Shown: positions 1 through 64,000, counted from the first letter of the stretch. The stretch: 64,000 nt of DNA from Alphaproteobacteria bacterium (GCA_965215635.1 CBDCEA010000004.1:214475-278474); one strand, 5' to 3'. A program made the numbers and translations. Notes: generated from the sequence alone by a model not told the origin.

Positions 1-943
1 GTCCGTCGAGATCGACGTGATCTCTTCGGGCTCCCTGGGGCTCGATATCGCCTTGGGTATCGGAGGCCTGCCGCGGGGGCGCATCGTTGAAATCTACGGT
101 CCCGAAAGTTCGGGAAAGACGACGCTGGCCCTGCATGCCGTTGCCGAGGCCCAGAAGGCCGGGGGAGTCGCGACGTTCATCGATGCGGAACACGCCCTCG
201 ATCCGACCTATGCGCGCAAGCTCGGCGTCAACACCGACGACCTCCTGATTTCGCAGCCGGACGCCGGCGAACAGGCACTCGAGATCGCCGATACCCTCGT
301 GCGTTCCGGTGCCGTCGATGTTCTCGTGATCGATTCGGTGGCGGCTCTCGTGCCGAGGGCCGAGCTCGAGGGGGAAATGGGCGATGTCCACGTCGGACTG
401 CAGGCGCGGCTGATGAGTCAGGCCCTGCGCAAGCTGACCTCCTCAATTTCCCGTTCCCGGTGCCTGGTGATCTTCATCAACCAGATCCGCATGAAGATCG
501 GCGTGATGTTCGGCAGCCCCGAAACCACGAGCGGCGGCAACGCCCTGAAGTTCTACGCCACCGCGCGCATCGACATCCGCCGGATCGGCCAGATCAAGGA
601 CAGGGACGAGGTCATCGGCAACCAGACCAGGGTGAAGGTCGTCAAGAACAAGATGGCGCCTCCCTTCAGGACCGTCGAGTTCGACATCATGTACGGTGAA
701 GGCGTCTCCAAGCCCGGGGAGATCATTGATCTCGGCGTCAAGGCCGGCATCGTCGAGAAATCGGGTTCGTGGTACTCCTACAACGACCAGCGCATCGGAC
801 AGGGCCGCGAGAATGCGAAGGTGTTCCTGCGCGACAATCCCGGTATCGCCGGCGTCATCGAACATGAGGTGCGTGCCAGGGCCGGTCTTGTCGACAGCGT
901 TACGCCCACCACATCCGATGACGGGTTGAGCGGCGAGAAGTAG
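1..943 (+). CDS. recA: Recombinase RecA (5' end lies upstream of the window)
   Basis: Walker [26 protein letters not shown] and ALKFY motifs; reading frame is open to the window edge. Confidence 0.99.
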
Positions 944-992
944 GAACCGCCAACCGGCGCAGGGAACCCATGAAGCAGACGGCGGGAAGGCC

Positions 993-3638
993 ATGACCAG
1001 CGTCGGTGAGGTCCGTTCGACATTTCTGGACTACTTCCGCGAGCATGGCCACGTCGCCGTGGCGTCGAGCCCGCTTGTTCCGCACAACGATCCGACATTG
1101 CTGTTCACCAATGCCGGCATGGTGCAGTTCAAGAACGTCTTCACCGGTGTCGAGAAACGATCCTACAGCCGGGCCACGACCGCGCAGAAGTGCGTCCGTG
1201 CCGGGGGCAAGCACAATGATCTCGACGTTGTAGGCTTCACCGCGCGCCACCACACGTTCTTCGAGATGCTGGGCAATTTCTCGTTCGGGGACTACTTCAA
1301 GGAGCACGCGATCGAGCTTGCGTGGGACCTCATCACCAGGGTCTTGCATCTGCCCCGTGACCGGCTTCTCATTACCGTGCATTCCTCGGACGAGGAGGCG
1401 GCCTCGTTGTGGAGAAGGATCGCGGGCCTGTCCGACGACCGGATCATTCGCATACCGACCTCGGACAATTTCTGGTCGATGGGCAGTACCGGGCCCTGCG
1501 GTCCGTGTTCCGAGATCTTCATCGATCAGGGACCCGAACTCGAGGGAGGTCCGCCGGGAAGCCCGGACGAGGATGGCGACCGGTTCCTCGAATTCTGGAA
1601 CCTGGTGTTCATGCAGTACGAGCAGGTGAGTACCGGGGAGAGGATCGATCTGCCGAAACCCTCCGTGGACACCGGCATGGGTCTAGAGCGCATGGCGGCG
1701 ATTCTCCAGGGCGTCAAGAGCAACTTCGATACCGATCTCTTCGCCTCGATCATCCACGCGTGCGAAGACCTCATCGGTGCAAGGGCCGAAGGTGAGGCGC
1801 GTCCGTCGTTCAACGTGATCGCCGACCACCTGCGCGCCTCCTGCTTCCTGATGGCCGACGGGGTCCTCCCTTCCAATGAGGGACGCGGTTATGTCCTCCG
1901 CAGGATCATGCGCCGTTCCATGCGCCACGTGCACATCCTTGGTGGCCGGGATCCCGTCATGTTCCGCCTTGTTCCCGTGCTTGTGGCGGAGATGGGACAG
2001 GCGTTTCCGGAGCTCGCACGCGCCCAGGCGCTGATCACCGAAACGCTCCGTCATGAGGAAGACCGTTTCCGTAGCATGCTCGAGAAGGGCACACACCTGC
2101 TAGCCGAGGAGACTGCCCGGCTCCCCGAAGGCACCGATCTGCCGGGGGACGTCGCTTTCCGCCTCTACGATACCTTCGGTTTTCCTCTCGATCTCACCGA
2201 AGACGCCCTGCGTCGGGAAGGCCGTGGTGTCGACCGCTCCGGCTTCGACAGTGCGATGGCGATGCAACGGGAGAAGGCGCGCAAGGCCTGGGACGGCACC
2301 GGCGATGCGGCAGCCGATCACTTCTGGTTCGATCTTCGCGAGCGCATCGGCGCCACGGAGTTCCTGGGCTACGCCACGACAAGGGCCGATGCCCAGGTGC
2401 TGGCCCTGGTTCGCGACAATGCCGAAGTCGGATGTGCACAGGCGGGTGAGGAGATCGGCGTCATCTTCAACCAGACACCCTTCTATGCGGAATCGGGTGG
2501 ACAGGTCGGCGATACGGGCCGACTCGAAGGCTCCGGGGTTACGGTGGTGATCACCGACACGCAGAAGCGGCCAGGCGACCTCCATCTTCACATCGGACGA
2601 GTGATCGATGGTCGTCTTGCACCCGGTGACGATGTCCCTCTTGTCGTCGACCAAGGGCGTCGTGACTGCCTGCGCGCGAATCATTCGGCGACCCATCTCC
2701 TGCACGAGGCGCTCCGGCGCCATCTTGGCGATCATGTCACCCAGAAGGGCTCGCTCGTGGCACCCGACAGGCTGCGCTTCGACATCAGCCACCCTGCGGC
2801 CGTCAGCGAGGCATCCCTTCGTGCCTGCGAGGAAGAGGTCAATCGGCTGATCAGGAAGAACAGCGAGGTGCGGACCCGGTTGATGACACCCGACGAGGCC
2901 ACGGGTGCCGGGGCCCTGGCGCTCTTCGGAGAGCGCTACGGCGAAGAGGTCCGGGTCGTCTCCATGGGCGATGCCGGTGAAGAAGGCGGCTTCTCGACGG
3001 AACTGTGCGGCGGAACCCATGTGAGGCGCACCGGCGATATCGGTGCATTCAGGATCATCTCGGAAAGTGCCGTGGCATCGGGCGTGCGCCGAATCGAGGC
3101 GCTCACCGCAAAGGCCGCGCTGGATTACCTGGGTGAACAGGATCTGCGCGTCCGCACCCTTGCGAACCGGCTGAAATCGACTCCGTCGGATCTGGAGGAG
3201 CGTGTCTTGCAGCTTGCCGCCGGTCGTCGGTCGATGGAAAGGGAGCTTGCGGAGCTGCGCCAGAGGCTGGCTACCGTGGGAGAAACCGGAACGTCAACGG
3301 TCGAGGCCAGGGAAATTGCCGGGGTGAAGGTCGTTGCGCGGACTCTCGGAAATGTTCCGGGCAGGGACCTCAGGGGCATGGCCGACCGGATCAAGCAACA
3401 GCTGGGATCGGGGATCGTCGTTCTGGTGGCTACGGACAAGGGCAAGGCCGCCATCGTCACCGGCGTCACCGATGATCTCACGGAACGCTTCAATGCCATC
3501 GATCTTGTCAGGATCGCCGTGGAAGTCCTTGGCGGAAAGGGAGGCGGCGGGCGTCCGGACATGGCCCAGGGCGGCGGTCCCAATACTGCCATGGCCGACA
3601 AGGCCATCGAGAGCGTCGAGCGGCAGATCGCCGCCTGA
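993..3638 (+). CDS. alaS: Alanine--tRNA ligase
   Basis: [32 protein letters not shown], editing HxxxH (HSATHLLH) with ELCGGTH, C-terminal GGKGGG. Confidence 0.99.
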
Positions 3639-3647
3639 GCGCTGCTG

Positions 3648-4817
3648 TTACGGTATCTCGTTTGCGAGCCCGCGGGGAATCAGCTTCTCCCTGTCGTAGA
3701 AGGGCAGTGCGACGACGGTGCCCTTGTGCCTGGATCCATCACGCAATTCGAGGGAGACCGTGCGGCCGACCCAGTCATCCGCCTGCCTGAAACGGACATA
3801 GGCAATACCGGTCCCGAGATATGGCGACCAGGCACCTGCCGTCACAAGGCCTGAATGACGGTCGTCGTACGAGACGATCGTGCGGGAATGGGGCGTGATG
3901 CCGGGTGCGACGAGACCGAAGAAGCGTGGCTGCCTGGGCGCGGCAGCGAGTGCGGCCTTGCCGATGAAGTCGTCATCACGATCGAGATCGACGAAGTGAC
4001 CCAGTCCGGCATCGAACGGCGTCATGGAAGAATCCATGTCCGTGCCGTTGTCCATGATGGCGGCCTCGATACGCCGGATGCCCATGGATTCGAGGCCAGC
4101 GAACACCAGGCCACCGGCCTTGCCCCGTTCCATGATCAGACGGAAAAGGGCGGGGCCGTCGAAATCCGGCGACAGGGGGTAGAGTTCGAAACCAAGTTCA
4201 CCCGTCCAGCCGGTGCGCGAAACAAGGAAGGGATGGCCGCCGATCCTGGTCTGGTGCACGGAAAAGTAACGGAAGGGATCGCTCAGCGGTTCGTCGAGCA
4301 CCGACGGAAGCAGATCGAGGGACTTGGGTCCCTGAACCTGCAGCACCCAGGATTCGGGATCGGTGATCGCAACGTCGAGGCCCGCTGCATGGGCCTCGAG
4401 CCAGGGCAGGAATTCACCGTCGGCCAGCACGTACCAGAAACGGTTCTTGCCGAGCCTCATGAGGACGCCATCCATCAGGAGTCCGCCGCCATGGTTGCAG
4501 GCGATGGCGTAGGTGGCGCGGCCCTCCCGAAGCCTGGAGACATCGCGGCAGAAGACCCTCCGGAAGAGCGTCATCGCATCATCACCGGCAATCTCGATGG
4601 GATGTTCCGGGACATCGTAGAGCACCGCTCCCCTTCTGAGGTGCCAATACTCGGGAATCGGATCTTCCGAGAGACCCAGGGCATAGAACCTGCGGCTGTA
4701 GACACCCAGAACTGCCTGGTCGGTGAGGTAGGCGGGCATCCACGGCGAAAGGGCAAACCGCTTGGAACTGATCCGGACCGTAGCATGGGACATCGCATAG
4801 TTGTTGCTGGCATTCAT
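3648..4817 (-). CDS. GcvT-family aminomethyltransferase/demethylase (DmdA-like fold, substrate unknown)
   Basis: LQVQGPKS, SRTGWTGELGFE, RRIEA, FIGKAAL and SPYLG motifs of GcvT-like folate enzymes. Confidence 0.85.
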   Translation of the reverse strand: MNASNNYAMSHATVRISSKRFALSPWMPAYLTDQAVLGVYSRRFYALGLSEDPIPEYWHLRRGAVLYDVPEHPIEIAGDDAMTLFRRVFCRDVSRLREGRATYAIACNHGGGLLMDGVLMRLGKNRFWYVLADGEFLPWLEAHAAGLDVAITDPESWVLQVQGPKSLDLLPSVLDEPLSDPFRYFSVHQTRIGGHPFLVSRTGWTGELGFELYPLSPDFDGPALFRLIMERGKAGGLVFAGLESMGIRRIEAAIMDNGTDMDSSMTPFDAGLGHFVDLDRDDDFIGKAALAAAPRQPRFFGLVAPGITPHSRTIVSYDDRHSGLVTAGAWSPYLGTGIAYVRFRQADDWVGRTVSLELRDGSRHKGTVVALPFYDREKLIPRGLANEIP

Positions 4818-4928
4818 CGAGACGGTAACCCTTCGTTTTCGGCGGCGGGAACCATTGGCATGATTCGCACGTGTGTCCAGCCGTATGTGTTGCTTTCAGG
4901 CCGGGTGCTGCGGCATACAATCTGGTTC

Positions 4929-5219
4929 ATGTTCTCGTTCCAGAAACTCGCCGTCTTCGCCGCCATTCTGGTCTTCCTGTGGCTTGCCTTCCGCATCGTC
5001 CGCAATATGGAACGTCAGCAGAAGGAACGCGAACGCATGACACGGCCCCGAAGGCGCCGATGGTTCCACTTCGGCCGGACCGAGGCCAGGCGGGCTTCGG
5101 GCGAGGTCGAGATGTTGCCCTGTCGGGTGTGCCGGAACTGGGTTGCAGCTGACGGGCACCGGGCATGCGGACGGGAGGACTGCCCCTGGCCGCTTGACCC
5201 CCGCACGTCGGCTCCATAG
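4929..5219 (+). CDS. Small membrane-anchored protein with C-terminal Cys cluster (CxxC...CxxxxC)
   Basis: ATG at 4929; N-terminal hydrophobic helix, then EMLPCRVC...ACGREDCPW; ends 40 bp before glyQ. Confidence 0.7.
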   Translation: MFSFQKLAVFAAILVFLWLAFRIVRNMERQQKERERMTRPRRRRWFHFGRTEARRASGEVEMLPCRVCRNWVAADGHRACGREDCPWPLDPRTSAP

Positions 5220-5259
5220 TTTCCATACCGGCAAGCACACCCCGGGAGTTTGACCAGCG

Positions 5260-6132
<873 letters not shown>

Positions 6133-6135
6133 ACC

Positions 6136-8190
6136 GTGACCGACTTTCTTCTCGAGATCATGTCGGAGGAGATCCCTTCGTCAATGCAGTGCCGGGCTGC
6201 CCAATCCCTGCGCGATATACTGACGGGCAAGCTCTTGGAGCAGGGACTGAAGGTCTCCTCGTCGCATTGCCTCGTTTCTCCGCGGCGACTTGTCCTTCAC
6301 CTGACGGGTTTGCCGGGGCGCCAGCCGGATATCGAGAAGGAACGCAAGGGGCCCAGACTCGGAGCACCGGCGAAGGCGGTCGAGGGATTCGCGCGCTCGG
6401 CCGGGGTCGGCATTGAGGATCTCACCGAAAGAACCTCGGCCAAAGGGACGTTCTGGTTCGCGGTCTCCGTTGCCGAGGGACGCGCCACCGCCGATGTTCT
6501 TGGGGCCACGGTGCCCGAAGCCATGGCGGCGCTGATCTGGCCGAAGTCGATGCGCTGGGCGAACGGTGACGTACGCTGGGTGCGTCCAGTGGTTTCGATC
6601 CTCGCCCTGCTGGACGGAAACGTGGTTCCCTTCAGATTCGGCACCATCGAATCGGGTGCCATGACAAGGGGCCATCGCTTCCTCGAGCCCCGGCCCTTCG
6701 AGGTCACGGGTTACGCGGACTACCGCGAGAAACTCGCAACTGCCTTCGTCGTGCCCGACCATGCCGAACGGCGGCGTCTTATCGACGAACAGGCAAGATC
6801 GACCGCCAGTGATTTTGGCCTGGTGACCGACTGTCCGGCGAGCCTTCTCGATGAACTTTCCGGTCTGGTCGAATGGCCCGTAGTCATGGCGGGCACGTTC
6901 GATCCGGGATACATGGAGGTTCCCGAAGAGTTGCTGACGACCGAAATGATCCACCACCAGCGCTACATTCCCCTGCGCGAGCCATCGGGAGCCCTGGCGC
7001 CCTGTTTCCTGTTCGTCGCGAACATGGAAGGACGCGACGGCGGCTCGGCCATAAGGAGCGGCAACGAACGGGTCCTTGCCGCGCGTCTTTCCGATGGCCG
7101 GCATTTCTGGGAACGGGATCGGTGTCAGACCCTCGAAAGCCGTGTCGAGGAACTCGCCAGGATGGTGTTCCATGCCCGGCTGGGGACGGTGGATCAGCGG
7201 GCCTGCCGCCTCAAGGCGCTGGCAACCTGGCTTGCCCCCGTGATAGGGGGCTGCGATCCTGTCCTTGCCGGTCGCGCCGCGTGGCTCGCCAAGGCGGACC
7301 TCGCCAGCGCGACAGTGGGGGAATTCCCCGAATTGCAGGGCATCATGGGCGGACATCTTGCCCGCGAGGACGGGGAATACGAGGATGTGGCCGCGGCGAT
7401 CGCGGAGCACTACAGCCCCAGGGGACCGTCCGACGCCTGTCCCACGGCGCCGGTCAGTGTCGTCGTGGCTCTGGCCGACAGGCTCGACACGCTCTCCGGA
7501 TTCTTTTCGGTCGGCGAAAAACCCTCGGGATCGCGCGATCCCTTCGCTTTGCGCCGCGCCGCGCTCGGCCTCCTGCGGCTCGTCCTCGAGAACGGCCTTC
7601 GCCTCAATCTCCTCGATGCCCTCGCCGTCGCGCAGGATGGCCACGGCAGTAAGGAGGATGTGTCAGGAGACGTGCTCGATTTCCTTGCCGATCGGCTCAA
7701 GGTCCATCTGCGCGAGAGCGGTATTGGTCATGATCTTATCGATGCGGTGTTCTCCCGTGAGAAGGATGACGATCTCGTGCGCCTGCTTCGGCGTGTCGAG
7801 GCGCTTCGCTCCTTCCTCGCATCGGCGGATGGCGGAAATCTTCTTGAAGCTTACCGGCGCGCCGCGAATATCGTGCGGATCGAAGAGGCCAAGGAAGGAA
7901 AGGCCTTCGACGGGGGCGTGAACGCGGACCTGCTGATCGAGGAGGAAGAAAAGGCCGCGGCGGCGGCGCTGGATGAAACGGGTGCTGCGGTGCTCGAGGC
8001 GCTCGAGGCAGAACGGTTCGCCCACGCCATGGAGGCGCTGGCGTTGCTTCGCCAGAGCGTGGGCGCGTTCTTCGACGAGGTCACCGTCAATGCTGATGAC
8101 CCGGCACTCCGGGAGAACCGTCTCAATCTCCTCGGCGCAATCCGGTCCACCATGGATCGTGTCGCCGATTTCTCGAGGATTGAGGGTTGA
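6136..8190 (+). CDS. glyS: Glycine--tRNA ligase beta subunit
   Basis: LLEIMSEEIP, WPKSMRW, EFPELQGIMG, GSRDPFALRR, RENRLNLL; follows glyQ. Confidence 0.98.
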   Translation: MTDFLLEIMSEEIPSSMQCRAAQSLRDILTGKLLEQGLKVSSSHCLVSPRRLVLHLTGLPGRQPDIEKERKGPRLGAPAKAVEGFARSAGVGIEDLTERTSAKGTFWFAVSVAEGRATADVLGATVPEAMAALIWPKSMRWANGDVRWVRPVVSILALLDGNVVPFRFGTIESGAMTRGHRFLEPRPFEVTGYADYREKLATAFVVPDHAERRRLIDEQARSTASDFGLVTDCPASLLDELSGLVEWPVVMAGTFDPGYMEVPEELLTTEMIHHQRYIPLREPSGALAPCFLFVANMEGRDGGSAIRSGNERVLAARLSDGRHFWERDRCQTLESRVEELARMVFHARLGTVDQRACRLKALATWLAPVIGGCDPVLAGRAAWLAKADLASATVGEFPELQGIMGGHLAREDGEYEDVAAAIAEHYSPRGPSDACPTAPVSVVVALADRLDTLSGFFSVGEKPSGSRDPFALRRAALGLLRLVLENGLRLNLLDALAVAQDGHGSKEDVSGDVLDFLADRLKVHLRESGIGHDLIDAVFSREKDDDLVRLLRRVEALRSFLASADGGNLLEAYRRAANIVRIEEAKEGKAFDGGVNADLLIEEEEKAAAAALDETGAAVLEALEAERFAHAMEALALLRQSVGAFFDEVTVNADDPALRENRLNLLGAIRSTMDRVADFSRIEG

Positions 8191-10871
8191 ACGCCCGGCG
8201 GATCGGCACTTCCCCGGAGGCGAGGAGGTGGGTCTATTCCTTCGGCCCCCGGGGGGCCGAAGGCAATGCATCGATGAGGACCCTCTTGGGAGGAAAGGGC
8301 GCCAATCTGGCGGAAATGGCCGGTCTCGGGCTTCCGGTGCCACCTGGTTTCACGATCACGACCGAGGCCTGTGCGGCATTCCTCGCCGATGGCGCGATGG
8401 ACCTTTCGGGCGATATTGCCGAGGAGGCAAGGGAGGCGCTGAAGGTTATCGAAGCGAACGTGGGCAGGCGTTTCGGCGGCACGGATGATCCCTTGCTGGT
8501 TTCCGTGCGTTCCGGCGCGTCAGCCTCCATGCCCGGCATGATGGATACGGTTCTCAATCTGGGCCTCAATGACGACACCGTCCGGGGTCTCGCCGAGGCG
8601 AGCGGCAGCGGCCGTTTCGCCTGGGACAGCTATCGTCGGTTCATCCAGATGTACTCCAGTGTCGTGCTGGGACTCGATCATGGCGACTTCGAGGACATAC
8701 TCGATGAGGTCAAGGAGGAGGAGGGTGTCGGCGAGGATGCAGCACTTTCGCAGGACGCCCTGAAGGAGATCGTTGCGCGTTTTCGCCGCCACGTGGAGAC
8801 CGAGCTCGAAGCTCCGTTCCCCCAGAACCCCTTCGACCAGCTCTGGGGTGCGGTGCGCGCCGTCTTCCGGTCATGGAACAACCAGAGGGCGATCGACTAC
8901 CGGAAGATTCACAGGATTCCCGATCGGCCCGGGACGGCTGTCAACGTCCAGGCCATGGTCTTCGGAAACATGGGTGATGATTGCGCTACCGGCGTGGCCT
9001 TCACGCGCAATCCGGACACCGGTGTCAAGGAGCCGTTCGGCGAATTTCTCGCCAATGCCCAGGGCGAGGATGTCGTAGCCGGATTGAGGACACCCTGGCC
9101 CATCGCCTCAAACGGCGACGGCACCTCCCTCGAGGAGACCATGCCGGGTGCCTGGGCCGAACTCCTGGCCATCATCGAGCGACTGGAGCGTCACTATCGC
9201 GACATGCAGGATGTCGAGTTCACCATCGAACGCAACCGGCTCTTCATGCTTCAGACGCGCTCTGCCAAGCGCAGCGTCCAGGCGGCTCTGAAGGTCGCTG
9301 TCGACATGGCTGAAGAAAGACTGATCACGAGAAAGGAGGCACTCATCCGGCTCGATCCCGAGGATTTCGACCGGCTTCTCCATCCGGTTCCCGACCCTCA
9401 TGCACCGCGCCGGGTCATAGCGCGCGGGCTGCCGGGATCGCCGGGTGCAGCCTCGGGAATGGCGGTGTTCCACTCTGACGATGCCAAGGCCTTCGGTGCC
9501 GAGGGCAGGGCGGTGATCCTGGTTCGGCCCGAGACCAGTCCCGAGGACATTCACGGTATGCATGCCGCACGCGGTATCCTCACGAGGCATGGTGGCCAGA
9601 CGAGTCACGCCGCCCTGGTGGCTCGCGGCATGGGGCGACCATGCGTCACCGGTGCCGGCGCGATCAGGGTCGAACCGGACCGGGATCTCTTCAGTGTCGG
9701 CGACGTCACGATCAGGCGGGGCGACGTGATCACCATCGACGGTTCCACCGGCGAGGTGATCGCGGGTGAAGTCCCGACCCGCGAACCAGATCTTTCGGAA
9801 GAGTTCATGACACTCATGGCGTGGGCCGATGACGCAAGGAGGCTCGAGGTCAGGGCCAATGCCGAGACGCCGGCCGACGCGACGAGGGCAAGGGAATTCG
9901 GCGCCGAGGGTATCGGGCTTTGCCGGACGGAGCACATGTTCTTCGAGGACGAGCGCATCGTCGCAATGCGCGAGATGATCATGGCCGAAGACATCGAAGG
10001 GCGTCGCCGTCCTCTCGAGAGAATCCTGCCGATGCAAAAGGCTGACTTCGTCGAACTCTTCCGCATCATGGCGGGCCTGCCCGTTACCGTGCGTCTTCTC
10101 GATCCGCCGCTTCACGAATTCCTGCCGACCGGCAACCGGGAACTCGAGGATCTCGCGCGCCATATGGGCGCGGATGTCGAGCACGTCCGCCTGCGCGCGG
10201 GCTCGCTGAAGGAACTGAACCCGATGCTGGGCCACCGCGGCTGCCGCCTGGGAATCTCCCATCCGGAAATCTACGAGATGCAGGCGCGCGCCATTTTTGA
10301 GGCTGCTGTCGAGGCCGAACGCGATGAGGGCCGGCCTGTCTTGCTGGAGATCATGGTGCCGCTGGTCGCGACCGAACGCGAACTCGACATCATCCGCACG
10401 TGCATCGAGAAGGTCGCGGCAGAGGTTTCCGGGGAGACCGGGCATCGGCCGGCCTTTTTGGTCGGCACCATGATCGAGCTTCCGCGCGCGGCGTTGCGGG
10501 CGGGCGAGATCGCGAAATTTGCCGATTTCTTCAGTTTCGGGACCAACGATCTCACCCAGACGGTGTTCGGCATCAGCCGCGACGACTCCGGCCGTTTCCT
10601 CGAGCGTTATCGCGAAGAGGGCATCTTCGGGAGCGATCCCTTCGTCACCCTCGACACCGAGGGTGTGGGAGAGCTCGTGGCCATGGCCTGCGAGCGCGGA
10701 CGGCACACGAGGAAGGATCTCAAGCTCGGTATCTGCGGCGAACACGGCGGGGATCCCGCCTCGATCGCCTTCTGCCATGAAGCGGGCCTCGACTACGTAT
10801 CGTGCTCGCCCTACCGGATTCCCATTGCCCGACTGGCTGCGGCCCAGGCTGCGATACGTGATGAGGTGTAA
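8187..10871 (+). CDS. ppdK: Pyruvate, phosphate dikinase
   Basis: LGGKGANLAEM, SMPGMMDT, phospho-His motif GGQTSHAA, GLCRTEHMF, SFGTNDLTQ, GICGEHGGDP. Confidence 0.99.
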   Translation: MNARRIGTSPEARRWVYSFGPRGAEGNASMRTLLGGKGANLAEMAGLGLPVPPGFTITTEACAAFLADGAMDLSGDIAEEAREALKVIEANVGRRFGGTDDPLLVSVRSGASASMPGMMDTVLNLGLNDDTVRGLAEASGSGRFAWDSYRRFIQMYSSVVLGLDHGDFEDILDEVKEEEGVGEDAALSQDALKEIVARFRRHVETELEAPFPQNPFDQLWGAVRAVFRSWNNQRAIDYRKIHRIPDRPGTAVNVQAMVFGNMGDDCATGVAFTRNPDTGVKEPFGEFLANAQGEDVVAGLRTPWPIASNGDGTSLEETMPGAWAELLAIIERLERHYRDMQDVEFTIERNRLFMLQTRSAKRSVQAALKVAVDMAEERLITRKEALIRLDPEDFDRLLHPVPDPHAPRRVIARGLPGSPGAASGMAVFHSDDAKAFGAEGRAVILVRPETSPEDIHGMHAARGILTRHGGQTSHAALVARGMGRPCVTGAGAIRVEPDRDLFSVGDVTIRRGDVITIDGSTGEVIAGEVPTREPDLSEEFMTLMAWADDARRLEVRANAETPADATRAREFGAEGIGLCRTEHMFFEDERIVAMREMIMAEDIEGRRRPLERILPMQKADFVELFRIMAGLPVTVRLLDPPLHEFLPTGNRELEDLARHMGADVEHVRLRAGSLKELNPMLGHRGCRLGISHPEIYEMQARAIFEAAVEAERDEGRPVLLEIMVPLVATERELDIIRTCIEKVAAEVSGETGHRPAFLVGTMIELPRAALRAGEIAKFADFFSFGTNDLTQTVFGISRDDSGRFLERYREEGIFGSDPFVTLDTEGVGELVAMACERGRHTRKDLKLGICGEHGGDPASIAFCHEAGLDYVSCSPYRIPIARLAAAQAAIRDEV

Positions 10872-11014
10872 GAGCCGGGACACGATCATGAACAGGTGAG
10901 AGGGCGACGGCGGTCAGGGTATCGGACACATGGCCTCGATCACGGCCTCGAAGTCGTGCTTACCAGGTAGGCTTGACAGCAGAGCCAACAACGGAGCGGC
11001 TTGCAACAGTTTGG

Positions 11015-12238
11015 CTATAAGAGAACAAGTCCAGCCAGCCCCGCGAGAACCACCACTGCCCATGCGGGCATCCTCCAGCCAGAGAGCGCCACGAACGAAG
11101 CGGCGGCGATGACCATCGCAAGCGGCGATGTAATGCCTTCGGTGAAGACCGGGTCGTAAAGCGCAGCCGCGAGGAGGCCAACGACGGCCGAGTTCACGCC
11201 GGCAAGCGCACGCTGCGCGAGCGGTGCACCGCGCAGGTGGTCCCAGAATGGCAACCCACCGACGATGAGCAGAGCGGACGGGAGGAAAATGGCAACGAGC
11301 GCGATGCTCGCCCCGGCAACTCCCGAGGGAGGTGTTCGCGCCACCGTGCCCAAGTAGGCAGCGAAGGTGAAGAGTGGACCAGGCACCGCCTGCGCCGCAC
11401 CGTAACCGGCGAGGAAGGCGTCGCGATCGACAAGTCCGGTGTCGACCACCTCGGCCTGGAGCAGTGGCAGCACCACATGTCCGCCGCCGAAGACCATCGA
11501 TCCGGCGCGATAGAATCCATCCATCAGGCGCAACGTGCCATCTCCGGTCGCAGTGGCGAAGACGGGCAGCAGTACCAGCAGGACGAAGAAGACAAAGAGA
11601 GACAGCAATGCCGTCCGTCGCCTGACGGGCACGGCCATCATTTCGCTCTCCTCTGCCGGTTTTATCGTTGAGCGCAACCAAACGAGACCGATCAGGCCGC
11701 CGGAAAGGATGACGAGCACTTGGACGATAGCGAATGGCATCAGCATGGCTCCAATCATGCCGGCGACTGCAATCGTCGCTCGCTCCTTGTCAGGCGCCAG
11801 GCTGCGCGCCATGCCAAGCACAGCGTGTGCGACAACGGCGACTGCGGCCGCTTTCAGCCCATGAATCCAGCCTGTGCCCGCAGCGGCCTCCAGCGCTCCG
11901 GCACCATGCGCGAAGGCGACGAGGATGATCGCCGAGGGCAAGGTGAACGCCACCCACGCCGCCAGCAGCCCGAGATAGCCGGCGCGCATAAGTCCGACTG
12001 CCATGCCGAACTGGCTTGAAGCGGGTCCTGGGAGAAACTGGCAGAGTGCGACGAGATCGGCATAGGCCCGATCGCTGATCCATCGGTGCTGGACAACGAA
12101 CGCTTCCCGGAAATAGCCAAGATGGGCCACAGGGCCGCCAAAGGACGTGAGACCCAAGCCGAGGAAAACACGAAAGACCTCAAAGGCCGAGCCGCCCTTA
12201 ACCTCTTGGGTAAGGTTCGAGTCATTGAAGCTCAACAT
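11015..12238 (-). CDS. chrA: Chromate ion transporter (CHR family, long chain)
   Basis: Duplicated halves with SFGGPVAH / PGPASSQ and FGGGHVVLP / PGPLFT. Confidence 0.92.
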   Translation of the reverse strand: MLSFNDSNLTQEVKGGSAFEVFRVFLGLGLTSFGGPVAHLGYFREAFVVQHRWISDRAYADLVALCQFLPGPASSQFGMAVGLMRAGYLGLLAAWVAFTLPSAIILVAFAHGAGALEAAAGTGWIHGLKAAAVAVVAHAVLGMARSLAPDKERATIAVAGMIGAMLMPFAIVQVLVILSGGLIGLVWLRSTIKPAEESEMMAVPVRRRTALLSLFVFFVLLVLLPVFATATGDGTLRLMDGFYRAGSMVFGGGHVVLPLLQAEVVDTGLVDRDAFLAGYGAAQAVPGPLFTFAAYLGTVARTPPSGVAGASIALVAIFLPSALLIVGGLPFWDHLRGAPLAQRALAGVNSAVVGLLAAALYDPVFTEGITSPLAMVIAAASFVALSGWRMPAWAVVVLAGLAGLVLL

Positions 12239-12663
12239 TGGTCTCCCGCATCCGTAATGAGGAGCTTGTCATCAAGCGCACCGTTTTATGCGATATCGCC
12301 TGCACGCTACCACTCGAACGGAAACACGCTGACCGGCTGTTACTGACCGGTCCTGGTCCTAGAAGGCGACTCGCGAAGTCAGCGCTGCGGTGCCGTTGTT
12401 GTGAACCCTCATCAGGAGACACGAGATGACCTCAAGAGTGTGAGGCGGCGTTGTTCATTTGAGGTCAATCGGTTCGACAGGTGATTGATCCATAAACCCA
12501 CCGGGGTCAAATCCGGGAGCTGGCGCACAGTCCGTCATCCCTGCCCATCAACGGAAGCGGCCTCAGATGACACTTCGGAGACAGAAAACACCAACATTCT
12601 GGCTCTTCGGTCGACATCCAAACAGTGCGCCGACCAACAGATGTTGATGGCGGAAGCCTGCGC

Positions 12664-13239
12664 TCAGTCGAGCTGCTGCGGGTGGGCGATGTCGACGCCC
12701 TCAGCGGCATGCGTATACATGGCTGCGGAACCGTCCAGCAGACCGGCATGGAGGTCCGGCCAGTTCAGTTCGGCCTGTTCGATGCGGCTCGACTGCTCGG
12801 CCATGAACGCGTCTCGGGTCTCGGCATCCCAGTTCAGGTAGAGCTTGCCGTCGAGAACAGACCATCCGTTCACGAAATCAACCTCGGCACCGTAGCCTTC
12901 CGACACGGCATAGGAACACCAGCCATTGTACCGGGGCTCGTAGGCCGCCGGGTCGGCGGCGAAGGCGGCGGCGTTCTCTGCGGAACTGAACAGCCACGTC
13001 TTGCCCTTGTGGTCAACACTGTGCGACGCATCGCCCTTGGCAGGGGCGCCCTCGAAGTAGGCGACGACGTCGAACCCGTCCATGGCGCCGCCATCGGGCA
13101 ACGCATTGACGAACTCGTCCGCCTGAGCGGCGACCGCGCCGAAGCTCAGCGCGACGCCCGCCGCAAGCGCGCCCCGGATCAACGCGCGGCGTGACATTGC
13201 GATCACGTTGGCAAACATATCGGTTCTGGTTCGATGCAT
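12664..13239 (-). CDS. Exported YHS-domain protein, Cys variant of the YHS (seleno)protein family
   Basis: SRRALI twin-arginine-like signal; GFDVVAYF, WLFSSAEN..F..DP..YEP.YNGWCSYA, GKLYLN; RBS before ATG 13239. Confidence 0.8.
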   Translation of the reverse strand: MHRTRTDMFANVIAMSRRALIRGALAAGVALSFGAVAAQADEFVNALPDGGAMDGFDVVAYFEGAPAKGDASHSVDHKGKTWLFSSAENAAAFAADPAAYEPRYNGWCSYAVSEGYGAEVDFVNGWSVLDGKLYLNWDAETRDAFMAEQSSRIEQAELNWPDLHAGLLDGSAAMYTHAAEGVDIAHPQQLD

Positions 13240-13721
13240 CTGTCCTCTCCTCGTCGTGTCTGGCTGTTGCTTGGCACGCCGATGAGACAGCACTCAGCAA
13301 GGCAGCATGTTGCTTTATCTTGATTCCGATGAGTCAGCAGTCGACACTTGATCGCACTGCGAACGCCATGACAGCAGTCTACGTGATCCGATTTCTCAGG
13401 ATCACGGCGGCATCCCCTCGTCCAAACCGACATCGATGGTGGCAGCCGGGAGACGTCTTGTCCAGCCGCAATCTGACTGATCAGTCAACCAATTTCTGCT
13501 TCTGAGTCCACATGGGCGTTAGCTGTCCTCTCGGCACCCTGCGCCGGGCGCTACTGCACAGAGAATTCCCGAATCCAAAAAACAGAAATACGCTCTAGCC
13601 CAGCAACCGGGCGCGCCGAAGCGCGACCTCGGCTATCTCCTGCTTCATGACCCGATCGGGGAAGAAGGATGCCATCCAGTTGATGAATGCGATCCACAAG
13701 TCGTTGGTGGAGTAATCACTT

Positions 13722-14074
13722 CTAGCGATCGTCTCGAGCCTTCACCCTGAGACGCCACCGGCTCGTCGGGTCCCAGCCCCGGGTCTCTAGCAGCTCCACA
13801 TCGACCCAGGCCAGGGTCGCCGTCACCGCGTCGTCGTGCATCCGTATGACGCGCCGGTCGCCCAGCACCAGAGCCTCCCGCGACACCGACCTGGGCGCGG
13901 AGAACGTCAGGTCCCAGCCCGGACGGTGCTGGCGTTCCCCTTCGCGCATCCGACCCAGGTGGATCGCTGTGCCCGGAACCTTCCCCTGCAGCACGTCCTC
14001 GAAGCGCGCCGGGGGCACATGGGCCCTCAGGTGCGGCGCGGCAATCAAGACAGGCGAGGCAATGTGCATCTCAA
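13722..14074 (-). pseudogene. MOBF (TrwC-type) relaxase fragment truncated by IS630
   Basis: [29 protein letters not shown] matches the TrwC DLTFSAPKSVS motif; the HUH His triad is absent. Confidence 0.8.
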
Positions 14075-14080
14075 CTAGTG

Positions 14081-14109
14081 TTGTGTCCCACAAATACGCG
14101 TATTATAAT
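14081..14109 (+). promoter_or_regulatory. Putative sigma70 promoter of the IS630 transposase
   Basis: TTGTGT (14081-14086), 17-nt spacer, TATAAT (14104-14109), about 30 bp before the ATG. Confidence 0.55.
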
Positions 14110-14139
14110 ATCGGCCTTACCAGCAACGGGAGGCCATCA

Positions 14140-15228
14140 ATGCCGCGGGGACGCCAACTTCCCCCTGTGGTTCTCACAGAAGAGCAACACGAACGGATGA
14201 CAGCCCTCTCCCAGTCCACCTCGATGCCCTACGGTCTGGTACAGCGGGCCCGCATCGTTCTGGCCTGTGCGCAGGGTCTGACCAATGCGGCGGTTGCCAA
14301 GCGGCTGGACGTCTCGGCGTCGGCGGTGGGCAAATGGCGCCGCCGCTTCGTGGAGCGCGGCGTTCAGGGACTGCATGACGAGCTTCGCCCGGGACGGCCT
14401 CGCACCTATGATAATGAAAAGGTGGCGGAACTGATCAACCGTGCCTTGCAGGAAAAGCCCGACAACGCCAGCGCCTGGAGCGTGCGCCTGATGGCGCAAG
14501 CCCAGGGCGTGTCGAAGAGCACCGTGCAACGCTGGTTTTCCCTGTTCGGGATCAAGCCGCATCTGAGCGACACCTTCAAGCTGTCCAGCGATCCGTTTTT
14601 CATCGAGAGGGTTCGTGACGTGACCGGCCTCTATCTCAATCCACCGGACAACGCGATGGTGTTGTGTGTCGATGAGAAGAGCCAGATACAGGCGCTCAAT
14701 CGTACGCAGCCCACGCTGCCAATGGGATTGGGCTCTGCCGAAGGCTATACTCATGACGACATCCGTCACGGAACCACAACGCTGTTCGCCGCCCTCGATG
14801 TGGCTACCGGCAAGGTGATCGGCAAATGCTGCAAGCGCCATCGCCATCAGGAGTTTCTCGCCTTCCTGCGGATCATTGACAACGAGACGCCACCCGAACT
14901 CGACATCCATCTCGTCGTTGACAACTATGCGACTCATAACCATCCCAAGGTCGCCGCCTGGCTCGCCAAAAGACCGCGCTACCATCTTCACTTCACGCCC
15001 ACGTCCGCCTCATGGCTCAACCAGGTGGAGCGCTGGTTCGGCCTCATCAGTCAACGCACCATCAAACACGGCTCGTTCGAAAGCGTCGCCCAACTCGTCA
15101 AGACAATTGAGGCCTTCATCGCACAGTACAATGCATCCACTTCCCCCTTCATCTGGGTCGCGACGGCCGAGTCGATCTTCGACAAGCTCGAACGCCTATC
15201 CACGCGTATATCCGGGACACAACACTAG
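14140..15228 (+). CDS. IS630 transposase (apparently intact)
   Basis: HTH region plus DDE motifs [25 protein letters not shown]; stop TAG lies within the right end. Confidence 0.95.
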
Positions 15229-15462
15229 GTCGTCGCGCTACACCTGTCCGACGACGAGATACGCCGGTTGTCCACAACACCGTCCGCGCATGTCGGCCAG
15301 CGGCCACGGCAGGTCGCCGGCATCCGGCTTCTTCTCCTGACGGGCTGCCGTAAGTCGGAGATCCTGGCCCTGTGCTGGTCTGACTACCGCGAGGGCAACC
15401 TGTTCCTGCGACTGCGAGACCGCTCCCCGAACCGTCCGACTGTCGTCTCCCGCGCGGCATGA
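15229..15462 (+). pseudogene. Tyrosine recombinase/integrase internal fragment
   Basis: LSDDEIRRL...IRLLLLTGCRKSEILAL.WSDYREG (box I); closely resembles the integrase at about 53120-53230. Confidence 0.8.
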
Positions 15463-15518
15463 CACATGTCCGCCCGCTGACGACCCAAAAGGCCGTCAGC
15501 GACCAACGAACAGGTGAA

Positions 15519-16868
15519 TTACGCGCCCAAGGTGCGAATGACGTCGCGGGCGGCCTGTTCGCCGTTGCGCCAGGCGCCGCCGCAGGTGGCGTAGAAGGGA
15601 CCTGCCGCGGCCTCGCCGGCGAAGAACAAACGGTCATCGAGCGGCCGGGCCAGTTCCGCACGCGCGCCGAAGGCGCCGGGACGCAGGGCGGAATAGGCGC
15701 CGAGGGTCAGGGGATCGTTGCCCCACTGGGTCAGGGTGCCCTTGACGAACCTCTCGCGCGCCTTGCTGCCGACCATGGCCTCGACCTCGCCGAGCACGAA
15801 GTCCACGGCGGCATCCGTTCCCGCTTCCGTCATCTGCCAGGCAAAGTCGCCACCCATGAAACCGATCATCAGGTTCTCATTGAACGGCCAGGTGAGGAAG
15901 AAGCTGGCTTCGCCGGGGGTCTCCTCGGGCACATAGTAGGTGAGCCAATCGTTCGGCCGGAAGCTGAAACGGTTGTCGTCGAACTGCAGCGCGACCTTGG
16001 CCAACAGGCCCATCGGCAAATCGGCGATCGCCTGCTGCTTGGCGTCCGGCAGCACGGGGTCGAACGCGATGGTCCCGGCGTTCAGCACGCCGGTCGAGAC
16101 CGTCACGATGCAGGCCGTGGCCTGAATATCGCCGGTCGAAGTCGTGACTGTGACGCCATCGCTGGTGTGCGCGACCTTCGATGCGGACGTGGAGAGCATC
16201 ACCGGCACATCGGCGCCAAGACGCGCCACCAGGGTGCCGAAGCCTTCCTTCACGATGTAGGTCGGCGCGGCAACAGCGCCTGACCACCAGTCGGCAGTCG
16301 ACAGATCGTCGAAATCGACGCTCATGCCCATGGTCATCCAGGATTCGGCCGTCGCCGCGAACGGCATTTCGGGGATCACGGTCGAAGCCGCGACATCTTC
16401 GCCGCGCCGGCCCGCCGCCCCGACCGCGCCTTCGAGATCGGCATAGGCCCGCCAGTACTGCTCATACTCCGCGTCGGTCGCCTCCCGGTCGCCGACGTAA
16501 AGCGCCTCGTCGGAACCGTCGTGCTGCAGAACCTCAAAGCCATACGATTCGGCAGCCTCGAGAAACATGTCCACTTTGGTGGTCTGCACCCAGGAACAGC
16601 CGTGATCGAACGGCACGCCGAAGGTCTCCGATTCGGTCCAGGCGCGGCCACCGATCCGGTCGTTGGCTTCCACAACGGCGACCGATAGACCCCGCGCCAT
16701 CAGGGTCTTCGCGGCGGCAAGGCCCGCCGCACCGGCGCCGACAACCACGACATCGGGGTTCGACGGCACCTGGGCCCGCGCGGCCGACGTCGAGGCGATC
16801 ACAGAGGATACGGTGAGCGCGAGGAAATGGCGGCGGTTCAGTGTGGCAACGGCATGATGAGAAAGCAT
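15519..16868 (-). CDS. Tat-exported FAD-dependent amine oxidase (flavin monoamine oxidase family)
   Basis: NRRHFL signal, VVVGAGAAGL, EANDRIGGRA, GAYS, LFFAGEA. Confidence 0.88.
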   Translation of the reverse strand: MLSHHAVATLNRRHFLALTVSSVIASTSAARAQVPSNPDVVVVGAGAAGLAAAKTLMARGLSVAVVEANDRIGGRAWTESETFGVPFDHGCSWVQTTKVDMFLEAAESYGFEVLQHDGSDEALYVGDREATDAEYEQYWRAYADLEGAVGAAGRRGEDVAASTVIPEMPFAATAESWMTMGMSVDFDDLSTADWWSGAVAAPTYIVKEGFGTLVARLGADVPVMLSTSASKVAHTSDGVTVTTSTGDIQATACIVTVSTGVLNAGTIAFDPVLPDAKQQAIADLPMGLLAKVALQFDDNRFSFRPNDWLTYYVPEETPGEASFFLTWPFNENLMIGFMGGDFAWQMTEAGTDAAVDFVLGEVEAMVGSKARERFVKGTLTQWGNDPLTLGAYSALRPGAFGARAELARPLDDRLFFAGEAAAGPFYATCGGAWRNGEQAARDVIRTLGA

Positions 16869-17243
16869 GACGGAAACCCCTTCGGTTGCATTGGTGTTTC
16901 GGATTGGGACCATCGTTCCTCGACGCCGTAGAGCAATCAAGAGGCGAACAGGAAGAGCCTGATTGTGGACAGACGACGACCATGTGCGTAAGAGCCAGCT
17001 GGTTACCGACTACGGTCTGGTCAAAGGCCTCGACTGGCGGGCGTGGGCAGCGAGGATTGGCATCACACCTGATTTCGTGATTCCCGGACCCTGAACCTCC
17101 TGGCACGGTGCTGGTTGAACCTCTGCACGGTGAGAACGAAGTCCGGGGTGCTTTCGACATCGGTCACGGTGTGATGTCGTTCGGCATGACCGTGCGATGC
17201 CGATCGGCGCCGTAATCTGTCCATGTTGTGTGACTCCGAAAGA

Positions 17244-17562
17244 TCACCGGTTGCAGTCGTAGGCGTCTTCGGCGGCGCGCGCCGCGCGGCTGTCCCGGAG
17301 CACCGTCTCCAGCCGCCGCGTCATCTCGGCCTGGCGACCGGTCTTGCTCATCTCGTCGAGCTTGAGCTCGAACAGCACCCGCACCGCCTCGCCCAGGCCC
17401 GGCGCGCCGGGCTCCTTCCCTTCCGTCAGCGCAAGCACCCGGTCCGCCAGTTGGGCAACCGTCAACACCGGCCGGAGGCTGCGCTTCGGCTGACGCCGAA
17501 GCGTCGGCGCCTGCCGGCGTAGTCTTCATGAGGCCCACCCCCTGGTACTTTGTGCTTGACAA
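17244..17562 (-). pseudogene. Small hypothetical ORF near the element end, apparently frameshifted
   Basis: The MSSTKYQG.. frame joins the LTVAQLADRVLAL.. frame by a shift near 17468; no recognisable family. Confidence 0.35.
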
Positions 17563-17650
17563 AGCGGCGACCTGCGGCCGTCACTCCAGAAACACGGATC
17601 GGAGGATACCGACATCCGGCACGGGAAGACGACAGGCTGCGCGCTGCGCG

Positions 17651-17718
17651 CGGTCAAGTGCGCAGGATTCTCGGTCAAGTAAAATCGGATTCTCGGTCAA
17701 GTCCGTAGGATTCGGCAA
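17651..17718. repeat. Iteron-like direct repeats with 21-22 bp period
   Basis: GGATTCTCGGTCAAGT at 17665-17680 and 17687-17702, partial CGGTCAAGT at 17651-17659, degenerate GGATTCGGCAA at 17708-17718. Confidence 0.85.
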
Positions 17719-17720
17719 CA

Positions 17721-17821
17721 CGGGAAACAGAAACGGCATGTTTCGGCTTCCCGGTGCGAGATAGAGAAAGAATTAACAGTGTTATTACAGTTGGTTAAAT
17801 CAGGTTCGACACCAAAAGTGC
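17721..17821 (-). repeat. Conserved ~100-bp structured non-coding element, copy 1 (probable integrative-element terminus)
   Basis: Reverse complement aligns with 52313-52413: shared TAACCAACTGTAATAAC, TCTCTATC and the CGGGAA.CCGAAACATGC.GTTTCTGTTTCCCG hairpin. Confidence 0.85.
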
Positions 17822-17836
17822 AAAAGAGGTGTGAAG

Positions 17837-18541
17837 ATGAAATTTCGAGCACTGTCGTTCGACTGCTACGGCACCCTGATCGACTGGGAAAAGGGGATCG
17901 GCGAATGGCTTCTCGAATGGGCCAGGTCACACGGTGTCGAGACGGACGGCGATGACATGGTCCGGCGCCTCTTCGATGCGCAGGTTGTCGAACAGCGGCG
18001 CGACACCTTCCTTTCCTACCGCACGGTTCTTCGCAATTCCCTGGCAAGCGTCGCCGAGGGCCTCGGCATTCCTGCGAGCGAACGGGACTGCGACGACTTT
18101 GCATCGAACGCCGGCAGCTGGCCTGCCTTCGACGACACGGTGGAGGCCCTGAGGAAGCTGGCGGCCCAGGGACGATGGCTGTGCGTCATTTCCAACATCG
18201 ACCGGGATCTCTTCGCCAGGACCGCCGGAGCGCTCGAAAGGGACTTCGACATCGTCATCACCGCCCAGGATGTCGAAAGCTACAAACCCAACCTGCCCCA
18301 CTTCGAAACCCTTCTGGGTAGTCTCTCACAGAGGGGGATCACGGAAGAATCCCTGCTTCATGTCGCCCATAGCCGTTTCCACGATATCGGGCCGGCGAAC
18401 CGTCTGGGCTGGAAGAGCTGCCGCGTGGTGCGCCACGGTGACGGCTGGACGCCCGTGGAGTTGGCCGACGAAGAAGGGACATGGGCTGTCGCCGGCATGT
18501 CCGATGTCGTCGAACTCCTCGACAGGGTGGATCCGGTCTGA
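17837..18541 (+). CDS. HAD-superfamily hydrolase (haloacid dehalogenase type II-like)
   Basis: FDCYGTLIDWE, ISNID, SYKP, HVAHSRFHDI.PA. Confidence 0.88.
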   Translation: MKFRALSFDCYGTLIDWEKGIGEWLLEWARSHGVETDGDDMVRRLFDAQVVEQRRDTFLSYRTVLRNSLASVAEGLGIPASERDCDDFASNAGSWPAFDDTVEALRKLAAQGRWLCVISNIDRDLFARTAGALERDFDIVITAQDVESYKPNLPHFETLLGSLSQRGITEESLLHVAHSRFHDIGPANRLGWKSCRVVRHGDGWTPVELADEEGTWAVAGMSDVVELLDRVDPV

Positions 18542-18548
18542 CAGGCAA

Positions 18549-19457
18549 TCAGCGCTTCGCCATTTCCTCGAGCAGGAGCCATTCGGGTTTCTCGGGCCTC
18601 AGGGTCACCGAGCCTGAACGGACCTCGGCGTCTGCGGCTTCCTGGAGCCGATCCATGCGGATGAGGGCGATCCCGCAGGTTCCCACACCGCTTCTCATCT
18701 CGCCGATCTCCGCCTTGCCGGCCATGATCGGTGTCCCCGGCGCCGGCAGTTCACCGCCGCCGGTGACTGTCACGCGGAACAGGCGCCGCCTTACGGTGCC
18801 CCGGTATCTGGTCCGGGCAGTCAGTTCCTGGCCGACATAGCAGCCCTTCTCGAAGTCAACGGCGTTGAGATGGTCGAAATTGCTTTCCAGGGCGAAGGAT
18901 TTCTCGACGAGTATGTCCGTACCAGCCTCGGGAACCGCGAGCGCCATACGGTGGGCCTCGTAATCCCGGGGCGAAGCCTCGGGGATTTCCCGGAAGACAG
19001 GGCGGTCGGGACGATGGAGCGCGCGCACGCCGAGCGAGGCCAGTCTGGGATCGATCATGATGATGCACCCGTTATCGTGGCGCGCATTGCCCGGAGCGTT
19101 GAAGAGACGGGCCACCCGGGCTGCCCCGTCCCCTATGAGCGCGCTGACGCGCCATTCGCCGCTGGCATCGGAGATGTCGACCTTCGCCCGAAGCCTGTAG
19201 AAGTCGAGACGTTGGGCGAGGCTTCCGATCCGGTCCAGCCTGGTATCGAGGAGCAGGCCGCCGCTGCCGTCATCGCAGATGAAGAAGTCGAAAAGGAACT
19301 TGCCCTGGGGCGTCAGAAGGGCGGCATAGATCGATCGCGCCCGGTCGACCTTGTTGATGTCGTTGGTGATGATGCTCTGCAGGAATTCCCGTGCATCGGG
19401 GCCGGCAACGGCCAGAATGCCGCGATCTTCAAGCGCTATGCGTGTGGATTGCGCCAT
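18549..19457 (-). CDS. ygfZ: Folate-binding Fe-S cluster repair protein YgfZ
   Basis: LLTPQGK and the KGCYVGQE signature. Confidence 0.93.
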   Translation of the reverse strand: MAQSTRIALEDRGILAVAGPDAREFLQSIITNDINKVDRARSIYAALLTPQGKFLFDFFICDDGSGGLLLDTRLDRIGSLAQRLDFYRLRAKVDISDASGEWRVSALIGDGAARVARLFNAPGNARHDNGCIIMIDPRLASLGVRALHRPDRPVFREIPEASPRDYEAHRMALAVPEAGTDILVEKSFALESNFDHLNAVDFEKGCYVGQELTARTRYRGTVRRRLFRVTVTGGGELPAPGTPIMAGKAEIGEMRSGVGTCGIALIRMDRLQEAADAEVRSGSVTLRPEKPEWLLLEEMAKR

Positions 19458-19576
19458 GTGTCCCTTTTCTCCCTTTGTCAGGGGTTGAAGAATGGCGGTC
19501 GAGAGGCGTGTCGGCAAGACGGGTTTCTTGACCTGATGCGGTGGAGGCCTATACCTCGTTTTTTTCCGGGTGCCTG

Positions 19577-20620
19577 ATGCAGATCCTGTTTCTCGACGAT
19601 TCCTTTGCCTACGACGGCTACACACCGCTCAACGACGCCATGGGCGGCCCCCAGAAGGGACTCGTCCACCTTGCCGAGGCGCTGGCCGCGCGTGGTCACG
19701 ATGTCCGGGTGATGAACAGATGCGAGCGCAGCCTGACCATCCGGGGTGTCTGCTGGCAGAACCTTGATGACGACTGGACGGGAGATGCCGACCTCGCAAT
19801 TGCACTCAGGCACCCGCGCCTCCTCGAGAGGGCGCCTGCCGGGGGCTTTCGCCTTCTCTGGGTTGCCGATTGTCTCGAGGCACAGGACCAGGCGGCGCTG
19901 CCGGGAATCCTTCAGGCCTTCAGGGTGGATCGCCTCGTCTTCATGGGTGAGCATCACCTGACGTCGTGGACCGGAGACGACGGGTTGGCAATGATCATCC
20001 GGCCGGGCATCTCATCGGCCTATCTTCAGCCGGAACCTCCGGCAGGGTACTGGCCGCCGCGTGCCATCACCACGGCGCATCCAAGGGTCAGGCTTGCATG
20101 GCTCCTCGAGCTGTGGCTCAACAAGATCCGTCCCATGGTGGACGAAGCGGAATTGCATATCTTCTCGGGTCTTCTCGCCCGGGCCGCATCGGGAAAGACG
20201 ATCGACAGCGACCTGAGGCCGCTCTGGCGCGAGGTGGAGGCGGCGGCGGACAAAGGGGTGATCGTTCGCCGGCCATTGCCGGATGCGGACATGGCAGTGG
20301 AGTTTCGCCGTGCCCGTGTGCATCTCCACCCGGGTTCGATGCGCGAAGCCTATGCCGCCACACTCGCCGAATCACAGGCCGCCGGCTGTCCCGGCGTGAC
20401 TTTCAGGCAGGGCGCTTCCCAGGAACGGATCCGTGACAGCAGGTCGGGTTTCCTGGTCCCGGACGAAGCGGCGTTCGCGAACTGCGCCATTTTGTGTCTC
20501 AAGGAGGATATCGTCTACCGGGGACGATCGAAGGACGCCGCAGACATGCAGCGGGACCGGTCCTGGGACGATGCAGCTGCCGATTTCGAAGCTCTCGTCC
20601 ACGGCGCGGAGTCACGGTGA
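19577..20620 (+). CDS. Glycosyltransferase (GT-B, family 4-like)
   Basis: MGGPQKGLVHLAEALAARGHDV; EAYAATLAESQAAGCP. Confidence 0.8.
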   Translation: MQILFLDDSFAYDGYTPLNDAMGGPQKGLVHLAEALAARGHDVRVMNRCERSLTIRGVCWQNLDDDWTGDADLAIALRHPRLLERAPAGGFRLLWVADCLEAQDQAALPGILQAFRVDRLVFMGEHHLTSWTGDDGLAMIIRPGISSAYLQPEPPAGYWPPRAITTAHPRVRLAWLLELWLNKIRPMVDEAELHIFSGLLARAASGKTIDSDLRPLWREVEAAADKGVIVRRPLPDADMAVEFRRARVHLHPGSMREAYAATLAESQAAGCPGVTFRQGASQERIRDSRSGFLVPDEAAFANCAILCLKEDIVYRGRSKDAADMQRDRSWDDAAADFEALVHGAESR

Positions 20621-21516
20621 AGCTGCTCTTCATCACCTCGACCCGGCTGGGCGACGCGGTTCTCTCGACCGGCCTCCTCGACTATCTTCTGTCACGGGGG
20701 GATGTCTCGACGACCCTTGTCTGCGGCTCCGTGTCCGCGGAAATATTCGAATGCGTGCCGGGCCTTGAACGCCTGATCATCCTCGAGAAGAAGCCGGTGA
20801 AGCGGCACTGGTGGACACTCTGGCACCAGACAGTCGGAACACACTGGGATCTCGTCGTCGACCTGCGCGGCTCGGCAGTGCCCTTCGCGCTGCTGAGGAA
20901 GCGAAGGCGAACGAAGTTCAGGGCCGGCAGCGGCCATCGCGTCGCGAGCTTCGCCCAATGGTACGGCTGTGACCATGTTCCCTCCCCGAGGGTGTGGACG
21001 GACGAATACCATCGGCAAAGCGCACGTGAACTCATTCCGCAAAAGGGGCAGGTTCTCGGTCTGGCGCCAACCGCCAGTGGACTGGGAAAGGTCTGGCCCT
21101 GGAAGAACTTCGTCTCTCTTGCCACCCGTCTGACGTCATCCCAAGGTATGCTTGCCGGTGCCCGTATCGTCATCGTCGGCGGCCCCGGGGAACACCACCT
21201 GACAGGCCCGATCGTCGAGGCACTGCCCCGTGGTAGCACGATCGATCTTACCGGACGGTTGCATCTTCTCACCGTGGCGGAGGTTCTGCGGCGCTGCAAC
21301 GTCTTGGTCGCCAACGACAGCGGGCTGATGCATCTGGCTGCCGCCGGCGGTGTGCCGACGGTCGGCCTCTTCGGTCCGAGCCCGGTCGAGAACTATGCAC
21401 CCTGGGGAAGGCATACGGCGGTCGTCACGGCGGGCTCGTCCCGCATGGACGCGATCGGTGTCGATGCCGTGGAACAGTCGGTGGCAGAACTCCTCGAGCG
21501 CGTCTCACGCGGCTGA
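20617..21516 (+). CDS. Glycosyltransferase family 9 (LPS heptosyltransferase-like)
   Basis: RLGDAVLST, NDSGLMHLAAA, GLFGPS; GTG overlaps the upstream stop codon. Confidence 0.88.
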   Translation: MKLLFITSTRLGDAVLSTGLLDYLLSRGDVSTTLVCGSVSAEIFECVPGLERLIILEKKPVKRHWWTLWHQTVGTHWDLVVDLRGSAVPFALLRKRRRTKFRAGSGHRVASFAQWYGCDHVPSPRVWTDEYHRQSARELIPQKGQVLGLAPTASGLGKVWPWKNFVSLATRLTSSQGMLAGARIVIVGGPGEHHLTGPIVEALPRGSTIDLTGRLHLLTVAEVLRRCNVLVANDSGLMHLAAAGGVPTVGLFGPSPVENYAPWGRHTAVVTAGSSRMDAIGVDAVEQSVAELLERVSRG

Positions 21517-22389
21517 GGCGGCAGACACGAAACCGAAGAAGGGCGGGTAGTCGATGCCCGCATCGGCACCCAGAAAGTCTGTGCCGATCCGTTCTGGTTC
21601 CAGATGCCCGACAACCGCAAATCCGAGATCCCGAAGGTAGCCGGGGACGGCCGGAGGCAGAAAGCTCGTGATCCAGGGTTCGCCGCGTTTGTTCACGAAG
21701 TCGTTGCAGCGTTTCTGCAGTTCCCGATACGGCGCCGGGGTGGAACCGGACTCGGCGAGGTAGTCGAACATGACCGACGAACCAGGTGCCATGTCCCGGG
21801 CAATGGTCGCAAGTGTCTGCCGGATGGCGGCCTCGTCGAGATAATAGGTGACGCCGAACCACGAGAAGAGCGCGGGACAGCCGGCATCGAAGCCCGAGCG
21901 GTCGAGTGCATCCTTGAGGTTCTCCGCCCCGAGGTCGACAGCGACGTAAGTGACGCCCTCGGGCAAGGCAAGTCCGGCCTGCCTCATGCGCCGGTGCTTG
22001 AGATCCTGGGTGGCCGGCAGATCGAGTTCCCATACGTGCAGCCTGGTCATGAGGTCCCTGCGGCGCATGGCGAAGGTCTCGCAGCCCGTGCCGATGATGA
22101 CGTACTGATTGACGCCGTTGCGAACCGCCTGGGCGGCGCGCTCCTCGCCATAGCGCGCACGCGAGATGATCACCGGACTGACGGGCGATAGGCGCCCCAG
22201 AAACCTGTCGACCACGATCCACGAAAGCACGCTGTTCGAGACCACCGTCCGCCAGAATGGTCCGCACATTCTCGCGGCGTAGTCATCCCGGAAGACGGGA
22301 GAACGGGCACGGCGCAGATGGAGCGCACGTACGGCCGCTGCCAGCTCTGCTGTCTTGCCGGGCCGAAGGTTGGTGCCGGATGCGGGCAT
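21505..22389 (-). CDS. SAM-dependent methyltransferase (LCM/putative polyketide MTase family)
   Basis: TAELAAAVRA, QYVIIGTGCET, WELDLPATQ.LK, GVTYYL. Confidence 0.85.
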   Translation of the reverse strand: MPASGTNLRPGKTAELAAAVRALHLRRARSPVFRDDYAARMCGPFWRTVVSNSVLSWIVVDRFLGRLSPVSPVIISRARYGEERAAQAVRNGVNQYVIIGTGCETFAMRRRDLMTRLHVWELDLPATQDLKHRRMRQAGLALPEGVTYVAVDLGAENLKDALDRSGFDAGCPALFSWFGVTYYLDEAAIRQTLATIARDMAPGSSVMFDYLAESGSTPAPYRELQKRCNDFVNKRGEPWITSFLPPAVPGYLRDLGFAVVGHLEPERIGTDFLGADAGIDYPPFFGFVSAASAA

Positions 22390-22508
22390 GGAGGACTCCC
22401 TCGTATGGTACGACGGTTGACCCGGTATGCATGATCCCGGACATTACATCCTGATCTCATTGCAAAAAGAAGTCCAACCACCAGGAATAAGACAAGGGGA
22501 GGAACGCG

Positions 22509-25500
22509 TTGCCCTGCTCCCATGATCCGCCCAGTTGCCTTGCCTTCGATCTCGAGGTCACGACAAACGACCGGCGGATACACCGCATCGGCGCAGTGAG
22601 GGCCGACACCGGCGAGCGGTTCACCCTTGCCGGACGGGAGGCTCGGACGTGGCTGGCACGCCTCGATGCGCTCGCCGAAGGCGCCTCCTTCGTCCTGGGT
22701 CACAACATCATCGCATTCGATCTTCCGATCCTTGCCGCCGCGAAGCCGGATCTCGACCTCCTCCTCCTTCCGGTAGTGGATACCCTGCGGCTCAATCCGC
22801 TCGCCTTTCCGGCCAATCCCTATCACAGGCTCGTCAAGCACTACCGGGACGGCGCGTTGCGGAGCGAGCAGCGGAACAACCCGGAGCACGATTCCGAACT
22901 TGCGCTCGAGCTTTTCCAGGATCAGCGCGAAGCTCTTTCGAAGATGCCGTCCGACCTCCTTGCGGCCTGGCACCGGCTCTGCACGACATGCGTCGAGGAA
23001 AGGGACCGGGCGCTCGACGGCATCTTTGCCCGGATACGCCAGGCGGCACGCCCCACCAGCGAAGGTGCCGTCGAGGCCATCGCCAGCCGGCTTGATGGTA
23101 CTGCCTGTATCGTGGCCGGCCGGGAGATCCTCGAGACGGTCGAGGACCATGGCTGGGAACTCGCCTATGCCCTTGCGTGGCTTCACGTGGCGGGAGGCAA
23201 TTCGGTGGTCCCTCCGTGGGTGCGCCACCAGTTTCCGGGAACGCAGGGCATCATCGAACGCCTGAGGGAAATCGCCTGCGCCCACCCGGACTGTGCCTGG
23301 TGCCGGGAACGCCACGATGCCACAAGGGAACTGAAGCGCTGGTTCGGCTTCGACGAATTCCGCCCGGAACCCACTATGGAGGACGGCCGGCCGATGCAGC
23401 AGGCCATCGTCGAAACGACGATGGCGGGCCGGCACGTTCTGGGGATTCTCCCCACCGGCACCGGAAAGTCGGTCTGTTATCAGATACCGGCGCTGTCACG
23501 CTACGACAAGGCCGGCGCTCTCACCGTCGTGATCTCTCCCCTGGTCGCGCTCATGGCCGATCAGGTGGCGGGACTGGAGGCGGCAGGCATCGGTGCCTGT
23601 GTCACCGTCAACGGCATGCTCTCCATTCCTGAACGGTCGGACGCGCTCGACCGGGTGAGGCTGGGAGATGCCGGTATTCTCCTCATAGCGCCCGAACAGC
23701 TTCGTTCACGTTCCGTGCTGAAGGTCCTGGACCAGCGCCGGATCGGCGGCTGGGTTCTGGACGAAGCCCATTGCCTGTCACGCTGGGGCCACGACTTCAG
23801 GCCCGACTATCGCTATGTGGCGCGCTACATCGGCAGGAGAGCGGGCGATGCCGCCATTCCTCCTGTGATGTGCCTGACCGCGACCGCCAAGCCCGATGTC
23901 GTCGAGGACATCGCCCGCCACTTCCGCGAAGAGGTCGGCATCGAGCTCGATATCCTCAACGGCGGTGCCGAACGCAACAATCTTCACTTCGAAGTGATTC
24001 GGACAGCCGCAGGCGAGAAATTTTCCGATATCCACTCCGTGTTGACGTCGTACCTGCCCGCGGACCGTCCCGGAGGCGCGATCGTCTACTGCGCGACACG
24101 CCGGCAGAGCGAGGACATCGCAGAATACCTGCAACTCAAGGGCATTCTGGCTGAACACTTTCATGCCGGACTTACGCCGGAGAAGAAGAAGGACGTGCAG
24201 CAGCGTTTCATCGCGGGAGGCCTCATCGCGATCGTGGCGACCAACGCCTTCGGCATGGGAATCGACAAGCCGGATGTGCGTCTCGTCATCCATGCCGACA
24301 TTCCGGGATCCCTGGAGAACTATCTCCAGGAGGCGGGTCGGGCCGGACGTGACCGCGAACCGGCGCGTTGCGTCCTGATGTACACGACCGACGACGTGGA
24401 GCGTCAGTTCGGGATGTCGGCGCGTTCGCGCCTCACCAGAAGGGAAATTCACGGCATCCTGCGGGCACTGCGCAATCTCGACCGCAGGAAGCGCCTCGAC
24501 GGCAAGGTGGTGGCAACACCCGGCGAGATCCTCATCGAGGACGACGAGGCCGCCTTCGAGCGCGACCCCGTGACCGATGATACCCGTGTCAGGACCGGCG
24601 TCGCATGGCTGGAGGAGGCGGTGCTCCTCTCCCGGGAGGAAAACGATGTCCGCGTGTTCCCGTCATCCCTGCGTATCGGGACGGTTGACGAAGCGAGAGC
24701 CATTGTCGCCAGGAGATCGGGCATCCATGAGAACCACAGGAAGTCCCTGCTCTCCATTGCGACAGCTCTCCTGGAGGCAGATCCGGACGAGGGTGTTTCC
24801 ACGGACGATCTGATGATGGTCTCGGGCCTTGGACCCGGGGGCGTGCGAAAGGCCCTCTACGATCTCGAAGTTTTGGGTATCTCCAGCAACGATACGACGC
24901 TCACCGCATTCGTCCATGTTGCCGTGGAGCGATCCTCCCGCAAGCGCCTTCAGCAGGCCGGGGAACTCGAGAGAGCGCTCATCACCTACATGCGCGAGGC
25001 TGCACCGGATCTCGGGAAGGGCGAGGCATCGACGCTTCATCTGCGCATCGCCTCACAGGCCATGCGGGACCAGGGACTCGCCGACCCGTTGCCGGAGAGA
25101 CTGTGGCGCATCGTCCACGGTATCGCCTCGGACGGCCGCGGCGAGGACAACACGGGCGGCAGTCTCGACGTAAGGAAGAGGGATGCGGAGACCGTGTCGG
25201 TCCGGCTGCGGCGCGAATGGGACAGTCTCGAGGAGACCGCGCTTCTTCGGCGGACGGCGGCGGCGCATCTTCTCGATCACCTGACCGGCTGTCTGCCGGA
25301 CGGGATCAGGGGAACTGATCTCCTCGCGGAGACCACACTCGGCGAGCTTCGGGCGGCCATCGACTCGGATCTGGTGATCAGGGCCAGGGTCAGCGACACC
25401 TCTCGGCTGCTTGACCGCTCACTCATGTGGCTGCACGAGCAGGAGGTCGTTCGCCTCAACAAGGGGCTGACGGTCTTCCGTTCCGCAATGACCATCAGGC

Positions 25501-27611
25501 TCGAGGATGGAACGCGGGGTTTCGCGGCGGTCGATTTCGAGCCCCTCCGGCTCCATTACGAGGGCAAGGTCCTGCAGATTCACATCATGGCGGAGTTTGC
25601 CCAACGCGGCCTCGAAGCCATCGGCGAGGCGCTCAATCTGGCGATGGACTATTTCTCGCTTCGCGAGAGCGACTTTTTCGAGAAGTGGCTCTCCGGACGG
25701 GACAAGGAGATTGGCAGGGAAACCACGCCCGATTCCTGGAACAGGATCGTCGAGGTCCTCGGCAATCCCGAGCAGAAGCGGATCGTTGCCGATTCCCGTG
25801 AACAGACCAATGTTCTCGTGCTCGCCGGCCCGGGGTCCGGCAAGACCCGTGTGCTGGTGCATCGCATCGCCTGGCTGGTGCGCGTGAAGCGGGAGAACCC
25901 GCGGCGCATTCTGGCTCTCGCCTATAACCGCCATGCTGCAGTGGAGATCCGTCAGCGCCTTCTCGACCTCATCGGAGACGACGCCCGCGGTGTCACCGTG
26001 TTGACCTGCCATGCCATGGCCATGCGCCTTGCCGGTGCGAGCTTCGCAGCATCGGCCGAACGGCCCGATGACGAGATGTTCAAGTCGATCCTTCGCCAGG
26101 CGGTTGCCGTGCTGAAGGGCGATGGACTCGAGCCGGAGGAGGCGGACGAGCGCAGGGAGCGTCTGCTGACCGGATTCCGGTGGATCCTGGTCGACGAGTA
26201 TCAGGACATCGGCCCGGACCAGTACGAACTCATTTCGGCCCTCGCCGGAAGGACACTTACCGATGACGACGCGAAGCTCACCATCTTCGCGGTGGGCGAT
26301 GACGATCAGAACATCTACGCCTTCAACGGTGCGTCGGTGGAGTTCATCCGGAAATTCGAGAAGGACTACGGACCAAGGCCCTTCCACCTCACTTCGAACT
26401 ACCGCTCGACAGGCCATATCGTCGAGGCGGCCAACGCGATGATCGAACCTGCCGGCGAGAGGATGAAGAGCGGACATCCCGGCGGTGTCGACCATGGACG
26501 TGCCGGGGATCCTCGGGGCGGAATCTGGCAGGGGCTCGATCCGGTATCGAAGGGACGGGTGCAGATTCTTCCCGCCGGCTGCGATCCCGTCTTCCAGGCA
26601 CGGGTCGTCATGACGGAGCTGCTGCGCCTCTCGTGTCTTCCCGGGATCTGGGACTGGTCGAGGTGCGCCGTTATCGCCCGGGAGTGGACCAATCTCGATC
26701 CCGTGCGTGCATTCTGCGAGACGCAGGATATACCGGTTCAGATGGCAAACGAGGAACCCCCCGGCTTCTGGCGGTTGCGCGAGACCGCAGCCTTCGTGGC
26801 ATGGTTGCGGGGAAAGGACCCCCGGATCGTCGATGACACCGCTCTTCGGGGATGGCAGGAGACACGGCCCGGCGGGCCCTGGTACGAACTCCTGTGTCAG
26901 GCGATCGTCGAATGGAGGCTGGAGACCGGAGGCGCAGAAACACCGGTCGACCGGTTCATCGAATGGCTTGCGGAATGGGGGAGGGACGTTCGCCGGCGCC
27001 AGCACGGTCTGCTGCTCTTGAGCGGCCATCGGGCCAAGGGGCTTGAATTCGACCATGTCGCCGTTCTCGATGGCGGCTGGGAACGCGTTGGAAGAGGCGA
27101 GGACCGGGATGCGCCAAGACGCCTCTACTACGTTGCGATGACGCGCGCCCGGCAGACATTGACTTTGGCGCGCTTCGAAGGACGCAACCGTCTCCTCGAC
27201 GACCTTGCCGACAGCCGTTCCATTCTGGTGCGCGATGCTTTCGAGCCTCACCCCGGTTCCCCGGCGCTACATCACCGCCATGTCAGGTGCTCCCTGAAGG
27301 ATGTGGATCTGGGCTTTGCCGGGCGCAACAACACGTGGAGTCCGGTGCATGAGGCGATTGCCGGCCTCGCCCCGGGTGATTCGCTCGACATGCGGGAGAA
27401 CCGGGAACTTCTGGACCGGAAAGGGCGCCTGGTAGGCCGCCTTTCCAGACACTTCCAGGCGCCCGAAGGGATGAAGTGCCGTTCCGCCGCGGTAATGGCG
27501 GTCGTCAACTGGAACCGCTCCTCGTCGGATCCGGACTACCTCGACCGGATTCGCTGCGAGACCTGGGAGACAGTCGTTCCGGAATTCGTGTTCGAACCGG
27601 AGAACGGGTAG
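22509..27611 (+). CDS. DEDD exonuclease-like + RecQ (SF2) + UvrD (SF1) fusion helicase
   Basis: FDLE / GHNIIAFD; PTGTGKSVCYQ, DEAH, ATNAFGMGIDK, QEAGRAGRD; AGPGSGKT, DEYQD, VGDDDQNIY, HRAKGLEF, RRLYYVAMTRA. Confidence 0.92.
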   Translation: MPCSHDPPSCLAFDLEVTTNDRRIHRIGAVRADTGERFTLAGREARTWLARLDALAEGASFVLGHNIIAFDLPILAAAKPDLDLLLLPVVDTLRLNPLAFPANPYHRLVKHYRDGALRSEQRNNPEHDSELALELFQDQREALSKMPSDLLAAWHRLCTTCVEERDRALDGIFARIRQAARPTSEGAVEAIASRLDGTACIVAGREILETVEDHGWELAYALAWLHVAGGNSVVPPWVRHQFPGTQGIIERLREIACAHPDCAWCRERHDATRELKRWFGFDEFRPEPTMEDGRPMQQAIVETTMAGRHVLGILPTGTGKSVCYQIPALSRYDKAGALTVVISPLVALMADQVAGLEAAGIGACVTVNGMLSIPERSDALDRVRLGDAGILLIAPEQLRSRSVLKVLDQRRIGGWVLDEAHCLSRWGHDFRPDYRYVARYIGRRAGDAAIPPVMCLTATAKPDVVEDIARHFREEVGIELDILNGGAERNNLHFEVIRTAAGEKFSDIHSVLTSYLPADRPGGAIVYCATRRQSEDIAEYLQLKGILAEHFHAGLTPEKKKDVQQRFIAGGLIAIVATNAFGMGIDKPDVRLVIHADIPGSLENYLQEAGRAGRDREPARCVLMYTTDDVERQFGMSARSRLTRREIHGILRALRNLDRRKRLDGKVVATPGEILIEDDEAAFERDPVTDDTRVRTGVAWLEEAVLLSREENDVRVFPSSLRIGTVDEARAIVARRSGIHENHRKSLLSIATALLEADPDEGVSTDDLMMVSGLGPGGVRKALYDLEVLGISSNDTTLTAFVHVAVERSSRKRLQQAGELERALITYMREAAPDLGKGEASTLHLRIASQAMRDQGLADPLPERLWRIVHGIASDGRGEDNTGGSLDVRKRDAETVSVRLRREWDSLEETALLRRTAAAHLLDHLTGCLPDGIRGTDLLAETTLGELRAAIDSDLVIRARVSDTSRLLDRSLMWLHEQEVVRLNKGLTVFRSAMTIRLEDGTRGFAAVDFEPLRLHYEGKVLQIHIMAEFAQRGLEAIGEALNLAMDYFSLRESDFFEKWLSGRDKEIGRETTPDSWNRIVEVLGNPEQKRIVADSREQTNVLVLAGPGSGKTRVLVHRIAWLVRVKRENPRRILALAYNRHAAVEIRQRLLDLIGDDARGVTVLTCHAMAMRLAGASFAASAERPDDEMFKSILRQAVAVLKGDGLEPEEADERRERLLTGFRWILVDEYQDIGPDQYELISALAGRTLTDDDAKLTIFAVGDDDQNIYAFNGASVEFIRKFEKDYGPRPFHLTSNYRSTGHIVEAANAMIEPAGERMKSGHPGGVDHGRAGDPRGGIWQGLDPVSKGRVQILPAGCDPVFQARVVMTELLRLSCLPGIWDWSRCAVIAREWTNLDPVRAFCETQDIPVQMANEEPPGFWRLRETAAFVAWLRGKDPRIVDDTALRGWQETRPGGPWYELLCQAIVEWRLETGGAETPVDRFIEWLAEWGRDVRRRQHGLLLLSGHRAKGLEFDHVAVLDGGWERVGRGEDRDAPRRLYYVAMTRARQTLTLARFEGRNRLLDDLADSRSILVRDAFEPHPGSPALHHRHVRCSLKDVDLGFAGRNNTWSPVHEAIAGLAPGDSLDMRENRELLDRKGRLVGRLSRHFQAPEGMKCRSAAVMAVVNWNRSSSDPDYLDRIRCETWETVVPEFVFEPENG

Positions 27612-27623
27612 AACTCGTCGTCG

Positions 27624-28406
27624 CTACGCGGACCTTCCAAGTCGGGCGGTCTCACCCTCGCGGGCGAGCCTGCCGGCAGGAAACGCCCGCACCAGTGCCT
27701 CTTCCCGTGAAGCCAGCTCGTCATCGAGAAGTCCCGGCAAATGGTCCGTGACAAAGAGCCTTCTGGTTCCCGCCCTTTGCGCGAGATCGACGGCCAGACG
27801 ATCGCCGACGGATCCGCCAATGCTCGTGATCAGGAGATCGGTGCCGCTTGCAAGGGTGGCAAGCGCGCCAAGATCGTCATCGCCGCCGATGGCCGCCGCC
27901 CAGGCAAGCGACCAGCCCCTGCCTTCCAACCGATAGGCAGTTCCCGGCCTCTCGCCGGCGACTGCAAGGGTGACGGCCTCGATATCCGGACCGAGACGAA
28001 ACGATTCGCCTGCCCGGAAGTCATGAAAGGCAACCTCGGCGCGGAAGATGTCGGGCGTCACGGGAAACACTGGATCGGACATCAGCCTCGCGAGTTCCGT
28101 TTTGACGGTGCCGGTACCGCTATGCAGCGTGAACCTGTTTTCGGGAGAAAAGGCCGCGGCGAAGAAGGGAAGCCCGATTGTCCTGAAGACGGTGGGGCTG
28201 CTGAACAGGATGTCGCCTTCAATGGCACCTCGCGTCATCAGCGAGAGCCCGAGGTCACGCAATCCCGAACCGGCATCGAGGATCAGGGTCCGGTCGCCGC
28301 ATGCAACCTCTATGCATGACGAATTGCCGCCGAACCGGGTGGTTTCGGGGCCGGGAGAGGGCGCCGAACGCACTCCCCGGAACGTCACCAGGGCCTGCTG
28401 AACCAT
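27624..28406 (-). CDS. MBL-fold protein lacking the metal-binding motif (probable pseudo-enzyme)
   Basis: FRGVRS.PSPGPETTRFGGNSSCIEV, LILDAGSG and GLPFF are retained; HxHxDH is replaced by SPTVFRT. Confidence 0.75.
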   Translation of the reverse strand: MVQQALVTFRGVRSAPSPGPETTRFGGNSSCIEVACGDRTLILDAGSGLRDLGLSLMTRGAIEGDILFSSPTVFRTIGLPFFAAAFSPENRFTLHSGTGTVKTELARLMSDPVFPVTPDIFRAEVAFHDFRAGESFRLGPDIEAVTLAVAGERPGTAYRLEGRGWSLAWAAAIGGDDDLGALATLASGTDLLITSIGGSVGDRLAVDLAQRAGTRRLFVTDHLPGLLDDELASREEALVRAFPAGRLAREGETARLGRSA

Positions 28407-28412
28407 CAGGGA

Positions 28413-28931
28413 TTAGGTTTCAGTGAGCGCTGCGATGACGTCGTTGACGATTTCTTCGGCACGGCCATGTATTTCGGTTTCGTTCAAGGGTTGAATCGGA
28501 TGGCGCACATACACCACCGCCGGGTCGAATCCGTGAAGGACACGCCACGAGTCGACACCGGTCTGGAACTCGCCGGAAATCAGCGCCACCGCGGGAATGC
28601 CCCTTTGATCAATGTCCAGCATGTCCTGCAGACTGCACGACGTACAGGAACCTCAATCGGCGAGACCTTCGACGACGGCGTCACAATCGGCTGCGACCCG
28701 GTCGAGGACCTCCGGCGGTGCGTGCTTCGTGAAGGTTGGCTTGGCATACCGGCCTACCCGGATTCCGCGTTCGCCGAACAGTTCCTCAAGGCGGTCGAGA
28801 AGCTTGTCGCCCTGGCGCTTGCGAATGTCGAGGAGGCCGACGGTCAAGCCTTCCAGCGAAGGGTGTCCGGCAACGCGTTGTCGCGCCGGGGCCGCTTCCC
28901 CTGCCGTGGGGTCGAGAAGGATCGTGGTCAT
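28413..28931 (-). CDS. UGSC-family selenoprotein (Sec at TGA 28655-28653)
   Basis: In-frame readthrough ...EGLAD-TGA-GSCTSCSLQDMLD.. joins the 92-aa and 69-aa ORFs; hairpin follows the TGA. Confidence 0.88.
28622..28652 (-). promoter_or_regulatory. Putative bacterial SECIS element
   Basis: Downstream of UGA: GUC-G-UGCA-GUC-UGCA-G-GAC stem-loop with an apical GU about 19 nt after the UGA. Confidence 0.6.
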
Positions 28932-30352
28932 GACATCACCTCTCTTGTGACGGGCTGGCTGCCACTCGGGCCGCTGCCCCAGCCCTGGATGATAGTGGAA
29001 AAGAGTCCGGCATTGCTACCGGCACGGGTGACGAGAAGATCACCCGGTGCGAACCTTGCAAAGAGACCTCCGGTACCGGAGGTGCCGGTCGGGGAATGGA
29101 CGGGAAGTACCCTTGGCATTTTCGTTGCCTCGTGAATCGCACCCTCGATTCTCGGCCTCGACCAACCCGATTCCCGGAAGGTCCGCCAGAACTCGCCGCC
29201 GATCATCAGCATCGCCCCCACGCCGCCGCCGGTGGAGCGCGGGTGAATGATGCCATTGAGCGACAGTGCGAGGCTTTCGACGAGCTCATCGGGCGTGCGC
29301 GCGGTTTGATCGCTCATGATGTGGGTCCCGCAAAACCCGAAGACCGTGACCGCCGAGCGCCCTTCGCCGATTCCCCTGGAGTCGGCAAGCGACCGCCATG
29401 CCGGATCGCTCTCGTCCTCGGCAAAGCAAAGCCCATGCTTGCCCGGATGGCCCTGTGTCGAGCGGTCGACGCCACCCGGCCGCGCGCCACCGATATTCAT
29501 GGCGATCAGGAGAAGTGCCCGGGCGATGGTCGCGTTGGCGCGGTTGCCGTGACCGAGAACATTGAACCCGCTGTTGATGCCGATCCGCCGGGCCACCGGA
29601 CCGTTGACGACGACGCACACGCCGGCTCCCATGGTGGTGGAGAGGAGGCCCTGCCAGGCGAAATCCGGATCGAGCGCCGCATCGAGTGCGGCCAGCACAA
29701 CCGGTAGGTATTCGGGACGGCATCCGGCCATGACGGCATTGATGGCCGCCTTTTCCACCGTGCAGGCCGCACCCGAGGGCGGGATCAGTCCCAGGACATG
29801 GTCGTTCGCCAGTCTGCTTGCCTGGAGCATGCGCAGGACGCGTGCCGGCGTCGGGGGGACCACCGGAAGACCGTCGGTCCAGCCCCGCTCGAACATCACC
29901 TCGAACGGGTCTTCGGGAAACGGGGCGGGCACGGTCGCCGATCCAAGACCCGTGTCGCCATGGCGCGCCAGCAGTTCCTCTGCCCAGCCTTCCTCAGCAG
30001 AAAGCGATCCGCATCCGGGGCGTTCGGCCGGGAGTTCCGAACCGAGATCACGGATCCCGGCAAGGCTACGCCACTCCTCCTTCGCCCAGCCGTTCGCCCT
30101 GCCGGTTTCACGACCTGCCGCAAAACGGACCAGTGTCGGAACGATGGTAATTCCCAGGTGGAAAGATGCCTCGAGGTCTCGGTCGTCGGTGACACGGACC
30201 CGAGCGGGAAAGTCCGGATTGTCCTGCGAATAGACGGCAACCACGAGGCCGCGTTCCTCGAGTTCGGCTGCAACCGGCGCGATCAGCCGACAGGTCGGAC
30301 AGTCCTCCTTTACCACCAGGACGAGACCGTCATCGGGAAGTTTCTTCGACAT
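28928..30352 (-). CDS. Thioredoxin-fold (CPTC) fusion protein of the UGSC-partner family
   Basis: VKEDCPTC, PGCGS, GWTDGLPVVPPT, AINAVMAGC.PEYLPVV, NRANATI.RA; stop overlaps the UGSC start. Confidence 0.8.
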   Translation of the reverse strand: MSKKLPDDGLVLVVKEDCPTCRLIAPVAAELEERGLVVAVYSQDNPDFPARVRVTDDRDLEASFHLGITIVPTLVRFAAGRETGRANGWAKEEWRSLAGIRDLGSELPAERPGCGSLSAEEGWAEELLARHGDTGLGSATVPAPFPEDPFEVMFERGWTDGLPVVPPTPARVLRMLQASRLANDHVLGLIPPSGAACTVEKAAINAVMAGCRPEYLPVVLAALDAALDPDFAWQGLLSTTMGAGVCVVVNGPVARRIGINSGFNVLGHGNRANATIARALLLIAMNIGGARPGGVDRSTQGHPGKHGLCFAEDESDPAWRSLADSRGIGEGRSAVTVFGFCGTHIMSDQTARTPDELVESLALSLNGIIHPRSTGGGVGAMLMIGGEFWRTFRESGWSRPRIEGAIHEATKMPRVLPVHSPTGTSGTGGLFARFAPGDLLVTRAGSNAGLFSTIIQGWGSGPSGSQPVTREVMS

Positions 30353-30414
30353 GGCTTTTCCAATCGGCGATTGGTGCTACGATTTGTCGCCTCCAACGCG
30401 CAAGGAACTCTACC

Positions 30415-30765
30415 ATGGCCGACATCCAACGCCTGCAACCTGGCGAACTCTACAGCGGCGCCGTCATACACGGCGATACGGTCTGGCTTTCCGGAAAGGT
30501 CGCCTCGGACACATCCGGCGGCATCCAGGACCAGACCCGGGACGTCCTGGGCCAGATCGATGCCACTCTGGAAGCCTGCGGCACGTCGAAATCGAGACTC
30601 CTGTCCGTGCAGATCTGGCTCACCGACATTGCCGACTGGCCCGCAATGAACGATGTCTACACGGCCTGGGTCGATCCCGACAACAAGCCCTGCCGCGCCA
30701 CGGTGGAAGCGGCCTTGGCGAAACCCGAGTTCCTGGTGGAGATCATGTGCGTGGCAGCCCGCTAG
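30415..30765 (+). CDS. RidA/YjgF family protein
   Basis: VWLSGKVA, MNDVYTAWVD, PCRATVEA.LA.P..LVEI. Confidence 0.9.
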   Translation: MADIQRLQPGELYSGAVIHGDTVWLSGKVASDTSGGIQDQTRDVLGQIDATLEACGTSKSRLLSVQIWLTDIADWPAMNDVYTAWVDPDNKPCRATVEAALAKPEFLVEIMCVAAR

Positions 30766-30766
30766 A

Positions 30767-31504
30767 TCAGCGGCAGGCCGTCGAGCCGCCATCCACGGCG
30801 AGCAGTGCGCCTGTCATGAACTTCTGGCCGGGGTCGGCAAGAAAGCAGATGGCCTCGCCGATCTCTTCCGGCAGCGCAATCCTCTTCATCGGGGAGGATT
30901 CCTCTATTCTCCTGATGGCCTCGGGATCGTCGCCGGCACCGAGCATGTCGGTCATGACCGACCCGGGACAGACCGCGTTCACCCGGATATCGGGCGCGAG
31001 ATCATGGGCAAAGGCGCGCGTCATGTTCACGACCGCGCCCTTCGAGGTGCAGTAGAGCGCGCATTCGCTGTTGCCCGAAAGTCCGGACTCCGAAGCGGTC
31101 ATGACGATCGCACCCCTGTTGCGGCGCAACTCCGGTATCGCCGCCTGGCTGCAGAAGAAGCAGCCCTTGACGTTGATGTCCATCAGCCACGTGAAAGTCT
31201 CGTCGCTCACCTCCTCGATCGGCCCACCGGCATAGACACCCGCATTGTTGACCAGGATATCGAGCCCGCCCAGGCCGCGAACCGCCGCCTCGACAACCCT
31301 GTGACAGGTGGACGCACTGCCGAGACAGCCTGGTGCGGCAACGAGTCGCTCTCCACCGAGATGCGTGATGGTTGCGGCGACCTCATCGGCCTTGCGGCCG
31401 TTGATGGCCACTCGGGCGCCGCGCTCGAGGAAACAGCGGGCTGCGGCCAGTCCAATTCCCCTCGTCGATCCGGTGATGAGAACACGCTTCGCCTCGAAAC
31501 TCAT
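30767..31504 (-). CDS. Short-chain dehydrogenase/reductase
   Basis: TGSTRGIG, NNAG, YCTSK, RVNAVCPG. Confidence 0.92.
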   Translation of the reverse strand: MSFEAKRVLITGSTRGIGLAAARCFLERGARVAINGRKADEVAATITHLGGERLVAAPGCLGSASTCHRVVEAAVRGLGGLDILVNNAGVYAGGPIEEVSDETFTWLMDINVKGCFFCSQAAIPELRRNRGAIVMTASESGLSGNSECALYCTSKGAVVNMTRAFAHDLAPDIRVNAVCPGSVMTDMLGAGDDPEAIRRIEESSPMKRIALPEEIGEAICFLADPGQKFMTGALLAVDGGSTACR

Positions 31505-32058
31505 GACGCTCCCTCCAGTTGTTGCCGGTAGTCATCGAGTTCGTGAATGTACCAGTCCGCATTCTCGCGGATGCCGATTATTTCATCGGCGGAAAGATCG
31601 CGCAGCTTCCTGGCCGGAATGCCGCCCCACAGTTCACCCGACTTCACCACCTTGTTGGGCGCCACCAGCGCCCCCGCGGCGACCTGGCTGTGACGCTCGA
31701 GAACGGCGCCATCGAGCACGATGGCACCGGAACCCACCAGGGTCTCGTCCTCCAACGTGCAGGCGTGCAGGTGAACCGCGTGACCAAGCGTGACATTGGC
31801 TCCGATGATGGTCGGCTGTTCGGTGGAGACGTGGATGACGCACCCATCCTGGACATTGGTTCCCGGTCCGATGCGGACCGGACCGTCGTCGCCGCGGATC
31901 ACGGCGTTGAACCAGGCGCTCGACAGGGCCTCCATCACGACATCGCCGATGATGGCCGCTCCCGGAAGGACTAGGGCACTTTCGTCTATCCTCGGCCACG
32001 CGCTCCTGTAAGGCATCACGATGGCGCGTTCGAAAACAGAGCGTCTGTACTGGTGCAT
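31501..32058 (-). CDS. Gamma carbonic anhydrase family protein (start uncertain, 32016-32067)
   Basis: IRGD..PVRIG.GTNVQDGCVIH, TLGHAVHLHAC hexapeptide repeats. Confidence 0.88.
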   Translation of the reverse strand: MHQYRRSVFERAIVMPYRSAWPRIDESALVLPGAAIIGDVVMEALSSAWFNAVIRGDDGPVRIGPGTNVQDGCVIHVSTEQPTIIGANVTLGHAVHLHACTLEDETLVGSGAIVLDGAVLERHSQVAAGALVAPNKVVKSGELWGGIPARKLRDLSADEIIGIRENADWYIHELDDYRQQLEGAS

Positions 32059-32182
32059 GGCTGACATTCGCCTGAAAGATTGTCCAAGTCTACTGCGTGT
32101 GCCTGGGCGGCAACAGGCGCTCACATTGCTGCGCCCCGGATTGTGGCGCAGTATCGCCGTGCGGCACCCATGGGATGCGATC

Positions 32183-32449
32183 GTGGCTGAAGATACCTGG
32201 AAGCAGCACTTCCTGCGGCGCGGCACGCTTGTTCGCCTTGCCGGAGCGTCCGGGCTGGTGGGTTTGGTGATGCACTGGACCGGCTGGACACCGCTTCGGC
32301 TGATCGAATCCCTTGTCACCAACTTCTCCGAGACAGTGGCGGCCGCGATCGAATTCGTCGTCTGGCTTCTGGGAATCGGCCTCATGGGCGCCGTGGTGGT
32401 GGTACCGGCCTGGATCGTTCTCCATGTCTTCAGACGCGCCCGGAAATAA
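32183..32449 (+). CDS. Small membrane protein (DUF6460-like)
   Basis: TLVRL..S.LVG.V....G.TP and LMGAVVVVPAW pattern; two to three hydrophobic helices. Confidence 0.55.
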   Translation: MAEDTWKQHFLRRGTLVRLAGASGLVGLVMHWTGWTPLRLIESLVTNFSETVAAAIEFVVWLLGIGLMGAVVVVPAWIVLHVFRRARK

Positions 32450-32487
32450 AGACGGCGCGGTGGTGAACCGCCAAACAGGTCGCATGG

Positions 32488-32562
32488 TGGTGGGCGCGGC
32501 TGGGTTTGAACCAGCGACCCCTGCCGTGTGAAGACAGTGCTCTTCCGCTGAGCTACGCGCCC
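32488..32562 (-). tRNA. tRNA-Val (anticodon CAC)
   Basis: GGGCGCGTAGCTCAGCGGAAGAGCA CTGTC-TTCACAC-GGCAG GGGTCGCTGGTTCAAACCCAGCCGCGCCCACCA; cloverleaf with encoded CCA. Confidence 0.97.
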
Positions 32563-32699
32563 CTGCCGGGCCAAGGTGATACGGCGCCAGGCAACGAGCT
32601 GTCAAGAAAGTCCGACCACCCGAAATCCATGCACCGCCAGAGCGTACGCATGATTGACGCACCGGCTCCTGCACTTCCCGACCACGGCACCACAACGGG

Positions 32700-33860
32700 A
32701 AGAGGATGCTACGCCACAAACAACAAAAGCGCTCCCATGGTCATAGGTGAAAGTCCCCGGCATCGAAACGGACTTGCCGATCTGGCTCTGAAACCCGCAC
32801 TTGAGGCAAAAGGTTTGCGAAGCGGCACGCCGCCGGCTGTGACTGCGGCGCTTGGTGAATTCGTGCGTTTGATGAGTTGCTGCTACTGCACTCTGATTGA
32901 GGGCCACGATGCGCTTCCACCGCGACATCGAGCGTGCAATTCGGAGTGCCTTGAGCGATGACCCGCACAAGCGTGAACTTCAGCTCGAGGCGCGGGTTCA
33001 CTTGCCGTGCAAGGGTGGATCGACCGGGGTGGACTTAAAGGACACGCGATCACCGCTGGATGCGGGCCTTTGCGAGATTCATCGCCGCTGCTGTGAACTG
33101 CTGCCGCAGGAACCGGTTCGTCCGAAATCCGGATGCAGGAGAAGAACAGACCGTCGTTCCGGATGAACTCGGGTAACGGGAAGTTCGTGTCGGCCGGCAG
33201 GTGCCCGTCAGCCCTGGGGCAATCCCACGAATTCTCGGACGCGTTGAACAGGCTGGAGAGGGTGGATGCCATTCTTGCCGCGTCGGCACACCATCGCCTC
33301 GTCTGGATTCATCCTTTCCTCGATGGAAACGGACATGTGGCATGGCTCATGATACGCGCCATGCTGCTCGAGTCGCTGGAAACCGGGGGATTGTGTTCAG
33401 TATCGCGCTGCTTCGCCCGTGTTGAGGTGAGATGCAAGGAAATTCTGGCTGTCTACGATCCGGCCCGCCGGAACGACCTTGAAGGGCGAGGAGCCCTGAG
33501 CGAGGAGGAACTTGCGAAGTTCACCCGGTTCTTTCTCAACACATGCCTGGACCAGGTTCGCTTCATGCATAGTTTGGTCGAACCTGGCGGCTTGAGAGTC
33601 CGGATCATGCGCTGGGACTAAGCCGAATCTGGACGAGGGGTTCTGCCTGCAAGGGCTGGGAGCGTGTTGGAGTAGGCTCTCCAGCACGGCGAACTCGTCC
33701 GTGCCGACATACCCGGGCTGCTCGGGATCGCGGATCGTCAGGCAAGTAGGACCAAATCCGGACTTGTGCTCAAAGGCGTATTGCAGGCCGACCACGTGCG
33801 CACCCCGAAGCGCGTGGTGTTGGCCTGGTGTCCGGGACTGTTCCAGGAGAGCGCGAGCAC
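32700..33860 (+). pseudogene. Fic-family protein, multiply frameshifted
   Basis: LIEGHD, HHRLVWIHPFLDGNGH (catalytic R altered), RRNDLEGRGALS; pieces in different frames with stops. Confidence 0.85.
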
Positions 33861-33908
33861 CCGAACCAAAATCGTGCGGCCCCGGCCGAACACCGGGTTC
33901 CGCGCTCC

Positions 33909-34775
33909 CTACCTCAGATCCGTCACGGTCGCGATGATGCGCCCGTCGCCGCGGGCAATATCGAGCCCGCCGGGGCGAGAGACGACCTCGAAGCAGGCAT
34001 CGGTGATGTAGAGCACACCTGTAAGACAGAGGTTGCCCTTCTCCTCGATCGTGTAGGTGCCGGTTGCTTCCTCTTCGAGAGAGGCCGCATCGTCGCCGCG
34101 GCGCACGACGACGGTGCCGTCATCGGCCGAGAAGTCGGCGCTGTAGAAGGGCTGGCCGAAATGAAGCTGCAATTCACCGGAGAACATGCGTCCGGGAACG
34201 ACCGCCGCCAATACGGCAGATGAAAGCGGCACGCGGTCATCGGGTATTTCGGCAGTAGGCATCAGCATGTAGCGGTTGACGATCTCGTTCCTGTGGTTGG
34301 TCTGGTACCAGATATCGCCGTCCTGATGGACACCGTAGCAGTAACTGTTCTGCCCCTGTGACAGGCATAAACGGTTCTCGACGATATCCCACCCGCCGGA
34401 CCATGTCCGGCCGATGGCATTGTGTCCCGAGAAACCGCCGTCCTCATGGAAGGATTCGTCATACCAGTGGAACAGCTGGGTCTGATCGTCATAGGCAAGC
34501 CCGAAGCGTACCGTGTCGATGTGCGCCGCCATCAGGTCGTCACCGACAACGGCCGATACGCGTTCGGGAAGGTCTTCGAGATTGGAATCGCCGACGAGTT
34601 CCAGCGTAACGGGCCGGGCGACCAGCATGATGATGGTGCCGCCGATACCGAACGCAGGCACGAGAAGGGCGCCGAAAACATGCCACTTGCCCTGCATTGC
34701 ACCACGTATCGACAGCACAACGCATGCGATTGCGCAAAGTCCGAACGTGATGAGTACGAGAATTCCTATCCACAT
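33909..34775 (-). CDS. Membrane-anchored hypothetical protein with two similar beta-rich periplasmic domains
   Basis: Two N-terminal TM helices; repeated G.W/Y.I....LC....C pattern. Confidence 0.6.
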   Translation of the reverse strand: MWIGILVLITFGLCAIACVVLSIRGAMQGKWHVFGALLVPAFGIGGTIIMLVARPVTLELVGDSNLEDLPERVSAVVGDDLMAAHIDTVRFGLAYDDQTQLFHWYDESFHEDGGFSGHNAIGRTWSGGWDIVENRLCLSQGQNSYCYGVHQDGDIWYQTNHRNEIVNRYMLMPTAEIPDDRVPLSSAVLAAVVPGRMFSGELQLHFGQPFYSADFSADDGTVVVRRGDDAASLEEEATGTYTIEEKGNLCLTGVLYITDACFEVVSRPGGLDIARGDGRIIATVTDLR

Positions 34776-34879
34776 GGCATCGACGCCTGTTCCCGGGTTC
34801 TACTGGAGATCATGCGGTTTCCGGTCCCTCTTGGCAATCCGACAGCAAACATCCTTGTGCCGTAAAACGCAAATCCTTG

Positions 34880-36895
34880 TCACACGCCGCTGCGCGCCAA
34901 GGTGACTTCCACGCCATGGACACATGTGCTTTGCCCCATGTCCGTCTTGCGTGGAACGTGCAGCACATTGATGTTGGTCCCGTCGCGGCCCGGCCACCTG
35001 CTCTTGTCGGAAAGCAGGACTCCTCGGGGAACGATATCGGAAACGGTGGCGACGAGTTCGAGAGACCCGGCGCGGTTCGAGAGCGCCACCCGGTCGCCGC
35101 CGGTGATGCCGAGAGTCTCGGCGTCATCGGGATGAAGCGCGACCGATGGCTCGCCCATGAGTTCACGGATCCGGGGATCGCTGCCATAGGAGGAATTCAT
35201 CAGCCAGCGGCCGGCTGGGCTGAGCAGGCGAAATCGGCCGTTCGATGGCTTCGGATCGGCCACCGCCTCGGGCACCCGGGGGTGGCCATCGGCCTCGGCC
35301 CGTGCGCTGGCGATCTCGATCTTGCCCGACGCTGTTGCAAAGACGCCTTCGTGCCACAGCAGAAGCGGTTCGTCGCTGCCGCGTACCCATCCGCGTTCCC
35401 GCAAGTCCTCCCAATCGATGCCGGTGCCGTCCAGAACTTCATCGATCAGTTCACGGTCCGAGCGATGGAGCTCGGCATCCGTCAGCCCCATGGCCCGGGC
35501 CAGGCGCCGGAAGATCTCCTGATTCGGCAGGCTTTCGCCCATCGGCTCGGCGCACTTCACCTGGGCGCCGATGTTGAGGTGGAAGTAGCTTGAGGTGACA
35601 TCGTCGAACTCGAGGAAGCCTGCTGCCGGCAGCATGATGTCCGCATAAAGCGCGGTATCGGTGGGGAAGCAGTCGATCACGACCGTGAAGAGATCTTCGC
35701 GGGAGAGTGCCGAACGCATGCGCTGCTGCGCCGGATTGGACGCCACCGGATTGCAGTTCCACACCATGTAGGCATGGAAGAGCTCCGGATCGTTGAGCGC
35801 ATCGGGGACATCCATCTGGCTGATGGAAAGCCCCTCGTCTGCCGCGCCGCCATGCCCGGGTGCCGCTCCCTTGCGGGTGACGATGCCGATGCTGTCGTTG
35901 AGATAGTAGAAACCCGTGCCCGGCTTGCCGATGTTGCCAGTCAGGGCGGGAAGCATGGCGCAGGCACGAAAGACGTTGCCGCCGCGAAACTGGCGCTGCA
36001 ATCCCTGACCGAGCCACAGGAGGGACGGACCTTCGGCGTAGAGCCGCGCGGTTTCCTCGATGAGGTCCACGGAAACCCCTGTCGCCCGGGACGTCGATTC
36101 CGGAGTTGCCGCCTTGATCGCAGATTCGACTTCGTCGTAGCCGAGCACATGATCGGCGATCCAGGGGAGGTCGAACAGACCGTCCCTGCGGGCGATGTGG
36201 CACAGTCCGAAGGCGAGCACGGCATCGCTGCCGGGATTGACCTGCAGGTGGATATCTGCCTGAAGCGCGGTATCGTGGCGCACCGGATCGATGACGACCA
36301 CCCTCGCAGGGTTTTCCTTCAGCCAGTGTTTGTGGGCGTGAGGTGCGCTGTGAGCCGGATTGGCGCCCCACACGAGGATGCAGGCGCTGTCCCGTGCGGT
36401 TCTGGGATCGAACCCCGTCACGCTGCTGCCGAAGACATAATCGAGCGCTGCATGGCCTGCATTGTTGCAGATCGTATCCGGTATGGCCTCGGTCGCACCG
36501 AAGCACTTGAAGAACCGTTCGGGAAAGCTGTTGGCGATGGCCGAACAGGTGCCGGTGTAATGTGTATGGAGCACCGATGACGCGCCATTCTTCCGGGCGA
36601 TGGCCGAAAGTCTTGTCGCAATCTCACCGATCGCGTCGTCCCAGCTCACCCGTTCGTATGAACCGGAGCCCTTTGGCCCGGTGCGGCGCATGGGATGGAG
36701 CAGGCGTGCCTCCGGATCAAGCCAGACGCCGTTGTAGGCGATGGCACACTTGCCGCAGAGCGCGCCCCGGCTGACGGGGTGATCGGGATCACCGAGCACC
36801 CGCGTGATCTTTCCCCCGCGCTTGACGACCGCGATCCCGCAACCGTCGTAGCAATCGCGGGGACAACTGGTCTTGATGATCTCGCGGTCGGACAC
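34880..36895 (-). CDS. Molybdopterin (Mo-bisPGD) oxidoreductase
   Basis: CPRDCYDGC...GALCGK [4Fe-4S] motif, R.GPKGSG.YERVSWDDA, WGANP, ADIMLPA; GTG after AGGAGG. Confidence 0.9.
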   Translation of the reverse strand: MSDREIIKTSCPRDCYDGCGIAVVKRGGKITRVLGDPDHPVSRGALCGKCAIAYNGVWLDPEARLLHPMRRTGPKGSGSYERVSWDDAIGEIATRLSAIARKNGASSVLHTHYTGTCSAIANSFPERFFKCFGATEAIPDTICNNAGHAALDYVFGSSVTGFDPRTARDSACILVWGANPAHSAPHAHKHWLKENPARVVVIDPVRHDTALQADIHLQVNPGSDAVLAFGLCHIARRDGLFDLPWIADHVLGYDEVESAIKAATPESTSRATGVSVDLIEETARLYAEGPSLLWLGQGLQRQFRGGNVFRACAMLPALTGNIGKPGTGFYYLNDSIGIVTRKGAAPGHGGAADEGLSISQMDVPDALNDPELFHAYMVWNCNPVASNPAQQRMRSALSREDLFTVVIDCFPTDTALYADIMLPAAGFLEFDDVTSSYFHLNIGAQVKCAEPMGESLPNQEIFRRLARAMGLTDAELHRSDRELIDEVLDGTGIDWEDLRERGWVRGSDEPLLLWHEGVFATASGKIEIASARAEADGHPRVPEAVADPKPSNGRFRLLSPAGRWLMNSSYGSDPRIRELMGEPSVALHPDDAETLGITGGDRVALSNRAGSLELVATVSDIVPRGVLLSDKSRWPGRDGTNINVLHVPRKTDMGQSTCVHGVEVTLARSGV

Positions 36896-37054
36896 GTCTC
36901 CTCCTGTGGCTTGTCCAGAACCCATCTTCACCTCTGGATGCAGCGGAAACAAGATCTCGCCTGATTCCTTGCACGACATGGCAGTCGGTCGGGACTTGAC
37001 GAAGGCGCCAATACCGGTGCTCACTCGCCGTGACGTTCAACGGGGGAGTGGATC

Positions 37055-37900
37055 ATGTCCAGGAACGATATCGAGGTTCGCCCGCTCGGACCGGTGATCG
37101 GTGCCGAAATCCTCGGCCTTGATCTCTCACAAGGGTTCGACGACGGAATTTGCCGTTTCGTTCGCCAGGCCCTGCTCGATCATCTGGTGGTCTTCCTGCC
37201 GGATCAGAGGATCGGACCGGCCGAACAACTGGCCTTCGCGCGGGGATTCGGCGAAATCGAACCATCCCATCCGGTGTTCGGCAAGGTTCCAGACGTGCCA
37301 GAGGTGACGGTGATCGAGCAGGACGGCAGCGAAGGCCTATACAACGACGCCTGGCATACCGACGTCACGTTCCGCGAGAAGCCTGCCATGGCCTCCATCC
37401 TGCATTGCCAGGTCACACCTGAAGGTGGTGGTGGCGATACGCTCTGGTCGAGTCTCTATGCCCCCTACGAGGCGTTGTCGCCGGGGGTACGCGACATGAT
37501 CGAGAATCTGACGGCGGTTCATGACTATTACATCGCGTTCAGCGCCTCGGTGCTCAGAGGCCGGGGAGGCATCGAGAAGCTCGCCCGGGATATCGTCGAA
37601 CTGCCGCCCGTGGAGCATCCGGTGGTCCGCACCCACCCGGAAACCAGACGCAAGGGGCTCTTTGTCAATAGGACGTTCACAAAGGAGATCAACGGGCTCA
37701 GTCTCGTCGAGAGCGACCATATTCTGAGGATGCTGTGCGAGTTCGCGGAGCATCCGAATTACCAGGTTCGCCGGTCATGGAAGCCGTACGACCTGGCCAT
37801 GTGGGACAACCGGTGCACGATGCATCTTGCATCTGCGGATTTCATCGGACACCGCAAGATGCACCGCATCACCATCTTGGGCGACCGTCCGTTCCATTGA
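37055..37900 (+). CDS. TauD/TfdA-family Fe(II)/2-oxoglutarate dioxygenase
   Basis: WHTDVT, GGDTLW, HPVVRTHPET, WDNRCTMH, MHR. Confidence 0.92.
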   Translation: MSRNDIEVRPLGPVIGAEILGLDLSQGFDDGICRFVRQALLDHLVVFLPDQRIGPAEQLAFARGFGEIEPSHPVFGKVPDVPEVTVIEQDGSEGLYNDAWHTDVTFREKPAMASILHCQVTPEGGGGDTLWSSLYAPYEALSPGVRDMIENLTAVHDYYIAFSASVLRGRGGIEKLARDIVELPPVEHPVVRTHPETRRKGLFVNRTFTKEINGLSLVESDHILRMLCEFAEHPNYQVRRSWKPYDLAMWDNRCTMHLASADFIGHRKMHRITILGDRPFH

Positions 37901-37945
37901 CATGCCGGTCGATTGCAGGTGTCGCGGTGACGGGGAGAGGCAGAA

Positions 37946-39586
37946 GTGGTCGAGGCTTTCGATTATGTCGTTGTGGGCGGCGGGTCGGCCGGCTCGGTCC
38001 TCGCCGCACGCCTGAGCGAGGATCGCTCGTGCCGTGTCCTGCTTCTGGAGGCGGGAACCGGGAACCGGGATTTCCGCGTCTCCATGCCGGCCGCCAACGC
38101 GCTGGCCTTCGGCAATTCAAGGTTCGACTGGTGCTACTACACCGAACCCCAGAGTGAGCTCGCCAACCGCCGAATCTACTGGCCTCGAGGACTCGGGCTG
38201 GGCGGTTCGAGCGCCATCAACGGAATGATGTACATACGCGGTAATGCCGGCGACTACGATCGATGGAGGCAGCTCGGCCTGCAAGGCTGGGCCTATGCCG
38301 ACGTCCTGCCATATTTCCGCAGGGCGGAAAGCCGGGAAGGCGGCGGCGACCGCTGGCGCGGCAATGCCGGACCGCTTCTGACAGGCCCCGCCGGCCGTCC
38401 GCTGGCAATCGATCGCGCCTTTATCGAGGCGTGCATCCAGTCGGGACTGCCCGCCAACCCGGACTTCAATGGCAAGGAACAGGTCGGAGCCGGTGTGCTC
38501 GACGTCACCGTGCGCAATGGCCGGCGGTCCAGTATTTCGACGTGCTATCTCGGCGTCGCCGCAAACAGGCCCAATCTCGAGATCCGCACACGGAGTTTTG
38601 TGACCGGACTCCTGATCGAGAAGGGTCGCGTGAGCGGCGTACGCTACAGGCGGCGCTACGGAATGGAATTCGTCCATGCCGAACGAGAGGTTCTCGTGTG
38701 CCAGGGCGCGATTGCCTCGCCGCAGCTTCTCATGGTTTCGGGAATCGGTCCTGCGGACCACCTGCGCCGTCACGGCATCGAGGTGAAGCTCGACAGTCCC
38801 GGAGTCGGGCGCAACCTGCAGGATCATCTCAACATGCCCGTTCGCTTCCGCTGCACGAGGCCTTCAGAGACATCGGCACGCTGGGCGAAGCCGTTGATGG
38901 CGCTCTGGCTTGGCGCCGTCTGGTTCCTGAGCGGGGGCAGGAAGGGACCCGGTGCCCATCCATTCTGGTCCGCCGGGGCGTTCTCCTGCGGCGGCCTCGA
39001 GGCGCCCGATCTACCCCGCTTCCAGGTATTCTTCACGCCCATGGTCTTATCCGAGGAACCGCTAAAGCGCATGAAGATTGCCGTGCCCGGCTTCCAGTTC
39101 GACGTGAACCAGATGCATCCGCGTTCCCGGGGCAACATCGCGTTGAGGAGCAGAAATCCCGGAGATCATCCGCTGATCGAGCCGAACTATCTTCAGGAGG
39201 AAGATGATCGGCGGGATTTCATCGATGCCGTCAGGTGGGCCCGCGAGATTGCATCCCAGCCGGCTCTTGCGCCGTTCAGGGGTGCAGCGATTGATCCCAC
39301 TGACGATGAGGTGACCGACGACCAGATTCTCGGCGCGGTCGCGCGAGGCGCCCAGTCCGGGTATCATCCCGTTGGGACCTGCAAGATGGGGACCGATGAC
39401 GACCCGCTGGCCGTGGTCGATGGCGAACTGAAGGTGCGCGGTATCGATGGTCTCAGGGTTGTCGATGCATCGATCATGCCAATCCTTGTCACGGGCAATA
39501 CCAACGCACCGACGGTCATGATTGCCGAGAAGGCGGCTGACAGCATTCGCGGTCTCGCTCCCCTCCCGAGAGAGGAAGCCGCGTGA
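37946..39586 (+). CDS. GMC oxidoreductase (choline dehydrogenase-like)
   Basis: GGGSAG, GLGGSSAINGM, GRNLQDH, YHPVGTC, GNTNAP. Confidence 0.92.
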   Translation: MVEAFDYVVVGGGSAGSVLAARLSEDRSCRVLLLEAGTGNRDFRVSMPAANALAFGNSRFDWCYYTEPQSELANRRIYWPRGLGLGGSSAINGMMYIRGNAGDYDRWRQLGLQGWAYADVLPYFRRAESREGGGDRWRGNAGPLLTGPAGRPLAIDRAFIEACIQSGLPANPDFNGKEQVGAGVLDVTVRNGRRSSISTCYLGVAANRPNLEIRTRSFVTGLLIEKGRVSGVRYRRRYGMEFVHAEREVLVCQGAIASPQLLMVSGIGPADHLRRHGIEVKLDSPGVGRNLQDHLNMPVRFRCTRPSETSARWAKPLMALWLGAVWFLSGGRKGPGAHPFWSAGAFSCGGLEAPDLPRFQVFFTPMVLSEEPLKRMKIAVPGFQFDVNQMHPRSRGNIALRSRNPGDHPLIEPNYLQEEDDRRDFIDAVRWAREIASQPALAPFRGAAIDPTDDEVTDDQILGAVARGAQSGYHPVGTCKMGTDDDPLAVVDGELKVRGIDGLRVVDASIMPILVTGNTNAPTVMIAEKAADSIRGLAPLPREEAA

Positions 39587-39602
39587 CATCCGGGCACAAC
39601 AG

Positions 39603-40439
39603 ATGGACACCGTGAACCGTTATCTCCTGCAACCCGATCCGTCCGACCCGCGCCTGACGCGTTCCGTCATCGGGGTCGACCAGGAGGGCAGACACGTCGA
39701 TCATGCCGTGACCGTCGAGAAACCCCTGACACTGTTTCTCAACGGCCAGGAGATCGTCACGATGATGACGATTGGGGATCATCCGGAGTACCTCGCCGTC
39801 GGCTACCTGCTGAACCAGGGGATGCTGCGGAAAACCGAAGACATCACGGCAATCGACCATGACGAGGATATCGAGACGATCGTCGTGCGCACACGCCAAC
39901 AGACAGATTTCGAGACCAGACTGCGCAGGAAGACGCTGACCTCCGGATGCGCCCAGGGGACCGTGTTCGGCGATCTCATGGATGAGATCGAATCCGTCAG
40001 CCTCGACGAGCGTGCCGTGGTTCACACGTCCTGGCTCTACGCGCTGTCGAAGGCAATTTCTACGACACCGAGCCTTTACCTCAAGGCAGGCGCGATCCAC
40101 GGCTGCGTGCTCTGCGAACGCGACCGGCCGCTGATCTACATGGAAGATGTCGGCCGGCACAATGCCGTCGACAAGATTGCCGGCTACATGGCGCTCGAGG
40201 GCATTTCCTCGCAGGGCAAGCTGTTCTACACGACAGGAAGGCTCACCAGCGAAATGGTGATCAAGACCGCGAGGATGAACATTCCAATTCTTGTCTCGCG
40301 TTCGGGATTCACGGCCTGGGGCGTCGATCTCGCGCGCCAGGTTGACATGACACTGATTGGCAGGATGAAGGGCAAGCGGTTTCTGGTCGCTGCAGGGGCC
40401 GAACGCGTGCGCTGGGATGAAGGGAGTGAGGGAGATTGA
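39603..40439 (+). CDS. fdhD: Formate dehydrogenase accessory sulfurtransferase
   Basis: EKPLTLFLN, TSGCAQGT, EDVGRHNAVDK, TGRLTSEMV.K. Confidence 0.93.
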   Translation: MDTVNRYLLQPDPSDPRLTRSVIGVDQEGRHVDHAVTVEKPLTLFLNGQEIVTMMTIGDHPEYLAVGYLLNQGMLRKTEDITAIDHDEDIETIVVRTRQQTDFETRLRRKTLTSGCAQGTVFGDLMDEIESVSLDERAVVHTSWLYALSKAISTTPSLYLKAGAIHGCVLCERDRPLIYMEDVGRHNAVDKIAGYMALEGISSQGKLFYTTGRLTSEMVIKTARMNIPILVSRSGFTAWGVDLARQVDMTLIGRMKGKRFLVAAGAERVRWDEGSEGD

Positions 40440-41074
40440 CGGGCTCGAAGAAGGATGTTGCAGGCACGGTGCTGGCGGGCGGACTGGCACGGCGCATGGG
40501 CGGCGGCGACAAGGGCATGCTGGAGCTCGGCGGGCGATGCATTCTCGATCGCGTGCTCGATTGCCTGCGTCCCCAGGTGCGCATGGTCGCGCTCAATGCC
40601 AATGGCGATGTCTCCCGTTTCGATCCCTGGGGATTACCCGTGGCACCCGACATGTTGCCGGGGAATCTGGGTCCCCTGGCGGGCGTCCTGGCAGGGCTAG
40701 ACTGGACTTTTGCCAATGTCCCCGGTCTCAAGTGGGTCGTGACGGTTCCCACCGACACACCCTTCCTGCCGCCTGATTTGGTCGACAGGCTTCTTTCCGC
40801 CGTGACGGTGTCGGGGGCCGACATGGCCTGTGCGGTGTCCGCCGGACAACGCCATCCGGTCGTCGGCCTGTGGCCGATCCGTCTTCGGAACGATCTGCGC
40901 CAGGCTCTCATCAAGGAGGGCGTACGCAAGGTCGATGTCTGGACGGGCCGGTACAGGGTCGCCGAAGCCGAGTTCGATGCCGTACCCGTCGATCCCTTCT
41001 TCAACGTCAACCACGCTGACGATCTCGCGACGGCCCACGACATGTTGGCGCGTGCCGGATCGCAGGGCCGATAG
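40436..41074 (+). CDS. mobA: Molybdenum cofactor guanylyltransferase
   Basis: [31 protein letters not shown]. Confidence 0.93.
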
Positions 41075-41144
41075 CCGTCAGTCGGTGGGTTGGCATGCAC
41101 CGGCGATTTTGGCACACAAGGAACGCTGTTCGGAGAGTCATGTC

Positions 41145-42842
41145 ATGAGCGTTGCAGAGAAATCCGCGCCCGGGAGCGCTCACGACTTCATTCGCGCCAT
41201 CGTCACGGACGATGTCGCGGCGGGACGTACCGCGACCGTGGTGACGCGTTTCCCGCCGGAACCCAACGGCTACCTCCATATCGGACACGCCAAGTCCATG
41301 TGCCTCAATTTCGGAATCGGCGAGGAGTTCGGCGGCCGGTGCCATCTCAGGTTCGACGACACCAACCCCACAAAGGAGGAGCAGGAGTACATCGACGCCA
41401 TCCAGCAGGATGTCCGGTGGCTCGGTTTCGACTGGGGCGAACACCTCTATTTTGCCTCGGACCACTTCGAGCGGCTCTATGAGTGGGCCGAGCACCTCAT
41501 CAGGAACGGCGACGCCTACGTCGACGCCCTTTCCGTCGACGAGATGCGCGATTCTCGCGGCAGGTGGACGGAACCGGGGCGAAACAGCCCCTGGCGTGAT
41601 CGCCCGGTGGGGGAGAATCTCGACATCTTCCGGCGCATGCGCGTCGGCGAATTTCCCGATGGTGCCTTCGTTCTGCGCGCGAAGATCGACATGGCATCCG
41701 GCAACATGAACCTGCGCGATCCGGTCCTCTACCGTATCCTCCATACCACGCATCCCCGCACCGGGGATGCGTGGTGCATCTACCCGACCTATGATTTTGC
41801 ACACGGCCAGTCGGACGCCCTGGAAGGTGTCACGCATTCCCTGTGCACCCTTGAATTCGAGGATCATCGCCCGCTCTACGATTGGCTGATCGACCATCTC
41901 CCTGTTCCCTCGGTGCCGAGGCAGTACGAGTTCGCCAGGCTCAATCTTGCCTACACGGTGCTTTCCAAGCGTGCGCTCATTGAACTGGTTCGCGATGGCC
42001 ATGTGAATGGCTGGGATGATCCCCGGATGCCGACGCTCTGCGGCATGAGGCGCCGGGGCATTCCGCCTGCCGCGGTCCGCGATTTCATCGCGAACATCGG
42101 TGTTGCCAGGGCGGACAATCTCGTCGATCCGGCCATGCTCGAACACAGTGTCCGCGATGTCCTCAACCGCACGGCGTTGCGCAGGATGGGAGTCTTAAGA
42201 CCGCTCAAGGTGGTGATCGAGAACTGGCCAGAAGGCAGGACCGAGGAACTCGAAGCGGTCAACAATCCGGAGGACCCGTCCGCCGGACACCGCCTGTTGC
42301 CCTTCTCCCGGGAAATCTACATCGAACGTGACGACTTCATGGAGAACCCTCCGAAAAAATTCTTCCGTCTGGCTCCCGGAAGGGAGGTCCGCCTTCGCTA
42401 TGCCTACTTCATTACCTGTACCGACGTGGTCAGGGATAGTGCCGGCGAGATCGTGGAACTTCGATGCAGCCACGACCCTGCATCGCGGGGAGGCAATGCA
42501 CCCGATGGCCGCAAGGTGAGAGGCACGCTCCACTGGGTCTCGGCAGCGCACGCCATCAGGGCCGAGGTTCGCCTCTACGATCGCTTCTTCACCCAGATCA
42601 ATCCGAGAGTCGGCGGCGACCTGCTTGCCGATCTCAATCTGGAATCCCTGACCGTGCTTTCCGACTGCTGTCTGGAAGCCGCCGCCGCTGATGCGTTGCC
42701 CGGAGAGGCTTTCCAGTTCGAGCGTCAGGGTTATTTCTGCATCGATCCCGATTCAAGGCGCGATCGCCCGGTCCTCAACCGAACGGTCGGCCTCCGCGAC
42801 AGCTGGGCACGCGTCCAGCGAAACCAGACAGTGGCAGCCTGA
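41145..42842 (+). CDS. glnS: Glutamine--tRNA ligase
   Basis: [57 protein letters not shown]. Confidence 0.96.
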
Positions 42843-42893
42843 AGATCCCGCGGACATGTCGGCGCGTCGCCCGGAGCGCAAGAAGGGAACCGG

Positions 42894-43120
42894 ATGAAAC
42901 CGACAGAGATCGTCTTCGAAGTGACCGAAGCTTCCGATGGCGGATTCGATGCCAGCGTCCTCGGGCATGCCATCTTCGCGCGCGCGGGACGACCTGAGGG
43001 CAATGTCGCTTCCCGCATGAAGGTGCGTTGCAGGCTATCCGTCCTTACCTCGACCGGAAGGGTTCCGAATCCGCATGACACGCCTGGACATGGCGCATGA
43101 CCTTCTCCTGTGCGTGAATG
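42894..43120 (+). pseudogene. Degenerate HicB-like small antitoxin remnant
   Basis: TEIVFEVTEASDGGF.A..LGHAIF resembles the N-terminus of HicB-like proteins; the frame breaks down afterwards. Confidence 0.45.
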
Positions 43121-43236
43121 AACCGAAGAGAAGACGATCAGGGTTCGGTTGATATCGGGGTGGACCGGGCTGGTGTCGCGGCATTACGTCACACCGGCCG
43201 TTGTCAGGGTCCTTTGTGGAGTTGCGGGAGGGCGTC

Positions 43237-44136
43237 ATGTCGGTGAACCGGCGGAAGCACGGATGTGGGGAAGCGCTGCAAGCCGTCCTGATGGCGATGA
43301 TCGATCCCATCAACCAGCTGTTCTTTCACTCCCGCATGCTGAGGGCCTGGGGCCATTCCAGAGGGATGGACTACAATGACTTCTGGTTGTCGCAGATGCG
43401 ACGGGCAACGTCGCTGGTTGAGGTTATGGCGGGCTGTGACATCAGGCCTTGTGACAGGCCTCCGTGCGATATCGTCATCGGCAGGGACGTCCGCGCCATC
43501 TTCACCGCGGATGCCGATCAGTCCTCACGATTCGTGTCCATCGCCGCGGACGCCGCCGACGTCTCATCCGATCGGGATGTCGGGGAGGTGTTGATTGAAA
43601 TCGTCCGGGCGGAGCAGGCCCATCACGAAAGGCTTCGGGCGTGGCTTTCGGGCCCGGAGGCGGACGAGCGCCCTTCCAATGCGAAGCACTTGGGGCCCAA
43701 GCCGGGAGGGGCACCCGTTGCCGTCGCGGCGATCAACCGCGTACTCCCTCACATGACCGCCGCGGTCAGTCAGGTATTCTTTCACAGCCTGATGTTCGGC
43801 GGTGATGGCGAGGCGACGCTGGCACGCAGAGAACTCGATGCATCGCTCGCGATGATGTACCGGACCGAGGCACTCCTCGAGCGGCTGCTGGATCTTGGAG
43901 GCTATCCGTCAGGAAAAGGACATGGCCTGATCAGGATCGGCGCCGGTCCGGACGGTGCGGAAAGGACGGCCCTCGAGGCGCATGCGAGGATCATCGCCGA
44001 GCTCGAGCCTGCCCTGGAATCGCTTGACGGGCTGACGGATCCCATGACCCACACCCTCATCGAGGGCATCCTGAGGGCTGAACGCCAGGAATTGCAGGCG
44101 ATCGAACTGCGACGCGACAGCGCCGATCGATTCTAG
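43237..44136 (+). CDS. Tandem bacterioferritin-like protein (two fused Bfr domains, ferroxidase ligands degenerate)
   Basis: INQLFFHSRMLRAWG...IGRDV...IEIVRAEQAH and VSQVFFHSLMF...LLERLLDLGGYP...RIG...ILRAE both match the Bfr pattern; GGGAGG RBS. Confidence 0.8.
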   Translation: MSVNRRKHGCGEALQAVLMAMIDPINQLFFHSRMLRAWGHSRGMDYNDFWLSQMRRATSLVEVMAGCDIRPCDRPPCDIVIGRDVRAIFTADADQSSRFVSIAADAADVSSDRDVGEVLIEIVRAEQAHHERLRAWLSGPEADERPSNAKHLGPKPGGAPVAVAAINRVLPHMTAAVSQVFFHSLMFGGDGEATLARRELDASLAMMYRTEALLERLLDLGGYPSGKGHGLIRIGAGPDGAERTALEAHARIIAELEPALESLDGLTDPMTHTLIEGILRAERQELQAIELRRDSADRF

Positions 44137-44149
44137 TCTGCCCGGTTCA

Positions 44150-44874
44150 CTTTTTTTTGCCGATATCATGTGTCTGACGACGTGAAAGGAGTCCCGTCCG
44201 GTCATCGAGCCACGACCGATGACGTTGTGGAAATCGGGAATGGTGAAGAACCGTGTCGAATCACGCCCGCTGGAAGAGCGGCTCTGGATCATGTTCCGAT
44301 CGTGACGGCGACGGAACCGGGCAATGGATCGGCAGAGACCCACCTGCCATCCCGATTCCGGATTTCGGATCCCGCCTGGACAACAATCGTGAAGGCATCG
44401 TCGTCGCAAGTTCGGGTGGACGCCATACCGGTTCGCCTCCCCCTGGGTCCGGGGCGGATGGTGGAGCAGGGAGACTGGCGACAGCGGCACGGTAAAGAAC
44501 CGGCTGAGATGGTACTCGGTGGTTTCCATTGCCAGGACAAGGACCCTCAGGACATATGCAGCGAGGCCGGCCAGAGCGCCGTGACAGGCTATCATCATTG
44601 TCAGGAACGTCGGCAACCGGTTCAGTCCCCGCAAGGGCGCGCCGGAGACATCCGTCCGGTTGTTCTCGAAGTCCCTCTGGACGTTGAACTGCTGGTAGAG
44701 GTCGGGTTGGCTGAAGCCTTCGGCGGGGAGGTAGCCGCGACAGCGGTCCCTGGCCGCGAGGACCCGTCGATTCTGTGACCGGAAAGATGGAAGAACCCGG
44801 TATAACGGCGCGCCCTGACGATTCCGAGGATGGTACTGAGATCCCGAATAGTCGGTGACGGGAAGAGCGGTCAT
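44150..44874 (-). pseudogene. Isopenicillin N synthase-family 2OG-Fe(II) oxygenase, frameshifted
   Basis: RGYLP, PDL, PLRGLN, LLHHPP in one frame; DDAFTIVVQ..EIRNRDGRWV.ADPLPGSVAVTIG in another. Confidence 0.7.
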
Positions 44875-44981
44875 GGAGAAACGTTGCTCACTGTCGACGT
44901 CTGATTGTCGGGATTTGCCGCACCCGATAGACTCCCGCGGGTCGGACTGCAGATTTGCCGCACGAAAGCTGGGGGAAATTC

Positions 44982-46394
44982 ATGACGAGCGACATGGCAA
45001 TCGCGATAGCCGGCCGCCACGAGAGGTTCGCTGCGATCAGCAAGGAATACCCGGAACACGGTGTCGAGTTCGTCCAGATACACATGCCCGACCTGACGGG
45101 CCTGCTGCGCACGAAGTACGCACCCTTCAAGATGTCGGAGACGGGCGAATCCTTCAATGCGATCCTCTTCAATGTGGCACATTCCGACGGCGCGCCCATC
45201 GGGGATGTGGTGTTCGATGCCCCGATCTGCTGGCTCGACAACGGTTACGGCAGCATCCAGGCGCTTGCCGATCCGGATTCGGCGGCGATTCACGGCTGGC
45301 GCCCGAATGTCTGCTCGATCATGCTCGACACCTTCATGGCTGACGGGTCGGCGTGTGAGATCGATCTGCGGCAGCGTCTCAAAAGGATCGAGGACCAGGC
45401 ACACGACATGGGTTTCGAGGCGAAGATCGGCTTCGAGATCGAATTCGGGCTCTTCCATTACGACGAGGAGCTGGTCCAGCAGGGGCGCTACGCAGAGTTG
45501 CGACCGCACGGCAAGAGCTTCACAAACTACGACATGTTACGTGCACCGGGCTACGAGGATCTCATGCAGGAGTTCATCCACCGCATGAAGAGTCTGGACT
45601 ATCCGGTGGCCTCATTTGTCTCGGAATACGGTCGGGGCATGTACGAATTCGCGATGAAGCCGCTAGCGCCGCTTGCCGCTGCGGACGGTATCACCCGTGC
45701 CAAGCATCACCTCAAGGAACTCTGCCTCGAGCGCGGCCTGATCGCGACATTCATGACCCGCTTCCAGGGACCGGGCGGCGAGAGCTCTTCGGGAACCCAC
45801 ATCCATCAGTGCCTGGTGGACGCCGCCACGGGCGCCAACGTCTTCCATGATCCCGATGGCGGACTCTCCCAGACGGCGCGGCACTATGCTGCGGGCCTTC
45901 TTGCCACGATGGCAGACTTTCACGCGGTGTTCCGGCCGACCGTCAATTCCTACCGGCGGATGGACCGCCAAGCCTGGTCGCCCGAGGAAATTTACTGGGG
46001 CATCGAGAACCGCACAGCTCCGGTCCGCGCAATCACGAGGCCGGACGCCAACGCATGCCGGATGGAACACCGCTGCGCAGGATCGGATGTCAATCCCTAC
46101 CTTGCGGTCATGGCGACACTCGGCCCGGGCCTCAAGGCAGTCGCCGGGAAGTGGGAACCCTGGGAACTCGTCCCCGGTATCTCCCGGACGGCGCAGGAGG
46201 AACTTCCCCTCCACAGATCCCTGGCGGACGCCCTCGCACAATTCAGGACGTCAACGATCGCCGCCGAGATCCTGGGAACGGATCTCCACGAGCAGTACGT
46301 GCTGAGCCGGGAGAACGAACTCGCCGCCTTCGAGACGTGGCAGGCGCAGAACATCACAAGTTTCGAATACCAGCGCTACTTCGAGGGTGTGTAG
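44982..46394 (+). CDS. Glutamine synthetase-like gamma-glutamyl ligase (PuuA/PauA-like)
   Basis: GFEIEF, SEYGRGMYEF, SGTHIHQ, NSYRR, WGIENRT, RMEHR; adjacent to an amine ABC transporter. Confidence 0.85.
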   Translation: MTSDMAIAIAGRHERFAAISKEYPEHGVEFVQIHMPDLTGLLRTKYAPFKMSETGESFNAILFNVAHSDGAPIGDVVFDAPICWLDNGYGSIQALADPDSAAIHGWRPNVCSIMLDTFMADGSACEIDLRQRLKRIEDQAHDMGFEAKIGFEIEFGLFHYDEELVQQGRYAELRPHGKSFTNYDMLRAPGYEDLMQEFIHRMKSLDYPVASFVSEYGRGMYEFAMKPLAPLAAADGITRAKHHLKELCLERGLIATFMTRFQGPGGESSSGTHIHQCLVDAATGANVFHDPDGGLSQTARHYAAGLLATMADFHAVFRPTVNSYRRMDRQAWSPEEIYWGIENRTAPVRAITRPDANACRMEHRCAGSDVNPYLAVMATLGPGLKAVAGKWEPWELVPGISRTAQEELPLHRSLADALAQFRTSTIAAEILGTDLHEQYVLSRENELAAFETWQAQNITSFEYQRYFEGV

Positions 46395-46404
46395 GCAGAA
46401 CGGC

Positions 46405-47154
46405 TCAGGGCTTCGCCATGCATCCGCCGTCGACGATCAGTTCCGTGCCGGTGATGTAGCTTGCCTTGTCGGAAAGCAGGAAGAGGGCGGCGTTCGCGAT
46501 GTCCTCTGCTTCGCCGACCCTCCCCAGGGGAACATGGCTGTTGATCGCTGCGATCGCCTCCGAATTGTTGTCCCAACGCGCCTGCATCGGCGTGTGTACC
46601 GGACCCGGAAGGATCGTGTTCGAGCGGATGCCGTCGCCGGCGAACTGGATCGCCAGGGACTTCGAGAGACGCACCACACCGGCCTTGGCAGCGCCATAGG
46701 CGTCCTGCGGCCTTTCGTCGCCCCTTGCGGCATCGGTAGACGCGATGTGCACCATCGCGCCGCCGCCCGTGGCCTTCATGTGCGGTATGGCATGGCGTGC
46801 GGTCAGGGCGAATGACTTGAGGTTGATGTCGAGCACGCGATCCCAGACGGCCATGTCCATTTCGACGCACGACTTGTCCCTGTCGAACCAGAGAACACCG
46901 GTCGTGTTGACCAGGTAATCGAGCCGTCCCGTTTTCCGGGTGGTCCTTTCGACGACGTCCCTGACAAAGGCCTCGTCCGTGACATCGCCCTGGTGGTAGT
47001 CGACCTTGCCCTTGCTCCCGGCGAGTTCAACGGGCTCGGGCTTGATATCCATGACGGTGACCTGTGCACCCTCTGCCGCCAGGTTACGGACGATTGCAAG
47101 ACCCATACCGCCTCCGCCGCCAGCAACGACTGCCGCCTTTCCAGCAAAATCCAT
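46405..47154 (-). CDS. Short-chain dehydrogenase/reductase
   Basis: AGGGGGMG, YGAAK, IRSNTILPG, YITG.ELIVDGG. Confidence 0.9.
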   Translation of the reverse strand: MDFAGKAAVVAGGGGGMGLAIVRNLAAEGAQVTVMDIKPEPVELAGSKGKVDYHQGDVTDEAFVRDVVERTTRKTGRLDYLVNTTGVLWFDRDKSCVEMDMAVWDRVLDINLKSFALTARHAIPHMKATGGGAMVHIASTDAARGDERPQDAYGAAKAGVVRLSKSLAIQFAGDGIRSNTILPGPVHTPMQARWDNNSEAIAAINSHVPLGRVGEAEDIANAALFLLSDKASYITGTELIVDGGCMAKP

Positions 47155-47177
47155 TCCCGTTCTCCCGAGGTTGCCCG

Positions 47178-47990
47178 TCACTCCCGATGGCCGAAACTCA
47201 CGATCCGGTAGCGCATCAGGAGATACATCGTCGCGAAGGCCAGGAACACGACGCCGTTGACGAAGGCCGCCAGCGCGGGCAGTTCCGGACCGAGGCCGTG
47301 ACGCAGGGAACCCCAGGCAGTTGAAGGCAGCGTCTGGGTTGCGCCAAGGTTATAGAAGGCAATTTCCAGATTGTTGAAGGCCAGGATGAAACTGATGATG
47401 AAGGCGCCCAGCATTGCAGGCCAGATGTTCGGCAGGGTGACTTCCCGGAAACAGCGCAGAGGTCTCGCACCCATCACCAGCGCCGCATCGTCAAGCCGCC
47501 AGTCATAGCGCGCCATTTGGGCCAGCACGATCAGGAACGCGAAGGCTGTGCCGGGGATCGAAATCGCGACAGTGGTGGAAACCATGTTGCCGGAGAGGTC
47601 GAGAACCTGGCGGTTGAAGATCAGACTGGAAATCCCGATCAGGAGGTTCGAGACGAAGAGCGGACAAAGGTATGTGATGACGACGAATTTGCGCCAGCGC
47701 GAACGATACTTCAGGACCGCCATGGCGCCGATCGTGGCGAAGAATGTGCAGACCACGGCGCTGCCCAGGCCCAGCGTCAGGCTGTTGTAGAGAGCTTCGT
47801 GGTAGGTTCGGCCGACCCACAGGAGTTTGTAGCCGTCCAGCGATAGCTTGAACGGGAAGGGCCAGGCGATGTTCTTCGAGAACGACTGGTAGATGATGTA
47901 GAAGATCGGCGCGTAAAGGAAGAAATAGAGCAGGGCGAGCATGGTTCCCGACAGCATGCGGGAGATGACGGTGGAGACATCACCCTTCAT
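47178..47990 (-). CDS. ABC transporter permease (PotC-like)
   Basis: DDAALVMGA EAA loop, six TM helices. Confidence 0.88.
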   Translation of the reverse strand: MKGDVSTVISRMLSGTMLALLYFFLYAPIFYIIYQSFSKNIAWPFPFKLSLDGYKLLWVGRTYHEALYNSLTLGLGSAVVCTFFATIGAMAVLKYRSRWRKFVVITYLCPLFVSNLLIGISSLIFNRQVLDLSGNMVSTTVAISIPGTAFAFLIVLAQMARYDWRLDDAALVMGARPLRCFREVTLPNIWPAMLGAFIISFILAFNNLEIAFYNLGATQTLPSTAWGSLRHGLGPELPALAAFVNGVVFLAFATMYLLMRYRIVSFGHRE

Positions 47991-47992
47991 GC

Positions 47993-48880
47993 TCAGGCTT
48001 CTTTCCCCGTGAATCCGCTGCGTTTCAGATCGACGCTGCGCCACATCAGGAGCACAGCTGCCGATGAGACCACGAACAGCACAACGCCCATCGCCGAACC
48101 GAGCGCCCAGGTTCCGGTCTCGCCGAACTGCTTGCCCAGCACCGAACCGAACGCCGCGCCGTTGGGTCCGCCCAGAAAGATCGGTGTAACCGAGGCAGCC
48201 ATGCAGGGAACGAAGACGATGACGAGGCCGATGGCCGTTCCCATCCAGTTCAACGGCCAGGTAATCTCGACGAAGGCGCGCCAGGGCCTCGCGCCGTTAA
48301 TCTTCGCTACTTCAAGGAGTTCGAAGTCGAAGTTGAGGAGTGAAAGGTATATGGCCGTCACCATGAACGGCATGTAGAGGTAGAAAAGCCCGATGCCCGT
48401 GGCCAGCTGCGAGAACATGATAGCCTCGACCGGCGCCATGCCGAAGGTCATGAGGGTCATGTTGAAGGCACCCACGGGGCCCATGAGACCCTGCAGGGCC
48501 GACACCCTGAGAATGATTCCCGTGAAGAAGGGACCGGCGAGCGCCAGGATCATGAGCAGGCGGTAGCGGTTTCCGTAACGAGCTATGAAGAACGCCACGG
48601 GCCAGCCGTAGACGAGGCATGCCAGGGAGACACAGACCGCCGTGGCGAAGGAGCGCCACAGGAAGACCATGTAGGTCTCTTCGGAGAATAGCACGCGGTA
48701 GTTGTCGAGATTCCAGTCCGGGTAGATCTCGTAGACCTCGGTGCGCCAGAAACTGAACACGATGATCGAGATGATCGGCAGGAACAGAAATACGACAATG
48801 AAGACAGCACCGGGCAGCCCCATCAAAAGAAAACGCTGACTTTCGCTCAGTCTGCGTTCTCTTCCGGACACGGCTGTCAT
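47993..48880 (-). CDS. ABC transporter permease (PotB-like)
   Basis: YMPFMV, LLEVAKINGA, TPIFLGG. Confidence 0.88.
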   Translation of the reverse strand: MTAVSGRERRLSESQRFLLMGLPGAVFIVVFLFLPIISIIVFSFWRTEVYEIYPDWNLDNYRVLFSEETYMVFLWRSFATAVCVSLACLVYGWPVAFFIARYGNRYRLLMILALAGPFFTGIILRVSALQGLMGPVGAFNMTLMTFGMAPVEAIMFSQLATGIGLFYLYMPFMVTAIYLSLLNFDFELLEVAKINGARPWRAFVEITWPLNWMGTAIGLVIVFVPCMAASVTPIFLGGPNGAAFGSVLGKQFGETGTWALGSAMGVVLFVVSSAAVLLMWRSVDLKRSGFTGKEA

Positions 48881-49974
48881 ACCCCAGCGCCATCGGAAGC
48901 GAAACAGTGGCTGTCTTCCGCGCGCCAGACGACACGGACATCGTCGCCTGCCTTCAGGCTTTCGTGTTCGGTCGCCGTGCTGATCGTCATTTCCTGTTTG
49001 TTGCCGGCCACGACCTGGTAGTCGACACCGGCACCCTTGAAGATAATATCCCGAAGGCGTCCGTCGACGCTGTTAACACCCCCGTCCTGCGGTGCGCCGC
49101 CGCCGGCTTCGACCCTCATCCGTTCGCACTTGACGAAGCAGTCCATCATGGTGCCGGCAGCGATGCCGTCGGCAAGCGGAACCTTCAGCACGATACCGTT
49201 CCAGTCGAGCGTGCCGGTTCCGGCGGAAGCAGATACCAGGCGACCGTGTAGACGGTTGGAATGTCCGACGAACCCGGCCACGAAACGCGTGGCCGGGTTC
49301 TTGTAGACATCGTGTTTCTTGGCCACCTGTTCGAAGATGCCGTTGTTCATGACCGCGATGCGGTCGGACATGGTCAGCGCTTCTTCCTGATTGTGTGTGA
49401 CGTAGATGAAGGGAATGCCGAGCTCGAGCTGGTAGCGCCTGACCTCCACTTCCATCTCCTTCCGCAATTCGCGGTCGAGATTGGCGAGCGGCTCATCGAG
49501 CAACAGCAGGACCGGCCGGGCGATCAGGCCGCGCGCCAGCGCGACCCTCTGCTGCTGGCCGCCGGAAAGCTGGTTGGGGTAGCGGTCTTCCAGCCCTTCC
49601 AGGTGAAGCAGGTCCACGGCCCACTTCAGCCGTTCGTCCTGTTCACCCCTGGAAACGCCCTGCATGCGCAATGGGAACACAATGTTCTCGCCGACGCGCT
49701 TGTGGGGAAAGAGCATGAAGTCCTGAAACACCATGCCGATGCCGCGCGAATAGGGGGGCTCGCGCGTGACATCGGATCCATTGATTGCGACACGGCCCTG
49801 ATCGGTGCTCTCGAGGCCCGCGATGATGCGCAGCAGTGTCGTCTTGCCGGAACCGCTTGGTCCGAGGAGGGCGAGAAACTCCTTCTGGCCGATATCGATC
49901 GAGACGGAATCGACGGCGATAACCGGCCCGAACCGCTTCGAGACCCGGTCGATGCTGAGAACGGCTTCGCTCAT
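48877..49974 (-). CDS. ABC transporter ATP-binding protein (PotA-like)
   Basis: [28 protein letters not shown]-terminal TOBE region. Confidence 0.92.
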
Positions 49975-50049
49975 GGAGTCCGCTGCAAGGCCTGATGTGA
50001 AATAGATGGGACCGGTCCGTCATTCGGACCGGTCCCGCAACGCTCGGCG

Positions 50050-51240
50050 TCAGGCAGCTTCGACCTCGTTCCAGATGCGTTCCCACTTCTCCGGTGAGGA
50101 CGGCTGGTCGAACATGTGGAGACCACGCAGTTCCGCGGTGCGATCCATCAAGAGCAGGGCGACTTCCTCTTCGGGCAGCAGATCGCGCACGTCGAAACAC
50201 GGTGCCACACCGATCTCGGCGACCCGCTTCATGCTCTCGCGGCTGACGTAATGGTTCATCCAGTGGTGTGCCAGTTCGATCGCCTCGCTGTCAGTCGTTG
50301 CGGAGCTCAACTGCCAGCTGTCGATCCAGCCCAGCCCGCCTTCCTTGGGCTGCAGCATGTGGGCCACGTCGAAATCGATTTCACCTGCCCAGCGTGCACG
50401 GGTCAGCCTGCGATAGATTTCCGAGAACTCCGGAGAGGCCCAGACCAGACCCGGGCGCATTAGCCGCTGAAGGCCATCGTAGTCCGTGTAGCGCGTCACG
50501 AGCAGACCCTTCTGCTTGATCAGGAGCTCCTTGGCCCTTGTGAGTTCGTCGTCCGTCAGCTTGTAGGGATTGAACGGCTGCCCGTCAGGACGCTCATCGG
50601 TCGTGGTGCCCATCTCGGTCGCCGCGAGGATGCCCGCCATGGCGATGTTCTCCTCGAACCTCGCACCGGTCGAGAGATGTCCGGCATACTTCTCGTCGAA
50701 CATCACGTTGAGTGTGTCACGGTCTTCTTCCACGATATGGTCGAGATTCATCGTGATGCCGTAGCTGCCCCAACAGTTCATGACACCGATCAGCTGTCCG
50801 CCCGGCACGTCGTGCAGGAGGTCGTAGGCGCCCGGCTTGAAGTCCTCAAAACTGTTCTGGAGGTTGGGAACGAGGTCTTCCCTGATCGGCTGGATCAGGC
50901 CATCACGCAGGTAGAGGCGTGGCCAGAAACCATCAGCCATGACGAGATCGAAATCCTCGGTTCCGCCGGCCTTCATTTTGTTGAAGGCTTCCGAATTGCC
51001 GTCGAAGAACTGTGGCGCGATGCGTGCTCCGTAGGTTTCCTCGAATTCCGTAACCGTTTCCTGAATGATGTAGTCTTCCCACATCAGCATCCGAACGGTC
51101 GGCGTTGCTGCCTCGGCATTACGGATGTAGGGCATGCCGAGCGCGACGCCCGCACCGGCGGCCGCGGTTGTCTTCAAGACATCGCGGCGGTTCCACTTGG
51201 ACTTCGAACTCCTGTCAATCATGGCTTTACGTGTTGCCAT
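50050..51240 (-). CDS. Tat-exported PotD/PotF-like substrate-binding protein
   Basis: NRRDVLK signal, WEDYI, PKEGGLGWID. Confidence 0.87.
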   Translation of the reverse strand: MATRKAMIDRSSKSKWNRRDVLKTTAAAGAGVALGMPYIRNAEAATPTVRMLMWEDYIIQETVTEFEETYGARIAPQFFDGNSEAFNKMKAGGTEDFDLVMADGFWPRLYLRDGLIQPIREDLVPNLQNSFEDFKPGAYDLLHDVPGGQLIGVMNCWGSYGITMNLDHIVEEDRDTLNVMFDEKYAGHLSTGARFEENIAMAGILAATEMGTTTDERPDGQPFNPYKLTDDELTRAKELLIKQKGLLVTRYTDYDGLQRLMRPGLVWASPEFSEIYRRLTRARWAGEIDFDVAHMLQPKEGGLGWIDSWQLSSATTDSEAIELAHHWMNHYVSRESMKRVAEIGVAPCFDVRDLLPEEEVALLLMDRTAELRGLHMFDQPSSPEKWERIWNEVEAA

Positions 51241-51327
51241 CGTTTTCCTCCTCAGAATGAAACACTTGGTGGAGATGATGATACAGGAAGATGGCGTCAC
51301 AATGAACCATCGGACAAGGGGTGAACC

Positions 51328-52101
51328 ATGAGGCTCGAGAATCGGTCCATCATCGTTACCGGCGCGGGAAGGGGCATCGGTGCCGCCAGTGCGCGGCATT
51401 TTGCCACCGAGGGTGCCCGTCTGCTTCTGGTGGCGCGAACCGGCGCGGAACTGGAAACCGTCGCCGGACCGCTTCGGCAATCAGGTGCCGATGTCGTCAC
51501 GTGTGTTGCCGACGTCACGGACCCCGACGCCTGCGTTGGCGCCGCGCGCCATGTGGCCGATGCCTTCGGCCGCATCGACGGGCTGTTCAATAATGCAGGC
51601 CAGCTCATCGACGGTGATGCGGGCCTCCTCGATACCTCGTTCGAGACCTGGAAACGCACGCTCGAGGCCAATCTTCATTCGGTCTTCCTGATGTCGAGAG
51701 CCGTGGTTCCCTACCTCGTGGAGGCAGGAGGTGGAGCCATCGTCAACAATGCCTCGATGGTCGCCCATATCGGATCGGCGACGGCACAGACCGCCTACTG
51801 CGCGTCGAAGGGTGGCGTGGTTGCCCTGAGCCGGGAGATGGCGGTCGAGTTCGCAAGCAAAAACATCCGCGTGAACGCCGTCTCGCCGGGGCCCGTCGCA
51901 ACAGATCTCTTTCACAGCATCATTGGTTCGACGCCTGGTTACATGGAACGAAGGCTTCCTCACATGCCCATGAAACGCCTCGGAAAAGTCCATGAAATCG
52001 CCGCAGTTGCTGGATTTCTTCTGAGCGACGAGGCCTCCTATCTCACCGGACAGTCCATTCTCGTCGACGGCGGCATTACCGCAGCCTACACCACCTGCTG
52101 A
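51328..52101 (+). CDS. Short-chain dehydrogenase/reductase
   Basis: TGAGRGIG, NNAG, YCASKGG, RVNAVSPGP. Confidence 0.92.
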   Translation: MRLENRSIIVTGAGRGIGAASARHFATEGARLLLVARTGAELETVAGPLRQSGADVVTCVADVTDPDACVGAARHVADAFGRIDGLFNNAGQLIDGDAGLLDTSFETWKRTLEANLHSVFLMSRAVVPYLVEAGGGAIVNNASMVAHIGSATAQTAYCASKGGVVALSREMAVEFASKNIRVNAVSPGPVATDLFHSIIGSTPGYMERRLPHMPMKRLGKVHEIAAVAGFLLSDEASYLTGQSILVDGGITAAYTTC

Positions 52102-52311
52102 ACCGGATGGCTGAAGGCCTGCTCCTCCAGCCAGCGAAAGTGCGCCTGGGTTCCGTCCCCGGTAGGTCCGGTCATGTGGCGCAACAGGAACGCTCCCAGG
52201 CGCTGACGCGCCTTGAGCTCGATCGCCTTCATGTCCTCGCGGGCCCGCGTCAGGTCGCGCATCGCTTCCCGGTCGCCATCGGAAACCCAAACCCAAACCC
52301 ACACAGATGTA
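52102..52311 (-). pseudogene. IS110-family transposase internal fragment
   Basis: TSVWV..D.DREAMRDLTRAREDMK...ARQRLGAFLLRH...HFRWLE. Confidence 0.8.
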
Positions 52312-52312
52312 C

Positions 52313-52413
52313 GCACCTTCGGTGCTAAACCAGAAATAACCAACTGTAATAACGTCATTATTTCTCTCTCTATCCCGTACCGGGAACCCGAAACATGCAG
52401 TTTCTGTTTCCCG
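52313..52413 (+). repeat. Conserved ~100-bp structured non-coding element, copy 2, directly upstream of the integrase
   Basis: GCACCTTCGGTGC hairpin, TAACCAACTGTAATAAC, CGGGAACCCGAAACATGCAGTTTCTGTTTCCCG; begins where IS110 homology ends. Confidence 0.85.
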
Positions 52414-52440
52414 GGTGCAACAGAAAAGGGAGAGAGAATT

Positions 52441-53446
52441 ATGCCCTCAACCCGTCTTACCCAACGCCGGGTCGACGCCCTCAAACCTCGCAAGCAATCC
52501 CATGACGTTCGCGACCCCGGTCTCAAGGGTTTCGGTGTCCGCATCCTGCCATCGGGTGACAAGCGCTACTTCCTCCACAGCCAATCCGAGGGAAAGCGTA
52601 TCTGGCACACCATCGGTGACGCCGGAGCAATCACCCTGGACGATGGCCGCTCCCGGGCAAGAGCCCTGCTGGCGGCGAGGCAAAACGGGAATCCGGATAA
52701 CCCTGACTCCTGCGATTCCATTCCCTTCGAGACCGTGGCGGACGAGGTCTTCGGGCGTTACGGGAGGCACTGGAAACCACGCACTCTGGCGGTCAACCTC
52801 GGATACTACCGGAAGCAGATCCTGTCCTGGTTCAGGGCAAACCGATTTCCGACATCACGCGCCATGACGTCCTGCAATGGCATGCCTCGCTTCATGCAAC
52901 GCCGGTTGCCGCCGACCGCTCCGCACCGATCCTCTCTGTCATATTCAAACAGGTTGAAGCCTATGGCAGCCACCCCGAAGGTTCCAATCCATGCACCAGA
53001 ATCAAGCGCTACCGGCGGGGTGGTCGCGAGCGGTTCCTTTCAGCCGGGGAAATACGCCGCCTGAGCAGGGTCCTCGACCGGCACCGGGATCGTCATCCGG
53101 TGGAAACGTCACGTCGATCGTGCGTCTCCTGCTGCTGACCGGCTGCAGGAAGTCGGAAATCCTGACACTTCAATGGTCCGAGTACCGCGAGGGAAGGCTC
53201 TGTCTCTCCGATAGCAAGACCGGGCCGCGCACGGTCTGGCTGTCGTCGGCCGCGCGCAAGGTTCTCGATGACCTGCCCAGAACCGATCCCTGGATGTTTC
53301 CGTCTTCACGAGGGAATGGGCACATTTCGACACCCTTTCTCGTCCATTTCTGGTTGAAGGCTCGGGCCGAGGCCGGCATCAGCGATGTGCGCTGTCACGA
53401 TCTCCGGCACTCTTGTGCATTGTCACCTGATAGATTAGCTGCATAA
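52441..53446 (+). pseudogene. Tyrosine integrase with N-terminal arm-binding domain; frameshifted and C-terminally truncated
   Basis: RDPGLKGFGVRILPSG.K; LLLLTGCRKSEI, DSKTGPR, HDLRHS, then a stop with no LLGH or catalytic Tyr; shifts near 52835 and 53100. Confidence 0.88.
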
Positions 53447-53638
53447 AGTTATTCAAACTTTTGTAATATATATCTTTCTTTATCTCCATTCTCAGAAGAC
53501 TGATTCCGCCGACTTCAGTTCCGTGTACAAGCGGTCAGCGGATTGGACTCAATCGAGGGGGTGACATGTCCACCCTGAACCATGATTTTCGGCAGGTGGC
53601 CGCTCACGCTGGACAGGGTGGGCCGGGTAGAAGGGGGG

Positions 53639-54634
53639 CTACGAACAGTGCAATGGCCCCCCCCGACTATCGCCGATCCGCGCTCCCTCGGTCGATATGC
53701 CGCGTCGGAAGCCTTTGCTACTGCCTCTGAGCAGAACCCGCTCCTTACCCAACAAGTCGAACAGGCGCTTCCGATGCGGTTTCCAGACGCTTCCGTCCCT
53801 CTGGTCGGCATCGAAACCGAAAACCACGAGCTTCGCCTCCGGGTCTATCGACAACGGCTTCCCCGCGATGCGTTGGAGCATCCCATGGCGCTCCCAGTGC
53901 CGCTCCCGCATACCGCGCAGACGCAGCAGGTTGCTGCAAACTTGGCCGTAGCTCTCCACGACCTTCGCGCGGTTGTCCCGCAGAACCTGCGAATACAGGT
54001 TGATTTGCTCAACCACCTTCGGCAACGACCTCTCATCCTTGACCCGAAGCGCCGTGTGGTTGGCGAAACGTTTGGCTTCATAGAAGACCAACTCTCCGCC
54101 GTCGTCCGACACTCGAAGGGCCGCGAAGTCGACGCGTGGGGCAGAGGGGTCCGTTTCCTTGGTACCCGGCATCCCGAACGCAATCTCAACATCCATGATG
54201 TTGGGATTCGAGTCGATAATCCGCTGAATGCCGGTCTTCTCCCCACCCGCGTAGGGTCTGGCCGCTGCCTTGAGTGCTCGCACCTCTGCCGCGCAACTAG
54301 GCGGTGATTCCACAAATAGCTGCCGCGCTTCGATCGGCAGGCGGTACGCCTGATCGGCCAATCCCACGTACGGCGTGTCGATCGATGGGCGCAACAGATA
54401 CTTGTAGTGGACGCGGCCGACGACCGCTCCCGCCTCCATCCACACCTCAGCGAGGCTGCAGCCGCGGTAGTAGACGTTCACACGGTTGTTGCGTATGGCC
54501 ACGAACAGCTCTTTGTCGTCCATCAGAGCACGCCACCACCCGTCCTTGCGGTATTCGTCGTCCAGCGCTTCGATGAAGTCGTCGTTCAGACCGCGATTGA
54601 ATGTCGCCGCGATTGGGACCACATGCTTCTCCAA
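53639..54634 (-). CDS. Hypothetical protein with a PD-(D/E)xK nuclease-like motif
   Basis: DVEIAF...PRVDFAAL...LVFYEAK...Q...Y; intact 331-aa ORF. Confidence 0.6.
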   Translation of the reverse strand: MEKHVVPIAATFNRGLNDDFIEALDDEYRKDGWWRALMDDKELFVAIRNNRVNVYYRGCSLAEVWMEAGAVVGRVHYKYLLRPSIDTPYVGLADQAYRLPIEARQLFVESPPSCAAEVRALKAAARPYAGGEKTGIQRIIDSNPNIMDVEIAFGMPGTKETDPSAPRVDFAALRVSDDGGELVFYEAKRFANHTALRVKDERSLPKVVEQINLYSQVLRDNRAKVVESYGQVCSNLLRLRGMRERHWERHGMLQRIAGKPLSIDPEAKLVVFGFDADQRDGSVWKPHRKRLFDLLGKERVLLRGSSKGFRRGISTEGARIGDSRGGPLHCS

Positions 54635-54797
54635 CTTGTCTACAAAATACAGAAAAAGAATATAACTAATGGATATTACGCTGCTTTCTTAACTGCAAGA
54701 GTCGACCTAGAAGAATTGTCAACACCCTAGCAACATGGCGCGTCGACCATGACCACGGCATCGTCAGGCGGCGCATACGTCAATTTGAATGGGATGG

Positions 54798-55243
54798 TCA
54801 GGCCGACTCGTCCACGATCAGGCCGAGGTGCCTCAGTTGAAAGGCGAGTGTCGCACCACCCTCATTCGAACCGGCCGGTTCGTCTCCGACTTCACGCCTC
54901 ACCGCTCGTTGTACCTCCAGCCACAGGGAAGACATGCTCAAGTTCGGATTCCCGCGTAGCAATTTCGTAGCGAGAATGGCGTACGTTCCATTCCTGGAAT
55001 GATTCCACAGTTCGGGTATCTCGCATTCCCTGAAGGGCAATCCACCGTTCTTCAGCCGCCCATATTGATACAGTGTTCTCGCGGCAACCATCGGGCAGGG
55101 CTTTTTGCCGGACTCGGACACGCCCCAATCTCTCGATATGTCTTGATCCAGGCGAGCCGCCACGATTCGCCTTGCTGACACTTCTTGATCGTTCCGTAGA
55201 CCCAGGCAACCACGTCGACCTTGTAGAAAACTCGATGGGGCAT
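54798..55243 (-). pseudogene. Frameshifted hypothetical protein (weak DUF6979-like resemblance)
   Basis: MPHRVF..AWIKTYREIG frame joins the SGKKPCP..RNGTYA..LW..GLI frame near 55125. Confidence 0.4.
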
Positions 55244-55314
55244 GGAGGCACTTCTCCGATCAGCGATCGTCTACTTGGCCGGTGATCACCCAGTCACGGC
55301 GTGATTGCCGAGCG

Positions 55315-55623
55315 TCAACCCGAAGCCCGAAGTCCCTCGCTGTCCGCCAGCGAAGGCAGACGGGCGATCGCCGCGCCATTCTTCTGCTCCGCGCGCCGTA
55401 GCTCGTAGAGCTTCTGGAGGTTGAGCCAAAACTCGCCCGAAGTCCCGAAGAAGCGCCCCAGCCGCAATGCCGTGTCGCCGGTCACGGCGCGACGCCCGTT
55501 GAGAATTTCAGTGATGCGGTTGACCGGGACCTCGATCCGCCGCGCCAGCTCGGCCGCGCTCATTCCGAGCGCGTCGAGGTCCTCGCGCAGCGTCTCGCCC
55601 GGATGGATGGGCTCGCGCATCAT
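55315..55623 (-). CDS. higA: HigA-family antitoxin
   Basis: PIHPGETLRED, RITEILNGRRAVTGDTALRLGRFFGTS.EFWLNLQ. Confidence 0.93.
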   Translation of the reverse strand: MMREPIHPGETLREDLDALGMSAAELARRIEVPVNRITEILNGRRAVTGDTALRLGRFFGTSGEFWLNLQKLYELRRAEQKNGAAIARLPSLADSEGLRASG

Positions 55624-55637
55624 GTCGTGCCTCCTTC

Positions 55638-55919
55638 TCAATGATAGTCGACGATTTCCACCCTGGTCGGACCGGGGCTTCCCGCCGGCCATTCAAAACA
55701 GACTCGCCATTGCACGTTGATCCCAATGCTCCACTGCCCCTTGCGGCCGCCCTTCAGGGCTTCAAGCCGATTGCCGGGGCGCGACAGATCGCGTAGTCCG
55801 GTGGCCGCGTCGAGCTGGTCCAGCTTCCGCGAGGCGGTGTGCGCAAAGCCGGAGAAGGCTGCCACCCTTCGACCACGGTAGAACGACTCTGTTCGCTTGT
55901 CCGCGAAGCCAATGATCAA
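55638..55919 (-). CDS. higB: HigB (RelE/ParE-family) toxin
   Basis: RKLDQLDAA..LRDL..PGNRLEAL.G.RKGQWSI.IN.QWRVCF.W..VEIVDYH; toxin-first gene order. Confidence 0.9.
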   Translation of the reverse strand: MIIGFADKRTESFYRGRRVAAFSGFAHTASRKLDQLDAATGLRDLSRPGNRLEALKGGRKGQWSIGINVQWRVCFEWPAGSPGPTRVEIVDYH

Positions 55920-56253
55920 TTCTGTTCAGATGTTCGATTGTCACTCCAACGAGCGTAGCGACCATATCCGCGTTACGTCAAGCATAATCCCGCAGTGAGC
56001 CCCCGGACACGGCTTCAAGCCCACTGGCGCGCACCGCAGCCCGCATTTGGCCCGTTCATGCCGACGCCGCCCGTCACCGCCCGGTTTCGCCGCGGTCAAT
56101 CGCCGTACCATGGAGCACGGAGCGCTGACCACGGGCCCTCATCACGGCGGCACCGCGGCGCCAAAAAGGGATGACCCACCGCCAAGACCGGGCCAATCCT
56201 GATAGTCTCACTTCAGGTTTGAACGCCCAGGGCTCATTGCCAGAAACACCCAA

Positions 56254-56954
56254 GTGCTGACAAAAAACCACATCATCAACGAGATTCGGGGGATCGCCGA
56301 CATGAACGGTCGCCCACCGGGACGCCAGGTCTTCGAGACGGAACCGGCACTCGGACGTCCGTGTGGTACGGCGTCCACTTCGCCAGGTGGAGCGACGCAC
56401 TACGGGAGGCCGGCTTCGATCCGAACGACAGACAGGCCAAGTTTTCGTCCGAGCACGTACTATGCAAGTATGCAGAAGCCGTCCGCCATTTTGGGCGGGT
56501 TCCCACCGAGATAGAAATCCGCATGTATGCGCGCGAGACGCCAGGATTTCCCGCTCACACAACGTTCAGAAAACACTTCGGGAACAAGCACGGGCTCGTT
56601 TCCGCGCTGACTGCTTGGGCCCGGGACAACCACCTCACCGAACCGACCGCCCATCTGCCCGACTCTGCTGCGGCGCATCATGAAACAGCGCACACCGCTG
56701 ACGGTTGGGTATACCTTCTGAAGTCCGGAAGCCACTACAAGATCGGACGCAGCGAACAACTTGAACAGCGTATCAAGCAAATCTCCACGGCCTTGCCGGA
56801 GCCGGTTACGCTCGAGCATGCCATTCGGACGGATGATCCGCCCGGTATCGAGGGATACTGGCACCGCCGATTCTCGGAAAGGCGAGCGTACGGTGAATGG
56901 TTTCGATTGACGGCGGCCGACGTACGCGCGTTCAAACGACGCAGATTTCAGTGA
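56254..56954 (+). pseudogene. HTH-repeat + GIY-YIG (T5orf172/MUG113-like) nuclease, frameshift near 56345
   Basis: FARWSDALREAG helical repeats; GWVYLLKSGSHYKIGRS, IEGYWHRRF...GEWF. Confidence 0.75.
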
Positions 56955-57249
56955 TGCATGCATTGGCCGCTCTCCGGCGCTCTTGCGAACGGGTAGTTCG
57001 CCCACCTCCGCCAGCGACGAACGGAGCTCCCCTGCGATCCTCCACCCAGCCGCCGGTCCGCCGTCTCGATTCGAACTACCACACAGAGAATTCCGATGGG
57101 CTACCGGCATTCCCAAGGCGGCGCCCCATCCGGCTCGCGAAGCGTTGCGCTCCAATTTGTCAATGCTCTTCCAAAATTGACCCACCTCTTCAGGTTTTCC
57201 TTTCCCAGTAGGCTTGTTTTCCCGGAAGGGGCTTTTGGGAGAGTGAGCA

Positions 57250-58165
57250 ATGGCAGGAACGGCACGTCTCGAGCTGCAACGGTTGTCCGACGATGTGAGA
57301 CACAGGCCTCCTGGCGAGGTTGCCCTGCTGCTGGGCTACCGGACCGGACCCGACCGACCGGTCGCGCTGGTGCCGGGAGGGCTCGGTGATCAATGTGACT
57401 GGCATGAAGTTCTACGATCACCTCCAGGGGTGCGGCGGTGGCGGGGCGATCGACCTTGTGATTCATGGCCGCGGCTGCAGTCCTGCGGAGGCGATCGGGT
57501 GGCTGGCCGGGAAGCCTTTTGTGCCGGAGATCGAGGAGACGGTTGCACCGGCGGTGGCGAAGGCATTTGTGCCGCCGGAGGCCTGTGAGCGCTGCTGGCC
57601 GCGGGTCCGGGTCTGGCTGATCGAGGAACGCGGTCTCGAGGACTTCCGGGTCGACGGCTTCAAGTCGACAGGGATGCTCTATGCGGATGCGCGGTGCAAT
57701 GCGGTGTTCCTGTGCCGCGATGCTTGTGGAGCGGCAACGGGTGCGGAGCTTGTGTGGCGGACGGACGGCAGCCGCTTCCGGGGCATGGCGCCGGGCTCTC
57801 GCAAGGCGGCCGGCGGCTTCTGGTTCGGGAGCATGGATGATGAGCCGTTGATCGGCGCGCTCATCGCCGAGAGCGCGATCGATGCGCTGTCGGCGCTGTC
57901 GATCGGCGCCGGGGGATTGGTGTCGATGTACGCGTCGGTGTCGGGCGTCTGCCGACGCCTGCCGGACTGGCTTCGTGGCTTCGAGCTGGCGTTCGTCAAG
58001 TGCGGTTTCGACGCCGATGAGGCTGGGGATGCGGCCGCCGAGGCGCTGATCGCATCCGACCGGCGGGTCAGCCGGGTTCGCCCGTCAGGTGCCAAGGACT
58101 GGAACGAGATCCTGAAGCGCGACGGCATCCGGGCGTTCACCGGCGGCATTCCGCCGGACCCCTGA
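57250..58165 (+). pseudogene. Primase-like protein (Zn-finger-like N-terminus + DUF3991 + Toprim), frameshift near 57345
   Basis: KFYDH..G.GGGGAIDLV, ERGL, YADARCNAVF, AESAIDALS, FDADEAG, KDWNE. Confidence 0.75.
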
Positions 58166-58227
58166 CGCCGGTATCGCGTGCCGATCGGAACAAGGCATTT
58201 CAACGCGACGCTCGTGTCTGATGGCGG

Positions 58228-58491
58228 TCATGGGTATCCACTGAACATGGTAACGTTACCGGGGCCACGGCCGTGTCCGCGCGGCGGATCGATGCCCTGC
58301 AGCGGTTCAAGATCGAGCTCGGCGATGGCCTGAAGTTTTTCGCTGAGACTTGTGACGAGCAGGTTTTCCGGGAGGTTGTCGAACCACTCCCGGTAATCGG
58401 CCTGCAACGTCAGGAGGACTTCCACCGCGTCGCGCCAGCGTTGTGGTTTCGAGCGGCGGTCCTGGGGTCGCCGGTAACGGACCGGCGGCAT
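58228..58491 (-). CDS. Small hypothetical protein downstream of istB
   Basis: RRSKPQRWRDAVEVLLTLQADY..W.DNLPENL...EKLQAI; helical, inside the IS21 ends. Confidence 0.55.
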   Translation of the reverse strand: MPPVRYRRPQDRRSKPQRWRDAVEVLLTLQADYREWFDNLPENLLVTSLSEKLQAIAELDLEPLQGIDPPRGHGRGPGNVTMFSGYP

Positions 58492-58595
58492 TTGCGTCGC
58501 TCGCGGTAGCGGCGCTGTTTCCCGGCGCCATCAAGAGCCATCGTCGTTCTCCCTTGCCGTGATGGTTTCTCGCTGAACCGGGTGCACCCCTGGCG

Positions 58596-59324
58596 TCAGC
58601 TTCGGTTCCGGAAGCGCCAGCTGTCGTTGCCGGTCTCGAGGATGGTGCAGTGATGGGTCAGGCGGTCGAGCAGCGCGGTGGTCATCTTGGCGTCGCCGAA
58701 GACGCTCGCCCATTCACGGAACGCCAGGTTCGTGGTGACGATCACCGGCGTCTGCTCGTAGAGGCTCGAGAGCAGGTGGAACAGGAGATTGCCGCCATTG
58801 CGCGAGACCGGCAGGTATCCGAGTTCGTCAAGAATCACGAAGTCTCGCCGGCGCATGGCATCGGCGAGGCGCCCCTGGCGTCCGTCGTCATGTTCGCGTT
58901 CGAGCATGTTGGCGAGTTCGATGACATTGAAGAAGCGGCCGCGGGCACCGTTGCGGATGCAACTGCGCGCGATCGCCACCGCAAGATGCGACTTCCCGTT
59001 CCCGGTTCCGCCGATCAGGATGCAGTTGCGCTGGGCCTCGATGAAGGTGCCGTCGGCGAGCCGTCGCACCATGTCCTGCTCGACGGGGTTGACCGAGAAG
59101 TCGAACTCCGCCAGGTCCTTGGCATGGGGCAGCCTGGCGATCGTCATCTGGCACTTGATCGATCTGGCCTGCTTGTCGGCCACTTCCGCCTGGAGCAGCG
59201 AGCCCAGAACCCATTCCGGCCCGCGCTTGTGCTTGCCCTCGGCGGCGGCAACCTCGTCGTAGGCCGCCTTCATGCCGCGCATGCCAAGCTCCGTCATCAG
59301 GGCGAAGATCTCACTGCGCCTCAT
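58596..59324 (-). CDS. istB: IS21 helper ATPase
   Basis: [45 protein letters not shown]. Confidence 0.95.
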
Positions 59325-60821
59325 CCGCTTTCCTCCCCGGCAAGCAGCATGTCGTAACGCGCGCAGTCGGCCACGGGCTCGGTGCGCAGTTCCAGTCCCG
59401 CCGGCGTCGCGACTTCCGGCACCGGCCCGGGCTCGCAGCGCCGCGACAGGATGTTCAGGATCACGTCGGCGTTGCAGACGCCGGCCTCCAGGGCCTCGGC
59501 ACAGACTGCGGCGACCACCTCGAGGCCGTGGTCGCGTGCCTCCAGGAGAATGCGCACCATGTGCTCACCGCCGTCCTCTCGACCGTCCAGACGCTCCCGC
59601 ACGTGTGCCAGCGGCGCCGACAGATGCTCCGCCCGGAACGGCGCGCCATTGCGGATCGCGCCCGGCTTGCGTTCCAGGATCGGGATGTAGTGACTGACGT
59701 CATAAGCCACCCGGTTGCGCCCGAAGTCGCGCTCGTGGCAACCGACAACCTCGCCGTCGAGGCGGATCTCCACACGGTCCGCATAGGCACGCACCTCGAC
59801 CGCCCGACCGGCAGCCCTGGCTTCGACCGAGTACTTGTTGTTGTCGAAGCGGATCAGGCAGGTCTTCGAAGCCGTCGTCAGATGTGCCGCATGGCCCCGG
59901 AAGGGTGTCATCCCCGGCACCAGGCAGCGCCGCTCCTCGCGGGCAAAGACCTCGAAATCTCCGGGAAGTCCGGGTGCGGGTGTTCGCGGGCATGGCTCAG
60001 GCATCGTTGGGCCAGCTGCCCGTTGAGGCAGTCCAGCGTCTCGACATCGGGACGCGGCTTGAACAACACATTGCGCAGGGTCCCGATCTGGCGCTCCACC
60101 CGGCCCTTCTCCCACCCCGATCGAGGCGTACAGAACTCCGGCGTGATCACGTAGTGCGCACACATCTGCAGGAAACGGGCTCACGGTTCCGGCCGAGCAG
60201 AACCCGCGTCACCGCCGTCGACATGTTGTCGTAAATCCCCCGGCCGCAGTGGCCGCCGAATGTCGCAAACGCCCGGTCGTGGGCGTCGAACACCATCTCC
60301 TGGGTCTCGCGCGGATAGCAGCGAACAAACGGCATGCGGCTGTAGCACAGGGTGAACTGCGCCACCTTGACCGTCACCGGCATGCCCGCAAGCAGAACCA
60401 GCTCGTGGCTCCAGTCGAACTGGAAAGCCTCGCCGGGGTCGAACGCCAGCGGCACATACGCTCCGCCAAGCCCGCTACCCCGCTGCGCCAGCCACTGCCG
60501 GGCATAGCGCCGCACCGCCTCGTAACCCGCCTCGCAGCCACGATCACAAAGCCTGCTCCAGATCGTCTTGAGCGTCAGACGGTCACGCGGCTTCCTCTTC
60601 TCGTTGGCCTCCAGGAGACCCTCAAGATCGTGAATGAAGCCGTCAAGCTTCGGCCGAGGCTGCGCCGCACCACGGTCGTAGCGATGCTCCGTCGCCCCGC
60701 CGCGCACCACCTTGCGGACCGTGTTCCGAGAAACCCCAAGCCCGCGCGCAATCGCCCGGATCGACTCGCCCGCTCCAAGATGTCTCCTCCGGATCTTCGC
60801 AATCGTCTCCACTACCAGCAT
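59321..60821 (-). pseudogene. istA: IS21 transposase IstA with frameshifts
   Basis: HTH (GVSRNTVRK), FQFDWS, YDNM, GWEKGRVE, FDNNKYSV spread over three frames. Confidence 0.92.
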
Positions 60822-60943
60822 CTCCCCACTCCTCGACAGCTGCCACAACAGCCGTAAGGAGTACCGATTCGCTACCGGGAAGGTGGGTCAATTTTGGACG
60901 AGGATTCTTCCCGTAGTGGGTCAATTTTGCAGGTGGTTTCACA

Positions 60944-61156
60944 GTCGAGACCCAGCCGCCGAGTGAACCGACCACCGTGCCCATGCTTGACCCCGTGAGC
61001 CCACGGGTCCCTCCCGCGCGCGCCGCCGCGTCAGCCTGTTGAGGGCACGCCGCGTCGCACGCGGGGCCCTCCCGTGGACTACGGGGACAAACTCGCAGCC
61101 GCCGGTGGCCCCTCTTTACACCGCCGCGGTGGCCCCATTTTACTCCGCCGTTGACA
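60944..61156. mobile_element. Isolated end of a second, different IS21-like element
   Basis: Terminal TGTCAAC (reverse from 61156) with tandem 22-bp repeats GGTGGCCCC....TAC.CCGCC at 61104-61125 and 61128-61149. Confidence 0.7.
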
Positions 61157-61513
61157 CGTTCGGCGTAGTAACGATCCACCGGATCGTTTCCGAACCCGTC
61201 TCACCCATTGCCAGGATCTCCCGCTCCTCGTGCAGCCGCCGGTTCTCACGTTTGAGACGGCGCAGCACGTCGCGTTCCCCGCTGGTCGGGCCATCCGCGC
61301 CGCGACCTTCATCGCGATCGGACTGGGCCACTCAGTTGCGGATCGCCTGGGCCGACGGCTCGAACTCCCGCGACAGCTCCTCCGGCGTGCGGCCGGTGCG
61401 CACCAGCTCGACCATCTGCCGGCGAAACTCGAGCGAATAGGGTGCTCCGCTTCTCGACATCGCGCGCTCCTTCCTCCCGATGGTCAGGCGTCCACGAAAG
61501 CGGGTCAATCCCA
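61157..61513 (-). pseudogene. IS3-family left end and orfA remnant
   Basis: TGGGATTGACCCGCTTTCGTGGAC end; YSLEFRRQMVELV...ELSREFEPSAQAIRN*V...LKRENRRL.EEREIL with an internal TGA. Confidence 0.8.
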
Positions 61514-61603
61514 GAGTCCCCTTGGCAGTGGAACAGTGGTACAATTTCCACGAATTTCTATCTCATCCGGGGAATGCCGGCTAAAAAAGTGAGAAATTGC
61601 ACC

Positions 61604-62581
61604 GTGAAAAATCTGGTGAATAACATCATTGCCGCCAATCGACGAATCAAGGCGGTCGATGGTGGTGTGCGGGAGACCCCGTTGGACGAGTCGGGCAAAT
61701 TCAGCGATCGGACAGGCGTCAGTTTCCTCCTGAAGGGCGAGCATCTGCAGCGCACCGGTTCTTTCAAGATGCGCGGTGCCATGAACAAGGTACTGTGCCT
61801 CAATGAAGAAGACCGGGAACGTGGTATCATCGTCGCTTCGTCGGGCAATCACGGCAGGGCTACCGCCGAGGCGGCCCGGATGGGCGGTGTGGAAGCCACC
61901 ATCTATCTGCCGGAATCCGTGTCCCCCCTGAAGCACTCGAACATCAAGCGGTTAGGCGCGAACACGGTCCTGGTGCCGGGCGACGCCGTCGAGGGGGAAA
62001 GGGCCGCGCGAGCGGCAGCGGAACGAGAGGGTAAGACCTATGTCTCGCCCTATGCGGACCTCGACGTCATTGCAGGACAGGGGACCGTGGGGCTGGAATT
62101 GGCGGACGAATGCCCGGATCTGGCGGCGGTCTATGTCTGTGTCGGCGGCGGTGGGTTGATCGCGGGTATCGGCAGTTATCTGAAAACGCATCGGCCGGAT
62201 GTTGAGGTCATCGGCTGTTGGGCTGAAAATACCCCGGCCATGCATCTTTGCATGGAAAAGGGCGAGATCTATGATACCCCTGAGACTCACTCCCTATCCG
62301 ACGGGACTGCCGGCAGTATAGAAGAGGGGGCCATCACCTTCCCGCTTTGCCAGCAGGTCATTGACCGGCATCTGCTGATCGGCGAAGCGGAGATTGCCAG
62401 CGCCATGCGCGACATGGCGGCCACTGAAAATTTCATTATCGAAGGGTCGGCGGGCGTGGCCTTGGCAGCGGCTCTCAAGACCGCAAGCGACTATCAGGGC
62501 CGGAAGATCGCGGTGGTGGTTTGCGGTCGTAACATCGCGCTGGACACCTTCCGCTCCGTGTTGGAGATGGGCGAGCAATAG
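61604..62581 (+). CDS. PLP-dependent threonine/serine dehydratase-racemase family protein (no ACT domain)
   Basis: LQRTGSFKMRGA, SSGNHG, AGQGT, VGGGGLI, CGRNI. Confidence 0.9.
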   Translation: MKNLVNNIIAANRRIKAVDGGVRETPLDESGKFSDRTGVSFLLKGEHLQRTGSFKMRGAMNKVLCLNEEDRERGIIVASSGNHGRATAEAARMGGVEATIYLPESVSPLKHSNIKRLGANTVLVPGDAVEGERAARAAAEREGKTYVSPYADLDVIAGQGTVGLELADECPDLAAVYVCVGGGGLIAGIGSYLKTHRPDVEVIGCWAENTPAMHLCMEKGEIYDTPETHSLSDGTAGSIEEGAITFPLCQQVIDRHLLIGEAEIASAMRDMAATENFIIEGSAGVALAAALKTASDYQGRKIAVVVCGRNIALDTFRSVLEMGEQ

Positions 62582-62890
62582 GAGGCTGAGAGTACGTAAT
62601 CATGCCTTTTGGACTTTCTTGTCCAATTGGCAGTTCACCGCATATCAAGTGGCTGTCGGCCACCTGGAACCATTTTCGGATGGGGATCCGCCGCCAGAAT
62701 AACAATCGGAATTTATCCGCCTACCGCGCTTACTCGAGGAGCGATCAATGACGGCAATCCCGGTTATCGCTCTGGAGGCCATTCAGCCGGAATACCCTCA
62801 ATCACGAAGTCCGTGTGGCCTTCGAGCGAACGCGCAGCCTTCATAGCTGGCACTTACCCTTTGGAGCGATGGCCTAGCCCGGATTTCTCA

Positions 62891-64000
62891 GTGCGCCCCG
62901 ACGGCGCGTAACACCAGTGGAGGAAGGATCCACCCAGACAGTTGTCGGTTTGATCTGGTAGCTGACAGGCGGTCTTGTCGGATAACCGGCGGGACCGAAG
63001 CCCTGTGACAAAGGCCGCCTTGGGCGGTTGAGCGACCTTGCGGGCCGAAGGCGAGTGAAGCCTGATCAGGCCTCGAAAGTGAAGATGTGGACGCCGACCC
63101 TCCTGAGATTAGGGGAAGGCCGCGTGGAACGGGGGGAGTAACCGACGAATGCACCCGTTCCGGTCCGCCGGGGGAGTGGGCACGGCACGCAAGGAAGGTG
63201 ATACGGGTAATCGGGGGAGGCCCGTCGCGGGCGAGGGTGGCGGCCTCAACGTCACCTCGGGTGGCGGCGCGGGCGGGAATCGGAAAGGGTGATAGTACCG
63301 TTGATGCCGGGTAATGCCGGCGGAGGGAAGCACCCTTACTTCTGGTGCGCTTTTGACGGAGAGGAGGCGGGGTGATTGGCGATGCGCCTGCAAACACCTG
63401 AAAAGATCCGGACTCTCCAGAGGAAGCTCTATCTCAAGGCGAAGGCGGAACCGGACTTCCGCTTCTACCTGCTCTACGACAAGGTCTATCGCGAAGACAT
63501 CCTGTTCCATGCCTACCGACTGGCGCGGTCCAACAAGGGCGCGCCGGGGGTGGATGGACAGAGCTTCGAGGAGATCGAGGCGATGGGGCTGGAGGGGTGG
63601 CTGTCCGGGATCAGGGACGACCTTCGCGCCGAGACGTACAGACCTGAGCCGGTGCGGCGGGCGGTCCAACAAGGGCGCGCCGGGGGTGGTCCCAAAGCCC
63701 GGCGGCGGCGAACAGCCGCTCGGCATCCCGACGATCCGGAACCGGGTGGTGCAAGGCGCCGTCAAGCTCGTGATCGAACCGATCTTCGAGGCCGATCTCG
63801 AGCCCAGTGCCTATGGCTACCGACCGAAACGCCTCTGCGGGCGATGCCGTCCAGGCGGTCCACAAGCTTCTCTGTCGCGGCTACACGGACGTGGTTGACG
63901 CGGATTTGTCCAAGTACTTCGATACGATTCCCCATGCGGAACTGATGCAATCGGTTGCGCGCCGGATCGTCGATCGCAACGTCCTGCGCCTGATCAAATT
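62891..64000 (+). mobile_element. Group II intron (5' part; continues beyond the window)
   Basis: GTGCG 5' consensus at 62891, about 490 nt of GC-rich non-coding sequence, then an RT/maturase ORF. Confidence 0.88.
63382..64000 (+). pseudogene. ltrA: Group II intron reverse transcriptase/maturase with two frameshifts
   Basis: GAPGVDG (RT0), PKPGGG..PLGIPTI..RVVQ, EPIFEAD...YGYRP, DADLSKYFDTIPH in three successive frames. Confidence 0.9.

Follow-up and report, generated by a model that had tools for sequence, protein, structure and literature searches.

The window analyzed here, a 64,000-nt stretch of an alphaproteobacterial genome (GCA_965215635.1, CBDCEA010000004.1:214475-278474), contains two similar, structured non-coding sequences of about 100 nt in the vicinity of tyrosine integrase sequences. 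The initial annotation interpreted them as the left and right inverted ends of a relaxase-mobilised element, with a leader RNA as the alternative. The question is what this module is: an end of a mobile element and, if so, of which one, a regulatory RNA, or both.

Two copies of the module and its distribution

The two copies align without gaps along their length, as initially described (17721-17821 on the minus strand and 52313-52413 on the plus strand; 82.2% identity over 101 nt, blastn E 6e-23). The structural description holds for both as well: each consists of an outer 5-bp hairpin (hairpin 1, with two G.T pairs in copy 1), the identical 17-mer TAACCAACTGTAATAAC, a pyrimidine tract, and a stem of ~14 bp (hairpin 2) in which 12 of the 14 positions are paired and two are C.T mismatches (Table 1). 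Conservation begins ~13 nt farther outward than was stated originally, at CACACC in copy 1 and CACACA in copy 2, and in copy 2 extends inward to the ATG of the integrase gene intA.

Table 1. Features of the two module copies and of the island bounded by copy 1 (window coordinates)
Feature	Position	Strand	Details and evidence
Inserted island, ~6.9 kb	10893..17836	.	between ppdK and the HAD-hydrolase gene; synteny with relatives and Pfam
Content of the copy 1 island	10893..17836		chrA, YHS-domain ORF, IS630-type transposase, intA fragment, amine oxidase; Pfam
intA-type integrase fragment	15244..15457	+	aa ~200-271, inverted relative to copy 1; tblastn, weak Phage_integrase Pfam match (E 0.004)
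Copy 1, hairpin 2	17721..17754	-	CCGGGAAGCCGAAAC-ATGCC-GTTTCTGTTTCCCG
Copy 1, pyrimidine tract (anti-SD arm)	17763..17772	-	SD partner absent in this copy
Copy 1, hairpin 1	17809..17821	-	GCACT-TTT-GGTGT
Copy 1, predicted att core	17822..17833	-	CACACC (17828-17833) and 6-nt spacer TCTTTT (17822-17827)
Copy 2, predicted att core	52300..52312	+	CACACA (52300-52305) and 7-nt spacer GATGTAC
Copy 2, hairpin 1	52313..52325	+	GCACC-TTC-GGTGC
Copy 2, pyrimidine tract (anti-SD)	52361..52371	+	
Copy 2, hairpin 2	52380..52414	+	
Copy 2, intA purine-rich Shine-Dalgarno (SD) region	52427..52439	+	AAGGGAGAGAGAA, complementary to the tract; duplex -15.9 kcal/mol
Copy 2, intA pseudogene	52441..53419	+	frame broken, three tblastn pieces; first open stretch 207 codons

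A search of the complete source genome (4.66 Mb, hereafter G000) identified 31 copies with nhmmer (E<0.01) and 34 with a covariance model (E<=1e-5), a number far above chance. The module is present in 14 of the 23 genomes of the genus and in none of 150 further genomes sampled across the class Alphaproteobacteria. When the whole window was compared with Rfam using cmscan, the module matched no family at the gathering score, the sole matches being a group II intron domain and tRNA-Val.

Association with a pair of coupled integrases

The proposed tie to one family of tyrosine integrases was borne out. The 5' end of intA accompanies 28 of the 31 copies in G000 (25 detected with tblastn and three that retain only the first ~45 nt, recognized by DNA alignment), and the module ends ~27 nt ahead of the ATG in these 28, so that MITE-like spread, that is, copies without an adjacent recombinase gene, is not what is seen; the three remaining, solo copies are truncated forms of the module-intA unit. 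Among 78 related loci from other MAGs, model R1 matches directly ahead of the intA ATG in 56 (61 matches overall), with the module ending ~27 nt ahead of this codon, and a full-length intB gene follows intA in 57. IntA and IntB are P4-like tyrosine integrases that are ~35% identical to each other; each contains an Arm-DNA-bind_3 N-terminus (Pfam) and the full, invariant R-K-H-R-H-Y catalytic set, and no NCBIfam model reaches its cutoff for this integrase family. The two genes abut or overlap by 0-4 nt, and the island cargo lies downstream of intB. Full frames among the 31 copies in G000 number only 7 for IntA, 5 for IntB and 2 for both, so that most copies are decayed and much of the picture is a fossil record of past insertions.

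The module marks the borders of two separate islands

Copy 2 is located shortly before an integrase start codon, as noted originally: its hairpin 2 ends 26 nt ahead of the ATG at 52441, the beginning of an Arm-DNA-bind_3 integrase reading frame. The evidence supports the assignment of this copy as the left, integrase-side end of an island; intB does not follow the intA pseudogene, and the right end of this island was not found. The 60-aa piece to the left of copy 2, previously described as IS110 homology, has no Pfam match and no further copies in G000, and gives 79-80% matches in two relatives.

Copy 1 lies at the border of an accessory region that includes integrase-family sequence, chrA, a YHS protein and amine oxidase, a claim that Pfam content and synteny with six relatives confirm. 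In these six genomes, the arrangement is uninterrupted, with the ppdK stop codon 10-20 nt ahead of the HAD ATG. The homology between G000 and the relatives breaks off at ~10855-10861 in the window and restarts at 17837, the HAD ATG; CACACC is 4 nt from this codon, precisely where synteny resumes. The module is the right edge of the 6.9-kb island and faces outward. The pentamer ATGAA is found at both junctions (10888-10892 and 17837-17841), and the far-end repeat of the core matches at only ~10 of 16 nt, a weaker case. Family homology ends ~2 nt past hairpin 2, and this solo copy retains the outer 103 nt at the junction, having lost the SD and intA. Copy 1 forms the integrase-side end of an island of its own, which runs in the opposite orientation and no longer has its integrase genes. 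Each of the two window copies belongs to a different island, and copy 1 is not the inverted right-hand partner of copy 2: its island is on its other side.

Direct comparison with relatives places the module at insertion junctions elsewhere in G000. The element C6:784178 is a 16.1-kb insert relative to a contiguous empty site in three relatives, and a 13-nt direct repeat, with 12 of 13 nt matching, is present at both synteny breaks (module side GTCACACTTTCCA, far side GTCACACCTTCCA, empty site CCACGTCCTTCCAG). The element C5:352928 is flanked by a direct repeat that matches at 49 of 52 nt, has a spacing of 5,165 nt and ends on the first two bases of hairpin 1. Clean attL/attR repeats were obtained for these two islands only, in addition to the weaker case of copy 1, and in a blind 15-mer search for far-end repeats the downstream side performed no better than the upstream side (110 versus 117 matches). 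In all five loci tested, synteny on the left side reaches to within 25-440 nt of the module, and the right side is non-syntenic for at least 8 kb; the module is just inside the junction defined by the relatives' empty site for copy 1 and C6:784178 and approximately so (25-440 nt) for the three further loci. In two loci, the module is 340-440 nt inside the synteny break. The view that these boundaries are not at tRNA genes was corroborated, with 0 of the 31 copies within 10 kb of a tRNA (ARAGORN: 47 tRNA genes and one tmRNA in G000).

A further hot spot of breakpoints lies inside the 3' end of intB, where homology between loci stops within the last 10-25 codons and the tails are locus-specific; in one subfamily, this end carries 29 nt of initiator tRNA-Met, joined at five loci to the true 3' part of the tRNA. 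The model of the module as the integrase-side island end leaves this hot spot unaccounted for.

Conserved sequence and covarying helices

Across 61 sequences from other genomes, hairpin 1 has the consensus GCACC-N3-GGTGC, is 98.6% paired and nearly invariant in sequence, and ACACC is kept at the core position in nearly all copies. Hairpin 2, which is variable, shows changes on both sides in 16 of 16 pairs in an alignment of these 61 sequences fitted to the model, and the observed score was reached by 0 of 500 shuffles. A duplex between the pyrimidine tract and the SD region of intA is found in almost all copies, forming a long-range helix that encloses hairpin 2. For nine divergent representatives, the mean for cognate tract and SD pairs was -21.0 kcal/mol versus -16.7 kcal/mol otherwise; 8 of 20,000 permutations reached the cognate mean, and the cognate SD was the best partner of the tract in 5 of the 9. 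Both helices covary between subfamilies, and the suggestion that the module is a leader RNA gained support from this observation. The RNA folds of copy 2 and of an intact element have z-scores of -3.8 and -6.1, respectively.

Other observations do not point directly to the molecule that folds. Hairpin 2 shows no surplus of G.U over A.C combinations (GT+TG 64 versus AC+CA 79), sense and antisense strands of the module fold equally well, and no sigma-70-like promoter was found. When only the copies from G000 are considered, the covariation does not reach significance (the percentage paired is attained in 25 of 500 shuffles), and RNAalifold yields no consensus.

Proposed function and alternative explanations

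We consider it likely that the module is the integrase-side end of lineage-restricted, multicopy integrative islands, in which attL, or the P' arm of attP, is joined to the leader region of the integrase operon. Under this model, ACACC with the 6-7 nt spacer would be the att core at which crossover with the target occurs and which recurs at the opposite end of the island. The nearly invariant inverted repeat GCACC-N3-GGTGC adjoins the core and is most likely a core-type site to which the recombinases bind. A conserved TAAC...CTG(A/T)A.A.AAC block next inward, and GGTGC(N)AAC, which recurs past hairpin 2, are candidate arm-type sites and/or the int promoter. The pyrimidine tract is predicted to pair with the SD region of intA around the variable hairpin 2, and, by analogy with IS10, this helix could keep the translation of intA at a low level from any transcript carrying the tract, for example, upon read-through from flanking host genes.

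The covariation of both helices, the involvement of the SD itself as one arm of the long-range helix and the constant placement of the module end at the intA ATG would also fit an RNA leader that only regulates the intA-intB operon in cis, has no role at the DNA level and occurs at island edges only by virtue of the integrase genes. We regard this explanation as unlikely, considering that hairpin 1 and ACACC are conserved in sequence beyond pairing, that the direct repeats at the far end break off precisely at hairpin 1, that solo copy 1 keeps its outer part at the junction despite the loss of the SD and intA, and that there is no strand asymmetry.

Less probable still is an IS-like mobile unit limited to the ~2.4-kb cassette of module, intA and intB, with the ACACC core as its left boundary and a second site within the 3' end of intB as its right one; the DNA farther to the right would then not be its cargo. 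The direct repeats flank units of 16 kb and 5.2 kb rather than 2.4 kb, a lone cassette between syntenic flanks was seen in none of the five loci tested, none of the 78 foreign loci has a corresponding empty site in G000, and no tRNA 5' half is present upstream of any module. What speaks for the cassette is that pairs of loci at least 85% identical, drawn from many genomes, share almost only positions ~4870-7260 of the locus, that is, the cassette itself, together with the divergent intB tails and the tRNA-Met junctions described above.

The initial model of long, structured inverted ends of relaxase-mobilised elements stands in its link to the integrase family, the non-tRNA insertion boundaries and the left-end assignment of copy 2, and falls in its paired inverted ends and its relaxase. 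The window copies do face each other across 34.5 kb; this interval encompasses syntenic housekeeping genes, namely, the HAD gene, a CAF17-like gene, glycosyltransferases, tRNA-Val and glnS, and the pairing is contradicted by synteny. When the left end of each of 57 loci was locally aligned to the reverse-complemented 250 nt surrounding the intB stop codon, an inverted copy of even the outer 25 nt was detected in only two (L087 and L089, GGTGC-N4-GGTGT); a short inverted segment of this kind also follows intB in two G000 loci, and nhmmer found no oppositely oriented module pairs at element spacing in G000. Pfam identified no relaxase family in the 63 ORFs of the window, where a MOBF relaxase had been proposed (the ORF at 22509-27611 is a DEAD/UvrD helicase), and no relaxase or conjugation gene was found either in the window or among a total of 21 ORFs that make up the initial 8-10 kb of the cargo in three other islands. 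With copy 1 bounding its own island on the opposite side, this model is hardly tenable: the module marks island borders and does not represent a pair of inverted transposon ends.

Relationship to known elements

The islands resemble P4-type (Arm-DNA-bind_3/DUF4102) islands in the integrase architecture (arm-binding N-terminus, SAM-like or central domain, catalytic domain), the position of the integrase gene at one island edge directly inside attL, the short direct repeats at both ends and the metabolic cargo that lacks conjugation genes. They differ in having two translationally coupled integrases instead of one, a short ACACC-containing core instead of a tRNA target, 34 copies in one genome and no NCBIfam model at cutoff. 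A tRNA-integrating P4-like island was rejected given the lack of a tRNA at the integrase-side junction; a terminal inverted repeat of an IS, MITE or transposon was rejected on the rarity of inverted copies (2/57 loci) and the presence of the intA 5' end at nearly all modules.

Multi-recombinase elements include GInts (ginABCD), Tn554 (tnpABC) and RIT trios. In gene organization, the present system is set apart from these elements and from SEs (strand-biased circularizing integrative elements) by having only two integrase genes, of ordinary size, both with arm-binding domains. The RIT assignment was discarded on this gene count, two instead of three, the apparent third matches being C-terminal intB fragments. 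In PMC10214605, SEs are described as containing an intA-tfp-intB-srap operon and 13-19 bp imperfect inverted terminal motifs, and their core-gene blocks are reported only in Gammaproteobacteria, with 1-2 copies per replicon. The features shared with these elements are an operon of several tyrosine recombinase genes that occupies the left end and is followed by the cargo, non-tRNA targets, the absence of mobilisation genes and a variable, hexamer-sized spacer beside a conserved terminal motif (PMC10214605). An SE was ruled out: nothing like tfp separates intA from intB, whose stop and start codons abut or overlap, there are no 13-19 bp terminal inverted repeats, and the host is an alphaproteobacterium rather than a gammaproteobacterium (PMC10214605).

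Two further comparisons concern individual features. The anti-SD segment near the element end is shared with the present module in the following system.

In the fold-back inhibition of IS10 and IS50, a near-end segment is complementary to the recombinase ribosome-binding site, and transcripts entering from outside would be translationally silent; here, unlike in these elements, an integrase operon is involved and the helix encloses a second hairpin. In Mx8 intP/attP, attP lies inside the coding end of int. The IntB tails, which vary by locus as if a recombination site were within the gene 3' end, are reminiscent of this arrangement, whereas the junction demonstrated for the islands lies at the opposite side of the operon, which would make the intB site a second one.

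Implications

A more far-reaching, tentative proposal is that IntA and IntB form an obligate XerC/XerD-like pair that inserts islands at short ACACC sites anywhere in the chromosome, the 2.4-kb cassette carrying two recombination sites, one at the ACACC core with its structured arm and the other inside the intB 3' end, where 29 nt of initiator tRNA-Met were copied in one subfamily. If so, the cassette could swap or capture cargo, changing the C-terminus of IntB on every occasion, its SD-sequestering leader would protect the operon from read-through out of host genes, and the system would represent a new class of mobile element that has two integrases and can attain ~30 copies per genome.

Under the preferred reading of the module as the integrase-side island end, an att arm and a putative translation-blocking leader are fused in one ~150-nt piece, so that the control of integrase production at the ends of an element can be tested directly. 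The use of two coupled integrases with a short core outside tRNA genes may explain the multiplication of these islands within one genome, and the module is a practical marker of island borders in a group of uncultured Alphaproteobacteria rich in such elements.

A repeat family in front of tandem integrase genes

The two related sequences in the window (copy 1 and copy 2) align over 101 nt without gaps at 82.2% identity (blastn E 6e-23), and all features listed for this repeat in the initial annotation, namely the outer hairpin (hairpin 1), an identical block, a pyrimidine tract and a long hairpin (hairpin 2), were found in both. The source genome (G000; 4.66 Mb, 6 contigs, 62% G+C), in which the window occupies C5:214475-278474, contains 31 copies of this module at E<0.01 (nhmmer, 5-sequence seed) and 34 at E<=1e-5 with a covariance model; the repeat is real, and it is a family rather than a pair. 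No Rfam family matched either window copy at the gathering threshold. Alignment of the 31 copies with their flanks showed that the conserved stretch starts ~13 nt outside the start reported originally, with a CACACC motif that is followed by a variable spacer of 6-7 nt and then by the hairpin, from which conservation is unbroken up to the purine-rich Shine-Dalgarno (SD) region and the integrase ATG. Downstream of copy 2, the ATG of an Arm-DNA-bind_3 integrase frame was located at a distance of 26 nt.

The integrase behind the module begins with MPxxRLTQRRVDALKPR, and the 5' end of its gene, intA, is present at 25 of the 31 copies in this genome (tblastn); the first ~45 nt alone are kept at 3 more, and the remaining modules are solo (copy 1, C5:587122 and C1:673417; n=3). 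A second gene, intB, follows directly, with 0-4 nt spacing or overlap. IntA (~375 aa) and IntB (~382 aa) share ~35% identity, and each consists of an arm-binding N-terminus, a central domain and a catalytic domain, with invariant R, K, H-x-x-R, H and Y residues in both; no NCBIfam model matched either protein at cutoff. A RIT trio was considered and rejected because the recombinase genes number two, the seeming third ones being C-terminal intB fragments. Most copies in this genome are decayed, with full frames retained for IntA in 7 of the 31, for IntB in 5 and for both in 2; at copy 2, intA is broken and intB is absent.

A scan of species-representative genomes with the IntA alignment yielded 78 loci, nearly all from metagenome-assembled genomes titled Alphaproteobacteria and often several per genome. 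The module model matched directly 5' of the intA ATG in 56 of these loci (61 matches in total at E<=0.001), and a full-length intB comes next in 57. Within the genus, the module was detected in 14 of 23 genomes, with 1-17 copies each outside G000, and under stricter filters it was not found in 150 other genomes sampled across the class. The intact element or part of it was also present in contigs from 20 of 24 listed public runs (11 studies), and the contigs examined were short fragments of the repeat family that yielded neither a usable circle junction nor a transcript end; two RNA-library runs contained small intB and flank pieces, which do not demonstrate transcription.

Coordinates and sequence features of the module copies and associated elements
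Feature	Location	Strand	Remarks
Module copy 1	window 17721-17821	-	
Module copy 2	window 52313-52413	+	
Outer hairpin, 5 bp			GCACC-TTC-GGTGC (copy 2) vs GCACT-TTT-GGTGT (copy 1, two G.T pairs)
Block identical in copies 1 and 2			TAACCAACTGTAATAAC
Pyrimidine tract			in both copies
Long hairpin			12/14 positions paired
Direct repeats behind copy 1	window 17650-17705	-	ACTTGACCGAGAATCC twice; partial third unit ACTTGACCGCG
IS630-type transposase gene	window 13846-15228	+	
intA fragment	window 15244-15457	+	inverted relative to copy 1 module
Helicase fusion ORF	window 22509-27611	+	1,700 aa
DUF3991/Toprim ORF	window 57320-58165		
IS21-type istA/istB	window 58596-60848	-	
Group II intron domain D1-D4-4 (Rfam)	window 62915-63054	+	83.6 bits
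Initiator tRNA-Met gene	C6:489819-489895	complement	
tRNA-Met-like intB ends, G000	C3:173495-173521, C3:290332-290360, C2:214335-214367		
Further tRNA-Met-like intB ends, G000	C1:703601-703621, C6:934241-934265		
tRNA-Met-like intB ends, foreign loci	L058, L059, L084		
Short inverted outer-end motif	C6:875880-875960, C6:1219330-1219410; foreign loci L087, L089		ACACC-ATC-GGTGC-N4-GGTGTG

Module copies at island borders

In six relatives, the end of ppdK and the ATG of the HAD-hydrolase gene are separated by 10-20 nt, whereas in G000 homology to the relatives is lost at window ~10855-10861 and comes back exactly at 17837, the HAD ATG. The 6.9-kb insert, which spans window 10893-17836, contains chrA, a YHS ORF, an IS630-type transposase, an inverted intA fragment and an amine oxidase; copy 1 sits at its right edge, facing outward, with CACACC 4 nt from the HAD ATG, and ATGAA is found at both junctions (far end CTCTCACCTG, near end CTTCACACCT). 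The intA fragment begins 16 nt past the transposase stop codon, in the orientation opposite to that of the module, which suggests that IS activity and an inversion disrupted the integrase operon of this island. Right behind copy 1, at the expected place of the SD region and intA, a sequence occurs twice in direct orientation, ~24 nt apart, along with a partial third unit.

The site CCACGTCCTTCCAGTAGTCG is empty and contiguous in three relatives; in G000 it is occupied by the 16.1-kb insert of element C6:784178, whose left end is formed by module-intA and whose mapped junctions are C6:784166 and C6:800233. The junctions read GTCACACTTTCCA joined to CC-GCACC... and ...GTCACACCTTCCA joined to GATAGTCG, and the spacer matches the target sequence; comparison of these junctions with the empty site therefore identifies ACACC plus the spacer as the att core. 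The element at C5:352928 shows a 49/52-nt direct repeat, 5,165 nt apart, whose identity ends two bases into hairpin 1. A location of module copies at synteny breakpoints was borne out for copy 1 and C6:784178, and approximately for C6:873495, C6:695643 and C1:338018, where left synteny reaches to 25-440 nt from the module and right synteny is gone over 8 kb or more; among these, the inserts whose far side could be located measure ~60 kb and ~18.6 kb. The relatives' synteny left of C1:338018 carries on along contig C3 of G000 rather than C1 (C1:337640 and C3:45076), reflecting either a rearrangement at the element or a join made in assembly.

When each 15-nt core was searched blindly for a far-end repeat up to 150 kb away, 110 matches lay downstream and 117 upstream, and only C5:352928 (exact) and the already known C6:784178 stood out. 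Empty sites for the 78 foreign loci were sought in G000, and none was found. A palindrome of flank and spacer around CACAC was not indicated, as the 26 nt preceding hairpin 1 had fold energies no lower than those of control windows or swapped flanks (p 0.98 and 0.44).

No module copy in G000 lies <10 kb from any tRNA gene, in agreement with the proposal that the islands are not inserted at tRNAs. Metabolic genes make up the cargo that was examined (molybdenum hydroxylase, ABC transporters, amidohydrolases), along with IS fragments. The proposed mobilization by a relaxase found no support, none being detected among 21 cargo ORFs of other islands or among the window ORFs; what had been taken for a relaxase is probably an ORF that encodes a DEAD/Helicase_C module fused to a UvrD-type helicase module, in which no TrwC-type domain was found.

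The DNA to the right of copy 2 contains many mobile elements and shows no synteny with relatives, and the far end of its island was not found because only repeats and paralogs match window 44500-64000 in 5 relatives; the C4:39512 region is equally mosaic. The DNA to the left of copy 2 could not be confirmed as IS110. Farther along the window, a group II intron domain adjoins istA/istB of the IS21 type and a DUF3991/Toprim ORF.

The model of copies 1 and 2 as inverted ends of one element fails because the two are parts of unrelated islands, with core genes syntenic with relatives between them. Of 57 loci, no more than 2 have an inverted copy of the outer ~25 nt after intB. A short inverted outer-end motif, 15-60 nt past the stop codon of intB, is restricted to one subfamily.

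Structure of the module and the intA leader

Among the 61 foreign sequences, hairpin 1 is 98.6% paired and near-invariant in sequence, with variation only in the 3-nt loop; since the sequence and not only the pairing is conserved, a protein-binding inverted repeat is a better fit than a structure under selection for its shape alone. In hairpin 2 of the same sequences, the sequence varies freely and pairing is kept, with both-side changes in all 16 pairs; none of 500 shuffles reached the score and slid controls were far lower, a result qualified by the fitting of this alignment to the model.

In nearly every copy, the tract can pair with the SD region of intA by sequence complementarity, and the two covary between subfamilies: TTTTCTCTCTC with GAGAGAGAAA, TTTTCCTCCTG with CAGGAGGAA, and GATTGCG..TCCG with CGGAGAC.CGCAATC. 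Covariation, proposed as a check in the initial annotation, is seen for both hairpin 2 and the tract:SD helix. For 9 divergent representatives, tract:SD duplexes had a cognate mean of -21.0 versus -16.7 kcal/mol, a value reached by 8 of 20,000 permutations, and the cognate SD was the top-ranked partner in 5 of the 9. In whole-leader folds, the tract:SD helix encloses hairpin 2 (z = -3.8 for copy 2 and -6.1 for an intact element).

Several results count against an RNA reading. Within G000, RNAalifold on the 31 copies gave no consensus structure, and pair counts were not above shuffles, with no significant covariation. In addition, sense and antisense fold energies do not differ for the tract:SD duplex, hairpin 2 and the whole leader, G.U is not in excess over A.C, and a sigma-70 scan of window 52150-52500 detected no promoter-like site.

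The 3' end of intB

In cassettes (module-intA-intB) that are 85-97% identical, homology stops 10-25 codons short of the intB end or later, and each locus has a different tail. In one subfamily, 29 nt at the intB 3' end are identical to positions 26-54 of initiator tRNA-Met, with the intB stop codon in the anticodon loop; past these 29 nt, the true 3' part of the tRNA and its terminator follow at 5 loci, the alternative continuation being a conserved ATCGCGGTAGAG...CGGTTRACCG. A displaced tRNA 5' half was sought in the genome, and none was found. Together, these observations suggest a second recombination site at the intB 3' end. The differing tails and the tRNA-Met-like segment would also be compatible with mobility of the 2.4-kb cassette itself, to which we assign low odds.

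Relationship to known elements and interpretation

P4-type integrase islands are the closest kind of element, from which this family is set apart by its tandem integrases, its non-tRNA core and its copy number. As described in PMC10214605, SE, GInt, Tn554 and RIT likewise have a recombinase operon at the left end and non-tRNA targets, but differ in gene sets and terminal inverted motifs; SEs, unlike the present family, are described there as gammaproteobacterial in range. A full-text literature search on tandem or adjacent integrase genes returned nothing on this family among the matches listed, which does not establish that the family is undescribed in print.

The module is probably the integrase-side att arm of the islands, fused to the intA leader. 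The data show its association with intA, its place at junctions, direct repeats stopping at hairpin 1, and the covariation. The recombinases are predicted to bind GCACC/GGTGC together with the repeated GGTGC(N)AAC and CTG(A/T)AA motifs, and the conserved coupling of the genes suggests that IntA and IntB may act together. In transcripts that contain the tract, the tract:SD helix would limit IntA translation, an effect that parallels the fold-back inhibition of IS10. The module is useful as a border marker for these islands and offers a case in which translational control of an integrase could be put to the test.
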